From the NCBI GenBank assembly GCA_963715985.1, contig CAVQSP010000021.1, positions 70,864 to 134,863 of the forward strand: DNA of 64,000 nucleotides. The letters are read 5' to 3'. How positions within the stretch are numbered: position 1 is the first letter of the stretch; each line of letters begins with the position of its first letter. The position numbers were made by a program, and so were the translations under genes. Of this stretch, positions 1 through 64,000 are shown piece by piece. The DNA comes from an uncultured Thermoleophilia bacterium (GTDB lineage Bacteria > Actinomycetota > Thermoleophilia > UBA2241). The notes beneath the pieces are model-generated. The model had not been told where the DNA came from. It was given only the letters and a program-made list of their open reading frames with translations, and did not search any database.

Positions 1-136
1 GTGGCCGGCGGGCTCCGCAAGGGGACTGTCCTGCTGTTCCTGAAGGGGAGTAGCGGGCACCGCCTACTCCATCGCGATCACGTGGGAGTGACGACCTCAC
101 CCTCGGCCGCTGACTCGCTTGAGTCCATTGTGTGGC

Positions 137-165
137 TTGATATGAGTGACATATGTGTACATACT
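137..165 (+). promoter_or_regulatory. sigma70-like promoter with palindromic operator of the TA operon
   Basis: TTGATA(137-142)-17 nt-CATACT(160-165); inverted repeat TATGT-gt-ACATA (152-163) overlaps the -10, as is typical of TA autorepression. Confidence 0.55.
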
Positions 166-186
166 TGTGGTCACGATTGGAGGTGG

Positions 187-477
187 ATGATGAAGTTCGT
201 CAGCGTTCGTGACCTGCGCGGCAAGGCGGCCGACATCTGGCGAGAGCTGCCCGAAGAGCGCGAGATGGTGATCACCAGTAACGGTCGCCCGATCGCCATC
301 CTCGCTGCTGTGGGCGAGTCCGACCTCGAAGAGGCGCTGGCGGCGTTCCGCAAGGCCCGGGCCATTGACGCCGTCGCATCGTTGCAGCTGCGTTCAGTCT
401 CAGCCGGCACAGATGCGCTCACCGCGGAAGATGTCGAGGCGGAGATCGCGACCGTGCGCGAGGCGCGCGCCCGTTGA
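187..477 (+). CDS. Phd/YefM-family antitoxin
   Basis: MKFVSVRDLRGK...EMVITSNGRPIAIL Phd-like N-terminus; stop overlaps the start of the PIN gene. Confidence 0.85.
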   Translation: MMKFVSVRDLRGKAADIWRELPEEREMVITSNGRPIAILAAVGESDLEEALAAFRKARAIDAVASLQLRSVSAGTDALTAEDVEAEIATVREARAR

Positions 478-890
478 GGATCGTCCTCGATACCAACGTG
501 CTCGTCTCCGGACTGCTCTCGCCGTTCGGTCCCCCGGGCGAGATCGTCCGCATGGTCTCGTCGGGGGCGCTCGTGTTGTGCGTCGACGCGCGAGTCCTTG
601 CGGAGTACGAGGAGGTCCTGGCACGGCCGAGGTTCGCGTTCGACCCCGGCGCAGTGGCCGCGCTGCTCGACTTCATCGCTGTCACGGCCGAGGTCGTTGC
701 ATCCCGGCCGCTGCCGAAGCGCTTGCCGGATCCCGACGACGAGCCGTCTCTCGAGATCGCGCTGGCCGGCAGCGCCGACTGCCTGGTGACCGGCAACACC
801 GCCCACTTCCCCCCCGGCTCCTGCGCCCCGATGGCTGTGCTCACGCCGGCGGAGCTGATCGAGGAGCTCCGCACGCGCTCCGTAGAGTGA
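474..890 (+). CDS. PIN-domain toxin (putative TA toxin, PIN family)
   Basis: RIVLDTNVLVS, EYEEVL, DPDDEP, LVTGNTAHF PIN motifs. Confidence 0.9.
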   Translation: MRIVLDTNVLVSGLLSPFGPPGEIVRMVSSGALVLCVDARVLAEYEEVLARPRFAFDPGAVAALLDFIAVTAEVVASRPLPKRLPDPDDEPSLEIALAGSADCLVTGNTAHFPPGSCAPMAVLTPAELIEELRTRSVE

Positions 891-969
891 GCCGCCGGTC
901 GGTGTCCCTACGCCTTGACCGGAGGCTGCCGCCGCCGTTGAATCTGAGGCGTCAACGCGACGGAGGGGC

Positions 970-2700
970 GTGATCTGGGTGACGGCGAACCGACCCGACG
1001 AACCACCGGCGGCGGACGCCGGCCGTACTCCGGCGGCGGACGCCGGCCTGAGCCGCCGCCAGTTCGTCGGCGGGGCGGCGGCCCTGGTGGCCGGCCTTGC
1101 GCTGCCCGCAGGTCTGGCCTTCCCCGCCGGCGCAGACGCGCGTGAGGCCGGCGGCGCGCTTGAGGCGCCGGGCAAGGGCAAGCCCTCGCGGCGCCCCAAC
1201 ATCATCATCCTCATGACCGACCAGGAGCGCACGCCGATGCACTGGCCGGACGGCTGGTACGACGCCAACCTGCCCAATCGCCGGCGGCTCGCGAAGCACG
1301 GCCTTACCTTCAACCGTGCCTTCTGCGCGGCCTCGATGTGCTCGCCGAGCCGCGCCACCATCTTCACGGGCGTGTATCCCGCCGAGCACGGCGTCAAGGA
1401 GGTGCTCCAGACCGGCACCGACCCTGACGTCATCACCCAGCACACGCTGCAACCCTCCCGCAAGAACATGGCCGACCTCCTCATCTCGGCCGGCTACGAC
1501 GTCCAGTACCGCGGCAAGTGGCACATGAGCAAGGATCCCAGCGGCACGCTGCTCGTCCAGAGCCGGCACGACCTCGAGCACTACCGCTTCAAAGGGTGGC
1601 TTCCGCCGGACGCCGGCAGCGACCAGTCGGCGCCCTTCCTCGGCGGCGGCGTCGCGGACTGGGACGGGCTCACCGCCGCCCAGGCCGCCGCCTTCCTCAA
1701 GGGCGCCGACCCGCGCGCCGCGAAGCCGTTCGCCCTCATCGTCTCGCTCGTCAACCCGCACGACATCATGGGCTACCCGCCCACGTGGGACACGCCGAGC
1801 GCCAGCGACATCTCCCCGTATGAGGGCACCGCGAACTACCTGGACGTCTACCCCGAGTGCGTCACCCAGGGCATCGAGATGCCCTCGACCTGGAACGAGG
1901 TCCTGCGCGACACCTTCAAGCCTCACTGCCAGTACCAGTCCACCGAGATGTGGTCGGCCGGGCTGGGTCCCGTGCGCTCGCCCGAGAGGATGCGGGACTA
2001 CGTCAACTTCTACGCGTACCTGCACAAGCGGTCCGACGAGGACATGGGCACCGTGCTCGACGCGCTGGAGGGCAACAAGGGACTCTACGACCGCACCATC
2101 GTCATCCGCCTCTCCGACCACGGCGAGATGGGTCTGGCGCACGGGGGCATGCGCGAGAAGGGCTACAACGCGTACGAGGAGACCATCCATGTGCCGCTGG
2201 TGGTCGCCAACCCCAGGCTGTTCCCCAAGCCCGTGCGGACCGACGCGCTGGCCTCCACCGTGGATCTGATGCCGACACTGGCGAGTCTGGCGGACGCACC
2301 GAAGCGCGCAGACTGGACCTTCCGCGGCCGCGACCTCACCCCCGTCATCCAGGCCGCCGTCGACCACCCGGGACGGCCGGCCGTGGGCGTGCAGGACTCC
2401 GTCGTGTTCACCACGGACGAGACCATCGGCTCGCGCCCGAGCGCGGACCCGGCCGGCCCTCTCATCAAGCAGCCGGCCCACATCCGCGCCATCCGCGAGG
2501 CGGACTGGATGTTCGCGATGTACTTCGACCCGGACGGCGTCGCCGATCCCGTCTTCGAGCTCTACGACCTGCGGGCCGACCCCGAGGAGCTGCGCAACAT
2601 GGCCGCACCCGACGGCCCGTACTACGACGCCGCCAAGGTCGCCGAGATGCAGGACAAGCTCGTCGCCCGGATGCAGGAGACGCACACGACGCCGGGATGA
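970..2700 (+). CDS. Tat-exported sulfatase-like hydrolase
   Basis: SRRQFVGG twin-arginine signal; PNIIILMTDQ; formylglycine motif CSPSR; GKWH; SDHGE; ELYDL..DPEE. Confidence 0.9.
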   Translation: MIWVTANRPDEPPAADAGRTPAADAGLSRRQFVGGAAALVAGLALPAGLAFPAGADAREAGGALEAPGKGKPSRRPNIIILMTDQERTPMHWPDGWYDANLPNRRRLAKHGLTFNRAFCAASMCSPSRATIFTGVYPAEHGVKEVLQTGTDPDVITQHTLQPSRKNMADLLISAGYDVQYRGKWHMSKDPSGTLLVQSRHDLEHYRFKGWLPPDAGSDQSAPFLGGGVADWDGLTAAQAAAFLKGADPRAAKPFALIVSLVNPHDIMGYPPTWDTPSASDISPYEGTANYLDVYPECVTQGIEMPSTWNEVLRDTFKPHCQYQSTEMWSAGLGPVRSPERMRDYVNFYAYLHKRSDEDMGTVLDALEGNKGLYDRTIVIRLSDHGEMGLAHGGMREKGYNAYEETIHVPLVVANPRLFPKPVRTDALASTVDLMPTLASLADAPKRADWTFRGRDLTPVIQAAVDHPGRPAVGVQDSVVFTTDETIGSRPSADPAGPLIKQPAHIRAIREADWMFAMYFDPDGVADPVFELYDLRADPEELRNMAAPDGPYYDAAKVAEMQDKLVARMQETHTTPG

Positions 2701-2773
2701 GGCGGGGTGACGCGGGCGGCGCGCAGTCGTCGGCCGCGTCATCGAGGGGGCGCTGCCCCCGCGGACTGCGCGG

Positions 2774-2947
2774 TCAGCCGTTCTGCAGCGCGGTGTAGGG
2801 GATGAGCCGCTTGTCGAAGGCGGTGCCCCTGAAGAGGCTGTAGATCAGGTAGCCGTCGCTGCACACCGTGATGATGACGGCGCCGTTGAGCTGCTGCGGG
2901 TTGTTCCCCGTGAAGGGGAAGTCCGAAGTGAGGTTGACGCTCGCCAT
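2774..2947 (-). CDS. small hypothetical protein (57 aa) or gene fragment
   Basis: Read manually: MASVNLTSDFPFTGNNPQQLNGAVIITVCSDGYLIYSLFRGTAFDKRLIPYTALQNG*; almost all third codon positions are G/C. Confidence 0.4.
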   Translation of the reverse strand: MASVNLTSDFPFTGNNPQQLNGAVIITVCSDGYLIYSLFRGTAFDKRLIPYTALQNG

Positions 2948-2959
2948 GCGCGTGCTCGG

Positions 2960-2982
2960 CTACCCGCCGATCTGGCTGGGCA
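2960..2982 (-). repeat. duplicated 3' end of the activase gene (partner at 4027-4049)
   Basis: CTACCCGCCGATCTGGC(T/A)GGGCA, 22/23 identical; both copies encode ...P(S/C)QIGG* on the minus strand. Confidence 0.75.
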
Positions 2983-3137
2983 GGCCGGCGCGCTCCGTCT
3001 CAGGCCAGCACGGATGACGATGCTGCGCGCCTCTTGCGCACCGTCTGGCGCGGCCGTAGTGTGCGATCAGGCCATCGCGAGGTTGTCATTTGACAACCTC
3101 GCGAAGGCGGCCGATACTGAGATCGCGATGGAGCGTC

Positions 3138-3409
3138 ATGCCCAGACGGCCGCACCCGGATCCCCATGTGGAGAGCGCAGTCCGCTATGCGGAGGACCGA
3201 GGCTGGCGCGTCGAGCTGTCAGGAGCCCGAGCGACGGATGGGGCAAGATGTTCTGCCCCTGCAATGACCCCGACTGCCGGTGCGGAGAGTTCTGCATCAC
3301 CGTGATCTGGGGTACCCCGAGGCACCCGGAGAATCACGCTCGGCAGCTCCGTCGGGTCGTGGACGGATGCATCCGAGAGCACGGTGAGAACGAGGACATC
3401 GAGGGCTGA
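3138..3409 (+). CDS. HicA-like putative toxin (frameshift near 3230)
   Basis: MPRRPHPDPHVESAVRYAEDRGWRVE joined to GWGKMFCPCNDPDCRCGEFCITVIWGTPRHPENHARQL. Confidence 0.6.
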
Positions 3410-3412
3410 CCG

Positions 3413-3999
3413 TTGAGCGAGTTCGAGTTCACACTGACGATCGCCCTCGCCTCACCTGACGCCGACGTGGACGACCTTGTCGAGAGACTGGGCGACGCCG
3501 GTTGCGACGACGCGGTGGTGGGCATCGGCCGTCGCGGACGCCTTGCCCTGGGGTTCACGCGCGAGGCTGAGGATGCTCCTCAAGCCGTGATGGGAGCGAT
3601 CGCGGACGCGGCGCGAGCGATTCCAGACGGCACGCTGGTCGAGGCTGCCCCAGACTACGTCGGGCTGTCCGACATCGCTTCACTCCTGCACGTGTCTCGC
3701 CAGAACATGCGCAAGATGCTCGTGCTGGGTGATGCCTTTGCTCTCCAGCCGCTTCACGTAGGCCACCCCACGATCTGGCGACTGGCGAAGGTCCTCCAGT
3801 ATCTACGGGATGAGAGGGCCTACGCCGTGCCGCCGGGGCTCGTCGACGTGGCGCTCATCACCATGCAAGTGAACATCGCCGTTGACGCACGTCACGCCGA
3901 TCGTGGCATACAGAGAGCGATGTCCGGTCTCCTCGGTGTCCCAGGCGCTCCGGGCAAGCATGCCCAGTGGCGGCACGCGACGCGCAACGCGCGCCGTAG
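3413..3999 (+). CDS. HicB-like DNA-binding antitoxin (3' end uncertain)
   Basis: EFEFTL...LVERLGDAGCDDAVVGIG...FTREA...PDYVGLSDIASLLHVSRQNMRK (HTH); the ORF track reads through into the activase antisense strand. Confidence 0.65.
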
Positions 4000-4026
4000 G
4001 CGTCCCGCTCCGGTGGGCCGGCGCCC

Positions 4027-4959
4027 CTACCCGCCGATCTGGCAGGGCACGCCCTCGTGTTCGACCACGTCGGCGAGGGCGCGCAGGGCCTCGGCGCTCG
4101 GTGGCTCGAGGTCCTCGAGGTCGTACTCGCGGCCGAGGCGGCGGTACTTGTCCAGGCCGAGGCGGTGGTACGGGAGCAGCTCGACGCGCTCGGCGAGGGG
4201 GCCGGCGGCCACGAAGGCGGCGATGCCGCGGACGTTCTCCGCCGAGTCCGTGAAGCCGGGGACGACGGGGATGCGCACGATGATGCGGGCGCCGGTCGCG
4301 GCGAGGTGCTCGAGGTTGGCGAGGATCGTCGCGTTGTCCACGCCGGTCAGGCGCTCGTGCTCGGCCGGGTCGATGGCCTTGAGGTCGTAGTAGAAGAGGT
4401 CCGTACCTGGCCCCAGGCGCGCGAGCTCGGGCCAGGGGCCGTGGCCGCAGGTCTCTACCGCAGTGTGGATGCCCTCCTTGCGGCACAGCGCCAGCAACTG
4501 CTCGGCGAAGCCGGCCCACAGCATCACTTCGCCGCCGCCGAGCGTGACGCCGCCGCCCGACCTGCGGTAGAAGGCGGCGTCCTGGCGGATCTCGTCCATC
4601 AGCTCGGGCAGCGTCACGCTGCGCCCCAGCATCATCCGCGCGTCGGCGAAGCACACCTCGCGGCACTCGCCGCAGTCGGTGCAGCGCTCGCGGTCGGTCT
4701 CCGGGCGGCCGCCGGCGCTGGCGATCACGGCCGCCTGCGGGCAGCGCTCCACACATGCGAGGCAGCACAGGCAGCGGTTGTCGAAGTACACCATCTGCCC
4801 GCTGGGCGCGTGCGACTCCGGGTTGCTGCACCACAGGCAGCGGAGCGGGCAGCCCTTGAAGAAGACCAGCGTGCGGATGCCCGGCCCGTCGTGTACGGCG
4901 AACTTCTGGACGTCGAAGACGACGGCCACGTCCGCGGCGACGGTCCGGGCGGAGCTCAC
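4027..4959 (-). CDS. glycyl-radical enzyme activating protein (radical SAM)
   Basis: HDGPGIRT, GCPLRCLWCSNPES, two CxxCxxCxxxC ferredoxin clusters, GGGVTLGGGE, ELLPYH. Confidence 0.95.
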   Translation of the reverse strand: MSSARTVAADVAVVFDVQKFAVHDGPGIRTLVFFKGCPLRCLWCSNPESHAPSGQMVYFDNRCLCCLACVERCPQAAVIASAGGRPETDRERCTDCGECREVCFADARMMLGRSVTLPELMDEIRQDAAFYRRSGGGVTLGGGEVMLWAGFAEQLLALCRKEGIHTAVETCGHGPWPELARLGPGTDLFYYDLKAIDPAEHERLTGVDNATILANLEHLAATGARIIVRIPVVPGFTDSAENVRGIAAFVAAGPLAERVELLPYHRLGLDKYRRLGREYDLEDLEPPSAEALRALADVVEHEGVPCQIGG

Positions 4960-7405
4960 CCCTGCCAGCTTGCGTGCTCCGTGCGGGCGATGATGTCGTC
5001 CTGCATCTCGCGGCAGAGGTCGGCGAAGAAGGCGCTGTAGCCGGCCACGCGGACCATGAGGCCCTGGAACTCCTCCGGGCGCTCCTGGGCGGCGCGCAGG
5101 GTGGCGCCCGTCACGACGTTGAACTGGATGTGGTAGCCGCCCAGGTCGAAGAACCCGCGGATGAGGGCGGCAAGGTTGTCGAGGCCGCGGTCGTCGCTGA
5201 CGAGCTCCGGGTTCAGCTTGACGTTGAGCAGGGTGCCGGCCGTGTGGCGTTCGTGGTGGATGGCGGCCACCGACTTGATGCTGGCCGTGGGTCCGCGCTT
5301 GTCGTAGCCGTGGAACGGCGAGCAGCCGTCGGCGAGCGGCGTCCAGGCGCGGCGGCCTGACGGCAGCGCGCCCACCACCTTGCCGTGCGGCACGTGCGAC
5401 GAGACGGGGTAGAGGCCGTTGATCGTCGCGCAGCCGAGCAGGCCGCGGTACGACTCGACTTCGTCGGCGACGAAGTCGGTGAACTCCGTGGCCAGCGCGT
5501 CCACGTCGGCGACGTCGTTGCCGTACTTGGGTGCGCGGTTGACCAGCATCGCGTGCACGCGTCCGTCGTGCGCGAAGTCGGTGCGCAGCGTCTCGACGAG
5601 CTCGTCCATGCTGACGGCGTGCTCGTCGAACACGAGCTTCCTTACAGCGGCGAGCGAGTCAACGAGGTCGGCCACTCCGGTGCCGATGAAGGCGGGGCCG
5701 GCGTTGTACAGGGCCCCGCCGTCGATCATGTCGCGGCCACTCTCCACGCAGCCTTCGACCAGGGCCGACGAGAGCGGCTTGGGCAGGAAGATGGCGTGGC
5801 CTTTCTGCGCCACCAGGTTGGCGACGGCGATGTGGCGGATGAAGAAGCGCAGCTGCTCTTTGACCGCCTCTTTGAACTCGTCGAAGTCGGCGAAGGATGA
5901 GGCCGGCGGCGTCTCTGCTCCCAGTACCTGGCCGTCGGCCCAGTTGCGACCGCCGTCGAGGGCGAACTGCACGGCGGCCCCGAAGTTGTAGTGGCCGCCG
6001 TCCGACCACTGGCTCATCTTGCCGTGGATGTTGGGCTCCACGCAGCCGACCATGCAGTAGTCGGCGAGGTCGTGCTCGGGGATGCCTTTGCGGCGCATCA
6101 TCGCGATGGTCGTGTCAACGCTGTGCAGGGCGGGGAAGCCGGTGCCCAGGCGGATCAGTCTGCAGATGTGACGCAGGAACTCGGGCGGGGTGCCGTCGTG
6201 GATGAAGGCCGAGAGCGACGGCTGGTGCAGGCGCACGTCCATGGACGCCTGCACGATGAGGTACGAGAGCTCGTTGGTGGCGTCGGAGCCGTCGGCGTTG
6301 GTACCCCCGGCGCTGAGGTTCTGGAAGGGCATGTAGCCGGCGAAGTACTTGGTCGCGTTCTCGTTGAGGATCCAGGTCATGCCGGCCATCTTCACCCACA
6401 GGCACTCGAGCAGCTCCAGCGCCTCGTCCCGGGTCAGCCGACCGGCCTCGAGGTCGGCCCGGTAGAACGGGCTCGAGGTAGTGGTCCATCCGGCCCGGGG
6501 AGTAGGAGGGGCCGTTCTCTTCGAGCAGCAGCATGACCTGCGCGAACCAGATGAGCTGCAGGGCCTCGCGGAAGGTGGCGGGCGGCTCGGTGCCGACCCT
6601 GCGGCATACGGCCGCGATCTCGCGCAGTTCGGCCGCGCGCCGGGGCGAGGCCGGCGTGCCGTCGGCGGCCGGCCGCTCGGCATCTTCTGCCAGCCGCTCG
6701 GCTTCGCCGGCGTAGCGGCCGGCCAGCACGTCCGCGGCCTCGCAGACGACCACGACCGACTCCAGAAAGCGGAGGCTGTCGTAGTCGTCCGGGTCCGCCG
6801 CGTCCAGCGCGGCGATGCGCTCGCGGGCGGAGGCGGCGATGCCGCCGAAGCCTTTCTTCATGAGGATGTTGCCGTAGCCGGGGCTGAACTCGCCGGGGCC
6901 GTTCTGGGACTTCAGCTCGATGTCGATGATGCCGGTGTCCACGGCGATGCGCTTCGTGTCCTCGGGCAGATTGGCGAGGTAGTACTCCTCCATGGACCGC
7001 CCGACCCAGTACGGGAAGACCTCGTCGCGGAGCACACGCTTCTGCTCCTCGGTGATGTCGTAGGGGTCCTGCTCGCGGGTGGCGATGGTGTCCAGCTCGG
7101 CCTCCAGCCAGCGCCACGAGATCTCGGGGCAGATGACGGCGCCGCGCGGCTGGAAGGCGGGCATGCCGACGATGAGCTCGTCGGGGAGGATGGTGACGGA
7201 CTTCTCCGCGCATACGCGCTTGAGGGCCGCGGCGCGGCGCACGTCCCGTGGCGAGTCCCTCGGTCTCCTGATAGGCCCGCGTGTACGCGAGGGCGCGCTC
7301 GACGCAGATCGCGGGACGGAACGTGAAGTAGTGCTCGCGCAGGCGCGCGACCCGGTCGGTGCACGGGCCCGGCTCGCGCTCGGTCTCCCAGGCCACCATC
7401 GCCAT
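4956..7405 (-). CDS. glycyl radical enzyme (PFL/diol-dehydratase superfamily); frameshifts near 6475 and 7250
   Basis: DELIVG, MVGCVEP catalytic Cys motif, PKYGND, HIQFNVV, C-terminal VRVAGYSAFF glycyl radical motif; adjacent activase. Confidence 0.92.
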
Positions 7406-7644
7406 TGGCGTCACCTCTCCGTTTGGGCCGGCGTCTCGGCCGGCGAGGCTGTTCGTGGGCCGGCGGCTCGTCGCGGCGCCGGTGAAGCTGCTCACGCCGG
7501 CATCTGCCGGGTCTTCTCCACCGATAGTAGAGGACTCCGCGCCCGGCGTCGACGATTCGAGTGTGGCCGGCCACAGAGGTGGCGGCGCCCGCCCGTTCGC
7601 CGCCCGCCAGCCCGCGTCCGCCGCCGCCAGCCGCCGCCAGCCGC

Positions 7645-7730
7645 CGCCCGCGAGCCCGCCGCCCGAAGCCCGCCGCCCGCGAGCCCGCCGCCCGCGAGCC
7701 CGCCGCCCGCCGGAGCCCGCCGCCCGCGCA
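7645..7730. repeat. GC-rich ~15-bp tandem repeat (GAGCCCGCCGCCCGC, ~5 copies)
   Basis: Directly visible imperfect tandem array between the SDR and GRE genes. Confidence 0.7.
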
Positions 7731-7988
7731 GCCCACGGCTGCCGGGGGCATGATTCGACTCTCGGTTTCAAGCAAGAGCACCGTTGGGCGTACGCTCAAT
7801 TGAAACAGCGGATCGGAACGCTCCCGCCGGCTGGGATGTCGTGAGCGCGAGGCCGGGCGATGGTGCGCGCAGGGCCAGGCGATGGTGCGCGCGAGGCCGG
7901 GCCGTCGGTGGGCGCTGCAGCCGGCCGAGCCGCCGACCGAGCCGCCGGCCTGAGTCCTGGGCGGCCGTGCAGGCCGTGACGAGCGTCG

Positions 7989-8749
7989 TCAGATGACCGT
8001 GCGGCCGCCATCCACCATGAGCGTGTGGCCGACCACCATGCCGGCGGCGTCCGAGGCCAGGTACACGGCCGCGCCAACGATCTCCGGCGGCTGCCCCACG
8101 CGGCCCACCGGCAGCGCGTCCAGGATCCAGGTGCGGTACTCCTCGGTATCCAGGTACGGCGCGATCATGGGCGTGTCGAAGTCGCAGGGAGCGATGGCGT
8201 TGACGTTGATGCCGTGCTTGATCCAGTCGACGGCCAGCACACGCGTGAGCTGGTTCACCGCGCCCTTGCTGGCGCAGTACGCGGGCTGGTTGGGCACGCC
8301 GAGGTAGGCGTCGGTGGAGCTGAAGTTGATGATCTTGCCCGAACCCTGGGCGATCATCAGGCGGCCGACGGCGCGACACATGAAGAAGGTGCCGTTAAGG
8401 TTCGTGTTCATCACGCGCTGCCATTCGGCGTCACTGAGGTCCTCCGCCGGCCCGGTGAGGAAGACGCCGGCCGCGTTGACGAGGATGTCGATGCGGCCGA
8501 GATGCTCGGTGCGCGGCCGCCACTGCCGTCTGCACGGCGGCCGCGTCGCTCACGTCGCAGGGGAAGAACCTGGCGCGCGGGCCCAGCCGCTCCGCGGCCT
8601 CCCTCCCGCGCTCCTCGTTACGACTCGGCGATGGCCACGTCCACGCCGAGCGTGACGTAGCCTCGGGCGATCGCGTATCCGAGGCCCGTCGCGCCGCCCG
8701 TGATGAGCGCCTTCTTGCCCTCGAGCGAGAACATCCGCGTGTAGTCCAT
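7989..8749 (-). CDS. SDR oxidoreductase (gluconate 5-dehydrogenase/KduD-like); frameshifted
   Basis: LEGKKALITGGATGLG, LVNAAG, NLNGTF, YCASKG, INVNAIAP, VDGG. Confidence 0.88.
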
Positions 8750-8809
8750 GTCGCCCCCCTCTGGTGTGCGAGAAGGCCCCAGTATCGGCCTCCGGCAGCG
8801 GGCGTGGCA

Positions 8810-9183
8810 AGGTGATCGTCGTGCACACGGAAGGCCGCAAGGCGGACCTCGCCCGTATCTACTCGCGGCGCTGGTTCTCGCAGCCTCCCCTCGTCCTGGC
8901 GGTGGTCTCCCTCCCCGGCGCCGCGTGGCGAAGGGTCGACGACAAGCCCTACGACGAGGTCGACGCGACGATCGCGATGGATCACATCATCCTCGCGGCC
9001 ACCAGCCTCGGACTGGGCACGTGCTGGGTGGCCGACTTCGACCCGGTCGCCGCGCGTCAGGTGCTCGGGTTGCCGGACGACGTGGAGCCCGTCGCCTTCA
9101 CCCCGCTCGGTCACCCTGCCCGCGAGGCTCCGCGCAAGCGCCGTCGGCCCCTCGAGCAGCTCGTGCGCTACGAGCGCTGGTAG
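8810..9183 (+). pseudogene. nitroreductase family protein, N-terminally truncated
   Basis: VDATIAMDHIILAATSLGLGTCWV...TPLGHP...RRPLEQLV; the N-terminal RRSIR/APSA..N.QP region is absent. Confidence 0.65.
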
Positions 9184-9191
9184 GACGCGGC

Positions 9192-9488
9192 TCAGCCGCG
9201 ATCGATCTCCTCCAGGTGCCGCTCCCCGGGTTCGCCGCCCAGCATGGGGGCCAGCATCTCCATGAACCCGGTCTCGGTACGCCAGGCGTCGTAGGTGAGG
9301 TAGTGCTCGAGCGTCTCCCAGCGCTCCACGATAGAGACCATCGCGGCGTCATCGTGGTCGCCGCACAGAGACGCCCCCCGGCAGCCCGCGAACGCGCGCG
9401 TGTCCTTGAGCGCCGTCCGCAGCGCGGCGACGAGCTCGTCCTTGCTCTGCGGCTTCGCCGGCAGATCGACGATCACGATCGCACCCAC
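9192..9488 (-). CDS. ABM-domain (putative quinol monooxygenase) protein
   Basis: DTRAFAGCRG...IVERWETLEHYLTYDAWR; GGAGG RBS upstream of GTG. Confidence 0.75.
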   Translation of the reverse strand: MGAIVIVDLPAKPQSKDELVAALRTALKDTRAFAGCRGASLCGDHDDAAMVSIVERWETLEHYLTYDAWRTETGFMEMLAPMLGGEPGERHLEEIDRG

Positions 9489-9740
9489 AGCACACCTCCC
9501 GGTTCCTCGTCCGCCGGCGCGGCCATGGCTCAGCGCCGGCGTCGTCCATCCTGGCAACGCGACGTCGCCATGGTAGACGCGCGTGCCGGGCTCGTACAGA
9601 GCGAGGCATGAGACCGCGAGCGCGTCTCCAATCCTGTCAACATGGGCGTTCGTTCCATGCAGAGTCGGGCGCTGCGGCCGACTCTTCTAGATGTCACAAG
9701 CCCCCGCCGGCACCGGCCGACTCGTTCCGGGAGGTCGCTC

Positions 9741-10280
9741 ATGCAAGTGCTCATCGCCCACAGAGACGCGCGAGTCAGAGCGTCGCTCACGAAGGCGATA
9801 ACGGGCGGGCTCGACTCAGATCTCGACGTCGTGGAGCGCGACAGGGGCACCGCGGCGCTCGAGCTCCTCCTTCAAGAGAACGCGCCTCGGCTCGCCGTCG
9901 TCGACTGGGACCTGCCCGGGCTCGACGGCCCGGAGCTCTGCCGCATCGTGCGCGACTTCCACCTCGGCGGCCCTCCCTACGTCGTACTACTCGCCTCCGC
10001 GGATCATCCAGACGTGGAGGAGGGGCTTCTCGCCGGGGCCAACGACTGCATCCGCACCCCGGCCCGTGCCTCGGAGATCAAGGAGCGCGTGGAGGCCGGC
10101 AGGAGCTTCATCGAGGTGCCGTGGGAGTGCGCCTCCCGCAACTTGGGCCTCGAGGCGGTCATCGCGCACGACGACGAGGACGAAGCGTGGGGCGGGCCCG
10201 CGGGCGGCTCGGCCGGCGCGGGCTCGGGGTCTTCGTCGCCGGCCAGGGCCGAGCTGCAGGCGGTGCTGCACCAGCTGTGA
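9741..10280 (+). CDS. response regulator receiver-domain protein
   Basis: PRLAVVDWDLPGLDGPELCR, GLLAGANDCI. Confidence 0.75.
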   Translation: MQVLIAHRDARVRASLTKAITGGLDSDLDVVERDRGTAALELLLQENAPRLAVVDWDLPGLDGPELCRIVRDFHLGGPPYVVLLASADHPDVEEGLLAGANDCIRTPARASEIKERVEAGRSFIEVPWECASRNLGLEAVIAHDDEDEAWGGPAGGSAGAGSGSSSPARAELQAVLHQL

Positions 10281-10309
10281 GCCTGGCCTCGTGCCCCGGT
10301 GCGTGACGC

Positions 10310-10331
10310 GAAGCCGCCTTCGGGCGGCTTC
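10310..10331. terminator. hairpin / putative terminator
   Basis: GAAGCCGCC-TTCG-GGCGGCTTC perfect stem with a UUCG loop, downstream of the response regulator. Confidence 0.55.
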
Positions 10332-10643
10332 TGCGTGATGCTGTCTCATCGTCACCCGAGTGGACCGTCCGCAACGACCGCATCTGCACGCCGGCGGGCG
10401 AGCCGCTCCTCACTCCTGGGGCCATGGCTCGCGCGGGGTGGAATCCGATCATGCTGACAGCGGTGCTCTTCCTCGTCGTGACCCTGCTCGTGTTCGTTGC
10501 GGCGACCGTCGTCGCCAGGATTGGCAACGGCCCCCCGGGGGGAATGCCCCGCGCAAGCGGTCGACATGACGGCCGCCGGGGAAGAAGCTACGCTGGAGCC
10601 TGACCGGCGCCACGCTGGATCAGAAGACGCGAGGGAGCGAGCG

Positions 10644-11606
10644 TTGACCGACCACATCCTCACCGACCTCTCCCCGGCGGCCCTCGCCGCCGCCGTCCGG
10701 GCCAACCTGTACAGCTACTTCCGTCGCGCCGAGGCCTCCTCAGCAATGGACTTCGCGCGATTCGACGGGTTCGAACGCTGGGCGAGCGAGCACCCGTACG
10801 TTCTGCTCAACGGCGCGCTGTCGGTCCGCGACGCGACGGAGGGTGACGCTTGCGACATCGATGTCACGCTGGAGTACTTCAGGGAGGCGCGCAAGACGGC
10901 GATGACGTGGTGGCTTGAGGACGGCGTGGCGCTCGAAGGCTGGCGGCGCCTGCTGACCGAGCGTGGGTTCATGCACCTGGCCGGACGTCACGGCATGGCC
11001 CTGGACCTCGACGCGCTGCCGGACACCGTGTCGCTGCCCGACGGCGCCTCAGTGGGCAGGGCCACACACGCGGACAACCTGCGTCCGTGGGCCCGCATCG
11101 TCACCAGGGTGCTCGGGTGGTACCTCGAGTCCGAACGGGCGACGTTCGAGTGGGCGGCGAGCTTCGGGGTGCTGCTGCCGACGCTCAACTACCTGGCCTA
11201 CTTCCGCGGCAGACCGGTCGGGGCCTCGACCGTGCACTTCGGCGCCGGCGTCGCCGGCGTGTACAACGTGTGCGTGGAGCCGCAAGCGCGCCGCCACGGG
11301 CTGGGAGCCGCGCTCGTGGTCGCGTCCCTGCTCGAGGCACGCGAGCTCGGCTACCGGGCGGCTGTCGTCGCGCCCTCCGACGCGGGCCTGCCGCTCTTCG
11401 AGCACCTCGGCTTTCGCCGGCAGTGCCGGGTGGACTACTTCTTCCTCGGGCTGTCGGACTCGGCGCACCCCACGCAGTCGCCCATCTGTGACGCCCAGGC
11501 CCGACTGGCCGGCACGAAGATGGGCACCACGTCGTCGCTGAGCGAGCCGCGCCAGCCGGGTGGAGCCTGCGGCTCGGAGAGGCGACGGCACTGGGTGCCG
11601 TGGTGA
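10644..11606 (+). CDS. GNAT family N-acetyltransferase
   Basis: AGVYNVCVEPQARRHGLGAAL, GLPLFEHLGF. Confidence 0.8.
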   Translation: MTDHILTDLSPAALAAAVRANLYSYFRRAEASSAMDFARFDGFERWASEHPYVLLNGALSVRDATEGDACDIDVTLEYFREARKTAMTWWLEDGVALEGWRRLLTERGFMHLAGRHGMALDLDALPDTVSLPDGASVGRATHADNLRPWARIVTRVLGWYLESERATFEWAASFGVLLPTLNYLAYFRGRPVGASTVHFGAGVAGVYNVCVEPQARRHGLGAALVVASLLEARELGYRAAVVAPSDAGLPLFEHLGFRRQCRVDYFFLGLSDSAHPTQSPICDAQARLAGTKMGTTSSLSEPRQPGGACGSERRRHWVPW

Positions 11607-11614
11607 GCTGAGCG

Positions 11615-11787
11615 AGCACCTTCGCCCCGTGCGCCTGCCGCCAGGCGGCGGTGGCGTCGAAGAGCGGGCCGGGCCGGACGAAGATGACCGCCGCATGGCG
11701 CGGTGCACCTGCGGCGCCCCGCGCGAAGGCTCGACCAAGTCGTTGCCCGAGGTGAGGAGCACAGCGTCGAGCTTCGGCCCTTCGGCC
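11615..11787 (-). repeat. copy 1 of the DUF2075-gene 3' end (internally deleted)
   Basis: GCACCTTCGCCCCGTGCGCCTGCCGCCAGGCGGCGGTGGCGTCGAAGAGCGG matches 17040-17092; further pieces match ~17258-17310 and ~17519-17536. Confidence 0.8.
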
Positions 11788-11799
11788 TTGCGATCGCTC

Positions 11800-11867
11800 T
11801 TGACGTGTCCACGTTCGTGAGCAGAATTTCTCAGGGTACTGAGTAAATTGTAAACTACCTGCTCACG
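11800..11867 (+). promoter_or_regulatory. promoter with nested inverted repeats
   Basis: TTGACG(11800)...CAGAAT(11822); CGTGAGCAG(11816-11824)/CTGCTCACG(11859-11867) enclose AATTTCTCAG..CTGAGTAAATT. Confidence 0.55.
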
Positions 11868-11870
11868 GGC

Positions 11871-13043
11871 ATATTTGAACGATCCATTGTCTCCATTCTC
11901 GTTGACCGCCTCGGCGATGAGCGTCGCTTCGTGCAGGCGCTTCTCGGGCCGCGGCAGGTGGGCAAGACAACTGCCGTGTTGCAGTCTCGCGCCAAGCTCG
12001 AGGCACGCGGAGTCGGCTTCGTTCTCGCCTCAGGTGACGAACCGCTGCTGCCTGGGCCGGCGTGGGTCGACCAGCAGTGGGAGACGGCGCGTGCGTTGGC
12101 ATCCACCGGCCCGGTCGTCCTGGCCCTCGATGAGATCCACAAGTTGCCCGGCTGGGCCGGTCGCGTCAAGGCGAACTGGGATAGGGACACGCGAGATGGG
12201 ACGGACGTGCGTCTCGTCGTGCTGGGCTCATCTCCGCTTCTTGTTGGGCGACGCCTGGAGGAGTCACTCGCCGGACGCTTTGAGGTCGTCCCGGCGACGC
12301 ACTGGCGGTGGACGGAGTGTCGAGACGCGTTCGGGTGGGACGTGGAGACCTTTGTGTTCTTCGGAGGGTACCCGGGAGCCGCGCCGCTCATCGACGACTT
12401 CGCACGCTGGCGCCGCTACGTGCTGGATGCTCTCATTGAGACGACGGTGACGCGGGACGTGCTCTCGCTCGGGCGCATCGACAAGCCCGCGTTGCTGCGC
12501 CAACTGTTCTACCTGACCTGTGAGCTCTCCGGCCAGGTCGTCTCGTACTCCAAGCTCCTGGGACAGCTGCACGATGCCGGCAACACCACCACGCTGGCGC
12601 ACTACCTCCACCTGCTGGAGGAGGTCTGGCTGGCGTGCGGCGTGCCGAAGTACTCGGGGTCGGTGGTCCGCAAACGCTCCTCCAGCCCGAAGCTCCTGGT
12701 GCTGGACACGGCTCTCATGAGTGCCGTCAAGGGTCTGACGTTCGAGCAAGCCCGCGGCGATGCGGACTACTGGGGAAGGCTGGTTGAGACTGCGGCCGGT
12801 GCTCACCTCATGGCGCAGGCGCAGGTGGCGCCCAGGCGCGTCATGTACTGGCGGGAGCGAGACCTCGAGGTGGACTACGTTGTCGAGGAGCTTGGGCGAC
12901 TCAGCGCCGTCGAGATCAAGAGCGGCCGCGAGCGCGAGGGATCTCGTCGCGGTCTCGACGCCTTTCTGGCCCGCCATGCCGCCGCGGACGTCCGCCTCGT
13001 CGGCCCCGGCGGCACTCCCCTCGAGCAGTTCCTCGCGGAGTGA
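11871..13043 (+). CDS. AAA_14 ATPase with C-terminal DUF4143 nuclease-like domain (start uncertain)
   Basis: GPRQVGKTT Walker A, LDEIHK, VVLGSS, FGGYPG, WRERDLEVDYV...AVEIKSG. Confidence 0.88.
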   Translation: MFERSIVSILVDRLGDERRFVQALLGPRQVGKTTAVLQSRAKLEARGVGFVLASGDEPLLPGPAWVDQQWETARALASTGPVVLALDEIHKLPGWAGRVKANWDRDTRDGTDVRLVVLGSSPLLVGRRLEESLAGRFEVVPATHWRWTECRDAFGWDVETFVFFGGYPGAAPLIDDFARWRRYVLDALIETTVTRDVLSLGRIDKPALLRQLFYLTCELSGQVVSYSKLLGQLHDAGNTTTLAHYLHLLEEVWLACGVPKYSGSVVRKRSSSPKLLVLDTALMSAVKGLTFEQARGDADYWGRLVETAAGAHLMAQAQVAPRRVMYWRERDLEVDYVVEELGRLSAVEIKSGREREGSRRGLDAFLARHAAADVRLVGPGGTPLEQFLAE

Positions 13044-13050
13044 GCTCGAG

Positions 13051-13124
13051 CTACTGCAGCACCTTCGCCCCGTGCGCCTGCCGCCAGGCGGCGGTGGCGT
13101 CGAAGAGCGGGCCGGCTCCGGACG
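13051..13124 (-). repeat. copy 2 of the DUF2075-gene 3' end including the stop codon
   Basis: Encodes PLFDATAAWRQAHGAKVLQ* versus PLFDATAAWLQGHGVKVLE* at 17032. Confidence 0.85.
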
Positions 13125-13221
13125 GGCGGCGGGGCGCGCGGGGCACGCAGGATGCGTGCCGATCGCGCCCCGCCGCCCGGTCAGGAAACGCCCCCCGGCT
13201 TCTTGTCCGGGCTCGTCACGC

Positions 13222-14686
13222 TCACGGCATCTGCGCCGGGAGCCCCTTGGCCAGGTTGTAGTCGGTCGTCGCGCGCTCGCCCGAGAACGCCGTCAGGTTG
13301 GCGATCGCCTGCGCCTGGTTCGTCGACCACAGCGACGCGGCCGTGCTCTCCACGCCCGCAGCCTGCGCCAGCGTCGCGTTGAAGAACCCGTCGTAGGTGC
13401 TGCGGACCAGCCCGATGTAGTGCTTGTAGCGCAGCTCGCCGCCCACGGTGCCCTGCTTGTCGAGGCTATCGGCGACGGCCTTGAAGGCGCCGAAGGCCGT
13501 CTTGTTCGCCCACACGGACGGCACGCTCGTGATGCTGTCGTAGAACGGGGTGAGCCCGCTGGAGCAGGCGCGCGAGGGCGCGAACCAGAGCACGCCGCCC
13601 ACGCCGTCCGGCAGCCAGCTGCGCGCCTGGAACACCGCCGAGTAGTCGTTCCACGCGCAGCAGATGGGCCTGTCGGTCATGGCGTGCGGGGTCATCGTGG
13701 TGTAGCCGTTGGTCTGGTCGAGCGCGGTGCCCTCGTAGTGATAGCGATTGACCGCGACGATGCCGCTCACAGTGAGCCTGGTGTCTGCCGTCATGAACAC
13801 CGGTCGCGTGGCGTAGGGCATGGACACGTCGAACGTCCGCGAGGACGAGAGCACGTGCGCCGCGCCCCACAGGCGGTTGGTGTTGTACCAGTTCTGGAGA
13901 TCGTCGCGATTGCCGTAGGCCCAGGCGACGTCGAAGGGACCCTGGCTCGGGTCGTACAGGCCGAGGCTCTGCGCGAAGGTGACGAGGTCTGCGGAGCCGC
14001 GGAAGTTGTTCGTGTCGCTGAGGTCGACCTGGCGGATGCGCGGCATGTTGGGCTGCGCGTAGTACATGGTGTCGGGCACGCGCGCCGCCGCCCAGTGATG
14101 GCCGCCGAGCACCTCGACCGCCCACGCCTCGTTCTCGTCGATCATGCCGAAGCTGCCGGCCGCGTCGCCGCTGAAGCCGATGGTGTTGCCCCACTGGGCC
14201 AGCAGGTCGAGCGCCTGGCGGCAGGTGGCGGACTTGGCGAGGAGCTGGTCCCACATGTCCTTGCCGACGCCCTTGTTGGGATACGGGTCGGCGGCCTCGG
14301 CGACCGGGTTCAGTTCGGTGGCGACCCCGTAGCAGGCGGCGAACTGGCGCGTGTTGATGCCGCCCTCCGGGACGTTGCCGGAGGCGTTCAGCTTCACGAA
14401 GCCGTAGGTGGTGGAGGTCGCCGGGACGATCTCCAGCGGCACGTGGGTGTTGGCCGTCCAGTCGTTGTTGTAGCTCATGAGCACGGAGCCGTCGGCCGTG
14501 GCGCGCTTGCCGGCCAGCACGAACATGCAACGCTGATGCGGCGAGCCTGCGGCCGCCGCCCCTTGGCTGGGCCGCCGCCTGGTCGTGCCAGACGGCGGCG
14601 CCGCCGACGGCGGCCGCCAGCAGCGCCAGCAGCAGGAGCAGGAGGAGCGGGTGGCGGACGAGTGGTGTGCGCGCCAGCGGTCTCAT
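13222..14686 (-). CDS. secreted C69-family (dipeptidase/secernin) peptidase; frameshift near 14530
   Basis: Hydrophobic signal peptide; ACMFVLAGKRATADGSVLMSYNND; EGGIN; WAAARVPD; RYHYEGT; RPIC. Confidence 0.8.
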
Positions 14687-14893
14687 CGATGGAACCTCCC
14701 CGAAGGCGTCTCGGTCGCCGCTGTCCCCTCAGAAGGCGGCGCCGACTCTGCACGTCGCCTATCGGATTCGGCGCGCGGAGGAACTGAGTACACCGCGTTG
14801 TCTGATCAGACGCGAGGCCTTCCGCGTGGTCCTGGTGGTCGCCCGGGCAGGCTCGCCGGCAGCGAGACGGGCGGCGCTCAGGCGAGCTGTTTG

Positions 14894-14921
14894 ACCCCGT
14901 GCGCCTGCAGCCAAGCGGCGG
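14894..14921 (-). repeat. copy 3 of the DUF2075-gene 3' end (short)
   Basis: ACCCCGTGCGCCTGCAGCCAAGCGGCGG. Confidence 0.7.
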
Positions 14922-14946
14922 GACCGTCCAGCTTCCCCGGACTTCG

Positions 14947-15591
14947 TCACCAGGTCGCGGGCTTCGCGAGTCTTCTCCCGTCGGCCGCCGGCACGGGATC
15001 GGGCAGCAGATGCCCGGGCAGGCTTCTGGGGCTGATCTTGAAGAGGGCGTCGGCGTGACTACGGAAGGCCTGGTTGGACCGATAAGGAGGGAAGAGGCAG
15101 TAGAGCTTGAGCTCCGGTCGCAGCCGGCGCGCCGCATCGAGGGCCGGCAGAAGATCGGTATCGCCAGACACGAGTGTGAGCGCGGCACAGTCCCGTTGAG
15201 CCGCGGACTCGACTATGGCGGCGGCGATCGCGACGTCCGTTTCCTTCTCCTCGTGCCGCCTGAGGAGCACCTCGCAGGTCCGGGAGCGGTAGCGGATGTC
15301 CTTGGACTTGAACACGCCCAGATGCGGTGTGACGCCGGTCGTGCGCAGGGCGTCGATGTAGCGCTCGTGACGGGCAACGGTGCCGGGGCGTTTGCGCTCC
15401 AAGTGATGGGCCAGTGCGCTGAAGTAGTCGGATATGCTCGAGTCTGGCCCGGGTCGATGGCTGAAGTGCCGAGCGGCAGAGCGACCTCAGGTCCAGCCAG
15501 CGGCAGTCGACGCCGGACTTCTCGCCGGGTCTCCGCGCATGGAATGGTAGACGTTGAAGCCATCCACCACGAAGCGGACAGTAGTTGACAT
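14947..15591 (-). CDS. NYN (LabA/DUF88 PIN-fold) domain protein; frameshifted
   Basis: FVVDGFNVYHS, YFSALAHH, EEKETDVAIA, LVSGDTDLLPA, KPATW. Confidence 0.85.
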
Positions 15592-15599
15592 TGGCCCCC

Positions 15600-15702
15600 G
15601 AGAAGAAGAAGCCCCCGGGACCGTAGCCCCGGGGGGACCAGGAAGCCGGAGCCTCGCTGGCGATGACTCGTTCATGCTGCCACCGTGGCCGGTGGCAGTC
15701 AA
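15600..15702 (-). ncRNA. promoter plus putative leader ncRNA/terminator of the NYN gene
   Basis: Minus strand: TTGACT-17-CAGCAT, then GAGTCAT, a hairpin with C(UCCG)G loop, a hairpin CCCCCGGGGC-TACG-GTCCCGGGGG and a CTTCTTCTT tail. Confidence 0.55.
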
Positions 15703-15760
15703 TGCGCAGAGCCAGAGTGCCGGTTGACGTTCGCGAAGGTCGGCTGCGGACGGGTCGTGC

Positions 15761-15807
15761 CCAGCACCTTCACCCCGTGCGCCTGCAGCCAGGCGGCGGT
15801 GGCGTCG
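15761..15807 (-). repeat. copy 4 of the DUF2075-gene 3' end
   Basis: Encodes DATAAWLQAHGVKVL. Confidence 0.85.
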
Positions 15808-15812
15808 TCGCT

Positions 15813-15885
15813 TTGACAGCCCACCGGCACGCACCTAAACTGACCTTGGTCGGGTATTGCGTAGCGGTCCCCGGCCACTTTCTTT
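15813..15885 (+). ncRNA. putative small RNA antisense to the DUF3800 gene end, with its own promoter
   Basis: TTGACA(15813-18)-17-TAAACT(15836-41); hairpin TGGTCGGG...CCCGGCCA (15847-15877) followed by CTTTCTTT. Confidence 0.6.
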
Positions 15886-16200
15886 GGGCAAGACGACCAG
15901 CCCCGCGCCCTGCCATTGACCTGATGGGCCGTGGCGCAGCTTCTTGCGGACCACCTCCAGGTCAGGCTTGGGTTCCATCCCAGCGACCCAACGGCCGAGA
16001 GGCGTGACGACGAGGTCGGCGATCTCGAGTCCGGCTCCCCCGCTTGCTTTGGTCTCGAACTCGAAGGATGCGACGCGGCGGCGGAGGACATCTGGCCTGA
16101 CGTAGCGAGTGCCGTTCAGGCGCAGCATGTCCCAGGCGACGGTGAGTTCGCGATCGAGCCGTTGGGTGCGTGGCTCCACGTGGACGCGGCAGCACCGGCC
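15835..16200 (-). pseudogene. DUF3800-family protein, C-terminal fragment
   Basis: AGLEIADLVVTPLGR...GLVVLPK resembles the DUF3800 GLQxADL..PIGR...GLK.FP tail; N-terminus missing. Confidence 0.6.
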
Positions 16201-16248
16201 ACGAGGCGGCACGGTGACAGGTGAGAGGTAGACGATGCGCGGCGCCGC

Positions 16249-16341
16249 TTGACCGGGCGCTCGTGCCGGGCATAATGAATCCACTGTTCCCGCGCTCCGG
16301 CGCGGGCCGCGAAGCCGCCTCCGGGCGGCTTCTGCTTTTCT
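16249..16341 (+). ncRNA. promoter plus putative leader ncRNA/terminator of the NYN gene
   Basis: TTGACC-16-CATAAT; hairpins CCCGCGC-TCCG-GCGCGGG and GAAGCCGCC-TCCG-GGCGGCTTC followed by TGCTTTTCT. Confidence 0.6.
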
Positions 16342-16368
16342 CCAGCGAACGTCAACTGAGGGGATGAC

Positions 16369-17022
16369 GTGGATTCAGGCCGTCTGCGCACCGGCGTGTA
16401 CATCGACGGCTTCAACTTCTACTACGCCTCGTTCAGGCGCGCAGGTTTCGCGGCGTACAAGTGGCTGGACCTGGTGAGGTTCTGCGACGTCGCACTGCCG
16501 CGTAACCATGTCGAGTTCGTGCGCCTGTTCACTGCGCTACTCGACCCAGCGCGGGGGAGGGGGGCCCAGCGTGCGCGTCAAGACGCCTACCTCGCGGCCC
16601 TGGCGACGCTACCGCGGCTCTCGGTGCACTACGGCGAGTTTGCAGAGCACTCTCGGAGGCTCCGCCTGGTCCGTCCACGCCCCGGCGGGCCCGCCACTGC
16701 AGAGGTGTGGGTGCCGGAGGAGAAGGGATCGGACGTCAATCTGGCGTCGCATCTTCTGCTCGACGGCTTCCGCGACGCTTGCGATGTCGCCGTAGTCGTG
16801 TCCAACGACGCCGATCTTCTCGAACCGGTCAGGATCGCGCGAGACGAGCTCGGTAAGACGGTCGGTGTGCTGAGAGTGGAGGGTGGTCAAAGGAAGTGCA
16901 TCTTCGGGGGCCGAGTCGATTTCGTCCGCACCGTGCGACACGCGCACTTCGCTGCGGCTCAGCTTCCCACAACGGTGCGAGATAGGCGTGGTCGGCTCAT
17001 TGCGAAGCCGGCCGAGTGGTGA
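16369..17022 (+). CDS. NYN domain protein
   Basis: VYIDGFNFYY, KWLDL, EEKGSDVNLASHLLLD, VVSNDADL, KPAEW. Confidence 0.9.
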   Translation: MDSGRLRTGVYIDGFNFYYASFRRAGFAAYKWLDLVRFCDVALPRNHVEFVRLFTALLDPARGRGAQRARQDAYLAALATLPRLSVHYGEFAEHSRRLRLVRPRPGGPATAEVWVPEEKGSDVNLASHLLLDGFRDACDVAVVVSNDADLLEPVRIARDELGKTVGVLRVEGGQRKCIFGGRVDFVRTVRHAHFAAAQLPTTVRDRRGRLIAKPAEW

Positions 17023-17831
17023 GGTACCGGCCTACTCCAGCACTTTCACCCCGTGCCCCTGCAGCCAGGCGGCGGTGGCGTCGAAGAGCGGGTCGGGCGG
17101 GACGAAGATCACTGCCGCGTCACGCCCCCGCGTCAGCAGCACCCGATAGGCGTTGACCCGCAGCCGGTACGGGTCCTTGACGTGCGAGGCACGCGCGTGG
17201 CGCTTGGCGTACTCGTTTGTCCAGGCCTCGCGGCCGTGCCGATCGGCGGCGCGGACGAAGTCGTTGCCCCAGGCGAGGAGCACGGCGTCGAGCTCCAGGC
17301 CCTGGGCGCCGAACTCGGTGACGCACTGCGTGAGGGTGCGGCAAGAGCGCTGGTCGCCGTCGCCCTCGCCGTACCACGGGCCGAGCTGGAGGCGCTGCGT
17401 GGCGTGCCAGCCGTTGGGGATGCCCCAGTGCGTCTCCAGGACCTTGTCGCGGGAGGAGGCGAGGAGGCCGTAGCGGGCGTCCGGCGCCTCGGCGTAGCGG
17501 TCGTAGAGATAGTGTGCGGTGTGCCTGCGGCGCCCCACACGTTGGCCAGACTACGTCGGCTAATCGTTGGCGACGTCGAGGTCGCGCGTCATGCGCAGGT
17601 GGTAGCCGTCCTTCTCGAGGCTGGCGGCGAGCTCGCGACCGTGCACCGGGTCGTCGCCGTCGAGCAGGAGGTCGACCCACTGGTCGAGGTCGTCGGCGAA
17701 GTGGAAGCGCAGCTCGACGGTGAGCTCGAGGGCCGCGTGCGACTGCGTCCGCGCGGCCAGCTTCCTGCCTTCCGCATCGTCACCGCTGAAGAACTCGCGC
17801 AGCACCGCCTCCGGCGCGTGCACGGTCCAGC

Positions 17832-18196
17832 CGCCCGGGTCGCCGGCCTTCTCCAGTGCCGTGCGCCACTGCCCGAGGCCGGCCTCCTCGCCCACGTGGA
17901 TTTCCTGCCCTGAGCCGATGAGCCCCACGAGCACGCACCAGCCGGGGATGCGCTCGCCGAAGTCCACGAACGCCTCGGGCTCGCTCTTGGGGAACGGCAG
18001 GCTGTGCTTGGCCGTGAACTGCTCGAGGTCCCAGGCGCGCTGCGCCTCGTCGTAGACGATGACGTGCTGCGGCGGCACCGCTTTGGTGTCCCCGAGGTAC
18101 TGCTTCACGTAATTCTTGACGTCGCGGAGATTGCTGTCCCCGAGGTACTGCTTCACGTAGTTCTTGACGTCGCGGACGAAAGTCTTGCCACCGCCA
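17832..18196. repeat. left copy of the ~330-bp DUF2075-internal direct repeat bounding the island (partner 35366-35682)
   Basis: Long identical runs, e.g. TGCCCGAGGCCGGCCTCCTCGCCCACGTGGAT and GAGCCGATGAGCCCCACGAGCACGCACCAGCC, occur in both copies. Confidence 0.85.
18087..18176. repeat. 48-bp-period tandem duplication
   Basis: TGTCCCCGAGGTACTGCTTCACGTA(A/G)TTCTTGACGTCGCGGA twice; encodes [13 protein letters not shown] x2. Confidence 0.85.
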
Positions 18197-18272
18197 CAAC
18201 CTGGCCGGGTGGTGGGGGAGCGTCGCCCGCCGTGTTGTGGGTGCCGTCTCTCTGTCGTGTCATAATCGTCGC

Positions 18273-19350
18273 GTGGCTTCCTTCCGCTTCATCGACCTCT
18301 TTGCCGGCATAGGCGGCATGCGTCTTGGCTTTGAGCCCGTCGGTGGTCGGTGCGTCTTCACCAGTGAGTGGAACGAGAAGGCCCAGCAGACCTACCGCTC
18401 GAACTTCGGTGATGAGGAGATTGCGGAGACATCACCCAGATTCCCGCCGAAGACATCCCGGCTCACGAAGTTCTGCTTGCCGGCTTCCCCTGTCAGCCCT
18501 TCTCCATAGCGGGCGTTTCCAAGAAGAACGCCTTGGGCGCGTCGCCACGGCTTCTGTATCCCACGCAGGGCACGCTCTTCTTCGATGTGGCGCGCATCAT
18601 CGCCCATCATCAGCCGAAGGCGTTCCTGCTCGAGAACGTCAAGAACCTGACGTCTCATGATCGCGGGAACACCTTCCGGGTGATTCTGAACACCCTTCAG
18701 AAGGAGCTTGGCTACTCCATCACTTGGCGAGTAGTCGACGCGAAGGGGTTTGTGCCCCAGCATCGAGAGCGCATCCTGATTGCGGGATTCCGTGAACCGT
18801 CTGACTTCGGTTTCGACATAGTTGACATTCCAGATCCTGATTCTGGGCCCCGGCTGCCGATCTATCCTCATCCGGAGAACGGCACCGAGCCCGTCGAGCC
18901 GCGGTACACCAGGGGCGACAACGCCACGGTGCTCGACAAATACACTCTTACTCCTGGACTTTGGGACATCTGAGGGCTAGACGCGGCCAAGCATCGCGCA
19001 AAGGGCAATGGCTTCGGGTTTGGACTGGTGGGGCCGGACGACGTTGCTCGTACCCTGTCTGCCCGCTACTACAAGGATGGATCGGAGATTCTGGGTCCGC
19101 CGCGACCCCGATCGGCCGCGCCGTCTCACCCCGCGAGAATGTGCCCGTTTGATGGGCTTCGACCGAGCCGAGCGGGAACCGTTCGTCATCCCTGTTGTCT
19201 GACACACAGGCCTACCGGCAGTTTGGCAACGCGGTCGTCGTACCAGTCATTGGGGCGGTAGCTGCGGCGATGGCACCGTTCGTCACTGACGGCAACACGC
19301 TAGGCCTGTTGGCGCGTCGAGCCGTCGTCCCTGAGCAGCTCTTCGTTTGA
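18273..19350 (+). CDS. dcm: DNA (cytosine-5)-methyltransferase, Dcm-like; frameshifted
   Basis: [65 protein letters not shown]. Confidence 0.92.
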
Positions 19351-19369
19351 GCGCACGCGGCAGCCGGCC

Positions 19370-19845
19370 GTGACTGATATCACCTCTCCTGAGAAGCGCA
19401 GCCGGATGATGTCGACCATCCGCGGGAAGAACACGCGCCCGGAGATGATGGTGTGACGTGCGCTGTTTGAACGTGGCTTTCGCTATCGGTTGCACGCACG
19501 GTGCCTGCCCGGAACGCCTGATCTGGTTTTCGCTCGCTTTCGAGCTGCAGTCTTCGTTCACGGGTGTTTCTGGCATGGTCACGATTGCTCGTATTTCCGA
19601 TGGCCGGCGACCCGACCAGAGTTCTGGCGGGCAAAGATCACGAGGAATCAGGCAGTGGATCAGGTCGCGCGTCTGGCCCTTCGTGAGTCAGGCTGGAGGG
19701 TATTGACTGTGTGGATGCGCGCTCCGAGATTGCTCTGATGAACAGAGACAGGCCGTGTACGACGCCGCGGCTGACTGGCTGCGCGGCGACACGGCCGAGC
19801 TGCGAGCTCGAAGGCGACCTCGGGGGGGAGAATCCAGAATGAACG
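19370..19845 (+). CDS. vsr: very short patch repair endonuclease; frameshifted
   Basis: RSRMMSTIRGKNTRPE, LPGTPDLVF, VFVHGCFWHGH, FWRAKITRN, GWRVLTVW. Confidence 0.9.
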
Positions 19846-21174
19846 AGACCCTTAACTCTGGACAACCTGATGGCGATGTTGCGCGAGAGGGGGTGTCTCC
19901 GCGTGTTTGCAAAGCCGCTGGCCGCCAACGACAACTCCAAGAACCAAGTGTACTTCGGCGGAGGGTTTCACGCGCTGAACGTAGTCCCTTACGGAGACGC
20001 ACTTGCGTCGCGATCGGGCAAAGGCACCGTCTTCAAGGCGCCTGTGGATTTCTGGTGGCTCTCGTCTGATGGGAAGGCGTGCCAAGCACCGGGCGCACAG
20101 CTGATTCTCTATCCTCAGTACCCCGAAGTCCGCTTCTCGGGCTTCCTCCATGGCTGTTCGGAAGCGCCCTCCAGCCTCATGGCCTCTCGGGAGGAGGGCA
20201 GAGTCCTTGTGTTCGGCACTCGGAGTGACGGGCGTGTCTTTGCGTGGGTGGGATCCAGCGAGTCGGCTGTTGCACGGAACCTGGCGAAGCGACGGCGATT
20301 GGGCTACTTCAGGGGAACCGGTGTTTTCGAGGAGCTGCCCGGGCAGAGACCTTCGTCGGAGGTGCCGGCCTTGAGGTGCAACTGTTGAGGAGCTCGGACG
20401 TATTCACAGACTCGGTGGATCGAGGCGAAGCGTCTGCGCGCAGAATGGGAATACAAGTGTCGTGCCTGGTCGGAACTCCGGCGGGAGTACGCTGAGGCAG
20501 AGCTCGGAGTTGCGGCGAACAGCGTGGTGGGGCCCGACTTCCTCGGCTATGAGGTCAAGCAGTACAAGGTCAGCAACTTCAGCCGCCCGTCGTCTGGAGG
20601 GCCCATCACCCTGATGACGCCTGAGCCGACAGGTGGACTGTACCGGGATGAGGGCGTCGAAGCGTTTGTGCGGATCTACGGCTACCCGGACAAGAGCCGC
20701 AGACCGGATCGCATCAACTTCGGCGGTGTTCACCGAGCCCGCACAAGAAGGTGGATGTGTAACGAACGGGACTGACGCTGACGCTCGTGGGCTGGGACTC
20801 CGAGCGAGGTCTCATCGTCGATGCCCAAGGAGGAATCGCACTTCTGGATGATGATCTCACGGTGGCGGCCATCTGGTACTACTCTGGTTGATTTCCCACT
20901 GGAACAAGAAGCACGACCGAGCTGTTTACGTCCCGTCGATGAGATCCGCCCCGGAACCCGCCCGATACCGCTATGGGGATCTCGTGCGGATGAGAAGGAG
21001 CCGATTTCCTCCGGGTCCTGAAGGCATTCGATTCTGGAGCCCTACTGCTCGATCCTGGCATCAAGGTGGAGAGCGCCGTACAGCGCCCAAGGTCAAGCGG
21101 CGGAGTCAGTTTCCGTCCAGTCAGCTGACGTGGGCGCCTTGTATGAGTCCATGAGGACGGTAGGCGTTCTCTAG
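19839..21174 (+). CDS. MvaI/BcnI-family restriction endonuclease; frameshifted
   Basis: NDNSKNQVYFG, YPQYPEVRFSGFL, PDFLGYEVKQY, ITLMTPEPTGG, RINFGG, HWNKKH..AVYVPS, KRRSQF. Confidence 0.8.
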
Positions 21175-21321
21175 CACAGGCCCCGTCTACCCCCGGTCCT
21201 TTCTTCCCCTCCCCTTCGTCAACCGTATTAGAATCCCCATAGGATCGTGGCGGGCCGTTGGAATGCTCGGCTGTCCAGCTAGTGTCGTGGGGACGATCTT
21301 GGGGGTGGGGGCCGTGCTTGA

Positions 21322-22955
21322 ATGATTCCGACGACGCCTACTCGTTCGACGCGAAGCTCGGCGGAGCGCCGGGTCTTCTCCATGTTGTCCGAGGTCGACC
21401 TTGTGGCCCAAGCTGGTGCTTCCATTCGCTGAATCTCTCCGAGCATGAGTACAAGTTGGTCGGGGAATTCGACTTCGTGCTCTTGAGTCCGCTGGGACTC
21501 CTCGTTCTTGAGGTCAAGGGAGGGGGGGTCGACTGTCATGACGGGGTCTGGATCTTCACCGACCGCTTCGGAGTCGAGCACCGTCGCAACGAGAGCCCGT
21601 TCGCACAAGCTCGGTCCGGGATGTTCTCCCTGCGCAGCGGCTAGAAGTTGAGCTTGGCCGATCGGCGGTCCAGGGTCTGCCGTTCGGTTACGGCGTGATG
21701 CTGCCGGACCAGCCGTTCAAGATCCCGTCAGTCGAGTGGTCGCGCGAAATGGTGATTGACAAAGAGGCGCTGGGAGCCGGGTTGCTTCAGGAGAAGCTCC
21801 ACTGGCTGTTCACGTACTGGCGGGAGAAGAACGGCGTGCGACGCGACTGTTCCGCCGACAATCTGCGTCCGCCGTGGCACAGCTGCTCCGCCCGGACTTC
21901 GATCCATCCCGGATCTCCATCACAGGCTGGAAGACCTGGATCAGCGCATGCAACGTCTGACCGACGAGCAGTACGAACGCCTGGACGCGTTCGAAGGGAC
22001 CCCACGAATCCTGTGCATGGGTGGCGCAGGCACCGGCAAGACGTTCATCGCGGCGGAGATGGCTCGTCGCCACGCAGCGGCTGGGGACAGAGTGTTGATG
22101 ACCTGTGCGAGCCCGGTGCTTGCTGCATACCTGCGTGCTCGGCTGTCCTCATTCGGAATCGACGTGATGCCGCTGGAGCAGGCGCTGGGCGAGCTTCCGC
22201 AGGGCGAGCCCTACGATGTCCTTCTCCTAGACGAAGCCCAGGACGTGCTGGACTTGGAAGTCCTGTTTGCGTTTGACGCCTGCTCCGCGAGGGCTCGAGC
22301 ACGGCACCTGGCGGATGTTCTGTGATGTGAACAACCAGAGCGCCCTCTCGGGCGGATACGACCCAGAGGCGCTGGAGTACTTGAAGCGGCTTGGCGCTGT
22401 CGGCGAGCTCAAACGGAACTGTCGCAATACGCACGAGATCGTGTTGCAGACAAAGCTCCTCACAGGCGCGGACCTCGGTACCGCAAGTGCTGGTCACGGT
22501 TTGCCGGTGACCACTCCGGTTCTACGAAGGGCCAGAAGAGCAGCTCGAACAACTCGAGCGACATCTCGCCGGACTTGCGGAGGAGGGTGTCGGTCGGCGA
22601 AATCACTTTGCTCTCTCCACTTCCTTCGAACAAAGCATGGCCTCGAGCCTTCCGCGGCGATGGCAGCGTCGCCTTCGAAGGTGGACCCTGCTCTCGCCGC
22701 GTCGTGGCCGGTCAGCGACCTTTCTTTCGCCACGGTGGGTGACTTCAAAGGCCTGGAGAACAGGTTCATTTGCCTGCTCGACATTGCACAGTCTTGCGAG
22801 GACGAGCCGTTGGCACTCTCCCTGCTCTATGTGGCGATGAGCAGGGCCCGCGCCGGACTCTGGGTGGCCATGCGATTCGGCGCTTGAAGCCACGGTCGAG
22901 GAGATCAGCATGCGCAATCTTCCCCTCTGACTCCCGATCTGGAGGTCGTCGATGA
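21322..22955 (+). CDS. NERD nuclease + SF1 helicase-like ATPase; frameshifted
   Basis: FHSLNL...GEFDFVLL...LVLEVKGG, GGAGTGKT, DEAQD, RNCRNT, FKGLE, LLYVAMSRAR. Confidence 0.82.
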
Positions 22956-25900
22956 ATGATCTGACGACCGGGACGTGACCGGCGTCGTGGAGCTACCTTC
23001 AGACGTCAGATCGAGGGTCCTCGTCACGGGCCTGAAGAGGTACTGCGTGACCCGCCCACCCGTGAGTACCTCGTCGGGGTCCTGTATCCGAAGAACCGAC
23101 GTCCGCGCAGACTCTGCGAGAAGAGGTAGATCCAGAATCCGGAAGCCGGGTCGCTCCGCGATGAGACTCCGGATGACCCGATCACCCTGGCCAATCAGCG
23201 AATGCCCGCGCTCGTGGGCCTGTCGTTCTTCGTCGAAGGAGTCGAGGAGCTCGAAGTCGACATCTGGGCGGCGTGATATGAGGAGAGGGCCGGAGCGACC
23301 GGTCACAAGGAATGACCCCCTTGGTGCTCCCAGGCAGATCGCCGGGGAGACCCTCACCGACAGTTCCGGGTCCGCAAGACCTGGACTCGCAAGGCTCCTG
23401 GCGACTGCCTCGAGGACCCCGAAGTGGTCGTCGTCAAGCGGGACCTACGCGAAGACGGAGTGTCTCGGGCGGCCGAGCCAAGCTCCATGCGAAGTGGCGC
23501 ACGGTCGGTCAGTCCAGCCTGGTCACCGATCACGCTGCTCAACGCCCGCACGCATTCGGGCGATCAGCTCCCCCTGTCGGGGACTGCCTTTTCCAGGTCG
23601 GGTTCTCGCTGCAGGCACTCCTAGGGCGCCATCGGCGAATATCCCGAGCGCCGCATCTTCGAGAGGACCCTGAGGTCCAGGATCTCGAGCTGCTCTACGA
23701 CAGCGTGCGCGCATACGCCGTGGGGCATGGCTGCGCCGCCGACTGGACCGAGGCGGAATCGGCAAGGCGAGCGAAGTCCACACTGCGTTCGTTCCGAGCT
23801 ACGAGTTGCCCGCGATCGTCCCCCGCGACCTTGACCTGGACGTCCTCGAGGCCGGGCGGCTTGCCGAAGGCGGCGCGGAGCGGGAGCGCAGTCATCGACG
23901 AACTGCGGGTGTTCTGGCCGGCTACGACGGGTGGCGTGCAAGAGCGGCAGGACGAGGCGGCAAGACGTTGCGGACCGACTTCGGCCCGCGGCTGAGAGAG
24001 TACTTCTCAGAGATTGGCGTGGCCCTGGAGCGCATGTCTGCTGGCGTGGACCTGCTCGAGAGGGACGATCGACGCTTGGACTGCCTTCAGACTAGCCAAC
24101 CTGGCCATCGTGATGCAGTTCCGTCACTCGCAGGAGGATTTGGGTGGCGTCGCGTCATAGCTGCGATGAAGTGACCTTCCCATCTTCTGAGTACCTGGCG
24201 GATTCACGATTCCGTTGGCGCCCGTTCCAGCTGGCGTTCCAGCTCCTTGTGCTTCCATCGCTCACCGACGCCGAGGATGACTGGCGGCAGACCGTGGATC
24301 TCCTGTGGTTCCCGACGGGCGGCGGCAAGACCGAGGCCTATCTTGGCCTTGCGGCGTACGAGGCGTTCCTTAGGAGGCTACGGGAGCCAGTGCGCGGAGC
24401 TGGAACAGCGATCGTCACGCGGTATACCTGCGGCTACTCACTGCACAGCAGTTCCAGAGAGCCGCATCTCTGATCTGCGCATGTGACCTGATCAGACAGA
24501 AGCACGAGCATGACCTCGGCAAGACCCGCATGACGATCGGGCTCTGGATCGGAGACGAGGCCGTCCGCAACACGTTCGTGAAGGCGCATGAAGCCTTCGA
24601 GGAGATGCGAAGTCAGGACAAGCCCGAGAACCGGTTCCAGCTCGAGCGGTGCCCGTGGTGCGGCACAGAGATCGTGCCCCGGGACTTGGGGAAGACGGCA
24701 AGGCGTGTGGGATTCGTTCCACTGACACGAGTTTCGAGTTCTTCTGTCCGACGTCGGACTGCCAATTCCACGACTCACTGCCGGTCAATGTCATAGACCA
24801 GGCTCTGTATGCCGCGCCCCCGACGATGCTGATGGCCACCGTCGACAAGCTTGCGAGGCTTGCCTGGGAACCTGAAGCCGGCGTTCTGTTCGGTTCCGCG
24901 GACTTCGATCCGCCCTCTCTGGTGATTCAGGACGAGCTGCACCTCTTGAGCGGACCCTTGGGAACCGTCGCCGGAGTGTACGAGGCTGCTATCGAGACGA
25001 TGCTTGCGTTGCGAGGAACGCCAGCCAAGGTCCTCGCCTCGACAGCCACGATTCGCAACTCCGCGGAGCAAGTCGGAGGGCTCTTTGGAGCTGAAGTGGC
25101 GCTCTTCCCTCCATCCGGCTTGAGGTACTCGGACTCGTACTTCGCAGCCTTGGATGACAAGTCCAGTGGTCGTGAGTACCTCGGCGTCATGGCGCCCAGC
25201 CACACCATGCAGACCACCGTTGTCCACATGGCGGCTGTTCTCCTCCAAGCCGTCAAAGAGGTCGGTCTGGACGACGACGAGCTTGACGCGTACTGGACGC
25301 TGGTCATGTACCACAACAGCCTTCGCGAGCTTGGCGGTGCGGTGACCATGGCGCATGACGACATCCCTGCTCGCATTCGACGTGATCGCACGTGCGGAGG
25401 ACGTGAGGCGCGAAGTCGACGACGACGAGATCATGGAGCTGACGAGCAACGTACCGGGACGGAAGCTGCCAGGGATCCTTGACCGTCTTGCAGGCAAGGA
25501 CGAGACTGCGTCACCGGTCTCGATGCTGCTCGCCACCAACATGCTGTCCGTCGGTGTGGACATCCAGCGCCTGGCTCTTATGTTGGTCAACGGGCAGCCC
25601 AAGCTGACATCCGAGTACATCCAGGCGACCAGTCGGGTCGGTAGAAGCGGCAGTACCCGGAGTGATCGTGGCGTGCTATTCGGCGGGCAAACCTCGAGAT
25701 CGCTCCCACTACGAGGACTTCCGCCAGTATCACTCCGCCCTCTATCGGCACGTCGAGCCGTCGTCGGTCACGCCCTATCTCCCTACCGGCTCGCTCGAGA
25801 GCTCTGCATGCTGGGCTCGTCATTCTGGTGCGCCACGGCCTAGGCCTGCCGGCGAACGAGAGACGCTTCGAACATCCACGACGTGGCCGGTGAACTCGGA

Positions 25901-26178
25901 CCCCGTCTCGACGAAATCGTCACGGAGGATGACGTTCGCGGACAGTGCGGAGGCGTTGGCGGTTCGCGCGGAGCTCGATGAGCTCGTGGATCGAATGGCT
26001 CGACTGGGCTGATGAGGCCAAACGCGAGGGCAAGAAGCTCTACTACTCGACGAGATCGACGAAGAACCACTACTCGCTCCTGCGCAATTTTGGAGCGTCA
26101 GGTAACGGCTGGGAGACGCTCCACTCCATGAGGAACGTGGATCGTCAGTGCAATATCTCGGTCAAGGGGGAGGACTGA
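22952..26178 (+). CDS. drmA: DISARM DrmA-like SF2 helicase; many frameshifts
   Basis: WRPFQLAF, LLWFPTGGGKTEAYLGL, TVDKLA, QDELHLLSGPLG, ATNMLSVGVDI, SEYIQATSRVGR, RDRSHYE, SMRNVD. Confidence 0.85.
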
Positions 26179-26183
26179 GCTCG

Positions 26184-28061
26184 ATGGCAACCAGGACGAT
26201 CCGACTCTCCCAGACACTGTCACCATTCGGCGTGGGCGCGATCTACGACTACAGAGGTGAATCGCTCATCGCGTGCGACATCTCGCGCTGGGGAGGCAGA
26301 GGTGAGCGCATCAGATCAGAGCGGCTGGAGCTGGCGCTCGGTGTGGAGCAGCTGAAGACGGCCCCTTCTCAGACCACCCTGTGGGGGACAGCACCACCGC
26401 TTCCGTACTTCCGCTTCCCACAGTGGCTCTTCTGCCCAAGGTGCCGGAAGATGGTGCGCTGGAGTACGACGGACGAGGAGGCGGCACTGAGCCGACCTGT
26501 CCAGAGCGACACAAGCGAACCCAGCTTGTCCCGATGCGCTTTGTCATGGTGTGCGAGAACGGGCATCTGAGCGACGTGCCATGGGAGTACTGGGCCCATT
26601 CCACCGCCGTGACCGCCCATCAGAAGCAGTGCGGTGCCCAGGACCTTGAGTTTCTTGCGCAGAGCGGGGCTGGTGGTGGCCTGGCTTCTCTGGTCGTCAA
26701 GTGTCGTAAGTGCAAAGCGAAGCGCAGCCTGGATGGGATCGCCGGCAAGGATGCGCTGAGGGCTCTCGGCCTGAAGTGTCGGGGCAAGCAGCCTTGGCAG
26801 TTCCCCGATCAGGCGTCGGACTGTGACGCGTGCCTCAGGCTCTTCAGCGTGGCGCCAGCAATGTCTACTTCGCGCACACGGAATCCGCCTTGGAGATCCA
26901 CCTGAGTCACATAGAAGCGCGGAGTCCAGCGCCGTCATCTGCGTGACGAACAATCCGAACTTCAATGCGCTGCTGAGTGGCGGGCGGACTCGACGGGGTC
27001 GATCGCCCCGGCTCTCATCAGGATGATTGTCGATGATTGCGGCTGCAGTGAGGTCGAGGTGCGACGTATTGCCGCAGAGGAGATCCGCGCGAGGGGCGGG
27101 CATGCACATCGCCGTCTGGCGCACTGCCGCGAGGGCGGATTCCGATGCCCGACGGCGATCTCCGCGAAGGCGAGTGGCAGGCGTTTGGTACCCCGGATCC
27201 AGAGCAGCGCAGCGAAGACACGTTTGTGACCGGGACGCGGGTGCCGCTCGTCGCGGACTCAACGGGAGGGGCCCAGTCGAAGCCGGTGAATGCCGAACTG
27301 GCTCGACGAATCGACAAGGTCGTGCTGGCGCTGCGTCTGCGAGAAGTGCGCGCGCTGAAGGGTTTCTCCCGCTATCGCTACTCGGAGGAGGGGCTGACGC
27401 CATCGCTTGGACTCGAGTTGAGCCCAAGTTGGCTCCCCGCCATCGAAGTCTTCGGCGAGGGCGTGTTCGTGTCGCTCAACGAGACTGCGGTGAGCGCATG
27501 GGAAGCCCTGCCTGACGTGGATCGCCGCGCGGGAACCTTGCGACCCGTCAAGAGGAATCCGAGTTCGGACGGCGCCTGCCCGGCGCAACACCCCGATTCC
27601 TTCTGCTCCATACGCTTGCCCACCTGCTGATTCGCGAGCTATCTGCTCGATGCGGCTACGGGGCGGCGTCTCTGCGCGAGCGGATCTATGCCAGTGCACC
27701 AGGCGCCGCACAACCGATGGCGGGACTACTGATCTACACGGCGGCAGGAGATGTCGAGGGTACTCTCGGCGGACTCGTTCGACAGGGAGAGCCCCCGCGC
27801 TTTGCGGAGGCTGTGGTCGGCGCTTTGCTGGCTGGCAGCTGGTGCTCTGCTGATCCACTGTGCAGCGAGAGCGGCGGGCAGGGGATGGGGAGTCTGAACT
27901 TGGCGTCGTGCCATGCATGCACGCTCGTTTCGGAGACGAGCTGCGAGTTCGGCAATGCCCTGCTTGATCGAAGTCTCGTGGTCGGTGGCGGGGGTTGTGA
28001 ACAGCCGTTCTTTGCGGAGGCGCTTCGGGCCTCGCGAGAGCAGACTCTTATCGAGGAGTGA
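26184..28061 (+). CDS. drmB: DISARM DrmB-like DUF1998 protein; frameshifted
   Basis: SQTLSPFGVGAI, RFVMVCENGHLSDVPW, LHTLAHLLIREL, GTLGGLV, WCSADPLC, ASCHACTLVSETSCEFGNALLDR. Confidence 0.87.
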
Positions 28062-28067
28062 TAGCGA

Positions 28068-29166
28068 ATGCGGCTTCCGTCATATCAGGATCTCTCCAAG
28101 GAACAGGACGACTGTTAACAACTGCGCTGGATGGCGACTACGTGGTTGCGGGACCGCCGGGAACCGGAAAGACCGTCATCGCGCTCTATCGAGCCAAGTT
28201 GATGAGCGACATGGGAAAGCCCGTGCGCTTGCTCATGTACTCGCGCCTGCTTTCTCAGTACACCGAGGCGGCCATTTGCACCCTTGGATTGGATAGCGTG
28301 GTGGAGCCATACTTCGCATGGTTCTGGCATTTCTACAGGAAGCACTACAAGAAGAACCCGCCGCAAGTCGCGGCCTTTTGGTACGACTGGCCCGAGATCC
28401 TGCAGACGGTAGCCCTGAACCCGCCACCCAAGAACAGCTTGCCCTATCTGCTAGTGGACGAAGGTCAGGATATGCCAAGGGAATTCTACGTGGTCGCGGG
28501 GCATCTGTCGCGGCATCTCACCGTGTTTGCCGATGAGAACCAGAGCCTGTTCAAGACGAATTCCTGCCCTCGAGCGACATCTGCCACCGCCCTAGGGACA
28601 GAAGTGCCTGTCCACTGGCTGACACGCAACTACCGTAATTCTGCCGAAATCGCCGCACTCGCGGCCACCTTCCACACGGGAATGAAAACGGGCATCGCGA
28701 AACCACCAACCAGGCAGGGTGATCGGCCTATCATCAAGGCCTTCGGCAGCTTCACGAAGACGGTGCAATTCATTGCGCAGTACGAGACACAACAATCCGG
28801 ACCTTGAGATCGGCGTTCTCGTGCCTTGGACCAATCAAAGGAGGCGGATAGTCAACCGGCTCGGTGGCAAGACAAAGAACCCGTTCAGACCTACGAGGGC
28901 GGGCAGGGGGCCAAGGCTGAGCAGCTGGACTTCGACGCCCCCGGAGTGAAGGTCATCACGTACGCGTCGGCCAAGGGGCTCGAGTTCGACACCGTCTTCC
29001 TTCCGGAGTTGCAGGTCCATGACGGCGACCTGACCAGCCCGGACTTGCGCATGCGGATGTACGTGATGCTGTCACGGGCGCGGGATAATCTGTATCTCGA
29101 CCTATTCGGGCGAGGCGCCTCATTCCATGACTCTCTTTGATCCGCAATCTTGTGGAGATGCAATGA
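28068..29166 (+). CDS. UvrD/Rep-like SF1 helicase; frameshifted
   Basis: GPPGTGKT, LVDEGQD, RNYRNS, SAKGLEFDTVF, MYVMLSRAR. Confidence 0.85.
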
Positions 29167-30967
29167 CTGACGAGGAAACCCGGCTCTCGCTGCTGGACGA
29201 TGTCGCCCCGACTGCGGCATCGCCGCCGTCGGTCGACGCGGATGGTGAGCACGATTGGTACTGCGTCACAAACGCGCTGAATCTGCTTCACATGTTGTCA
29301 TCCGGGCTCATCCAGCCCATGGAAGGGTTTGGAAGTACTACCACGACCTCCTGAATGCGGCGCCTTCCAGGGTCGTGCTGTTGAGGCCGCCATTCGGTCA
29401 GGGCGTGGTCGCGGAGGCTACTTCGGAGTCGGCGGCTCGCATACCCGCAGCTCTCCACATCGCAGGCGCTTGGGTCGGCGAGCCGGCTGGCGAAACGGGC
29501 CTGTCTCTGGGCGATAGTCCTGCAATCGATGCGGTCGCCAAGACTGGTGTCATCCCCTTGCGCCACGTCATCTCGATCGACTTCCGTTCCGAGAGTGATC
29601 GGGATGAGTTCAAGGCTCGACTTGGCCAATACGCCAATGTGCCACTCCCTGAGGTCCAGCTTGCCTGCTCGCCGCAGTTGTTCGCAGACCCAGGACCATC
29701 GATTCGAGCAGCTGAGGAGCTGGCTTGCGGAACTGCCGCGAAACTCGGCGCTGACCGCAGAGCACCTTCACCGCGTGAATCGTCTCGCGGGTGCGCTTCT
29801 CATGACCGCCATCGCCGCTTCGCCGGACTCAGAGAACGTGTCCAGTTTCGGCAAGCTTCTCGGGTGCTGCGGCAGGGTCAAGACGGACGGCCTCACGCAA
29901 GTGAGGCCGGGACCAGCGTGGCTGTCCGTTGTGCTCGATGACTTCTCTGCGAATGCAGGCTTGCCCACGCGCGTTGCGGCACCTGAGGAGGCTTTCCTTC
30001 GCGCAGCTGTCGCCGTGATATCGACGATTGAACCGTCCGAATCTTGGAGGCCCCGAGAAGTTCTGGCAGCCTGCGCTTCAGCCATGGAGCCTGCCAATGC
30101 CGGGGCTCGAAAGCGACGAGAGTCGGCTGGTCAAGCTGCAGCTGGACAGGATGGATGCCATTCTTCGCAATGATGCGGAGTTCGATGGGTTCAAGAAGGA
30201 CAGCGGGCAGCCTGAGCTGCCGTCAAAGTCCCTGCGCCTGCTCGTGCTCATGCGCCGCGAGCCCGATCGGCTCCTCGCGCTGCTGAAGGACGTCCAAGGC
30301 GCCGAGCCCGCGGAGGCAGCAACGGCGGCGTTCCTGTGCGGCACGCTCAACGGCATGAGCAGGGTTCCGGCGGCAGTTCGCTCAACGCAAACCAGCCGAC
30401 CTTCAGCTTCTTGCCAGCGAGCACGCGGCCGCAGCGGCGTTGCGGGGCCTCGATCTCGACTGGTGTCCGGAACTTAGTCCCGTCCGGTTTGAAGCCAGTG
30501 ATGACGGCGCGGGCGGCGAGGTGTTCTCACTCACTTGGGCGAACCGCACTGTGCTCACCAAGGCGAAGCTGCGCCCCTCGCTCAGCGAGCTGTCCGGCCG
30601 GCGCTCGACTTCTCTGGTGAAGCAGCCGACGCGTTCGCGGTGGACCTGTGCATGGAGCTTGGGCTGAAGAACCAGATCAGGGAGAGGCAGGTCTGGTGGC
30701 TGGCGAAGGATCTGCCTGCCCGGCGTGCGCTTCCATCTTGAGGTGGTCTCGCGTCTGCACTGCCTTTGTCATGGAGGCAGATGGTCCAGCCGACGAGACG
30801 AACCGTTCGCTCGTGTCTGTTGGAGGCTTCCTAGCCGCGGTAGCCAGCACTCAAGATACCGGACGACGTCGAAGAGCGTTTTGCACTTCGGGCGCTCGGC
30901 ACTCACCCTGGACACCAAGCCGAAGGCCAAGCCAAAGCGCTCCGCACGCGGTGCCGCAGGCGACTAA
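29163..30967 (+). CDS. hypothetical protein of the defence operon; frameshifted
   Basis: ATGA-coupled to UvrD; WYCVTNALNLLHMLSSGLI...KYYHDLL; coding frames continue to ~30.96 kb. Confidence 0.55.
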
Positions 30968-30969
30968 CC

Positions 30970-31686
30970 TCAGCCGACGCCTAGGGAAGGGCTCGAATTC
31001 CGGCGGCAGCATGAGGAGAAGCGTATCCTTATCGGCACCTCCCAGAGGTCCCATGTGCAGTCCAGCTGGGCAGCCACGTTGACGAACCTGCGCACGAGCC
31101 GGGACCTTTCGTTGCGGCCCCGGCTTGGCCATGTGACGTTCGGGGTCGTAGTACAGCCTACCAAGAGCTGCGACGATCTTCGGGCTGGCAATCAGGTCTT
31201 GCCTCGAGGCGATCTGTTCCCACACGTCCCCCGGCTTGTCCACGGGGTTGCCGAGCAGGACCCGCAGGCCCTCATGCTCTGTCGGATGTGCCTTGACCAC
31301 GGAGTACGGGCCGTAGAGCAGGTGACGGTAGTAGCGCTGGGGCTCATGGTCCGAAGATGTAGCGAGCGTCTGCGCCGGGCGGGCCGGAGTCGGCGGGGCA
31401 CGCCGCATCGAAGTAGGCGAGTGTCAGCCACGTCCACATGGCGCGGTCCGCGAGGAGGGCCGGGGAGGCTAGTTGGAGAGTCATCATGAGGTGCCCTCCT
31501 AGCTCCTCCCGGGATGCAAAGTGCGGGTGAGCGTCGGGCAGCTCATGCGCGAGCATGTCACCGGACTCGCGGATGCTCGCGACTCGACGCTCTAGGACTG
31601 CTCGGTCGATAGCTCCCCGCTCTAGCCTCCGAGAGGCACTCGCTGAAGGCTTCCATCCCCTCACCATCTAGGCGCCTGAGATTCAT
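30970..31686 (-). CDS. hypothetical protein (third gene of the GHKL operon); frameshifted
   Basis: MNLRRLDGEG..., MWTWLTLAYFD, RYYRHLLYGP, EQIASRQ, LYYDP, LLMLPPEF. Confidence 0.6.
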
Positions 31687-32467
31687 CGCCCACCGCCTTC
31701 GAAGCCAGCTTGCGTACTGCGCGTGCAGATGGTGTTTGGTCGCGAACTGGCTGACGACGATGGAGCACCAACCGTCCCACTCGTCGTCATCCATGGCGCC
31801 CGTGGGGCAGGGTCCCCGAGAGCTCCGCTCCGAAGCGCAGCCAGTCGAGTCGCCAATCGTCCTCGTCCACATCTTCAGCTCTGCCGCCTATCAGACGCAC
31901 CGTGTCAAGGATCTGTTGAGAGCGCGCTGGGGAAGACCAAGGCGCGAAAGTGCGGGAGTCCGTGCGATGCCCCGACCCAGCTGCCGGCTTACCAAGAGGA
32001 CCGGGCTGGTACCCGCATCGCAGTCGAGGCGCCACACGAGGTCCCCGAGATCAGCCTCGCCAACGGGCAGCAGTGACACGACCTCCTGCAGGGATGTCAG
32101 CGACTCGCATCCGGCACCAATCTGTCAGCCGCGGCCAGCAGTTGGCCCGCTAGGCCCTCACCCTCCTGCGCCGATACCTTGACGTCGGAACTTGACACCG
32201 GCGGCATCGTGCAGACCTCTCAGCGCGAATGGACCGTACTCTCTGGTTCCGACGTCGCCGAAGGACCCAAGGACTTCTGCGCTGCATCCACGTTCGCCGG
32301 TAGGCCTCGACACTGACAAGCGCGTCGTCGGGAGATCGTGTACGCCTCGAGGTCCAGCAGAGACCGACGAATGATGGTGCGCCTCCCTCGAGTGAAGTGA
32401 GCCTGATTGCCACGTCCTCTCGGCGGATGCGGTGCCTTCCAGTGAAGTTGAGCCTGCGGACGGTCAT
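31683..32467 (-). CDS. hypothetical protein (second gene of the GHKL operon); frameshifted
   Basis: MTVRRLNFTGRHRIRREDVAIRL, VSVEAYRRT, LGDLVWRLD; coupled to both neighbours. Confidence 0.6.
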
Positions 32468-35185
32468 CGTTGCGCCTCGGCTTCATCGAGTGGTGGCGCA
32501 CACGTAGACGTCTCGGAGCGGGTCGAAGCCCGAGACCACGACGCTGAACTGGGCGTGTCATGCGCGCTCGACATGCCGTTCCCCTGCAGATGGATGTCGG
32601 ACAGGCCCCTGTGGTCAACTTCCAGAGTGTCATCGTCGAGCCTGAAGTCGACCGGCTGCCAGTTCTTCAGGGGGTTGCCGCTCCTGATGTTGTAGGCGAG
32701 GATCACGTTCAAGATGCGACCGACGGCCTTTCCATCAGCGTGCCCAGAGACCGGGTGAATCCTGACTTGGCCGCCAGACCCGTCTATCGCGAGGACCCGG
32801 GAGGACGACGGCACCTTGCCGGTCGGTCGGGTGACGTCGCCCCCATCCTTCTCCCCCGTATTTCTCGGCCCCGTTGCGTCGCCTGGAGTCTTCAGGGGGC
32901 GCGGGGAAGAAGTCGATGGTCAGGGTGCTGGTCTAGCTCCGGCGGGCGCGAGTCTAGGATGTTCGTGCCGATGTGCCTGACGCTGTTGCGGACGAACTTG
33001 AGGAGCTGAGGGGCGTAGGCGTAGTCGACCGAGGAGTTCCTGCTGGTTCGGCTCCCAGTGGTCGTGAGACGGGACCTCGGCAGCTCGCAGGAAGCGTGCG
33101 AGATTGAAGTCGTCGGCAACTACGATTGCCCTGAAGCCCTGCACCGTCTGAGGTGCGCCGCGGTTCCTCGCAGATAAGGAGCAGGTCCCTGTGGAATGCC
33201 GGCCGAAGCGCCTCGTCCGCCTCCTCCATGAAGACGTCGAAGTGGCTCGGCTGCTGTGCTGCTGAGGCAGCTCTCCTGCTCAGCGTCGACTGGTACACGC
33301 ACCGAGACGCGTTTGTCTGTCTGCAGTCTGCGTTGCGAGGGGCTCCACGTCGGCTCTCGCCAAGGCAGTCACGCCAGTCCGGAGGCCCGCCGCTCCATTC
33401 GCGATCGACCGACTCGAGGAGCGGGACCGCATCGGCGTCGCGCTGCTCGGCCGCCCATGTGGCAAGAGCAGACCAGCGGGCCTGAGCTTGCCTGGGCGTG
33501 CGGGTGCCAGACGAGACAAGCGTCTCATCGATGGTGTCCGGTGCAATCGGCCTCCTCGCCGTCGGGCGATGCAAGAGTAACGGTGAGTGCACCGCTCACG
33601 ATGGCCCAAAAGAAGTGCTCGACGACCGCTTGCCGGAGCGTGTCGATCGAGAGCCCCGGGCCGTCCTCGGCTCAGCCGGTCTGCACCACGGCACTACCAC
33701 CGACAGAGCCCGGCTCGCCGGGCCCACGGTCGAGCGCAAAGTCCTGGGCGAAACGTGATCGAGGACAGTCAGTCTGAGTCATGTCCCGAGAGGCATGACA
33801 GACGCCGTCGTGTCTGGGCGGCAACCGAAGAAGCCGTCAGATCGGTAAGTGGGGCCGTCCTGCGCTCGTCTTGTGATAGCGAAGGATGCACCGGCCCATG
33901 AGAAGACGGCGGGAGTTGCCCTCCTGGACGGTCAGCCCGACGAAGGCGTTCGCGCGACTTGCCATCGGAAAGACCGTCTTGCCCACACCCCAAGTGCCGC
34001 CCTTGCCGTCGCCCTTCGATGAGAGCGCCTCTGCCCGGAAGAAGTTGTAGAAGTCCGCCGGGGCACCGTGTGGTGCGGACTCGGACTGAGCCGGGATCGC
34101 CCGCCAAGCCCGCGGGTGCCGAAGTCCTCGCAGGTGAGGATAGGCGCACTCCTCCCAACCGCTCCCAGTCCGCACGGCGGGCTTCGGCAAGTCCGCTTGC
34201 CGGCGCTTTGAGCAGGTGCTGGCCGAGTGCGAGCGAACCACCGGTCGGCGCGGGCCTTGGGGAAGGGCGCCCTCTTGCACCCGAGACAGATAGAAACGTA
34301 CGGCGCGCGGGCTGTCGATGTAGCGAGCATCTGCCCGGTCGCGCGTCCGAGAGCGTTCTGGATCGCTTCGCGACCCGAGGTTGTCGGCGAGCTCGCGCGA
34401 CTCGCTGACGAAGAACTCCGCGGGGATAGGATTGCGCTCGATCTCATCTGGCGTCTTTCTGCCCGAAGCGCCAGTGGAGATCGTCTTGCCGGTCGCCCAC
34501 TTCAGAGTCGTAGCCAGTTGCGGGTCCACTGGAGGGTTGGGGATCGCGAGGAGATGTCGGCAGACTCGCACGCGTGTCCGTGACTCCGGTAAGTTCGGCC
34601 GTGAGATCTCGAAGCTCTGCGGGACCAGACTCAGCGAGCTCTGCAAGGCAGTCGTACGCCGCCGGCCCACCCACTCGCGAGAACCTCGCAGGCCCCTCAA
34701 GCGATGGCGAGGTTCGGCCCTGCGGCTCCTTCGAATGAGAGCAGGGACTGCGGGCTGTCCGATGCCAACCAGAGTCCGTCGAACGCGAGCAACGTGACCC
34801 TCTCCGGTAGCGTCGAGCTCCTCCATCAGAGCCGGTACAGCTGATACGCCTAAGGCAATCAAGGCTTCCTTGGTGGCCACGTGCACGTCTTCGTCGGGCG
34901 GCCGGGGGCAACGCGCCAGTGGAGCGGCGCCGCGAGTGGTTCGGCTGAAGCTTCAGCGAATGGGATCGCGCCCAGGCAGCCTTCGGTATCGTCATCGTTG
35001 GTGAGGTGGGCGCAGAGAGTCCTGAGTTTGTCATCGCTCAGAGGCTGAGGCTTGTCTGCCTCCGCTTTCAAGCGTCTCAACGTATCTTCCCAGGCTGCAG
35101 ACGGGACTCTCTCTCATCCGACCCATGTGTACGGTGGCAAGCCCCGCACTGTCTCCAGACCCGGTCCGCATCTCCAACGCGCCAT
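32464..35185 (-). CDS. GHKL/MORC-like ATPase with probable N-terminal HEAT repeats; many frameshifts, start uncertain
   Basis: EALIALGVSAVPAL...LVGIGQPAVPAL (HEAT); REAIQNAL, EDFGTRGL, GGTWGVGK (GHKL N, G1, G2 boxes); FLRAAEVPSHDHW. Confidence 0.65.
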
Positions 35186-35365
35186 GCGACTCTTCAACCT
35201 TGACTAATCTCAGATGTTGAGCGGAGACGCTGGCGACATGGCGTTGGCAGGCGGGATACTCGCGTTGTAGCGCGCTCGGATGTGAATGGCTGTCCGCCCG
35301 GTCATGACCACGGCTTGGAGCTTCCGCCTGTCACGACGTTCTTGGCAGCGGGGGATAGCGCAAGC

Positions 35366-36618
35366 GCCCGGGTCACCTGCCTTCTCAAGCCTCGTGGGCC
35401 ATCTGCCCGAGGCCGGCCTCCTCGCCCACGTGGATCTCCTGGAGCGAGCCGATGAGCCCCACGAGCACGCACCAGCCCGGGATGCGCTCGCCGAAGTCCA
35501 CGAACGCCTCGGGCTTGTTCTTGGGGCAACGGTACCCTGTGCTTGGCGGTGACCTGCTCCAGGTCTCAGCGGCGCTGTGCCCCGTCGTAGATGATGACGT
35601 GCTGCGGCGGCACCGCCCTGCTGTCGCCGAGGTACTGCTTCACGTGGTTCTTGACGTCGCGGACGAAGGTCTTGCCGCCGCCGGCGCCTGCGCAGCTCTC
35701 TACTGGAGAACCTCGACCAGCGGACCGTTGCCACTGACAAAGACGGCGGGAGAGGTGGGCTTTCCGCCGGCCCGGACTGCTCCTGTCGGAGGCGATTGGC
35801 GGTTGGCTATCCCACGATCAGGTTCAGGGACTCACCCGCTCCAGAGCGACATGTTTCGCCGTACAGGAAGCGACACGATTCATCTGTACGCCGACAAGGT
35901 GCCGGTACTGCGCGGTGCCGGCCGCGTCGTGCGCGATGCGCGCGATCTGGTCGATGGCCGGCTAGGTCTCGGCATGCGCCCGATGAAATGGGTCGGATCT
36001 TGCCGTCGATGAAGAGCTCGCGCGCGGCCTGCACAAGCGTGGGGAGGGGCAGGAGGCGTCGCACGCGAGGAACTCCTCGGCGGTGAGGGGGCCCTTCCGG
36101 CCACGGACGCTGGAAGTCGATGCGGAGCTGATGGAGCGACGCCGGCCCGCACACGCGCACGCCGTCGCGCACGCCGATGTACCCAGTGGGGCGGGTGCGC
36201 ACGACGACGGCGTGGACCTCGCGCTGGGCGCAATGCTTGTGATAGCAGTGTAGGTCGCGAGCGTATGCGGCCGCTTGGTCCAGGTCGGCCTGTACCGGCT
36301 CGTTCTTGCCCTTGAGTTCGAGCACGACGACGGCGTCGTTGACGAGCAGCACGACGTCCGGCCGACGCGGCTCCATCGGCAGGTCGTACTCCAGGATGGC
36401 GGTGTACTCCCGCGCGAGCTCGTCGATCTCGACGCCTTTGCCGGTCTCGAGCTGGATCCTAGGCAATGGGAGTCGTCCAAGTGCGGGACTGCGACTCGCC
36501 GGCGTTGCCGACGAAGTCCTCGAGCTTGATGAACGACGCGCGGCTCGGTCTCCGAGGAGGTGGGGAAGTCGCTCTCCCAGCCGTAGCAGGCGCGCTCGAA
36601 GTCGGAGCTCGAGCTCAA
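35366..36618 (-). pseudogene. DUF2075 gene, N-terminal half; 35366-35682 is the right copy of the island-flanking repeat
   Basis: YGWESDF, LEYDLPMEPRRPDVVLL...[35 protein letters not shown]. Confidence 0.78.
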
Positions 36619-36755
36619 CGGCGAATGTGACTGTCGGCCCCGGTGGTCACGGACGGAGGCTAGCTATGACTGGGGACGAAACTCTCGAAGCTGATCCAGA
36701 GCGGAGGCGCGAAGTCTTGCGGACAGGCGTTCCAGGACGAGCTTGGTGTCCACGG

Positions 36756-38687
36756 CTAGGTCGAGGCTGAGGCGAGTGGCCCTTGTGCAATTAGGTTCTG
36801 GATGAAGGGTCGAAGCGCAAGAACGGCCTTGTCCATGCTCTGGCCCAGCAGGCCCAGGCCAAACGAGCACGTAGTCGTGGAGCCGAAGAAGAACCTCTCA
36901 TCGTCGGTAAGTACGCGAACCTGGATGCCTTGATCCGCGAACCGCTCCTCGTCGATATCCCTAGCAGACCAACAGATCGATCTGGCGTGAAAGTACTTCG
37001 TGGTGTTCTCAAGGTCCTTGAGCAGGTCCTCCGCTGCGTACTTGAACTCGATTAGCGATGGGGCCGTTCGATCATGTCCTGTCGGCGTTCGCGTAGTGGT
37101 GGAATTGATCTGGCGACGTTTGCTCTTGGGGGATTCGGTATTGCCCCCACTCGTCATACGTCATCTTGTAGCCGAGTGTTATACGTGTAGTAGCCCCTAA
37201 AGGAGCCCCTTCCCCAGCAAAGCTCATGGAAGAGGGCCACGACGGCGGCTTCTTGGCCTTATTGTTGCTTCAGGAAAGTGAGTGAACGTAGCACTCCCAG
37301 GATCTGGCAGTCTGCGGTTAGCTCCGTTGAACATCTGCTCGCGCTGCCATTGGTCCGCTGGGACTCGGGCCACAACGCCCGATCGGTGCCATCCCAGAGA
37401 ATCGAAGCAGCTTGTACATCTCGTTGAAGATCTCCTTGGCTAGCCATGGACAGGAGTTCACCGCGTCGCCTGGGAAGCGATTTCCGTCCTAATATATTAG
37501 TTGAGGGCGTCGTCCTGGAGAAGAATGAAGATGTTCGGCGAGCAGCCGGCCCGTAGCCGGTCGAGGGTGGAGTATATGGTTGATGCCGGTTGGCACCCTC
37601 TTGGTTGCCGTGGTGATGGCCCCTCGAAGTAGGTTCCGAGCGTTCTCCCCCGTCTTCGGTTGACCACCAGGCCTCGGCGTCTTGGCTCCAGGTCCGACCA
37701 GAGGTCGCGACTGGACGCCGCGAATGCGTAGAACCGAATCCAGCGTCCCGCTCTTGTAGACCTGGTCGACCTTCACCAGCGACTTGGCGTGCAGGTACTG
37801 GCGTTTTCTGGGCGTCGCCAAATGAATGCCAGCTTCGCATAGTAGCTTCGGTGTCAACTCGATAGGATGTCCTTCTTGGCCACGAACTCCCCGGGCAGCA
37901 TGTACCTGGATGGAAGTACTTCTTCTGCAACAAAGGCCCGCTCTGTCGAAGGCGGATGGGCGGAAACCTCACGGTGAACGGCGGTTTCGTACCTCCGGGT
38001 CGAATACGGAGTTCGTGTCGCCCTAGCGCCTGTTTTCGCGCTCGCAACCAGCAAACTCCACGACGCTCACCGGCTGATCGAAAGAGGTCGCCCTCGACCC
38101 TATGACTACTTCTACAATGTCGCCCAAACTTAATTCTGGCAGAAGGTCGAATGACGGGTGCCTATTGGGACGGCCTCTGTCGTCCGGGTAGGTGAACGTC
38201 GGGATCGTATCGCTTCTCGCCGTTCTTCCAGGCGGCGGCGCCGATGAATCCGAGCCTTCCGTCCCCAACGGCGGTCTCGGACTGAGTCTCAATCTCATAC
38301 CCGAATCTGACATGTAGATGGGTAAGCTGAGCTCCGACGCCCTTCTCGCCGATCTCTCCCTCCGCCTGTTGTCCTTGTCGGTCCCATGGGGAGCAAAGAG
38401 ACTCACCCAGCTTGTCGCCGTCGATACCGCAGCCGGTGTCAGTGCACTTCAATGCTGCGGGGATAGGCTACGTCGATGCTGACGTTGACGTGATGTGGGG
38501 CGAGAAGCGGGGCCGTAGAGCTTCCTCGTGATGGCCTTATGGTGTATACTGAGTTCTGGCAGAGGGAGTCGGCCAGGGTGTCCCATGGGTGGCTGTAGCT
38601 GTCGCAAATGTTGAGGATCTCCTTGCGAAAGTCCGTTTCTCGGAAGGCTGGGACAAGGATGTCGATGCTGATGGACTCGCTGGCCAT
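36756..38687 (-). CDS. GHKL/MORC ATPase with C-terminal PD-(D/E)XK-like nuclease; frameshifted, lower GC
   Basis: DSYSHPWDTLA..LCQNSV, TDTGCGID, GEIGEKGVG; C-terminal LIEFKYAAEDLLKD. Confidence 0.65.
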
Positions 38688-38966
38688 TGGAGCTCCCATC
38701 CGTCCCAGTTCGTCGATGGCATAGGAAGAGGCAGTGTGGCGTTGCCTGGGCGGAAGTCTCAACGCACCCATGGCATTCCGATCAAGATCCGACAGGCCGG
38801 ATCGAGCATGGACACCGTCGCGGCGCGGGCGAACTCCGTGGTTCTGACCAGCGCCTCCTAGCGTTCATCCTGAGCCGGGGTCAACGAGGCGCAGGCCTCG
38901 AAGCATTCGAATTGATCGTGGGATACTTCGCGGGGGTCCACCCATCAATGACTCGGAGAGGTTCCC

Positions 38967-39484
38967 ATGGGCAGCTCCTCGCCGTCACCTGCGACTCCTG
39001 CGGCGCGCCGATGGTGCCCAACGTGAGCACCATGGACGAGCACGGCTGCGGCTGGATCTGCCTGGACCCGGACTGCCCGGAGCTGGCCGCCACGGAGCTG
39101 GAGGCCGAGGACCTGGTGGAGGCGGGCGTGCCGGCGGAGCTCGCCCGCCGTCTCACGAAGCTCATCCTTCGCCGGGCGGACGAGGCGGACGCGCCCGCGA
39201 GGGCGCGCGAGCGGGCGCAGGCCGATCTCGCGCGTCTCCGGCAGGACCTTCTCGAGGCGCAGCGGCTAGCGAGCGAGGCGGCGGCCCTCGCCGACCGCCT
39301 CGCCGGCTTCCTTCGTGTCTCCTTCACGAGCGACGACTTCGCCGAGGGCCAGCAGGCCAGGGCGGACCTCGCCGTCGCCTCCGCCCTCAGCCGGCTGGCC
39401 GCGCGCACCGCCACCGAGGCCCGCGTGACCGTGGCCGGCATTGACGGGGAACTGCGGGGGCTGCTCACGGCGGACAACCTCTGA
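38967..39484 (+). CDS. Cys-rich (Zn-ribbon) coiled-coil hypothetical protein, copy 1
   Basis: CDSCGAPM...CGWICLDPDC followed by an Ala/Leu/Arg-rich helix; near-identical copy at 46769-47286. Confidence 0.55.
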
Positions 39485-39534
39485 GATCATCGCCGCGCGC
39501 GTCACGCTACTTCTACGGGCCTCTCACGGTCGCC

Positions 39535-39893
39535 GAAGCTGAGCGGATGCGGGAGCACATCTCCGGCGCACATCGGGTCTCTCCGTTCGCGAGATCCTCG
39601 AGATGTGGGAGACGCCGACGCCACTGGTCGCACGGACGGTCAGGCCCTTGCGGTTCCACGTCGCGCCCCTGGAGGGCCACGCGCACGTATTCGGCCGCGC
39701 CCTCGGGCATGATCGGCCGCCACTTCAAGGACCACCCGAAGCTGGGAGCCTCTTCGGCCCGGGGGTGAGGCGGCCGGGGGCCATGCCCGGCGACCAGCCG
39801 CGGCGGCTGCGGCTCGAGCTGGACAAGGGCGCGTCCGTCGCCGGGCTTGCCGGCCGAGATCGTGGAGCCGCGGGCAAGGGGGCCGTCGCCTGA
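39535..39893 (+). pseudogene. fragment of a GIY-YIG-like gene (copy A)
   Basis: RMREHIS, LRFHVAPLEG, GMIGRHFKDH, RLRLELDKGASV shared with 41775-42279. Confidence 0.55.
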
Positions 39894-40005
39894 CTGAAGC
39901 CATGGCGGCGCCGGTCGCGTCGGCATCCGGCGCGTGAGGATGTGCGTCGTCGGCTGCTGCGTTGTCAGGAACGTCACCCAGAATGGTGACATTTGCAGCG
40001 GATCC

Positions 40006-40170
40006 TTGACCGCGGCGGTGATTCCCGCATACTGCGAGGGTCACCCCCGCGAGCAGGATTCGCGGGTCCCTCGGGGTTGCGACTCTGGGGGCTTCTTCTG
40101 TTGGGGGTCCATCGTCAGCCGCACGGTCTCCCGCGTAGGCGGCTTCAACGTCTGCGACTCGGTCCTCAAT
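40006..40170 (+). ncRNA. orphan NYN promoter/leader RNA followed by a decayed NYN 5' stub
   Basis: TTGACC-16-CATACT; GGGTCACCCCCGCGAGCAGGATTCGCGG... homologous to 47365-47435; followed by V..GFNVCDS resembling VDGFNLYHS. Confidence 0.55.
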
Positions 40171-40248
40171 GCGAGGAGACGGGCAGGCCGGGCTCGGACG
40201 ACATGCTCTCAACGCGCCCCGGGCGGCAGTCGGCTTGGCTGCCGGGCT

Positions 40249-40713
40249 TCAGGTCGCGCGAGTGCCCTTCGAGGCTGGGTCGGTGCGGGCTTGGGGCCCG
40301 GAGGCCAGGACCGCGGCAAGCTCTGGTCGCACGGCCAGCAGCCGCATCAGCCGGTCCGCTGTCGCGCCCTGGACGACCGTGCCTGTCTCCCACCTCACGA
40401 CCGTCTTCGGTCCGGTGCCGAGGATTTGCTCCAGGCCGGCTTGCGAGACCCCGAGTGTCGCGCGCAGGGCGCGGATCTCGTCGGAGGTCATGAGGCCGTG
40501 CGTCGCGCGGACTCCATCCACGGCTTGTCTCTGCGCGGCTCGCATCGCGCTCGCGTCGAGGTAGACCTCGCCGCAGCTCTCGCAGCGACCGTGCTCGACA
40601 CCCTGGACGTCCACGCGTTCGCGGCGCACCTCGATCGCGAAAGCGGCGCGCGAAGCGGTCACGTGTCCGCCGCACTCGCCGCAGGTCGCAGGGAACATGG
40701 TCACCGCCTCCAC
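40249..40713 (-). CDS. mqsA: MqsA-family antitoxin (Zn finger + Xre HTH)
   Basis: CGECGG...CESCGEVY; IRALRATLGVSQAGLEQILGTGPKTVVRWETG. Confidence 0.88.
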   Translation of the reverse strand: MEAVTMFPATCGECGGHVTASRAAFAIEVRRERVDVQGVEHGRCESCGEVYLDASAMRAAQRQAVDGVRATHGLMTSDEIRALRATLGVSQAGLEQILGTGPKTVVRWETGTVVQGATADRLMRLLAVRPELAAVLASGPQARTDPASKGTRAT

Positions 40714-40717
40714 GCGC

Positions 40718-41032
40718 TCAGTGTGGTGCGCCGTCCCAGCAGCACGACCACACGTTCACGACCACCTCGTCGTCGTCGATGTACAGCTTCACGTACCAGT
40801 CCTCCGCCTGCCAGGTGACGATGTACTCATCGGCGGACTGCGCGTTCCGCAGCCTCGTCGAGCCGATCCACCTGCCCCGCAGCGGGAGGGTGCTCAGGAT
40901 GCCGGTGATCGTCTTCAAGGCGTCGTAGTCGTGATTCGTGAGCCACGAGATGACCCGAAGCGTGGCGACGACCTTGCCTTGCCGCGCCAGCTTGGCGACG
41001 ACGAAGGGCTCGTAGACCGGACCGCTCGGCAC
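40718..41032 (-). CDS. mqsR: MqsR-family toxin
   Basis: ~100 aa directly upstream of mqsA; ADEYIV...WYVKLYID...VVVNVWSC. Confidence 0.7.
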   Translation of the reverse strand: MPSGPVYEPFVVAKLARQGKVVATLRVISWLTNHDYDALKTITGILSTLPLRGRWIGSTRLRNAQSADEYIVTWQAEDWYVKLYIDDDEVVVNVWSCCWDGAPH

Positions 41033-41277
41033 CTGGCCACCCGTCAGAGATACGGTAGCATCATGCTACCGATAGAGTCAACGGTCCTGACGTCGCGTTG
41101 CGTCTGCATGGCGTCAGAACGGTAGGCGTACCGAACACTGCCCGCAAGGTTGACCGAGGGTCACGATCGCTGGTGACCTGGCGGGCATCGCCCGCAGCTG
41201 AATCCACCCCTGTCCGGCGCGGATGGACCCGGGTCGCTTGAGGCTCCGGTGCCGGGTCGAGAGGTCCGGCCGGCCCT

Positions 41278-41761
41278 TTCTTCTGCGCCGCCGGTCGGTG
41301 TCCCCCTGCAGCCCGTGGTCAACCAGGAGACGAGCCACGAAGAGGTCCAGTGGAACCTTCTGGAGATGGGCGCGTCCTTGGGCCTGGACGTCTGGGTGGC
41401 GCGGAACGATCGGAACAAGTCCTTCGGCGGTCACGCCTTCCAGGATGCTCCGCACACCACCGCGGTCTACTCGGGCCTGCTCCGCATGTCGGACCTCATC
41501 ACGCTGCATCCGAACCTGATGATCCGCCTTTACATCGTCGCGCCTGACGCCCGCAAGTCGAAGGTCATGAACGAGCTGGTGCGTCCGACCTTCGATGCGC
41601 TTGAGCCGCCGCTTCGCACGATCTGCGGGTTCATCCCGTACTCGCGGCTCTTCGCCGAAGCCGACACCGTGCGTCGGTACGGCGACCGGCTGAAGCCGGG
41701 GTTCCTCAGCGGCATCGCGGAGTACGCGCCGGACCTGGATGAGGGGTACCGGTCCGCCTGA
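41278..41761 (+). pseudogene. C-terminal fragment of a PD-(D/E)XK nuclease (EVE-associated type), with internal in-frame deletion
   Basis: HEEVQWNLLEMG..LGLDVWVARNDR, HTTAVYSGLLRMSDL, LYIVAP; lacks the IDVLW...AAFEVE segment present at 43645-44242. Confidence 0.7.
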
Positions 41762-41774
41762 GGTCGCTTTCCGA

Positions 41775-42279
41775 CGGACTGTGTCTATCGCGCCAACTCC
41801 TAAGTACTGACGGCTGCTTCTCGCTGCGCCAACCTCGGTACGTCGACCAGACGCGGCGGGGGTTCGGCCGGCGCATGCGCGAGCACTTCTCGAGCATGCT
41901 GTCGCTGGAGTATCTGCCCCACGACCCGGACGCGCTCGCCGCAGGCGACAGCGCGACGCTCTGCAAGGGGATCGGCGCCCTCCCTTGGCCGCTCCGCATC
42001 CCCGACACCCTCGACAGGCTGCGGTCGCTGACGTCCCAGCTCGTCGGCACCATCAAGCTCCTGAGGCTCCACGTTGCGCCGCTGGAGGGTGACGTGCACC
42101 TGTTCAATCGCGCTGAGGGCATGATCGGCCGTCACTTCAAGGACCACCTGCAGGTGACGACGTTCTTCGGGACCGGGGTGCGCCTGCCGGTGGCCATTCC
42201 AGGTGGCCAGCGGCTGAGGCTGCGACTCAGCCTCGCCGCGGGCGCTTCCGTCGTCGGATTCCCTACGGAGATCGTGTAG
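41775..42279 (+). pseudogene. GIY-YIG-like nuclease gene remnant (copy B, most complete C-terminal part)
   Basis: PRYVDQTRRGFGRRMREH resembles YVGxT...RxxEH. Confidence 0.5.
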
Positions 42280-42338
42280 CCATGGATGTCGCCGGCGGTG
42301 TGACCCGGGGCCGCTCCGTCGTCTTCATCGCCACGTCC

Positions 42339-42374
42339 CATCGTCCACCGCCGCGTCGCATCGTCACTCTTGAG
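42339..42374 (+). other. bipartite inter-cassette motif, copy 1
   Basis: CATCGTCCAC-cgccgcgtcgc-ATCGTCACTCTTGAG. Confidence 0.75.
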
Positions 42375-42496
42375 CAGCGAGCACCCGCGCGCGAGAGTCG
42401 AGCCATGTTTCGTTCTCGTGTCAAACCCCAACTGTCGCTGTTGATGGTCATCCAACAGGGCGACCGCAACGTCACCCATCGACGCGTTCTTCGCGC

Positions 42497-42580
42497 TTGC
42501 GCATCGGCCCCAGAGCGCTACACTCACGTCAATCCTCCCCGCCGTCCGGGTCATGCCGCACCGGCGGGGCTTTTCTTTGG
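42497..42580 (+). ncRNA. promoter plus putative leader ncRNA/terminator of the NYN gene
   Basis: TTGCGC-16-TACACT; GTCAATCCT-CCCCGCCG...GGGTCAT...CGGCGGGG-CTTTTCTTT. Confidence 0.6.
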
Positions 42581-42589
42581 CCCCCACGC

Positions 42590-43216
42590 ATGATGCCGCT
42601 GCGCGACCTCAGGGTCTGCGTCTTCCTGGACTGGCAGAACCTCTATCACCGTGCCCGTGAGGCGTTCATGGAGCCCGGAGCACCGGCGGCGGCGGGGCAG
42701 GTGGACCCGCTCGCCCTCGGACGACTGTGCGCGTCAAGGGTCGCCGGGGGTGTGCTCACTGGAGTGCGGGTCTACCGGGGGCGTCCCAGTCGCCACCATG
42801 ACGTGCGCTCCTACTCGGCCTTTCGAAGGCAGACGGAGCGCTGGCTACGGGACGGCGACGGCCTCGTCTCTGTGGCGGCACTGGACCTGCGGTATCCGCA
42901 CGAGTGGCCTTTGCGCCCAGCACAGGAGAAAGGCGTCGACGTGGCGCTCGCTGTGGACTTCGTGCTGATGTGCGTCCGTCGCGAGTACGATGTCGGTATC
43001 CTGTTCTCCGGCGACACAGATCTGGTTCCGGCGCTCAGAGCTGTGGTGGCGCTGCGTCCGGGCGAGCCTCCGGCGTGTGAGGTGGCGGCGTGGGCGCCGC
43101 CGGCCGGACGACCGCGGTCTCTTGCGGTCCGCCGGATTCGTCTCAAGCGCCACCTGCTCGGCGAGGCGGATTTCCGGGCGGTGGCTGATCCGACCGACTA
43201 CACGCGCAGGCCCTGA
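42590..43216 (+). CDS. NYN domain protein
   Basis: VFLDWQNLY, VRVYRG, QEKGVDVALAVD, FSGDTDLVPA, EVAAW, DPTDY. Confidence 0.9.
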   Translation: MMPLRDLRVCVFLDWQNLYHRAREAFMEPGAPAAAGQVDPLALGRLCASRVAGGVLTGVRVYRGRPSRHHDVRSYSAFRRQTERWLRDGDGLVSVAALDLRYPHEWPLRPAQEKGVDVALAVDFVLMCVRREYDVGILFSGDTDLVPALRAVVALRPGEPPACEVAAWAPPAGRPRSLAVRRIRLKRHLLGEADFRAVADPTDYTRRP

Positions 43217-43259
43217 GCGTGTCGACAGCAGCTACAGTTCCGCGGAGGCCTCTGCGCGC

Positions 43260-43635
43260 CCTGAGCCCGAGATCGTGCGCGACTGCGGCGGCTATCTCTG
43301 GACGATCCCGCTCATCGGTCGGGAGTGGCCCTGGTATGTCCGCCAAAACGCGGTGCGGCTGCGGCCGGCGGATGCGCGAGCACATCTCCCGCATGCTGTC
43401 GCTGAAGGATCCGCGTCTCCATGAACCGGACGCGCTGGCCGCCGGCGACAGCACGCCGCTCTGGAAGGGCGTCGGCGGCCGCAGGTCGGGTCTCTCTATC
43501 CCCGGGACCCTCGAGGGCTGGAGGCGCTGACGGCCGCTGGTCGCACGCATGGTCAGGCTCGTGCGGTTCCACGTCGCGCCCCGGGATGGCGGCGCGCACT
43601 TCTTCGAGCGCGTCGCGGGCATGATCGGCCGCCCC
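43260..43635 (+). pseudogene. GIY-YIG-like gene fragment (copy C)
   Basis: GGYLWTI...PWYV.Q, RMREHISRMLS, PDALAAGDS, RFHVAP, GMIGR. Confidence 0.55.
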
Positions 43636-43644
43636 GACCTGTCG

Positions 43645-44242
43645 TTCCTCCTGCGCCGCCGGTCGGTGTCCCCCTGCAGCCTGTGGCCAACCAGGAGACG
43701 AGCCACGAAGAGGTCCAGTGGAACCTTCTGGAGATGGGCGCGTCCTTGGGTCTGGACGTCTGGGTGGCGCGCAACGACCGCAACAGGTCCTTCGGCGGCC
43801 ACGCGTTCCAGGATGCTCCGCGCCTGAGAGAAGCGCTTCCTCGGCAGTTCGAGCCCCAAGTCATGTCCCTCATCGAGCACATCGACGTGCTCTGGCTGCG
43901 GGGGAATCGCGTGGAGGCGGCGTTCGAGGTCGAGCACACCACCGCGGTCTACTCCGGCCTGCTCCGCATGTCGGACCTCATCACGCTGCACCCGAACCTG
44001 ATGATCCGCCTGTACATCGTCGCGCCCGACGCCCGGAAGTCGAAGGTCATGAACGAGCTGGTGCGCCCGACCTCGATGCGCTCGAGCCTCCGCTGCGCAC
44101 GGTCTGCGGGTTCATCCCGTACTCGCGGCTGTTCGCCGAAGCCGAGACCGTGCGCCGGTACGGTGACCAGCTGAAGCCGGGGTTCCTCAGCGGCATCGCG
44201 GAGTACGCGCCGGACCTGGATGAGGGGTATCTGTCGGCCTGA
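43645..44242 (+). pseudogene. C-terminal half of a PD-(D/E)XK nuclease (copy 2)
   Basis: IEHIDVLWLRGNRVEAAFEVEHTTAVYSGLLRMSDL; near-identical to 41278-41761. Confidence 0.72.
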
Positions 44243-44311
44243 GGTCGCTTCTCGGCTTCTCTGACCGCGCTGGTCGCCGGTCGTGTCTCTCTATCCCCAA
44301 GATCCTCGTGC

Positions 44312-44347
44312 CATCGTCCACGCGCCCCACCGATCGTCACTCTTGAA
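44312..44347 (+). other. bipartite inter-cassette motif, copy 2
   Basis: CATCGTCCAC-gcgccccaccg-ATCGTCACTCTTGAA. Confidence 0.75.
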
Positions 44348-44468
44348 GGCCGCCTGCTTCGGCGCGGAGTCGGAACATGGACATTCTCGGCATCCAGACC
44401 AGTCTGCCCTCGCCTCCTCAGCCGCGCGGGGCCGAGCGCAGTGTCACCCTCCGGCCGGCGGCCCGCGC

Positions 44469-44552
44469 TTGCACGTGTGCCGGCAAGCGGTACATTGTCG
44501 TCAATCCTCCCCGCCGATTTGAGTCATTCCGAACCGGCGGGGCTTCTTCTCT
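44469..44552 (+). ncRNA. promoter plus putative leader ncRNA/terminator of the NYN gene
   Basis: TTGCAC-16-TACATT; GTCAATCCT-CCCCGCCG...GAGTCAT...CGGCGGGG-CTTCTTCT; homologous to 42497-42580. Confidence 0.6.
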
Positions 44553-44572
44553 AAGATCCCAGCATCCTGATC

Positions 44573-45190
44573 GTGAGCGAAGCAGGATCGCAGCGGGTCG
44601 TCGTCTTCCTCGACCACCAGAACGCGTACCATCGCGCCCGTGACGCATTCTGTGCTCCTGCTGCACCCGCGAGGGACAGTAGGTCGATCCTTGGCGCTCG
44701 GCCAGCTTCTCTGCGCCCGCGTCCCTGGGCGCCGACTTGCGGCGTGCGCGGACCTGGGCATCCCAGCCAGCGTCGCGACGCACGATCCTCCGCCGCGTAT
44801 GTCCGCCAGACCGACAGGCAGCTGGGGCGTGGCGGGGGACTCCTCACTCTGGTCGCGCGTGATCTGCGGTATCCACCGGACTGGCCGCAGCGGCCGGCCC
44901 AAGAGAAGGGCATCGATGTCGCTCTCGCGGTCGACCTCGTGATGACGGTCGCGCGACGAGTGCGACGTCGCCATCGTGTTCTCCAGCGACACCGACCTGC
45001 TGCCGGCGCTCGAGGCATGCTCGCCCTCCGGCCGGGCGAGCCGCCGGCCTGTGAGGTCGCTGCGTGGGCGCCGGCAGCGGGGCGGCCTCGCTCGCTGGCG
45101 GTTCGCAATGTGAGGCTCCGGCGCCATCTCCTCAGCGGGGCCGATTTCCGGGCCGTGGCCGATCCCGTGGACTACACGCAAGGTCGGTGA
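44573..45190 (+). CDS. NYN domain protein; frameshifted
   Basis: VFLDHQNAY, QEKGIDVALAVD, FSSDTDLLPA, DPVDY; paralog of 42590-43216. Confidence 0.8.
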   Translation: MSEAGSQRVVVFLDHQNAYHRARDAFCAPAAPARDSRSILGARPASLRPRPWAPTCGVRGPGHPSQRRDARSSAAYVRQTDRQLGRGGGLLTLVARDLRYPPDWPQRPAQEKGIDVALAVDLVMTVARRVRRRHRVLQRHRPAAGARGMLALRPGEPPACEVAAWAPAAGRPRSLAVRNVRLRRHLLSGADFRAVADPVDYTQGR

Positions 45191-45194
45191 TGCT

Positions 45195-45400
45195 GCCGTC
45201 GCCTATCCCACGAACGGTCAAGCTCCGGCGGTTCCTCGTCGGGTCATTGAGGGCAACGCGTCCGCTTCGACCGCCCCCCCGGCATGATCGGCCGATACTT
45301 CAAGGACCCCCCCGCAGGTGACGGCGTTCTTCGGGACGGGCGTGCGCCTGTTGGCAGCGATTCCAGGGGTCGGTTTCACACCGGCAGTGACACGGATTGG
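45195..45400 (+). pseudogene. GIY-YIG-like gene C-terminal fragment (copy D)
   Basis: GMIGRYFKD, VTAFFGTGVRL..AIPG. Confidence 0.5.
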
Positions 45401-45421
45401 CCCCGACCTCCTTGTCGGCGG

Positions 45422-45456
45422 CATCGTCCACACCACACCGCCTTCGTCATTCTGAG
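45422..45456 (+). other. bipartite inter-cassette motif, copy 3
   Basis: CATCGTCCAC-accacaccgcc-TTCGTCATTCTGAG. Confidence 0.65.
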
Positions 45457-45579
45457 GCTCCGAGCACCGGCTTCAGAGTTGGGCCGTACCCGTCGGTTCT
45501 ACGCGACGTTGCTGCGGATATTGCATTTGCTTCATTTAGCACTACCATGAGGTGAGGCTGTCTCGAGAGGGGGTGAGTG

Positions 45580-46050
45580 ATGGAGGCATCGCCTACAAGA
45601 CCAGCTATCGGTCCACCGGACGTGTGTTCTGCCCGGACGCCGGCGAGGCGCCCGCCTTCACGCTCCTCGATCGCAGCCTGCGCGCTGCGAACGAGGCCGC
45701 CGGGCGGCCGGTAGAGCTCGCGTTCGCGTCCGGGCAGAGCGTCGTGTGCCGGACAGCGTCGCCAAGGTCCTCGCGATCGTCGTCCGGGAGATGGCCGCCG
45801 GCAACGGTGTCGCGGTCGTCCCCGTGCAGCACGAGCTCACCACCCACCAGGCCGCCGCTCTGTTGCACGTCTCACGCCCGCATCTCATCCGCATGCTCGA
45901 CGAGGGCCGCCTGCCGTACCGACGCGTAGGTACCATCGCCGCGTCCGGCTCGACGACGTGCTGGCTCACCGCGCCCGAGGAGAAGCGGAACGCGAGGTCT
46001 TGCTCACGCGCCTCGCTCAGGACTCCCAGGCTCTCGGGCTGGAGTTCTGA
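45580..46050 (+). CDS. excisionase-like HTH antitoxin; frameshifted
   Basis: ELTTHQAAALLHVSRPHLIRMLDEGRLPYRRVGT; directly upstream of a PIN gene. Confidence 0.8.
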
Positions 46051-46053
46051 GCC

Positions 46054-46596
46054 TTGCCGACCGCGCTGCTCGACGCCTGCGTGCTCTACCCGATGGGCCT
46101 GCGCAACACGCTCCTCAGCGTCGCGCAGGCCCAGGCCTACCGCCCTCTCTGGTCCGCGCAGATCCTCGCCGAGGTGCGCAATGCCCTCGTGCGGTCTGCG
46201 CTGGGCGTGCAGCCCGCTCGCGCGGATCGTCTGCTCGCCACGATGCGCGCAGCATTCCCTGAGGCGATGGTGACCGGCCACCTGCACATGGTGCCCGAGA
46301 TGGGCAACGAGCCGGCCGATCGGCACGTCCTCGCGGCGGCCGTCGCCGGGAGAGCGAACGGCATCGTGACCTTCAACCTGAGGCACTTCCCCAGCAGTGT
46401 CTGTGCGCCGTTCGGCGTCGAGGCCCGCTCGCCTGACGACTTCCTCACTGCTCTGCTCGGGGAGAGCGCCGATCGCGTGCTCGAGGGACTGCAAAGGCAG
46501 GTCGCGCGCTACGACGCGCCGCCCATGACGAGGTTGAGCTCGTGTCACGGCACGAAGCACGCCTTCCTGAGTTCGTCTCGGCTGTCCGGGCCCTGA
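46054..46596 (+). CDS. PIN domain protein (VapC50-like)
   Basis: ALLDACVLYP, WSAQILAEV, DRHVLAAAV, IVTFNLRHFP, PDDFL. Confidence 0.88.
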   Translation: MPTALLDACVLYPMGLRNTLLSVAQAQAYRPLWSAQILAEVRNALVRSALGVQPARADRLLATMRAAFPEAMVTGHLHMVPEMGNEPADRHVLAAAVAGRANGIVTFNLRHFPSSVCAPFGVEARSPDDFLTALLGESADRVLEGLQRQVARYDAPPMTRLSSCHGTKHAFLSSSRLSGP

Positions 46597-46768
46597 TGGG
46601 CTGAGCCGGGACTCCGAGACGCCGGCAAGCCGTGTCCGCCGTGGCCATCCGTGCCACTCAGCCCGCCATTCGGCTGTGCTGAGGGAGTGCGCGCGCGATC
46701 GCCGGGTGCATGCGCGAGAGGATGTCCGCGACCTCGGTGCCCCGAGCCCGCGACCCCGGGAGGTCCCC

Positions 46769-47286
46769 ATGGGCGAGCTCCTCGCCGTCACCTGCGACTC
46801 CTGCGGCGCGCCGATGGTGCCCAACGTGAGCACCATGGACGAGCACGGCTGCGGCTGGATCTGCCTTGATCCCGACTGCCCGGAGCTGGCCGCCGAGGAG
46901 CTGGAGGCCGAGGACCTGGTGGAGGCGGGCGTGCCGACAGAGCTCGCCCGCCGTCTCACGAAGCTCATCCTTCGCCGAGCGGACGAGGCGGACGCGCCCG
47001 CGAGTGCGCGCGAGCGGCGCAGGCCGATCTCGCGCGTCTTCGCCAGCATCTTCTCGAGGCGCAGCGGCTCGCGAGCGAGGCGGCAACCCTCGCCGACCGT
47101 CTCGCCGGCTGCCTCCGCGTCTCCTTCACGAGCGACGACTTCGCCGCCGGACAGCAGGCCAGGGCGGACCTCGCCGTCGCCTCCGCCCTCAGCCGGCTGG
47201 CCGCGCGCACCGCCGCCGAGGCCTGCGCGTCCGTCGCCGGCGTCAGTCCGGACCTGCCGGGGTTGCTCGCCACGAGGGACTCGTGA
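46769..47286 (+). CDS. Cys-rich (Zn-ribbon) coiled-coil hypothetical protein, copy 2; frameshifted
   Basis: GGAGG RBS, MGELLAVTCDSCGAPMVPNVSTMDEHGCGWICLDPDC; duplicate of 38967-39484. Confidence 0.55.
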
Positions 47287-47331
47287 CCGCGTTCTCTCGT
47301 CGTCCACGGGGTTGACGTTCCAGCCGTACCG

Positions 47332-47432
47332 TTGACCCCGCCGGAGTCGGGCTGCATAGTGGGTGGGTCACCCCCGCGAGCAGGACTCGCGGCCCCCCCG
47401 GGGTCGCGACCCCGGGGGTTTCTTCGTTTCTG
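47332..47432 (+). ncRNA. promoter plus putative leader ncRNA/terminator of the NYN gene
   Basis: TTGACC-17-CATAGT; GGGTCAC, hairpin CCGCGAG-CAGGA-CTCGCGG, hairpin CCCCCGGGGTC-GC-GACCCCGGGGG, TTTCTTCGTTT. Confidence 0.6.
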
Positions 47433-47440
47433 GGGCCAAT

Positions 47441-48073
47441 GTGAACCGCGTGGTTTACCTCGTCGACGGCTTCAATCTGTACCACTCTCTGCGCGACGTG
47501 GAGAGAGACCACGGTCGGGCGCTGCGCCGGCTCGACCTCGGTGCGCTTTGCGGTGCCCTGGCGCACGCCGTGCCGGGAAGGTGCGAGGTCTCGGGCATCG
47601 TGTACTTCAGTGCCCTGGCTCGCCACATGGAGGCGTCGCGGCCGGGCACAGTCGCCCGACACCTGCGCTATCTCGATGCCCTGCAGGCCACCGGGGTGGA
47701 GACCGTCCTCGGCCATTTCAAGCGTCGGCAGGTGCGGTGCCCCTACTGTGGGAGGGTCCGCGACCGCTGGGAAGAGAAGCAGACCGACGTCGGTATCGCC
47801 GTGCGACTCGTGAGGCTGGTCGCGACGGGCGCGTGCGAGCGGGTCTTGGTGATGTCGGGAGACACCGATCTCGTGCCCGCCATCAGCGAGGCTCGTTCGT
47901 CGTGGCCGGCGAGCAGAGGCGTCGCCTTCCCGGCGCGAAGGGCGAACGCGCAGCTGCGTGCCGTCGCGGACTGGACCATCAACCTCGACGCGGGCTCGTA
48001 CCTGAGGCATCAGCTTCCGGCGGTCGTGCTGGGCCGGGACGGCGCGGAGATACGGCGACCCGTCGACTGGTGA
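47441..48073 (+). CDS. NYN domain protein
   Basis: YLVDGFNLYHS, VYFSALA, CPYCG, EEKQTDVGIA, MSGDTDLVPA, RPVDW. Confidence 0.9.
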   Translation: MNRVVYLVDGFNLYHSLRDVERDHGRALRRLDLGALCGALAHAVPGRCEVSGIVYFSALARHMEASRPGTVARHLRYLDALQATGVETVLGHFKRRQVRCPYCGRVRDRWEEKQTDVGIAVRLVRLVATGACERVLVMSGDTDLVPAISEARSSWPASRGVAFPARRANAQLRAVADWTINLDAGSYLRHQLPAVVLGRDGAEIRRPVDW

Positions 48074-48150
48074 TCCCGTCTGGGGTCGCGCCAGCTGGTT
48101 TGCGAGCTCCTCGCCGGCTCCCTCTGCGTCGACTTCACGGTCGGCGACGC

Positions 48151-48185
48151 TATCGTCCACGCCACGTCGCCATCGTCACTCTGTG
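48151..48185 (+). other. bipartite inter-cassette motif, copy 4
   Basis: TATCGTCCAC-gccacgtcgcc-ATCGTCACTCTGTG. Confidence 0.7.
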
Positions 48186-48307
48186 TGGAGGTCGTGTGGA
48201 GGCGCATGCTCCTCGCATGACCGCTTCCTCCGCCATCAGCAACGGCGCCGCGAACGAGCACACCACGTTTGGCAAACGCCCCTTCATCGACTATGATTAG
48301 TAGTCAA

Positions 48308-48924
48308 ATGACGACGTATCGTAGTCAGAATGGTCTGGCCGCCCTGTTTGCCTCGGCGACACTCGGTGACCTCCTCAGGCTGTTCATGCTCGACCCTCAG
48401 CGGGAGTTCTACCAGCGCGAGCTGCAGCGGCTCACCGGCGCTCACCTGCGGCAGCTGCAGCGTGACCTCCTGCGACTGCGGCAGGCGGGGTTGGTGACCC
48501 GGCGCGCTCACCGGCAACCGCACCTACTATCGGGCCGTCGTCGAGCATCCGGCGTTCGCGGAGTTATCCGGGCCGCCGTCATGAAGACGCTGGGCCTTGG
48601 CGACGTGCTGCGCGAGGCCCTGCAAGAAGCCCCTCGGCGACGCGGTCTCGGTCGCGTTCGTCTATGGCTCGTTCGCGCGCGGCGACGATGTCGCCGGGAG
48701 CGACATGGACCTCTTCGTCGTCGGGTCGGCGTCGCGGCGCGAGGTCGCGGGCGCATTCGCTTCGTCCGCCGCCGCGCTGGGGCGGGAGCTCGACCCGATC
48801 ATCCTTACACCGGCCGACTTGACGACGCGGTGGCGGGCCGGCAGACCACTTCGTCGTGTCGGTGCTTGACGGCCCTCGGATATGGCCCGTTGGTGACGAA
48901 GACGCGCTTGCAGAGCTGGCTTGA
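48308..48924 (+). CDS. HTH + minimal nucleotidyltransferase (MNT) antitoxin; frameshifted
   Basis: FYQRELQRLTG HTH; AFVYGSFARG...SDMDLFVVG. Confidence 0.8.
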
Positions 48925-49349
48925 GGCCGGAGCGCTGCGCCGCCATCGCACCTCGCGGGCCGAGGTGGTGGACGTTCTTGCAGTCTGGCGGACCGGGACA
49001 TCGCCGACGCCCAGGTGACCAGCTCTCGCTGGACCGCCGCTTCGCCACGGCCTACGGAGCTTCGCTTCAGCTGGCGACCATCGTCCTCTCAACGTCCGGC
49101 TTTCGGGTCGTCGCGCGACGCGGCCACCTCGCCGTGACCTGGCAGGCCGTGCCTGAGCTCATGGGCGCAGAGGTCAGCGACACCGCCGTCTACTTCGAGT
49201 CCTGCCGGGCGCTTCGCAACCGCAGCGACTACGACCGGGCCGGCGTGGTCTCGGCGACCGACGTCGAGGAGGTCATCCGCGAGGCGCAAGCCTTTCGGAC
49301 GCTCGTTCTCGACTGGCTTGTCAGCGAGCATCGGGGCCTCGTGCCTTGA
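48893..49349 (+). CDS. HEPN-domain toxin; frameshifted
   Basis: RFATAY, GFRV...GHLAV, CRALRNRSDYD; overlaps the MNT gene end. Confidence 0.7.
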
Positions 49350-49539
49350 TCGTTTCGACCGCGAGCCGACCACCTCCGTTCACGACGGCGCCCGTGCGGC
49401 TGGCGACGAGCGGGGGTCGTACCTTCGAGTGCGCCAGGCACGCTCCACCGACCCTGTCCCCTGGCCCGCGGAGGTCCTGAGCTGTCGAGGTGCGCACTGC
49501 CGATGACTGGCGAGAGCGCCTCGGTCACGCCTGCGTCGG

Positions 49540-49575
49540 CATCGTCCACCTGGAGACGCGATCGTCATCCTTGAG
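49540..49575 (+). other. bipartite inter-cassette motif, copy 5
   Basis: CATCGTCCAC-ctggagacgcg-ATCGTCATCCTTGAG. Confidence 0.7.
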
Positions 49576-49626
49576 TCTCCCGCACATGGGTCTGACACTG
49601 CGGAGCATGGAGCTCAAAGTACATGC

Positions 49627-49655
49627 TTGCACGGATACCGTGAATCCATTACTAT
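49627..49655 (+). promoter_or_regulatory. higBA promoter with operator palindrome
   Basis: TTGCAC-17-TACTAT; CACGG-ata-CCGTG inverted repeat. Confidence 0.6.
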
Positions 49656-49662
49656 CCTTGCG

Positions 49663-49953
49663 ATGATCGAGTCGTTCGGCGACCGAGCGACGGAGGACCT
49701 GTTCCACGGAAGGCGGTCGGCGCGTGCCTGGCGTTACCCTCCGGGGGTGTCTGAGGCGGCGGTGACGAAGATGGACCTGCTGAACGCCGCGGCGGCTCTC
49801 CAGGATCTGCGGTCACCGCCGGGCAATCGACTGAAGGCGCTGAGAGGCGCGTTGCAGGGCTGCTACTCAATCCGCGTCAACGACCGGTGGCGTCTCGTGT
49901 TCCGCTGGAGCGACGGCGACGCGTACGGCGTGCGTCTGACCGACTACCACTAG
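49663..49953 (+). CDS. higB: HigB (RelE/ParE-like) toxin
   Basis: MIESFGDRATEDLF, DLRSPPGNRLKALRG, YSIRVNDRWRLVFRW, DYH. Confidence 0.92.
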   Translation: MIESFGDRATEDLFHGRRSARAWRYPPGVSEAAVTKMDLLNAAAALQDLRSPPGNRLKALRGALQGCYSIRVNDRWRLVFRWSDGDAYGVRLTDYH

Positions 49954-49960
49954 GAGCGAC

Positions 49961-50251
49961 ATGCTGCTTCCCGAGAACCGCATCCCTACGCACCCCGGCA
50001 AGATCATCAGCCGGGAATACCTGGCGCCGCTCGGCGTCTCGCAGGTGGCACTGGCGGCGCATATCGGCGTACCCGTCCAGCGGGTCAACGAGCTCGTCCG
50101 CGGCAAACGCGGTGTGACGCCCGAGACGGCCTGGCTGCTCGCCCAGGCGTTCGAGACCACGCCCGACTTCTGGCTCAACCTGCAGGCCGCCTACGACCTC
50201 GCGCGCACCCGGCCTGAGCGTGCGATCCCGCCGCTCAAGTCCGCGAGCTGA
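49961..50251 (+). CDS. higA: HigA antitoxin
   Basis: PTHPGKII..EYL.PLGVSQ, RVNELVRGKRGVTPETA, FWLNLQ..YDL. Confidence 0.92.
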   Translation: MLLPENRIPTHPGKIISREYLAPLGVSQVALAAHIGVPVQRVNELVRGKRGVTPETAWLLAQAFETTPDFWLNLQAAYDLARTRPERAIPPLKSAS

Positions 50252-50272
50252 CGAGCCGGTACGCGGGTCCGC

Positions 50273-50468
50273 TCAGGCGCCGAGCGACTTGCGGATGTCC
50301 CTCATCAGCAGGACGAGGTGGAGAGGATGGGTGGGTGACGGCTCGAAGCCGTACCGCTCGTAGAGGCCCCGGGCCTCGGCGTCCTTGGCATGCACGAGGA
50401 CGGCGCGCACGCCGATGAGGGTGGCCGCCTCGGCGGAGCGGGCGAGCGCCTGCAGCAGCATCTGCTCG
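50273..50468 (-). pseudogene. GNAT toxin (TacT-like) C-terminal fragment
   Basis: IGVRAVLVHAKDAEARGLYERYGFEPSP. Confidence 0.7.
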
Positions 50469-50469
50469 T

Positions 50470-50645
50470 CGGCCGTGTCCCGGGCGGTCGTCTCGCGGGC
50501 GTGCGAGTCTATCGTGGGCGCCCCAGCCAACGCCGCGACGCGAGATCCTACGCCGCGCACGTGCGGCAGACCGACAGGCAGGTCGGGCGAGGCGGGGGGC
50601 TTCTGACTCTGATCGCGCGCGATCTGCGCTATCCGTCCGACCGCG
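50470..50645 (+). pseudogene. internal NYN gene fragment
   Basis: GVRVYRGRPSQRRDARSY...ARDLRYP matches 44730-44880. Confidence 0.7.
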
Positions 50646-50753
50646 TTTCGAAGTGTGCCGCTGCCCGGGCGCATGCTGCGTCCTGAGCGTCATGGTCCAC
50701 TGGCTGGTTTACATATAGGTGTATTCAGCACACCTTGGTGGTAGGCTGAACTC

Positions 50754-51025
50754 ATGGGACTCACCATCAAGAACGACGAGACGGAACGGCTCGCCGGCGA
50801 GGTCGCCGAGATGACCGGCGAGAGCAAGACCCAGGCCATCCGCCAGTCCCTGCGCGAGCGCCGTGACAGGCTCGCGCTGCGCGTCACGCCGGAGGCGCGG
50901 CGGCGCCATGTGCGGCGTTCCTGGAGCGGGAGGTATGGGCGGCGATCCCGGCCGACCAGCTCGGCAAGGCTCCCGACAAGGCCGAGCGCGAGCGGATCCT
51001 CGGCTACGGGCCCCACGGGGTGTAG
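50754..51025 (+). CDS. vapB: VapB antitoxin (Rv0623-like); frameshifted
   Basis: MGLTIKNDETERLA..VA..TGESKTQAIR.SLRER; ILGYGP end. Confidence 0.85.
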
Positions 51026-51030
51026 CGGCC

Positions 51031-51426
51031 GTGATCGTCGACGCATCCGCCCTGCTGTCGCTGATCTTCGCCGAGCCGACGGCGGGCCTCATCGAGCAAC
51101 GCCTCGAGGGCGCAGACGCGCTGGGCATCGGCGCGCCCACCCTCGCCGAGGTCTCGCTCGTGCTCGGCAGCCGGCTCGACCGCGATGCCATGCCGCTGCT
51201 GGGCAGGCTGCTGCAGGAGTTCGCCATCGTCGTTGTGCCGTTCTCAGAGCAGCACTGGGCGGAAGCCACCGACGCGTTCATGCGTTTCGGACGCGGACGG
51301 CACCCGGCAGCGCTCAACTACGGCGACTGCATGACCTATGCCGTGGCCAGCCTGTCCGACCAGCCGCTCCTGGCCATGGGGGACGACTTCCCGCAGACCG
51401 ACCTCGAGCTGGTGCCGCTGAGCTGA
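51031..51426 (+). CDS. vapC: VapC PIN toxin
   Basis: IVDASAL, FGRGRHPAALNYGDCMTYAVA, GDDFPQTD. Confidence 0.92.
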   Translation: MIVDASALLSLIFAEPTAGLIEQRLEGADALGIGAPTLAEVSLVLGSRLDRDAMPLLGRLLQEFAIVVVPFSEQHWAEATDAFMRFGRGRHPAALNYGDCMTYAVASLSDQPLLAMGDDFPQTDLELVPLS

Positions 51427-51459
51427 GGCGCGTCAGTCCGTCGCCGCCCCGCCCCGTCG

Positions 51460-51960
51460 TGGCCTACGCTGCCCATCGGGATGTCGCCGTTGACCTCGAC
51501 GAAGCGCAGACCCTCGTCGGTGAGAAAGGAGTCCCAGCGGAGGATCGACCAAGCCTCGTGGGCCCGCGGCTCAAGGCACAGGATCGCCGCCGCCCAGTCA
51601 TCGAACCGGCCCAGGTGCGACGCTGCGCAGAGCTCGCGGCCCTCGAGCACCGCGTCGTGGACCTTGCGCAGGGCGGAGGAGAGGTAGGTGACTGCGTGCT
51701 CCTCCGCCACCATCTCCGCGGCCGCCACCAGCCGTGGCCGGGCCACGGAGCAGAACGGCCGCTTGCCCAGCCACAGGCCCTGCTCGCGCTGCTGGTCGAC
51801 GAGGGAGTCCACAAACCCGTCCGGGTCGCTGCAGGCCGTGAAGCAGCTCGTTCCAGTACTGCGTCGCCTCGCGGCGCTCCACGGAGAAGCTGGTCGGTCT
51901 CATGGCGGGCGGGCGCTCCCTTCCCTCGCGGGGCCGTGCTCGTGAACCGTATCGGTACGG
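51460..51960 (-). pseudogene. N-terminal fragment of a circularly-permuted ATP-grasp/glutathionylspermidine-synthase-like protein
   Basis: GKRPFCSVARPRLV, LRWDSFLTDEGLRFVEVNGDIPMG; truncated. Confidence 0.45.
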
Positions 51961-52072
51961 AGGCGCGGAGGTCCTGTCGGTGCGGGCGCCGGTCGGCGCA
52001 GCGGTGACGCTGCCGACTGCTGACCGCAGCCACGCCCATGTGCGACAATGCCGGGTACTGGAGGTGAGGCTC

Positions 52073-52369
52073 GTGAAGCGTGACGAAGCTCTCAAGGTGC
52101 TGGCCGCACATCGAGAGGAGCTGCGCGCCATGGGCGTGGAGCGCCTCTCGTTGTTCGGCTCCGTGGCCCGCGACGAAGCCGTCGAGAGCAGCGACATTGA
52201 CATCCTGGTGGAGTTCGTCCCGGGTGCGCGCATCGGCATGTTCGAGTTCCTCGGGGTACAGGAGACGCTCGCATCCCTGCTAGGCGTCGAGGTCGACCTC
52301 GCCACCCCGGCCTCTCTTCACCCTCGCCTTCGCGACGCCATTCTTGGGGAAGCCGTCCTTGCCGCCTAG
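52073..52369 (+). CDS. MNT nucleotidyltransferase antitoxin
   Basis: LSLFGSVARDEA..SSDIDILVEF, LGVEVDLAT. Confidence 0.9.
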   Translation: MKRDEALKVLAAHREELRAMGVERLSLFGSVARDEAVESSDIDILVEFVPGARIGMFEFLGVQETLASLLGVEVDLATPASLHPRLRDAILGEAVLAA

Positions 52370-52696
52370 GGACTGGGACATCCGCATCCACGACATCATC
52401 GTGTCCGTGGAGAGGGTTCTTCACTACACAGCGGGGATGGACAGGGCGGCCTTCAAGGCCGATGAGCGCACCGTTGACGCGGTCGTGCGCAACCTCATCG
52501 TCATCGGTGAGGCGGCCGGGCACGTGCCGGACGACGTCGTGGTGGCCAACCCGCAGATCCCTGGCCGCGCATGCGAGGCATGCGCAACCTGGCGGTGCAC
52601 GAGTACTTCGGCGTGGACCTCGACGTGTTGTGGGACACGGTGACGGTGAATCTGCCCGCGCTGCTCCCCTCACTGCGGGAGCTTCTCGACGCGTGA
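52359..52696 (+). CDS. HEPN/DUF86 toxin; frameshifted
   Basis: DAVVRNLIVIGEAA, MRNLAVHEYFGVD (RxxxxH). Confidence 0.88.
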
Positions 52697-52799
52697 CCTC
52701 GGCGGACCACGCCTGACGCGGAGGCCAGGTGCCTCGAAAGGGTCAAGGTGCACGACGCGGGGAGTGAGGCGCGCGGCCGCAGAGCCAGGTTGCCGAACA

Positions 52800-53220
52800 C
52801 CTCCGGTTGCTCCCTGGAGCCGCGATGTACCGCGCTCGAGTCGCCCTGGGGCCCCACGCTGAGGACGGCGGAGTGCTCCGCGCTCACCGTGCGCTTCTCT
52901 CCGAAAAGGAGGTAGCGCTGCCTGGTGATGACGAGGTCACCCCTGTCGACGTCGTGCACGCGCTGGAGCTGCGCAGGCTTCCCGAGAGCCGTCTCGTAGG
53001 CGACCAAGGCGATCTGCTCGCCGTCCCGCACTGCGACGGGCGACCGCACCAGGACGTCCGCGGCGTTGAAGCCCGCGTCGCCGTCATCTCACCGGGCGGG
53101 GGCCGTGGTCCTTCGTCAGCCCCAGCCGTCACGCGGACACCCCTGGTCGCCACGACCGGATACATGCTCGTGGAGGCGTGTTCAGTCGGGGGCACCGTTG
53201 GAAGTCCCGTCAGATGAAAT
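52800..53220 (-). pseudogene. degenerate hypothetical gene fragment
   Basis: VDRGDLVITRQRY.FFGEKRTVS looks protein-like; frames are broken. Confidence 0.3.
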
Positions 53221-53304
53221 CGCGATTCGGAGCGTGCCCGGGACGGCGCGGAAGGGCGGGCGCCGGGGCGCCGGGCAGGGACGCGGACCCCGGCGCCGAA
53301 ACGG

Positions 53305-54444
53305 GTGCCGCGCGGTTCCTCTCGCGCGGAGTGCTCGGACGGACTGGTCGGCAGGGGGAGGCGCCACGCCGTGACACGGCGGCACGTGTGCAGGTTCGCA
53401 CCGGCGATCGCGGTGATCTGTCTCGCCGTCAGTCTCCTCGCAAGCTCCGCGGCGCAGGCGCAGCCCTCGAGTCCCGGCACTCCCCACACGCACTCACGCC
53501 TGGTCAGCGGCAAGTACCTGCCGCTCGCCGAGGTGCCGGCCACCGCCGAGGTCGTCACCGTCGGCGCCTACATGGTGAACATCTACAGCATCGACTTTCG
53601 CTCGGACACCTGCTGCATCACCGCCTACGTGTGGTTCACGTGGACGGGCGAGGCCGACCCGACCGCCACGCTCGAGTTCGCCAACGCCGTCGAGGATTGG
53701 CAGCTCAAGGCCACCAAGACCTTCATCACGCCGAAGAAGCTCGCCGACGGCTCCAAGTATCAGGAGATGCGGGTCAACGGGCGCTTCTACCAGCCGTACG
53801 ACCTGCAGGAGTATCCCCTGGACAGCCAGCAGATCGCCCTGTACCTGGAGGACTCAAGACGGACGGTGAACGAGGCGGTCTACCTCGCCGACACGGAGAA
53901 CGCCGGGGTCGACGCCAGCATGAACATCCCCGGCTGGACCGTGTCGGGCCTCACGTCGCAGACGATGATCCACGACTACCAGACCGACTTCGGCGACTCC
54001 TCCGCCGGCCCTGACTCGACCCGGTTCACGAGCCTCGTGTACTCGGTGGAGATCGAGCGCGACATCAGCTACTTCTACTGGAAGCTGCTGTTCCCGCTGG
54101 TGATCGTGCTGCTCACGAACTGGCTGGCGCTGCTGTTGCGACCGCATTGGATCGACCTGCGCACCGGCATGCCCGCCACGGCTTTGCTGACGCTGGTCTT
54201 CCTCCAGGTCACCTACTCGTCCGGGCTGCCGGAGACCGCGTACCTCGTCCTCATGGACAAGATCTACGTGCTCGCCTACGCGATGATCATCATCACCCTG
54301 CTGCAGATCATCTGGAGCAACCACAGGCTCAAGCAGGGCGAGCACGGGGTGATCCACGAGGTGCGGCGCCTGGACGTGGCGAGCGCGATCGTCCAGTTCT
54401 CGGTGTTCTGGACGGTGCTGATTTACTTCATCGTCACGACGTAG
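53305..54444 (+). CDS. prokaryotic pentameric ligand-gated ion channel (GLIC/ELIC-like)
   Basis: Signal peptide, beta-rich ectodomain with DLQEYPLDSQ Pro-loop, YFYWKLLFP M1, TALLTLV M2, LPETAYLVLMDKI M2-M3, four TM helices. Confidence 0.82.
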   Translation: MPRGSSRAECSDGLVGRGRRHAVTRRHVCRFAPAIAVICLAVSLLASSAAQAQPSSPGTPHTHSRLVSGKYLPLAEVPATAEVVTVGAYMVNIYSIDFRSDTCCITAYVWFTWTGEADPTATLEFANAVEDWQLKATKTFITPKKLADGSKYQEMRVNGRFYQPYDLQEYPLDSQQIALYLEDSRRTVNEAVYLADTENAGVDASMNIPGWTVSGLTSQTMIHDYQTDFGDSSAGPDSTRFTSLVYSVEIERDISYFYWKLLFPLVIVLLTNWLALLLRPHWIDLRTGMPATALLTLVFLQVTYSSGLPETAYLVLMDKIYVLAYAMIIITLLQIIWSNHRLKQGEHGVIHEVRRLDVASAIVQFSVFWTVLIYFIVTT

Positions 54445-54580
54445 CGGCGGGAGCGACTGCGCCTTGGCGCGAATCGCGCCGGCGGTCGGTCTCAACGCGG
54501 CGTACGCGGCGAACGTCATCCCCGGCAGGGTATTGATGCTATGATGCAGTGGCCAGATGCTTCGACGCATGGAGACCATC

Positions 54581-54862
54581 GTGCGCACCACACTGACCAT
54601 CGACGACCACCTCCTCACTGAGTACAAGAAGGTCGCGGCACAGACGCACCGCACGCTCAGCTACGTCATCCAGGACGCGCTGCGCGAGACGCTCATGCGG
54701 CGCCATGAAGCTGCCGCGCGGCCGCCGGTACGCCTGCCGGTCATCGGAGGGGGAGGCCTTCGGCCCGGCGTCGATCTCGACGACAACGCGCGCACGCTCG
54801 AACTGCTCGAGGGCGAGCGGGACGATGCGCTGCGCGAGGCTCTGCACGGTGACGGCGCATGA
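54581..54862 (+). CDS. vapB: VapB-type RHH antitoxin
   Basis: MRTTLTIDDHLL...TLSYVIQDALR...GLRPGVDLDD. Confidence 0.85.
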   Translation: MRTTLTIDDHLLTEYKKVAAQTHRTLSYVIQDALRETLMRRHEAAARPPVRLPVIGGGGLRPGVDLDDNARTLELLEGERDDALREALHGDGA

Positions 54863-54869
54863 ACGGTCG

Positions 54870-55301
54870 ATGATCCTGCCGGACGTCAACGTGCTGGTCT
54901 ATGCGGCGCGCGACGACGCGGCGGCAAACGCTCGGTACCGGGAGTGGCTCGAACACGCGCTTGCGGGTCCCGAGCCCGTAGCTCTGGCGACGCCGGTCCT
55001 CGCGAGCTTCCTGCGCGTCGTCACCAACCCGCGCGTCTTCGCGCAGCCAAGTGAGCTGCACGACGCCCTCCGCTTCGTGGACGCGGTGCTCGCCGGCCCC
55101 GCCGCCACAGTGCCGGCGCTCTCGCAGCGGCTCGCCGGCCTCCTGACGGAGGTGTGCCGGCGCGCCGGCGCCACCGCCGACCGCGTCCCGGACGCCTACC
55201 TCGCGGCCATCGCCCTGGATCTGGACGCCGAACTGGTCACCGCCGACCGCGGCTTCGCGCGCTTCGCCGGCCTGCGCTGGCGCCACCCGCTGGACGCGTA
55301 G
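54870..55301 (+). CDS. vapC: VapC PIN toxin
   Basis: ILPDVNVLVYA, FLRVVTNPRVF, VPDAYLAAIA, TADRGFARF. Confidence 0.92.
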   Translation: MILPDVNVLVYAARDDAAANARYREWLEHALAGPEPVALATPVLASFLRVVTNPRVFAQPSELHDALRFVDAVLAGPAATVPALSQRLAGLLTEVCRRAGATADRVPDAYLAAIALDLDAELVTADRGFARFAGLRWRHPLDA

Positions 55302-55415
55302 GCGCCGGCCGCGATCCGCCCGGCCGGAGCGTGCATCCCGGCGGCGGGCCGCTGGCGCGACAGTCCCTGAGCCCTCAGTCTTGCAGCGCCGCCCATCGGC
55401 CCAGCGCCCGCCGTA

Positions 55416-55672
55416 TAGAATCCGCATGACTGGAGGCGCGACCCGATGCGGCTGATCCCACCCATCATGGCGGAGAGCACGCGGAGCGACGGCGAGCGCG
55501 CCGTGTTCGAGGCGCTCGCCGCGTCGGAGCGGGCGGGCAAGGGGGTGGCCGGCGGGCCGGCCGGCGGCAGCGCCGCCGGCCCCGACACCACCTCCTGGAC
55601 GGTCCTCCACTCCTTCGACATCGCCGAGCACCGCCGGCGGCTGGCGGGAGAGATCGACTTCCTCTGCCTGGT
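55416..55672 (+). repeat. duplicated promoter and 5' end of the NERD-helicase gene (partner 61797-62053)
   Basis: Near-identical from TAGAAT/GGAGG through MRLIPPI...GEIDFLCLV, then abrupt divergence. Confidence 0.9.
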
Positions 55673-56158
55673 ACGGAGGCGATGCCGGCGAGATCCGCGC
55701 CGCACTCCAGCGCGACGACGACGATCGCCGTGCTCAGATCGCCGGTAGGCGCACCCTCGCTCACGTGACGGTCAGGCTCCGGGCGAGCACACGACGAGGC
55801 CGGCCTGGCCGTCCACGCTGGACGACCCCATGGCGCCACTCTCGCCGCCGACGGCGTGAGCGAGCTCTGCGTCGTCCAGACCGCCCGTCTGTGCTGCCTC
55901 GCCCGGCATGGCACGGCTCCTCTCGCCGTCGCGGGGGCTCGGGTCGACTGGCTCAGTATGGTCGGGCGCCGCGTCTTCGCCCGTCCCCCGGCGACTCCCC
56001 AGCGTTCCCTTGACAGGTCGCTCCCTTGCGCGTTCACTGGTGCCACTCGGCGCTCCAACCACGCCGTCACCTGTGACACCCAGAGTTGCGTGAGGCCCGG
56101 CACGTCTGACCCGGAACTACCCCGCGACGCGGCGCGGGGGCAGCTATGAGGGGGAGTA

Positions 56159-57778
56159 ATGGATGACCAGCAGCGCGTCAGCTCCACGGATGAGGATCGG
56201 GGCGTCGGGGGCAGGTTCACCCGCCGGCAGGCGCTGCAGGGGGCGGCAGCCCTGGGCGCTGCCGCCGGTCTCGGCTCGCTCCTCACCGCGTGCGGGTCGT
56301 CGGGCTCGAGTTCGGGCACGGCGGCTTCCCCGAGCTCATCGGCGGCGGCCAAGAAGGGCGGCGACCTGCTCATCGGCGTCGCCGGCGGTTCAGCCAAGGA
56401 CACGCTCGATGCGCAGATGTCCATCAACGAGCCCGACATCGCGCGGCAGTTCCAGCTGTACGACTCTCTTGTCGGGCACGACCGCAACTACCAGATCGTC
56501 AGTCTCCTGGCCGAGGAAGTGACGCCGTCCGCCGACGCCAAGACGTGGACGGTGAAGCTCAAGCAGGGGCTCGAGTTCCACGACGGCAAGACCGTGACCG
56601 CCGACGACGTGCTGTTCAGCTTCCAGCGCATCCTGGATCCCAAGAACCCCAAGGCCGGCTCCGAGATGCTGCAGGGTCTCACCGCCTCCGGGGTCAAGAA
56701 GGTCGACGATCTCACCGTGCAGTTCGCCCTGGAGCGTCCCAACGCCGTGTTCGACGTCGGACTGGCCTACTACCAGAACACGGTCATCCCCATCGGCTAC
56801 GACCCCAAGAAGCCCATCGGGACGGGCGCGTTCAAGTTCACCAGCTGGCGCCCGGGCCTGGACAGCGACTTCGCGCGCTTCGACAACTACTGGGGCGAGG
56901 TCGCCAACGTCGACACCGTGAAGACCATCGAGTTCCCGGACGACACCGCCCGCGTCAACGCGCTGCTCAGCGGCGACGTGCACATGATCTCCAACCTCCC
57001 GGGCGCGCAGGTCACCACCGTGAGCGCCGAGCCGAGCTTCAAGGTGCTCAACTCGCCGAGCGGTGGCTGGATCCCCTTCACGATGCGCGTGGACATCCCG
57101 CCCTTCAACGACGTGCGCGTGCGCCAGGCCATGCGGCTCATCGTCGACCGTCAGCAGATGCTGGACCTGGCCCTCAACGGCCAGGGCCGCATCGGCAATG
57201 ACCTGTACGCCGTCGAGGACCCTGTGTATGCGTCCGACCTGCCGCAGCGCCAGCAGGACCTGGAGCAGGCCAAGTCGTTGCTGGCCCAGGCCGGCAAGAG
57301 CGACCTCACGGTCGAGCTGCCCACGTCGTCGGACTACGTCGGCTTCCCCGAGTCGGCGCAGGTCATCAGCCAGCAGGCTCTGAAGGCCGGAGTCACGATC
57401 AACGTCAAGAAGCTGGACTCCGGCACCTACTGGGACGGCTACCTCAAGTTCCCGTTCGCGCAGGACTTCTGGTACACGCGCGAGTACCTGCCGCAGACGG
57501 CGGCCGGTTCTCTGCCCGGCGCCCCGTACAACGAGTGTCACTGGAGCGATCCCGAGTGGGTGGCTCTCATCAAGCAGGCCTTCCGCACCGTGGACGCCGC
57601 CAAGCGCAAGGAGTTGTGCCACGCGGCGCAGGTCATCGAGTACGACCGCGGCGGCTACATCGTCTGGGCGTTCAACAACCAGGTGGATGCGCACAGCACC
57701 CAGGTCCAGGGCGTCTACGAGGACAAGTCGGGCATCCCTCTCATGAGCTGGCACTTCAACACGGTGTGGCTCGGTTGA
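56159..57778 (+). CDS. ABC transporter substrate-binding lipoprotein (peptide/nickel family 5)
   Basis: TRRQAL Tat signal + LTAC lipobox; FHDGKTVTADDV; PIGTGAFK; PFNDVRVRQAM. Confidence 0.93.
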   Translation: MDDQQRVSSTDEDRGVGGRFTRRQALQGAAALGAAAGLGSLLTACGSSGSSSGTAASPSSSAAAKKGGDLLIGVAGGSAKDTLDAQMSINEPDIARQFQLYDSLVGHDRNYQIVSLLAEEVTPSADAKTWTVKLKQGLEFHDGKTVTADDVLFSFQRILDPKNPKAGSEMLQGLTASGVKKVDDLTVQFALERPNAVFDVGLAYYQNTVIPIGYDPKKPIGTGAFKFTSWRPGLDSDFARFDNYWGEVANVDTVKTIEFPDDTARVNALLSGDVHMISNLPGAQVTTVSAEPSFKVLNSPSGGWIPFTMRVDIPPFNDVRVRQAMRLIVDRQQMLDLALNGQGRIGNDLYAVEDPVYASDLPQRQQDLEQAKSLLAQAGKSDLTVELPTSSDYVGFPESAQVISQQALKAGVTINVKKLDSGTYWDGYLKFPFAQDFWYTREYLPQTAAGSLPGAPYNECHWSDPEWVALIKQAFRTVDAAKRKELCHAAQVIEYDRGGYIVWAFNNQVDAHSTQVQGVYEDKSGIPLMSWHFNTVWLG

Positions 57779-57807
57779 TCGAGCGCCGCGCTGCGGCGGA
57801 GGCCTGA

Positions 57808-58765
57808 GTGGGCCTCACCAAGCTGATCCTGCGCCGCATCGCCCTCGGCCTGCTGACGCTCTTCATGGTGTCGCTGGTGGTGTTCGCGGCCACGCAGGCG
57901 CTGCCCGGAGACGCCGCTCACGCCATCCTCGGCAAGTCGGCCACGCCGGAGCGGCTGACCGCGCTGCGCGAGCAGCTGGGCCTCGACCGCCCGAAGACGA
58001 CGCAGTACGCCCTGTGGCTCAAGGGCGCGGTGGTCGGCAACTTCGGCACGTCGTTGGCGCAGGGCACCAGCGTGACCAGCCTCCTGGGCTTCCGTCTCAA
58101 GAACACCGCCGCGCTTGTTCTCTGGTCGGCGCTCATCAGCGTGCCGCTCTCGATCCTCATCGGGGCCTACTCCGCGTATCGCCGCGACGGACCGTTCGAC
58201 ACGACCCACTCGGTCGTCAGTCTGAGCCTGGCTTCGCTGCCGGAGTTCGTCATCGGCATCTTGCTCATCATGCTGTTCGCCACGCAGGTGTTCCACGTGT
58301 TCCCTGCCATCTCCAGGATCCCGTCCGGCCAGTCGGTGTGGAACTCCCCGGAGAGGCTCGTGTTGCCCGTCCTCGCACTCGTCCTCTCGGTGCAGCCGTA
58401 CATAGCCGCATCCTGCGCGCTTCGCTAATAGACGTCATGGAGAGCGACTACATCCAGATGGCGCGCCTCAAGGGCCTCAAGGAGCGGACGGTGGTAGCGC
58501 GTCACGCGCTGCCCAACGGACTGGCGCCCACGATCCAGGCGACTGCGATTTCCCTGGCCTGGCTCGCCGGCGGCGTGGTCGTCATCGAGTACCTGTTCGC
58601 TTTTCCGGCATCGGCTCCCTGTACGTCGATGCGGTCGGGAGTCGCGACGTGCCGGTGATCCAGGCGATCACACTGATCATCGCCGCCCTCTACATCGGGC
58701 TCAATCTGGCCGCGGACATCATCACGATCCTCATCAGCCCGCGGCTCAGGACGAGCCTGCAGTAG
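57808..58765 (+). CDS. ABC transporter permease (DppB-like); frameshifted
   Basis: LPGDAA, LGLDRP, SLPEF, DYIQMARLKGL, RHALPN, VIEYLF. Confidence 0.88.
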
Positions 58766-58864
58766 GTGACAACCTCGGGGGGTCGGCGCCGGGAGAGTAA
58801 ACGTCAGTGTGGAACGTGTGAGCCGCGGCCCGGCGACGGGCAGCGACGAATAGTGGAGGTGGTC

Positions 58865-60297
58865 ATGCGCGCCCGGTTCGAATGGACCTCGAAGGAGGAG
58901 CGTCAAAGCATCGTCGACGAGGCCGTGGGTCTCCTCGAGCGCGTCGGCATGGACTTCGGCCATGGAGATGCGCTCGAGACGCTCGCCGAGGCGGGAGCGG
59001 AGGTCGATCGCGAGCGCGGCGTGGCCAGGATCCCCACCCATCTCGTGGAGGAGGCGCTGGCCCTCTGCCCGCGCGAGATCCTGCTCGCGGGGGCCACGCC
59101 CGCGCACGACTGTCTGCTCGGCGAGGGCGTCGCGCACTTCACCAACTCGGGCTCGCCGCCGCAGGCGCTCGACTTCGAGACGGGGGTGCGGCGCTCCAGC
59201 ACCCTGGACGACCTCGGCAAGGCCACCATGCTCCTCGACACCGCGTGCACGGCCATCATGTGGGCCATCTGCACCGCCACCGACCTGCCGGAGTCGCGCA
59301 GGATGCTGGCCGAGCTGATCCCGATGCTCTCCTGGACGCAGATGCACGTGCAGCACGAGGTGGAGGGCCGCTGGCAGCTCGAAGCGTTCAAGCGCATGGG
59401 CGAGGTGGCCGGCGACGATCCGCGCTCGCGGCCGCGGCTGAGCATCGTCTGCTGCACGTCTTCGCCACTCCATGCCCACAGCGAGCTTCTGGACACGTCA
59501 ACGGACGTGGTGGCCATGGGGTACCCCGTGGTCGTCCTGCCCATGCCGATAGGCGGCGCCACGGCGCCCCTCACGATCGCCGGCATGGCGACATGAACAC
59601 CGCGGAGTTCCTGGGTGCCGCCACGGCGATCAAGCTTCGGGCCCCAGATGCGCGGCTGATCATGGGCATCGGCCCCGGGCTGATCGACATGAAGCAGACC
59701 ACGTATTGCTTCGGGGCCGTGGAGGCCGGCGTCTCGGCGGCGGTGTGCGTGGAGGTCGCCCACCACCTCGGTGTGCCCTGCCTGGCGCCGGCGCTCGCGT
59801 CCGACGCCAAGTACCCGGGCATCCAGGCCGGCTACGAGAAGGCGCTCAAGGGCTTGACCGTCGCCTCGGCGCGGCCCGACCTGATGACCGGCGGCATCGG
59901 CGTGCTGCAGGGCGCCGGCCTCATGTCACTGCCGCAGATCGTCATCGACGACGAGATCGCGCAGATGATACTGCGCACTCTCGACGGCGCCGAGATCACT
60001 CGTGCGACGATCATGCCGGAAGCCATGGAGCGTGTCGGTCTGACCGGCAACTTCCTCACCGAGAAGGACACCACGCGACGCCTGCGGGCGGGCGAGATCT
60101 TCCTGCCCAGGGTGTCGGACCGCCAGTCGTATGAGCACTGGGAGGCGCACGGCGGCAACGAGCTCGACACCGCGGTGGCCCGCGTGCGCGAGCTCGTCGC
60201 GGCTGCAGAGGAGCGCGGGCCGTGGCTCAGCGACGGGCAGGTGGCCGAGCTGAACGCATGCGTGGACGAGGCGGCCAAGGCTTCGCCGTTGGCCTGA
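58865..60297 (+). CDS. trimethylamine methyltransferase (MttB superfamily); frameshift near 59590
   Basis: LLERVGMDF, SSPL, GGATAPLTIAG, NTAEFLG, DMKQTT..FG, SDAKYPGIQAGYEK, QIVIDDE, GNFL. Confidence 0.85.
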
Positions 60298-60312
60298 GAG
60301 AAGGGGTGACCA

Positions 60313-61761
60313 GTGGCATCTGCGCCTGAACACCGGCACGACCATCCTGCTGCTGCCGTCTACTGGATGGGCGGCGACGCGCGCTGGCAGCCGCCGTCAG
60401 ATGTGACGCCTCTTACGGCTGCCGTCGAGGCCGACGTCTGCATCGTCGGCGGCGGGTTCACCGGCCTGTGGAGCGCGCTCCACATCAAGAAGCTCTCGCC
60501 CGGCACCGAGGTGGTCCTGCTCGAACGCGAGTTTTGCGGCTCCGGCGCCGCCGGCCGCAACGGCGGGTGGGTTAACTGCTTCGAGGGCGACCTGGCGCAC
60601 TTCATCGAGCTGTTCGGCGAGCAAGCGGCGCTCTGGCTGGTCGACGCTTCCGGACGCAGCCTGGACGAGATGGGGGAGACCATCCGTGAGGGCGGAATAG
60701 ACTGCGACTTCGCCCTCCACGGCGGGCTCACAGTGGCAACGTGCGAGGCACACCTCGTCTATTGGGCCGAGCTGGTGCCGGCCGCGAGGCGGGTGGGCCG
60801 CGAGGGGCTCTTCCGCGTGCTCTCGGCGGAGGAGGCCCGGGCAGCCTCCGGCTGCCCGGACGCCACTGGCGCGCTCGAGATGTTGCACGCCGGCAGCGTG
60901 CAGCCGGCGCTCCTGGCGCAGGGGTTGCGCCGACTGGCCATCCAAGCCGGCGTGCGGGTCTTCGAGATGAGCCCCATGACCCGCTTCACGCGCACGCGGC
61001 CGGCGCGCGTGGAGACTCCGGCCGGCTCCGTGGTCGCGGACCGGCTGATCCTGGCGGCATCGTCGTGGCTCGCCGGGGTCACCGAGCTGCAGCGCACCCT
61101 GTACATCATCCCCGCGCACGTGGTCGCGACGGCGCCGTGCCCCGAGCAGCTCGACCGCGTCGGCTGGGTCAATGGCAAGCCGTTCGCCGACGCGCGCACC
61201 ACCGTCCACTACGGGCAGCGGACCGCCGACGACCGTATGGTCTTCGGCCGCGGCGGCGGTCGTCTGGGCTATCGCGGGCGCGTCATACCCGCGCACTTCC
61301 ACGACGAACGTGAGGCTCGCGAGATCGTGGCAGACATGCGGCAGCTCATGCCGGTCATGAACTGCGTGCCGGTCGCCTGGCGGTGGGGAGGTCCCGTGGA
61401 CCGTGCCCAGCACGGGTCCCCCTGGATCGGCACCCTCGGCCGGCAGCGCAACATCAATTACGGTGCCGGGTACTCGGGCAACGGCGTCGGGCCCTCGCAC
61501 TTCGTGGGCCGTACGCTGGCGTCGCTGGCCCTCGGGCTGGAGGACGACTACGCGACGCATCCGCTCGTCTCCGACCCGCCGAGCTACCTGCCCATGGAAC
61601 CGGCCCGCTTTGTCGCCGCGCGCCTGGTCAGGTCGGCGATTAAGCGCTGCGAGGACGCTGAGGCCGCCGGCAAGCAGCCGGATCCGGTGTCCAGGCAGCT
61701 GCGTAGGGCGCTCGGCGTCTCGCTGCCCAGGGGTGTGGAGGTGTGGCGCCTGCGCGAATAG
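60313..61761 (+). CDS. FAD-dependent oxidoreductase (DAO / PuuB-like amine oxidase)
   Basis: DVCIVGGGFTGL, GAAGRNGG, VQPALL, WGGPVD, GYSGNGVGPS. Confidence 0.9.
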   Translation: MASAPEHRHDHPAAAVYWMGGDARWQPPSDVTPLTAAVEADVCIVGGGFTGLWSALHIKKLSPGTEVVLLEREFCGSGAAGRNGGWVNCFEGDLAHFIELFGEQAALWLVDASGRSLDEMGETIREGGIDCDFALHGGLTVATCEAHLVYWAELVPAARRVGREGLFRVLSAEEARAASGCPDATGALEMLHAGSVQPALLAQGLRRLAIQAGVRVFEMSPMTRFTRTRPARVETPAGSVVADRLILAASSWLAGVTELQRTLYIIPAHVVATAPCPEQLDRVGWVNGKPFADARTTVHYGQRTADDRMVFGRGGGRLGYRGRVIPAHFHDEREAREIVADMRQLMPVMNCVPVAWRWGGPVDRAQHGSPWIGTLGRQRNINYGAGYSGNGVGPSHFVGRTLASLALGLEDDYATHPLVSDPPSYLPMEPARFVAARLVRSAIKRCEDAEAAGKQPDPVSRQLRRALGVSLPRGVEVWRLRE

Positions 61762-61826
61762 TCAGGCCCTTGCGCCGCCCTTCCTGGTCCGGGCTGTAGA
61801 ATCGGGGCGACTGGAGGCGCGACCCG

Positions 61827-63702
61827 ATGCGGCTGATCCCACCCATCATCGCGGAGAGCACGCGGAGCGACGGCGAGCGCGCCGTGTTCGAGGCGCTCGC
61901 CGCGTCGGAGCGGGCGGGCAAGGGGGCGGCCGGCGGGCCGGCCGGCGGCAGCGCCGCCGGCCCCGATACCTCCTCCTGGACGGTCCTCCACTCCTTCGAC
62001 ATCGCCGAGCACCGCCGGCGGCTGGCCGGAGAGATCGACTTCCTCTGCCTGGTCCCCGGCAAGGGTGTGCTCGTGGTGGAGGTCAAAGGCTGTCACTCGC
62101 TGCGCCGGCGGGGCGGCGACTGGTACTACGGCAGCAGCACCGAGCCCGACCACCGGGGCCCGTTCCGCCAGGCCTCGGAGGCCATGCACAGCCTGCGCAG
62201 GCGGCTGGTCAAGCGGCACCCGGAGCTCGCCGGCATCCCCTTCTGGTCGGCGGTGTGCTTTCCGTTCATCGAATTCAGAGAGAGCTCGCCGGAGTGGAAC
62301 GCCTGGCAGGTCATCGACGGCCGCGCCCTGCACGAGCAGCCCATCGCGCGGCTGCTGGAGGACGTGCTCGACCACGCCCGCCGGCGGCTGGCCGAGCGCG
62401 GGGCCGCCTGGTACCACCCGGAACGCGGCGAACCGACGCCGGCCCAGTGCGACGCCCTGGTGGACGTTCTGCGCCCCGACTTCGAGTTCTTCGAGAGCCC
62501 GAAGTCACGCCACCTGCGCCTCGAGGAAGAGGTGCGGCACTACACCGAGGAGCAGTTCGAGGCCCTGGACGCCATCGACCTGAACCCGCGCATCGTCTTC
62601 GACGGGCCCGCCGGCACGGGCAAGACGCTGCTGGCCATCGAGGCCGCGCGGCGCGCCGTGAGCCGCGGGCGCCGCGTGCTGCTGCTGTGCTTCAACCGGC
62701 CGCTGGGCCGCTGGCTGCAGGAGGAGGTGTCCGGCCTGGGCCGCGGCGTCACGGCGCGCACCCTGCACGAGCACCTGCGCCTGCTGGCCGGCATCCAGCC
62801 CACGCGCGCAGCAGCGCTGCCGGCAGGCGTTCTGGCAGGAGGAACTGCCGGCCATGGCCCTCGACGCGCTGCTCGCCCGCGAGGGCAAGCGCGAGATCTA
62901 CGACGAGATCGTGCTGGACGAGGCGCAGGACGTGCTCCGCCGCAGCTATCTGGAGGTGCTCGATCTGAGCCTGAACGGCGGGCTCGGCGGCGGCCACTGG
63001 CGCTTCTTCGGCGACTTCCGCTGGCAGCGCATCTACGACGCCGCGGCGCTGACCGTGGAGGAGTTCCTGGACCCGCCGGCGGAGGCGCGCGCGGCCGGCG
63101 CCGGGCCCATCGCGGCCGCGCGCTGCGCCCTGCGCATCAACTGCCGCAACACGCCGCGCGTGGCCGCCCTGGCCGTCGCCGCCGGCCGCGTGACCCCCGG
63201 CTACAAGCGCGTGCGCCGGCCCGACGACAACGTGGAGCCGGAGGTGTGGTGGTACGAGGACGGCGAGCAGCAGCTCACGCTGCTCCGCGCCGTCCTCACC
63301 CAGCTGCGGGAGGACGGCTTTCACGCCCCCAGCATCGCCGTCCTCAGCCCTCACGGCAACGAGAACTGCGCCGCGGCCCGGCTCACCGAGCAGCCGTGGC
63401 GCGACCGCCTCACGCCGCTCGTCAAGGAGCCGGGCGACGAGGAGGAGGAAGAGGAGGTCGGCGACTGGCTCGCGGCCTGCATCCCCAGCGACCTGGATGC
63501 CGTCAACCTGCGCTCCGGCAACATCAGGTACTCGTCGATCTACCGCTTCAAGGGCCTGGAAGCGCCGGCGGTGGTGATCACGGACGTGGAGGCGCTGGAG
63601 GCCCCGACCGAACGCTCGCTGCTCTACGTGGGCTGCACGCGCGCCCTGGAGCGGCTCGTCATCCTCGCCGACGAGAAGGTGCGCGGGCAGCTGGAGGGGT
63701 GA
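61827..63702 (+). CDS. NERD nuclease + SF1 helicase-like protein; frameshift near 62800
   Basis: VLHSFD, GEIDFL, VVEVKG, GPAGTGKT, DEAQD, NCRNT, RFKGLE, LLYVGCTRA. Confidence 0.88.
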
Positions 63703-64000
63703 GGGCGCCGGCTCGGCGGGACCCTGGGCCATGGCGTCCCATCTCTGCCGGCAGGCCGACGCTGCCTGCTCGGCACCTCGACATCACCGGCCACGGGGCG
63801 GCTTGGCCGCGATGGACTACTCCCCGCCTCCTTCTGCCCGTATCGGTCCTGGACTCCGTGTTTCCGGACCCCGCGTGGAGGTATGAGAGAACTGCAAGGG
63901 ACGGAGCTAAGGATCCGTTCCCCCGGTCGGGTGCAGGGCTGGAGGCCCTGTCTCTACGCAGGTGGGTCCAAGAGGTGAGGAGTGATGGTACACGGCAAAC

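Follow-up and report, generated by a model that had tools for sequence, protein, structure and literature searches.

NYN-family RNase genes in the window, a 64-kb (64,000-nucleotide) stretch of DNA from an uncultured Thermoleophilia bacterium, are each headed by a promoter, a short structured RNA, and an intrinsic terminator. This arrangement is real and gene-specific. NYN RNases with a hairpin RNA of their own recur across several bacterial phyla as well as phages, and this pairing suggests an undescribed module of RNA and protein that acts as a toxin or in defense. The favored reading, given a probability of roughly 45%, treats the NYN leader as a partner RNA dedicated to its RNase and produced in excess over it, similar to a type III toxin-antitoxin system.

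NYN units of the window

All six NYN units follow a common order of sigma-70-type promoter, hairpin(s), U-rich tail, Shine-Dalgarno sequence (SD), and NYN ORF. A preliminary description of this DNA had proposed one layout for five NYN genes and a decayed sixth. The layout is present at 6/6 places, but the gene count must be revised to three intact genes (N2, N4, N6), two frameshifted genes (N1, N5), and one remnant (N3). The surroundings are a toxin-antitoxin and defense island. The ORFs are listed below.

14947-15591, minus strand: N1, VDGFN-type NYN ORF with at least two frameshifts in this assembly (three-frame translation)
16369-17022, plus strand: N2, intact NYN gene, 217 aa; Pfam NYN E 9.4e-7; PADLOC HEC-09 E 2.6e-32, full length
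40112-40260, plus strand: N3, remnant of a VDGFN-type NYN ORF that has decayed and can be recognized only by a GGFNV stretch
42590-43216, plus strand: N4, intact LDxQN-type NYN gene, 208 aa; Pfam NYN E 3.3e-10
44573-45190, plus strand: N5, LDxQN-type NYN ORF with several frameshifts
47441-48073, plus strand: N6, intact VDGFN-type NYN gene, 210 aa, with a CPxCG insert; Pfam NYN E 8.6e-10; PADLOC HEC-09 E 4.4e-40, full length; alignment A3

Pfam NYN is above the cut-off in N2, N4, N6, and a fragment of N1, where the Pfam match covers only 14947-15402 (E 1.5e-7); the genome search match to N1 contains one TGA. Neither the N3 remnant nor N5 has a Pfam match; N5 is 56% identical to N4 across frames (tblastn). 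N4 has more than 465 relatives in a search of genome contigs, keeps its acidic motifs across alignment A1, and matches the HEC-09 profile weakly and in part (E 6e-9). In many VDGFN-type relatives the position homologous to the start codon is occupied by none of ATG, GTG, and TTG.

The leaders come in two classes. One long bulged hairpin is found upstream of LDxQN-type NYN, and two tandem hairpins (HP1 and HP2) are found upstream of VDGFN-type NYN, the HEC-09-like group. The earlier proposals that leader type tracks protein subfamily, and that stems are kept while loops vary, hold both for the window and for homologs outside it. The leader units are composed as follows.

15592-15702, minus strand: N1 leader unit; TTGACT, 17 nt, CAGCAT at 15674-15702; HP1 15637-15661; HP2 and pyrimidine tail 15601-15635; then SD GGGGG
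16249-16368, plus strand: N2 leader unit; TTGACC, 16 nt, CATAAT at 16249-16276; HP1 (UCCG loop) 16289-16306; HP2 (UCCG loop) and U-rich tail 16311-16341; then SD GGGGA
40006-40111, plus strand: N3 orphan leader unit; TTGACC, 16 nt, CATACT at 40006-40033; HP1 40046-40066; HP2 and tail 40068-40102
42497-42589, plus strand: N4 leader unit; TTGCGC, 16 nt, TACACT at 42497-42524; a single long hairpin with bulges, plus U tail, 42537-42578
44469-44572, plus strand: N5 leader unit; TTGCAC, 16 nt, TACATT at 44469-44496; hairpin and tail 44509-44552
47332-47440, plus strand: N6 leader unit; TTGACC, 17 nt, CATAGT at 47332-47360; HP1 47373-47392; HP2 and U tail 47395-47431; then SD GGGG

Promoters of the two-hairpin units are near the sigma-70 consensus, and the -35 box is weaker in N4 and N5 (3/6). 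The motif G(A/G)GTCA had been reported from five of the six leaders; GTCA is present in five, but the full hexamer in only three. The N3 and N6 leaders share 87% identity over 61 nt, and three G-U wobbles preserve the HP2 stem of N3. A homologue of the N1 leader with compensatory changes is found in one relative (L022), and two-hairpin leaders homologous to that of N2 are found in three others (L018, L007, L017). A near copy of N2 HP2 lies at 10307-10334, right behind the stop codon of an unrelated ORF, and is an ordinary terminator there.

Across the full 64 kb, consensus scans listed four terminator-like stems of at least 9 pairs, all of them inside NYN leaders, and 11 promoter-like matches, three of which are NYN promoters. 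The layout exceeds chance. Folding z-scores of single leader sequences are modest (-0.6 to -2.6), and the case for the leaders rests on comparative data rather than thermodynamics.

The one-hairpin class across genomes

The one-hairpin motif, searched with model R1, occupies the leader position directly before the SD in 72/80 homologous loci. This set spans Actinomycetota, Chloroflexota, Myxococcota, and Acidobacteria. When 76 distinct sequences are aligned, the pairing holds in 91% of cells and both sides change in 11/14 pairs, values reached by 0/500 shuffles. The basal stem is almost invariant, with three invariant pairs, and the proteins are only 40-50% identical; the RNA is more conserved than the protein. 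The gap between the stem arms varies from ~14 to 40 nt. The inner stem of the N5 leader is degraded, and its R1 score is 40.2 bits compared to 63.8 bits for N4.

The motif is specific to NYN genes. A class sample of 151 genomes gave 19 R1 matches with loci at 36 bits or more, and 18 of these directly precede an LDxQN-type NYN ORF (14 intact, 4 broken); the remaining match is an orphan. Matches below 30 bits are ordinary terminators, and in the window's own genome R1 matches the N4 and N5 leaders only. Among 76 leaders examined, 37 have a promoter above the match thresholds of the script, and the end of the -10 box lies 12-14 nt from the stem in 35/37. This spacing leaves no sequence for an alternative (antiterminator) fold. 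The preliminary description had also stated that no protein antitoxin gene is adjacent; consistent with this, the 80 loci share no recurrent protein neighbor within 1.5 kb.

The two-hairpin class across genomes and viral contigs

The two-hairpin layout is retained in homologs of ~28% identity from low-GC genomes, where the promoters are TTGACA, 17 nt, TATAAT, and is also found in IMG/VR contigs. A terminator-like hairpin lies 6-89 nt before the start in 53/65 distinct NYN upstream regions from IMG/VR versus 28/130 control ORFs; in 52 of the 53 it is within 6-72 nt. A two-hairpin parse succeeds in 46/53 of these regions, and a stricter automated two-hairpin control separates NYN from other ORFs weakly (29/57 vs 43/147).

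Units detached from the 5' UTR

At ~9 loci an RNA unit lies outside the 5' UTR yet still beside an NYN gene, an arrangement that a trans-acting RNA gene would allow. These arrangements are a minority (~6/78 matches in the gene-first set and 8/80 loci in the motif-first set). In three Herbidospora species, a promoter-plus-hairpin unit follows the NYN stop codon. This downstream unit is conserved while the flanking sequence diverges, and the 5' leader hairpin is lost in one species and degenerate in another. Elsewhere the RNA unit is divergent (L074, L303) or convergent (L277, L306) relative to the NYN gene, downstream of it (L293, L298), present as a tandem extra copy (L109), or far upstream (L058).

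Units without any NYN gene also exist; a phage and a tRNA cluster each provide an example. The phage copy sits between the terminase and portal genes, and its inner stem covaries among related phage contigs. Two genomes with orphan units (90% and 92% complete) have no PF01936 match anywhere, which means that an orphan may be a relic and is not necessarily a trans-acting gene. A few motif copies adjoin tRNA or tmRNA-like genes, including a tmRNA-like 3' end, and may simply serve as terminators.

Proposed function and alternative explanations

As a dedicated partner RNA, the leader would make each unit a self-contained RNA-protein module. Transcription is predicted to begin ~5 nt ahead of a very stable hairpin, and in both leader classes the last stem and U-rich tail would act as an intrinsic terminator, such that most transcripts should stop as an RNA of ~50-75 nt. 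The SD and NYN ORF would be carried by read-through transcripts only, which would place the RNA in large excess over the RNase. The NYN protein would have the short RNA as its cognate partner and may recognize the hairpin base: a 7-bp C/G stem, G-C and U-A pairs, a C-A or C-C mismatch, and a single bulged pyrimidine. Bound RNA would keep the RNase inactive, as an inhibitor or decoy substrate, and the RNase would be released once RNA supply stops, e.g., by phage-induced shut-off of transcription. The mode would be that of type III toxin-antitoxin or abortive infection, but the RNase fold is unrelated and the RNA lacks repeats.

Covariation, which the preliminary description had named as a check, is present in the one-hairpin class, where the conserved structure is the terminator itself; this counts against a partner RNA, as any terminator stem covaries. 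The leader is also ~six times shorter than the ORF and can outlast a dying gene by chance, which counts against a partner RNA as well. Further points against it are the modest folding z-scores, the weak separation in the stricter two-hairpin control, the minority status of the detached arrangements, and the decay of the N5 leader along with its ORF. To these is added the lack of phage protection by HEC-09 in its one published test.

The closest alternative, less probable but a serious rival, is a leader that acts in cis on the NYN mRNA alone, with the short terminated RNA as a by-product. The hairpin(s) could be a constitutive or factor-dependent attenuator that holds expression very low, a protective 5' stem-loop, and possibly the site at which the NYN RNase cuts its own message. 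RNase III and RNase E are precedents for negative autoregulation of this kind. The position before the SD in most loci agrees with a cis element, as do the orphans in genomes with no NYN match, which fit relics, and the predicted N6 and N3 leader folds, in which a 5' run of C is paired to the G-rich SD. Decay of the N5 leader alongside its ORF fits a cis-only element too, and the start codons absent from VDGFN-type relatives fit several layers of expression damping. Against a role in cis alone, the short -10 spacing denies space to an antiterminator fold, and it would be wasteful to place a strong terminator right behind a consensus-like promoter if the short RNA were useless. Termination does not need sequence invariance at the stem base across phyla. 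Moreover, phages retain promoter-plus-hairpin units, and such units persist in downstream, divergent, or convergent positions relative to NYN genes; in one Herbidospora species the downstream unit survives although the 5' hairpin is gone.

An improbable variant of the partner-RNA reading makes the RNA a cofactor, activator, specificity element, or physiological substrate of the NYN enzyme rather than its inhibitor, e.g., an RNA whose processing state reports infection or stress. The evidence for a dedicated RNA-protein pairing applies equally here, and the tRNA-cluster and tmRNA-like copies recall an older proposal, based on gene neighborhoods and noted in the available part of PMC5499597, that bacterial NYN proteins process tRNA or rRNA. 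This variant has no specific support of its own and leaves unexplained both the terminator between RNA and enzyme gene and the frequent gene breakage.

It is most improbable that the hairpins are ordinary terminators or insulators moving with a mobile cassette, or DNA-level recombination hairpins, conserved through recent horizontal transfer: the modules are patchy, multi-copy, and island-borne, low-scoring R1 matches are generic terminators, and N2 HP2 recurs as one, but a stem base invariant beside such divergent proteins points to selection rather than recency, the U tail and the fixed 12-14 nt distance to the -10 box both indicate an RNA-level role, the variable gap between stem arms is ill-suited to a DNA-binding dimer, and no matching hairpin lies behind the stop codon of N4 or N6.

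Comparison with known systems

No Rfam 15 family matches either leader class, as the preliminary description had proposed to check, and no description of either class was found in the literature. The proteins resemble LabA-like NYN (Pfam PF01936, COG1432; PDB 2QIP), to judge from the Pfam matches above and a weak profile match of alignment A3 to 2qip_A (E 2e-4). The available part of PMC5499597 describes no RNA partner for that group, lists its function as unknown, and gives no nuclease studies.

N6 and N2 match the PADLOC profile HEC-09 over its full length. HEC-09 is a single-gene NYN candidate inside defense loci (Payne et al., bioRxiv 10.1101/2024.01.29.577857). The accessible text of that preprint describes the protein alone, does not mention a leader RNA, and reports no protection against any phage tried in the one published test.

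[quoted passage not shown] 2017, PMC5737381). Their protein family and RNA structures differ from those of the NYN units.

Type III toxin-antitoxin and abortive-infection systems (ToxIN, CptIN, TenpIN) are also close to the NYN units. According to the available text of Blower et al. 2012 (PMC3401426), such a locus joins a constitutive promoter to a short non-coding RNA, followed by an intrinsic terminator and the gene for an endoribonuclease, all within a single unit. Loci with the RNA downstream of the toxin are occasionally reported there too. Both kinds of system are without a protein antitoxin and reside in defense islands. The type III-like RNA-antitoxin reading of the preliminary description stands in part: the anatomy, the RNA conservation, the absence of a protein partner, and the detached units agree with it, but the NYN leaders have no tandem repeat array, their conserved RNA being one or two hairpins that are themselves the terminator, and the protein has an NYN/PIN-like fold rather than belonging to the ToxN/CptN/TenpN family. 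Lacking tandem repeats and a ToxN-like toxin, the NYN units fall outside the type III class while sharing its promoter-RNA-terminator-RNase architecture.

Layout of the NYN units

The six NYN units of the window (N1 to N6) follow one order. A TTGnnn box is separated by 16-17 nt from a -10 hexamer; next come one or two GC-rich hairpins with a pyrimidine- or U-rich tail, and after them the SD sequence and the start codon. This shared layout, claimed in the preliminary description, is present in all six places and generalizes beyond the window. A GC-rich stem with a U-rich tail lies 9-36 nt 5' of the start codon in 6/6 units. Consensus scans of the whole window returned four terminator-like stems of at least 9 pairs, and all four are in NYN leaders. 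As predicted structures, the leader hairpins fit the intrinsic (Rho-independent) terminator, a GC-rich stem-loop followed by a U-rich tract. In the one-hairpin class (N4, N5), a single long bulged hairpin precedes an LDxQN-type NYN gene. In the two-hairpin class (N1, N2, N3, N6), tandem hairpins precede a VDGFN-type gene resembling HEC-09, the NYN-domain candidate defence gene of PADLOC.

Five NYN genes and a decayed sixth had been counted. N2 (217 aa), N4 (208 aa), and N6 (210 aa) are intact and N3 is a stub, but N1 and N5 are frameshifted. Scores against Pfam NYN (PF01936; cut-off 24.2 bits) are 41.1 for N4, 39.7 for N6, 32.5 for the N1 fragment, and 29.9 for N2, with no match for N5 or N3. 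The columns D, E-K-x-x-D, and D-x-D are invariant in both protein alignments (A1 and A3). On this evidence, N1 (fragment), N2, N4, and N6 carry the NYN domain and are predicted PIN-like RNases. The HEC-09 profile (203 positions) matches N6 (residues 1-210, positions 1-202, E 4.4e-40) and N2 (residues 7-217, positions 3-202, E 2.6e-32) over their full length; its match to N4 is partial and weak (residues 111-172 only, E 6.3e-9). A profile search of PDB sequences gave no match with A1 and a weak match, 2qip, with A3.

Folded singly, the leaders have modest z-scores (-0.6 to -2.6). Since the genome is also GC-rich, sequence alone is insufficient to make the case.

Several local features accompany the units. 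The second hairpin of the N2 leader, with its tail, is nearly duplicated at 10307-10334, just 3' of the stop codon of ORF 9642-10280, and this copy resembles an ordinary terminator. Structure prediction for the N6 (47367-47440) and N3 (40040-40111) leaders pairs a 5' C-run with the G-rich SD so that both hairpins are enclosed, an arrangement that could hide the ribosome-binding site of read-through transcripts. Many VDGFN-type relatives (L005, L006, L015, L365, L371, L377, L380, and others, as well as 40104-40125 of the window) lack ATG, GTG, and TTG alike at the homologous start and show an in-frame ATC downstream of the SD (caATCGTCAAC). This ATC may be a rare AUC start, which would lower NYN translation further.

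Genomic setting

The source assembly is 4.35 Mb in 22 contigs and 88.8% complete, the window being C21:70864-134863 with a G+C content of ~68%. The closest named relatives of the NYN genes are in Thermoleophilia MAGs (Actinomycetota). PF01936 has five matches in the whole genome, four of them inside the window. Judged by annotation, the surroundings of the NYN genes form a toxin-antitoxin and defence island.

NYN units and neighbouring genes in the window
14947-15591, minus strand: N1
16369-17022, plus strand: N2
17032-18156, minus strand: DUF2075/Schlafen-like helicase fragments, PADLOC PDC-S41 match
40112-40260, plus strand: N3 remnant
40249-40713: MqsA-like antitoxin
41249-41761 and 43683-44174: restriction-enzyme-like fragments
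42590-43216, plus strand: N4
44573-45190, plus strand: N5
46054-46596: PIN_3 protein
47441-48073, plus strand: N6
48269-49018: PDC-M05A-like ORF
48921-49349: SAV_6107-like HEPN protein
49627-50251: HigB and HTH partner

C-terminal remnants of the PDC-S41 helicase lie on both sides of N1 (14870-14925 and 15760-15800, minus strand), and the split helicase copy (17032-18156, minus strand) adjoins N2. At a relative's locus, L022, a helicase C-terminus is immediately upstream of an N1-type unit. These remnants suggest either that helicase and NYN are paired or that recombination has recurred here. Between the two groups of NYN units lie 20 kb of lower G+C (0.60-0.65; ~18000-38000), where the largest ORF is at most 352 aa and no high-GC3 ORF exceeds about 80 aa. 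Pfam searches with ten of the longest ORFs in this stretch returned nothing above curated cut-offs.

The plus strand also carries five copies of a bipartite element, CGTCCAC-14 nt-TCGTCA(C/T)(T/C)C, each heading one small gene cassette: 42342-42369 (N4), 44315-44342 (N5), 45425-45452 (PIN_3 and N6), 48154-48181 (PDC-M05A and HEPN), and 49543-49570 (HigB and HTH). A loose pattern allowing other spacings matches the 4.35-Mb genome at 12 sites; this contig has 6, including the five window copies. CGTCAAC variants occur 100-250 nt upstream of NYN genes in relatives. ECF-sigma promoters consist of AAC, about 16 nt, and CGT, and the element resembles such a promoter. In four relatives' genomes (G019, G427, G522, G756), NYN units of both leader classes stand in tight arrays, 0.5-2 kb apart, and many of the ORFs are broken. 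PF01936 matches number 10 in G019, which also has 7 hits to R1, the covariance model of the one-hairpin motif.

Conservation of the one-hairpin class

A profile of ten N4-type proteins, searched with one genome per species, found at least 465 relatives, of which the best 80 were kept. These come from Thermoleophilia, Frankia, Microbispora, Herbidospora, Modestobacter, Geodermatophilus, Kitasatospora, Microbacterium, Nocardioides, Acidimicrobiia, Dehalococcoidia and other Chloroflexota, Sorangium, and one acidobacterium. Cultured carriers include Herbidospora cretacea NBRC 15474, Modestobacter muralis DSM 100205, a strain of Microbispora, and Sorangium cellulosum So0157-2. A simple script recognized the hairpin in 80/88 upstream regions, a set in which both window copies and at least 2 duplicate loci are counted. 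The consensus of 76 distinct sequences reads cAAUgCU, CCCCGYC, GUCC, a variable inner hairpin, (G/C)AAC, U, GGCGGGG, and a U-rich tail.

In the alignment of these 76 sequences, 91% of cells are paired, and 11/14 pairs have changes on both sides; none of 500 shuffles and none of 6 slid controls came near the observed values. Three pairs of the basal stem are invariant, and a conserved mismatch position is unpaired in 40/76 sequences. Because the base of the hairpin is near-invariant while the proteins over the same set are only 40-50% identical, the base is more strongly constrained than the enzyme.

The promoter is close to the hairpin. Among the 37 leaders (76 examined) that pass the promoter match thresholds, the end of the -10 hexamer is 12-14 nt from the stem in 35. 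Predicted transcription starts lie about 5-25 nt from the hairpins. With only 12-14 nt between hexamer and stem, the transcript would begin about 5 nt before the hairpin, leaving no upstream antiterminator sequence.

Specificity to NYN genes

R1, built from the 76-sequence alignment, finds nothing but the N4 and N5 leaders in the window's own genome and has hits in 26 of 151 genomes of the class. Nineteen hits of at least 36 bits have loci, and an N4-type NYN ORF follows directly in 18; 14 of these ORFs are intact and 4 broken (L128, L130, L149, L150). The single orphan, a motif with no NYN gene, is L133. Hits below 30 bits are ordinary terminators, save one distant low-GC NYN locus. On the 80 gene-first loci, R1 has 78 hits in 76 loci, and the hit is in the leader position in 72/80.

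The claim that no protein antitoxin gene is adjacent was borne out, as the 80 gene-first one-hairpin loci share no recurring protein family within 1.5 kb of the NYN gene. The predicted RNA is the only component found to co-occur with the NYN protein.

The two-hairpin class

Relatives within the genus share the two-hairpin leader, and its first hairpin has compensatory changes (GCGAG/CTCGC vs ACGGG/CCCGT). Homologs at E <=1e-15 are present in 11/401 genomes sampled from the phylum, including the window's own. Homologs of ~28% identity in small low-GC genomes keep TTGACA-17 nt-TATAAT, two hairpins, a U tail, and the SD; their hairpins are unrelated in sequence. An exact-stem search of 401 genomes of the class found stems confined to the window's family, in 22 genomes including the window's own (21/79 other sampled family genomes). 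The 27 instances are followed by a full NYN ORF (13), a partial one (7), none (6), or a contig end (1).

IMG/VR holds 112 relatives of the two-hairpin NYN with 65 distinct upstream regions. A terminator-like hairpin lies 6-89 nt before the start in 53/65 of these regions (52 within 6-72 nt), vs 28/130 other ORFs of the same loci, and the two-hairpin parse succeeded in 46/53 homology-anchored regions. Separation was weak in a stricter control anchored on the longest ORF (NYN 29/57 vs other ORFs 43/147; for long stems, 12/57 vs 13/147). Support for this class consists of hairpin detection against controls. Because the MAFFT alignment of 44 leaders (A4) is out of structural register and the ORF-anchored control is weak, the two-hairpin class is less rigorously supported than the one-hairpin class.

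A short RNA and its possible roles

The promoter and terminator of the NYN unit both look strong, and the base of the hairpin appears constrained in sequence far beyond the needs of termination. In the simplest account, the short RNA would itself be a product, synthesized in excess and recognized by the NYN protein. The favored reading is that this RNA inhibits the NYN protein, as in type III toxin-antitoxin systems, with a probability of about 0.45. The RNA-antitoxin interpretation of the units is plausible but unproven.

Loci in which the unit and the gene are separated bear on whether the RNA acts in trans. In three species of Herbidospora, a promoter-plus-hairpin unit is immediately 3' of the NYN stop codon; it keeps the -35 box, -10 box, basal stem, and U tail, and its flanks have diverged. 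The 5' leader hairpin is lost in H. solisilvae and degenerate in H. cretacea. Elsewhere the unit is divergent from the NYN gene (L074), doubled (L109), or 300 nt upstream with a different hairpin in between (L058).

A motif-first scan of metagenome contigs, with 80 loci kept of at least 119, gave 48 canonical loci (47 by script, 1 by eye), 2 too short, 8 with the NYN gene elsewhere, and 22 without one. In the 8, the gene is truncated, upstream on the same strand, convergent, or divergent. The 22 comprise 4 chance matches inside coding sequence and 18 loci with an extra conserved 5' flank that lies outside the search pattern. The 12 motif hits on viral contigs are 1 canonical, 3 chance, 1 at a locus end, and 7 orphans. 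In an AT-rich phage (L359:6910-6942; also L353, L356), the motif, with a conserved 5' flank and U tail, sits between the large terminase and portal genes with no NYN gene nearby, and its inner stem covaries among related phage contigs. Other copies lie between tRNA-Met and tRNA-Gly in a four-tRNA cluster (L283:365-398), directly after a tRNA-like gene (L291, just after 1858-1944), or after a tmRNA-like 3' end (L276); none of these three has its own promoter.

A less likely but serious alternative to inhibition by a trans-acting RNA is a leader that works only in cis, with autoregulation. It gains from the N5 leader, which is decaying along with its gene, and from two orphan-bearing genomes that have no PF01936 match anywhere; since a leader is also a much smaller mutational target than an ORF, the orphans alone prove little. 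The several loci where the RNA unit is apart from the 5' UTR yet beside a NYN gene speak against it. Such adjacent but uncoupled arrangements, a minority of loci, are a better argument for a trans-acting RNA than the orphans. It is improbable that the RNA is a partner of the NYN protein without inhibiting it, and very improbable that the hairpins are hitch-hiking terminators or DNA-level elements.

Inhibition of the RNase by its RNA has a broader version. NYN genes and hairpin RNAs would form a large new class of RNA-neutralized toxin or abortive-infection modules across Actinomycetota, Chloroflexota, Myxococcota, Acidobacteria, and, for the two-hairpin class, low-GC hosts, with stand-alone phage hairpins such as that of L359 as decoys that keep the host NYN off. 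This broader version is distinctly unlikely. Such decoys would parallel the pseudo-ToxI of phage PhiTE, and the phage hairpins lead to an anti-defence hypothesis.

Significance

LabA-like NYN proteins are among the commonest bacterial PIN-like nucleases, and their function is listed as unknown in the accessible part of PMC5499597. A conserved, gene-specific RNA, as a putative partner, is a first concrete handle on their control. If the RNA neutralizes the RNase, RNA-antitoxin systems would extend past the three ToxN-like families to a PIN-like fold with a non-repetitive RNA, and would be present in phyla with scarcely any known type III systems. The accessible part of the HEC-09 preprint (10.1101/2024.01.29.577857) describes the protein only and states that it protected against none of the phages tested. 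A predicted terminator between any upstream promoter and the gene suggests a practical reason for this apparent inactivity, if the gene was cloned with its native upstream region.

Comparison with known systems

Type III toxin-antitoxin systems, as defined in the accessible part of PMC3401426, have an intrinsic terminator before the toxin gene and tandem antitoxin repeats. The NYN units share the first feature and lack the second: Tandem Repeats Finder (minimum score 30) found no array in any leader, none in 14800-17100, and two rows in 39800-48200 outside the leaders. Type III toxins, which their RNAs neutralize by direct binding, belong to the ToxN, CptN, or TenpN families, whereas Pfam and PADLOC scans of the NYN units return NYN and HEC-09 only. 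The type III-like reading of the preliminary description therefore holds for the terminator before an RNase gene and not for the repeats or the protein. By sequence, full type III membership fails on these two defining features, repeats and toxin family.

Riboswitches and classical attenuators have an upstream antiterminator or aptamer and are confined to the 5' UTR. The one-hairpin class does not fit, because there is no upstream sequence (12-14 nt) and units also occur downstream, divergent, and convergent. Alternative folds that involve the first hairpin are conceivable for the two-hairpin class.

Other candidates were rejected. Integron attC-like cassettes do not apply, as the hairpin sits between the promoter and its gene and none is after the stop codon of that gene. 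A leader peptide would have a start codon or SD near the 5' end, where there is neither, and the arm spacing is too variable for a dimeric DNA operator. Resemblance to a tRNA acceptor or 16S 3'-end mimic is loose.

A literature search of main texts turned up no paper that ties NYN genes to an RNA partner or to type III toxin-antitoxin, and the main texts of the RNA-motif surveys it found do not contain the word NYN; "NYN" in PMC12557735 is a codon pattern. None of the E. coli genomes gave a megablast match to L164, a NYN locus that looks proteobacterial.

In Rfam 15, no leader has a significant match, the whole window gives 0 hits at the gathering threshold, and 20 IMG/VR loci give tRNAs only. 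E-value mode over 39900-48200 gave four weak hits, three away from leaders; the weakest, CRISPR-DR9, overlaps the N5 hairpin (44500-44546, minus strand) at 17 bits vs a gathering score of 45 (E 10). Both leader classes are candidate RNA motif classes absent from Rfam 15. Their closest conceptual parallel among RNA motifs is the DUF3800-associated RNAs (PMC5737381), in which several unrelated structures accompany one protein family, with terminators at the end.

Follow-up and report, generated by a model that had tools for sequence, protein, structure and literature searches.

Several described systems resemble parts of the locus analyzed here. At class I and class II promoters (CRP/FNR), the activator sites are centered at −61.5 and −41.5, and at AraC-type promoters direct half-sites ∼21 bp apart abut the −35 element. 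In cluster A mycobacteriophages, each stoperator of the phage genome is a single repressor site of 13-14 bp. In integron attI/attC arrays, which are rich in toxin-antitoxin modules, the small cassettes share one orientation and are separated by one repeated site. According to a start-site map of Mycobacterium tuberculosis (PMC3898074), 73% of primary start sites have a TANNNT centered 7-12 bp upstream, no −35 consensus was found, and 32 of 37 toxin-antitoxin pairs are leaderless. The re-use of promoters apart from the downstream gene has been described (PMC3575422).

The window, that is, the whole stretch of 64,000 nucleotides from an uncultured Thermoleophilia bacterium, had been described in a sequence-only reading as containing five intergenic, + strand copies of a bipartite site, CATCGTCCAC-N11-ATCGTCA, with a spacer of exactly 11 nt that differs in sequence each time. 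Pattern matching returned five same-strand copies, three exact (starting at 42339, 44312, and 49540) and two with one mismatch (starting at 45422 and 48151). All five lie between Pfam-supported genes, the overlapping ORFs being unsupported in every case, and the spacer sequence varies from copy to copy at constant length, so that the description was borne out. The copies and a related single box are as follows.

42339..42366, + strand, motif copy 1 (box 1, 11-nt spacer, box 2), exact, 43.8 bits with model R1
44312..44339, + strand, motif copy 2, exact
45422..45449, + strand, motif copy 3, one mismatch (T opens box 2)
48151..48178, + strand, motif copy 4, one mismatch (T as first base), 52.5 bits with model R1
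49540..49567, + strand, motif copy 5, exact
42466..42477, + strand, third single box GCAACGTCACCC, ∼60 nt upstream of the start from the NYN cassette promoter, located by eye

The motif is in excess over shuffled sequence: with ≤3 mismatches allowed, 5 copies were observed in the window against a mean of 0.17 in 100 dinucleotide shuffles (maximum 2, never ≥5). Across the 4.35-Mb assembly, the five copies were the sole sites at ≤1 mismatch (control hits 0), and a looser form with ≤2 mismatches added nine weaker sites on contigs C14 and C11 (control hits 0). The short stems that had been noted 5' of the copies proved no better than chance, the folds of the 70 nt upstream giving z values of −0.18 to +0.91.

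Each of the five copies is followed by a cassette whose own promoter (P2) begins 60-131 nt past the motif end, in agreement with the earlier estimate of ∼50-130 bp. The modules had been read as NYN, NYN, HTH-PIN, MNT-HEPN, and HigBA; the NYN, NYN, PIN_3, MNT-HEPN, and HigB-HigA assignments held, and the HTH label did not, the small protein before PIN_3 (45552-45929) having no Pfam, NCBIfam, or PADLOC match. The cassettes, their promoters, and the gene fragments between them are listed in order.

42497..42524, + strand, P2 of NYN cassette 1 (TTGCGC, 16 nt, TACACT), read from the sequence
42590..43216, + strand, NYN cassette 1 (Pfam NYN, E 3.3e-10)
44272..44308, + strand, fragment of gene B (no assigned family; repeat family D20), homology stopping 3-4 nt before copy 2
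44469..44496, + strand, P2 of NYN cassette 2 (TTGCAC, 16 nt, TACATT), with a hairpin and T-run behind it
44573..45190, + strand, NYN-like cassette 2, a paralogue of cassette 1 by DNA repeat families D3, D6, D12, and D19, no Pfam hit
45521..45548, + strand, P2 of the PIN cassette (TTGCAT, 16 nt, TACCAT), by eye
45552..46596, + strand, small protein (45552-45929) and PIN_3 toxin (46054-46596; Pfam PIN_3, E 1.5e-8)
46769..47335, + strand, gene X copy 2 (zinc-ribbon plus coiled-coil, no known family), frameshifted, repeat families D1 and D2
47363..48073, + strand, NYN cassette 3 (Pfam NYN, E 8.6e-10)
48103..48148, + strand, internal fragment of gene X (repeat family D14), homology stopping 2-3 nt before copy 4
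48269..48297, + strand, P2 of the MNT-HEPN cassette (TTGGCA, 17 nt, TATGAT), promoter scan, 10/12 matches
48308..49349, + strand, MNT gene with N-terminal extension, and HEPN
49627..49655, + strand, P2 of HigBA (TTGCAC, 17 nt, TACTAT), spacer containing a palindrome, conserved in genomes G001 and G024
49663..50251, + strand, HigB toxin (Pfam HigB-like toxin, E 1e-17) and HigA antitoxin (HTH_3, E 3.9e-11)

Between P2 and the start codon of NYN cassette 1 at 42590 lies a hairpin (42537-42569) with a T-run, where a terminator-like element was called at 42554-42566, and the promoter region of this cassette is 70% alike to 44430-44516 (repeat family D15). Gene X copy 2 abuts the promoter of NYN cassette 3 directly, with no motif unit between them. 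The N-terminal extension of the MNT protein has no family hit and is frameshifted in this assembly relative to its counterpart in G002. HigB starts 7 nt past the P2 −10 element, and its transcript is therefore predicted to be leaderless.

A second promoter-like pattern accompanies the motif itself. In an alignment of 31 sites retrieved by a pattern spanning the 27-nt motif alone, several rows of which are orthologues, a −10-like hexamer (yAnnnT) lies 24-26 nt past box 2, with the A at least 90% conserved and the T invariant, and an ATG or GTG follows 6-7 nt past the hexamer at 29 of the 31 sites, the exceptions being window copy 3 and one other. Both bases are also conserved to at least 90% in a 66-site model alignment, which leans towards the model and has the start codon at the expected place in 48 of its rows. 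By eye, no purine-rich stretch (Shine-Dalgarno) precedes the ATG in the aligned rows. The box centers fall at about −61 and −41.5 relative to the predicted start. Motif, hexamer, and start codon together form the pattern of an actinobacterial leaderless promoter, and this predicted promoter is named P1. A simple promoter scan of the window called no P1, its calls being two stronger cassette promoters only. P1, which is directly attached to the motif, had been missed by the sequence-only reading. The copies in the window are given below.

42393..42407, + strand, P1 copy 1: −10-like GAGAGT (42393-42398), 6 nt, ATG (42405-42407), from the sequence and aligned columns
44365..44379, + strand, P1 copy 2: CGGAGT (a poor −10), 6 nt, ATG at 44377, from aligned columns
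45474..45479, + strand, P1 copy 3: −10-like CAGAGT, no ATG/GTG at the expected place
48205..48219, + strand, P1 copy 4: CATGCT, 6 nt, ATG at 48217
49594..49609, + strand, P1 copy 5: GACACT, 7 nt, ATG at 49607

The P1 ATG of copy 1 opens a 62-codon ORF whose end overlaps the NYN start (42590) by ATGA, and that of copy 5 opens a 19-codon ORF that overlaps the HigB start in the same way, also by ATGA. As far as the available part of PMC3898074 describes them, the leaderless TANNNT promoters share with P1 the conserved A2 and T6, a distance of 6-7 nt to a start codon that serves as +1, the lack of a strong −35, and an association with toxin-antitoxin genes, which are typically leaderless; P1 differs in that the first −10 base is mostly C and in its conserved upstream two-box element.

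Alternatively, the motif itself could be an ECF-type sigma promoter, with box 1 as the −35 element (AAC-like) and box 2 as the −10 element (CGTC). CGTC is often found as the −10 core of ECF promoters, box 1 is GCAACGTC in many sites, and the motif-linked genes include lipoproteins and an amidase neighbor, as in envelope-stress regulons. However, the middle base of the would-be AAC is variable (27 AAC, 19 ATC, 7 AGC, 2 ATT, and 1 ATG in 56 lettered rows), and the AAC-to-CGTC gap is 19 nt, beyond the 16-17 nt usual between ECF −35 and −10 elements. The two boxes repeat a single word, pointing to a DNA-binding domain that is present twice, and an ECF promoter would not account for the conserved −10-like hexamer or the start codon, which lie 26-38 nt downstream. 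Among the Sigma70_r2 matches listed for five genomes, none lies downstream of a motif site, the nearest being 5 kb behind one, and there is therefore no auto-regulated sigma gene among them. We regard the ECF interpretation as unlikely.

For genome scans the motif was generalized to CGTCMAC-N11-WTCGTCAYYCT, and the reversed pattern served as a control (0-1 hits per scan). Matches were found in 63 of 89 genomes of the order (control hits 1), in 28 of 54 genomes of the genus (control hits 1), and, in a draw from the class, in 18 of 24 genomes of family f1 versus 4 of 116 from other families (control hits 0); many of the counted sites are orthologues, and site counts therefore overstate independence. 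The motif is restricted to one family of uncultured soil Thermoleophilia, throughout which it is widespread, and is almost absent from the other families of the class. Its boxes are conserved by position only, the spacers and the stretch from box 2 to the −10 differing even before 90%-identical HigBA genes. In the genomes examined, it precedes at least six unrelated toxin-antitoxin families (NYN, PIN/VapBC, MNT-HEPN, HigBA, Gp49-XRE, and MazEF, with VapBC assigned by eye) and also small lipoprotein genes. The latter have single sites on the chromosome: single sites with P1 geometry stand before ordinary genes, namely that of a leaderless small lipoprotein in another genus and lipoprotein genes in G000 and G072. 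Like stoperators, the sites are asymmetric and numerous, all face the same way, and occupy short intergenic gaps between successive genes, but they are two-box sites fixed to a promoter and are found across the chromosomes of a whole family.

The same distribution bears on a further reading, in which the motif would be a DnaA box or be bound by some other general DNA-binding protein, since DnaA is universal and the motif is confined to one family. Box 1 resembles the high-GC actinobacterial DnaA box, with two positions different, and two relatives carry ATTGTCCAC, which is closer to it; box 2, however, is without the CCAC core, and the base after CCAC is mostly C, not A. This reading is very improbable.

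The other proposal of the sequence-only reading was a cassette system that uses the motif for recombination or attachment, and an integron-like site at which cassettes are captured or excised would fit several features of the arrays. There is one site per cassette, all in the same direction; the same cassettes (MNT-HEPN, HigBA, NYN, and X) occur in different orders among relatives; at copies 4 and 2, the truncated pieces of gene X and gene B, respectively, stop 2-4 nt short of the motif; two X copies in G002 cease to be homologous at the X stop codon, which is 17 nt upstream of the motif; and 90%-alike HigBA copies stand behind unrelated motif units. No recombinase was found near the five arrays, however: a tyrosine recombinase is absent from the array contig in four of the five genomes (G000, G001, G021, and G076), the sole one on the array contig of G002 is ∼300 kb from the array, and none of the five genomes yielded a serine recombinase. 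Nor is there a conserved hairpin, RNAalifold predicting 0 pairs and the best hand-picked hairpin pairing in 52% of cells, as compared with 44% in shuffled and 49.5% in slid sequence. The expected mapping of breakpoints to the site failed, homology breaking on both sides of the motif unit, at 2-17 nt to the left of the motif as well as between P1 and P2, and not at a single crossover point. Recombination needs no tight spacing to a −10 and start codon, single sites occur before conserved chromosomal lipoprotein genes, and the junctions have an alternative cause in that deletions removing the promoter of an addictive module are lost. The layout is that of integron arrays, but the sites differ from integrons in having no adjacent integrase, imperfect-palindrome structure, or RYYYAAC/GTTRRRY cores, in occurring also singly at chromosomal genes, and in being tied to a −10 and start codon. 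We consider a recombination site decidedly unlikely. Another improbable reading is that the motif-plus-P1 unit is the landing pad of an undescribed cassette-capture system lacking an integron integrase, with toxin-antitoxin cassettes that have their own promoters being inserted or exchanged beside it; this would explain the truncated genes at the left edge, the near-identical cassettes behind unrelated units, and the arrays differing between species.

The ∼70-170-nt motif-plus-P1 unit might instead be a mobile promoter, a small selfish or re-used module that would spread to places ahead of genes without a dedicated regulator. G002, G076, and other genomes have it between X and NYN, but the window and four relatives with the same contiguous X-NYN match lack it between X2 and NYN3; homology breaks flank it on both sides. 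As in the re-used promoters of PMC3575422, a similar promoter unit precedes unrelated genes, but in that source whole promoters are highly similar, whereas ∼25 positions are shared here. Apart from the boxes, the −10, and the start codon, the copies have nothing in common, which indicates selection on binding positions and not recent copying, and the general repeat listing showed neither terminal inverted repeats nor target duplications. A mobile promoter seems quite unlikely.

We conclude that the bipartite sites are probably the operator or activator sites of a family-specific regulon under one regulator. The earlier suggestion of an operator co-regulating unrelated toxin modules fits the fixed distance to −10 and start codon, the family-wide range, and the unrelated downstream families; as for an operator, we found position-specific conservation, a free spacer, fixed orientation and distance to the promoters of unrelated genes, and an excess over control. 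The bipartite site would be the upstream half of a conserved promoter unit, in which two direct copies of one WTCGTCAC-like box lie ∼61 and 41.5 bp upstream of a predicted transcription start at the ATG or GTG, a coincidence that would make the transcript leaderless. P1 would have a weak housekeeping-type −10 (yAnnnT) and a poor −35 abutting box 2. We infer that a sequence-specific DNA-binding regulator, conserved in the family, would occupy both boxes on one helix face and would most likely activate P1 rather than repress it, and that P1, when firing, would add transcription into a cassette behind its own auto-repressed promoter P2. If so, a single signal would connect numerous unrelated toxin-antitoxin modules with each other and with a few lipoprotein genes on the chromosome.

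Activators of class I and class II promoters classically bind at such centers (−61 and −41.5). With such promoters and those of the AraC type the unit shares two sites on one helix face at about −61 and −41.5, a proximal site touching a poor −35, and a weak core promoter; it differs in its boxes, which form a GC-rich direct repeat of 20-bp period, in the predicted leaderless nature of P1, and in its targets, most of which are toxin-antitoxin cassettes already provided with a promoter of their own. Known actinobacterial direct-repeat binders use 11-bp periods, beside which a 20-bp period with an unconserved middle is unusual and counts against the operator reading. The gene fragments abutting copies 2 and 4 within 2-4 nt are not predicted by regulation alone.

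Among the genes considered, no candidate regulator was found. Gene X, the commonest neighbor of the motif, was rejected in this role, being absent from one motif-bearing genus (0 of 12 genomes versus 6 of 12). A CapH/CapP-like pair lies inside the G002 array, and its G000 homologues are on other contigs. The third single box, GCAACGTCACCC, has an equivalent position in the NYN cassettes of G002 and G076, as judged by eye.

The sequence-only reading had described a two-box motif (box 1, an 11-nt spacer, and box 2, ATCGTCA) repeated five times between cassettes that hold unrelated toxin modules. All five copies were recovered on the + strand, exact at 42339, 44312, and 49540 and one mismatch away at 45422 and 48151; their spacers differed in sequence as described. 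Dinucleotide shuffles of the window averaged 0.17 matches at ≤3 mismatches and never gave five. Across the 4.35-Mb assembly, the five window copies were the only sites at ≤1 mismatch (reversed-pattern control, 0), and the looser pattern CGTCMAC-N11-WTCGTCAYYCT at ≤2 mismatches added nine weaker sites on two other contigs (control, 0). The flanks of the copies were mutually unrelated, save those of copies 1 and 2, which stem from an old duplication (repeat families D15 and D17). The modules 3′ of each copy agree with those named.

Modules downstream of the five motif copies
42590-43216, +, NYN (NYN1), after copy 1
44573-45190, +, NYN-like paralogue (NYN2), after copy 2
45552-46596, +, small protein without known family and PIN_3, after copy 3
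48597-48869 and 48921-49349, +, MNT and HEPN, after copy 4
49663-50251, +, HigB and HigA, after copy 5

Pattern scans of relatives, used in place of the PWM scan that the same reading had proposed, gave motif sites in excess of control each time. In the first draw of relatives, the motif was present in 16 of the 36 further genomes of the genus and in 0 of 24 genomes from other genera of the class, with no control hits. Genus-wide, 28 of 54 genomes were positive (one control hit), and a generalised form of the motif was found in 63 of the 89 genomes of the order, representing 9 of 11 genera (one control hit). When the class was drawn evenly, 18/24 genomes of the window's family carried the motif versus 4/116 from nine other families (control, 0), the four outside matches being single one-mismatch hits. 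Its restriction to one family makes a DnaA site an unlikely reading of the motif.

Thirty-three sites found by the 27-nt motif alone were aligned, and two aberrant rows (genomes G007 and G034) were dropped to give a tighter 31-site set; several rows are orthologues, so the independent cases number about twenty. In this set box 2 extends to WTCGTCAyyCT, a hexamer 24-26 nt past box 2 has A as its second base and T as its sixth (each conserved at 90% or more), and an ATG or GTG follows 6-7 nt past the hexamer in 29 of 31 rows, the start codon being missing from window copy 3 and G005b. A sequence-only covariance model trained on the alignment added no window site; across 54 sources it aligned 66 sites, with a start codon in 48 of 66 rows, a count that scores rows shortened by local alignment as misses. 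Counted from the ATG, whose A is +1, the -10 hexamer lies at -12 to -7, box 2 at -45 to -38 (centre -41.5), and box 1 at -65 to -57 (centre -61), while a poor -35 (cTGGnn or TTGAGC) starts at the invariant CT closing the motif. From this arrangement we infer a promoter, P1, attached to the motif and forming a unit with it; a simple promoter scan of the window did not call P1. The layout of motif, hexamer, and start codon is the signature of actinobacterial leaderless genes, as in Mycobacterium tuberculosis, where 73% of primary start sites have a TANNNT whose centre is 7-12 bp 5′ of them, a -35 consensus is absent, and of 37 toxin-antitoxin pairs 32 are leaderless (PMC3898074). Reading the boxes themselves as an ECF-type promoter is unlikely to be correct: no more than 27 of 56 rows have AAC at the would-be AAC, 19 nt separate it from CGTC, both boxes are the same word, and no sigma gene lay 3′ of any motif site in five genomes.

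All five window copies are followed, 60-131 nt 3′ of the motif, by a better promoter, P2.

Promoter P2 behind each motif copy
42497-42524, +, TTGCGC, 16 nt, TACACT, copy 1
44469-44496, +, TTGCAC, 16 nt, TACATT, copy 2
45521-45548, +, TTGCAT, 16 nt, TACCAT, copy 3
48269-48297, +, TTGGCA, 17 nt, TATGAT, copy 4, called by the promoter scan
49627-49655, +, TTGCAC, 17 nt, TACTAT, copy 5

P2 is part of the cassette. The window, G001, and G024 have HigBA genes of ~90% identity, whose upstream homology takes in P2 and its palindromic spacer before fading between P2 and the start of P1; to the left of this fade-out, agreement among the three is limited to the box, -10, and ATG positions. Reading the motif and P1 as a "mobile promoter" (PMC3575422) would account for the presence or absence of the unit but fails on the absent similarity outside the functional positions of the unit. 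The frame opened by the P1 ATG connects to the first cassette gene at 6 of 8 loci read: through an ATGA overlap with the first-gene start at four (HigBA of the window, G001, and G024, and window NYN1) and by running in frame into the gene at two (G002 MNT and G020 VapB). At window MNT it ends 8 nt too early to link, and at window NYN2 it is also unlinked. These connections hint that a leaderless AUG might aid translation of the first gene on a longer transcript. In all three NYN cassettes a GC-rich hairpin with a T-run separates the cassette's promoter from the NYN start codon (42537-42579, 44509-44550, and 47395-47428), giving terminator-like leaders that may be attenuators or small RNAs; that of NYN3 implies a true NYN3 start after 47428. 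One metagenome contig agrees with the window up to 47428 and then diverges into letters with a ATCGTCAAC box, so some related population may carry a motif unit there.

Outside the window the motif precedes further genes, and most targets among the sites examined are toxin-antitoxin modules from unrelated families.

Genes behind motif sites outside the window
MazE/PemK, G014
Gp49-like toxin and XRE antitoxin, G002
Gp49-like protein, G000 contig C14 (weak, E 0.0024, below Pfam's cut-off)
VapB/VapC, G020 (read from translation)
NYN-like gene, G014 (read by eye; no Pfam match on the 64 residues tried)
DUF3800 protein
small lipoproteins, G000, G072, and two genomes of another genus

The lipoprotein gene of that other genus itself starts at the P1 ATG and is followed by an Amidase_6 gene. 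The lipoprotein genes indicate that the element serves ordinary chromosomal genes besides cassettes. Two modules of the window island, a PIN gene (50863-51426) and an MNT-HepT pair (51902-52643), were without the motif. The island extends beyond HigBA with an NYN fragment (50515-50641, 82% alike to 44755-44881) that also has no motif.

The fixed geometry of boxes, -10, and start codon ahead of unrelated modules, family-wide, upholds the suggestion in the sequence-only reading that the motif is an operator. Box positions of -61 and -41.5 are typical of activators. A family-specific DNA-binding protein would sit on both boxes, on the same helix face, and bring RNA polymerase to the weak P1; transcripts begun there would read across P2 and its antitoxin-bound operator into the cassette, thereby tying many modules to one signal. 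The opposite sign, in which the box-bound factor represses, is an alternative. Toxin-antitoxin modules are usually thought to regulate themselves singly. Here, in one bacterial family, at least six unrelated module families have the two-box element and an upstream promoter ahead of their own auto-repressed promoters, and the interest lies in this joining of unrelated toxin-antitoxin families under one cis element. Were one factor to bind the boxes, it would switch many toxin modules together, and the old question of how the modules are co-ordinated, and to what signal, would become testable with a defined DNA site. The predicted two-box promoter element and its regulon are new and lineage-specific. 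In the literature listings searched, no account joined Thermoleophilia, toxin-antitoxin, and promoter, and none described such an element among leaderless or upstream toxin-antitoxin motifs in Actinobacteria. The element would also be a first regulatory motif for this uncultured Thermoleophilia lineage and a marker for finding its accessory islands.

The motif had also been read as a recombination or attachment site of the cassettes, which we now regard as very improbable. Cassette order is shuffled between relatives, and several junctions fall close to the motif: an internal fragment of gene X, a gene without known family, stops 2-3 nt 5′ of copy 4, a fragment of gene B, another such gene, stops 3-4 nt 5′ of copy 2, and two X copies in G002 are alike to the stop codon, 17 nt before the motif, beyond which the unit matches the downstream cassette type. 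HigBA is opposite to this last case, in that unit and cassette do not move together, and the unit is absent altogether between X2, a window copy of X, and NYN3, and from four relatives with the same contiguous match. These patterns leave no single crossover point. Nor did a recombinase lie near the arrays: the array contig had no tyrosine recombinase in four of five genomes, the nearest in G002 being ~300 kb away, and serine recombinases were absent from the results for all five. A conserved hairpin was likewise not found (RNAalifold gave 0 pairs on 31 and on 66 sites), and the short stems noted 5′ of the copies folded like shuffled sequence (z-scores, -0.18 to +0.91). Four public DNA runs gave low-depth contigs of 150-550 nt whose joints are ambiguous between paralogues. 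A simpler cause of the left-edge junctions is selection, whereby any deletion that took an addictive module's promoter region with it would be purged. A structured RNA or single-stranded DNA element was also considered and rejected; an Rfam scan of 36000-54000 (E up to 1) was as empty as RNAalifold, and a hairpin picked by eye, in which the spacer faces the stretch 3′ of box 2, was paired in 52% of cells versus 44% for shuffles and 49.5% when slid.

Two candidates for the regulator were rejected. Gene X encodes a 179-residue zinc-ribbon (CxxC...CxxxxC) and coiled-coil protein, often ends 17-30 nt 5′ of the motif, and is present in 37 of 89 genomes of the order; it occurs in 0 of 12 genomes of a genus in which 6 of 12 have the motif. 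It matched no Pfam, NCBIfam, or PADLOC family, and Atlas leads were weak (0.82 or less). Gene X is cassette cargo, probably paired with NYN; it usually adjoins NYN and so may be the NYN partner or antitoxin. Copies lie at 38687-39484, 46769-47335 (X2, frameshifted near 47017), and 1957-2496 of L071, the G002 array stretch; the gene is multi-copy and often fragmentary in islands. The second candidate was a CapH-like HTH protein with a CapP-like (ImmA/IrrE-type) peptidase, a pair situated between two NYN cassettes of the G002 array (L071 3789-4982). Known pairs of the CapH/CapP type are DNA-damage-responsive switches for defence genes. The pair is inside the array in G002, but its G000 homologues are on other contigs.

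Several further features of the window were recorded. At 48308-48869, MNT seems to form the end of a longer gene whose N-terminal extension is unassigned, like its G002 counterpart (L071 7039-7647, 202 aa); frameshifts at ~48500-48580 indicate that the window gene is broken or mis-assembled. Two copies of a gene without known family (41249-41761 and 43683-44174) share 92-96% DNA identity, and PADLOC weakly matched one of them to a type II restriction enzyme (54 residues, E 1.2e-9). Pieces of gene B, which neighbours it, lie at 39564-39893, 43341-43612, 44272-44308, and 45280-45367. Apparent decayed or collapsed motif copies, neither scored by the covariance model, are at 39485-39530 (after the gene X copy X1) and 39905-39960 (after a gene B fragment). 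No tRNA genes were found in the window, and of ten long ORFs at 23-38 kb nine had no Pfam match and one was a weak UvrD-like fragment. The GC content of 18000-38000 is lower (0.60-0.65 versus ~0.69), and this region may be a decayed mobile element adjoining the toxin-antitoxin island.
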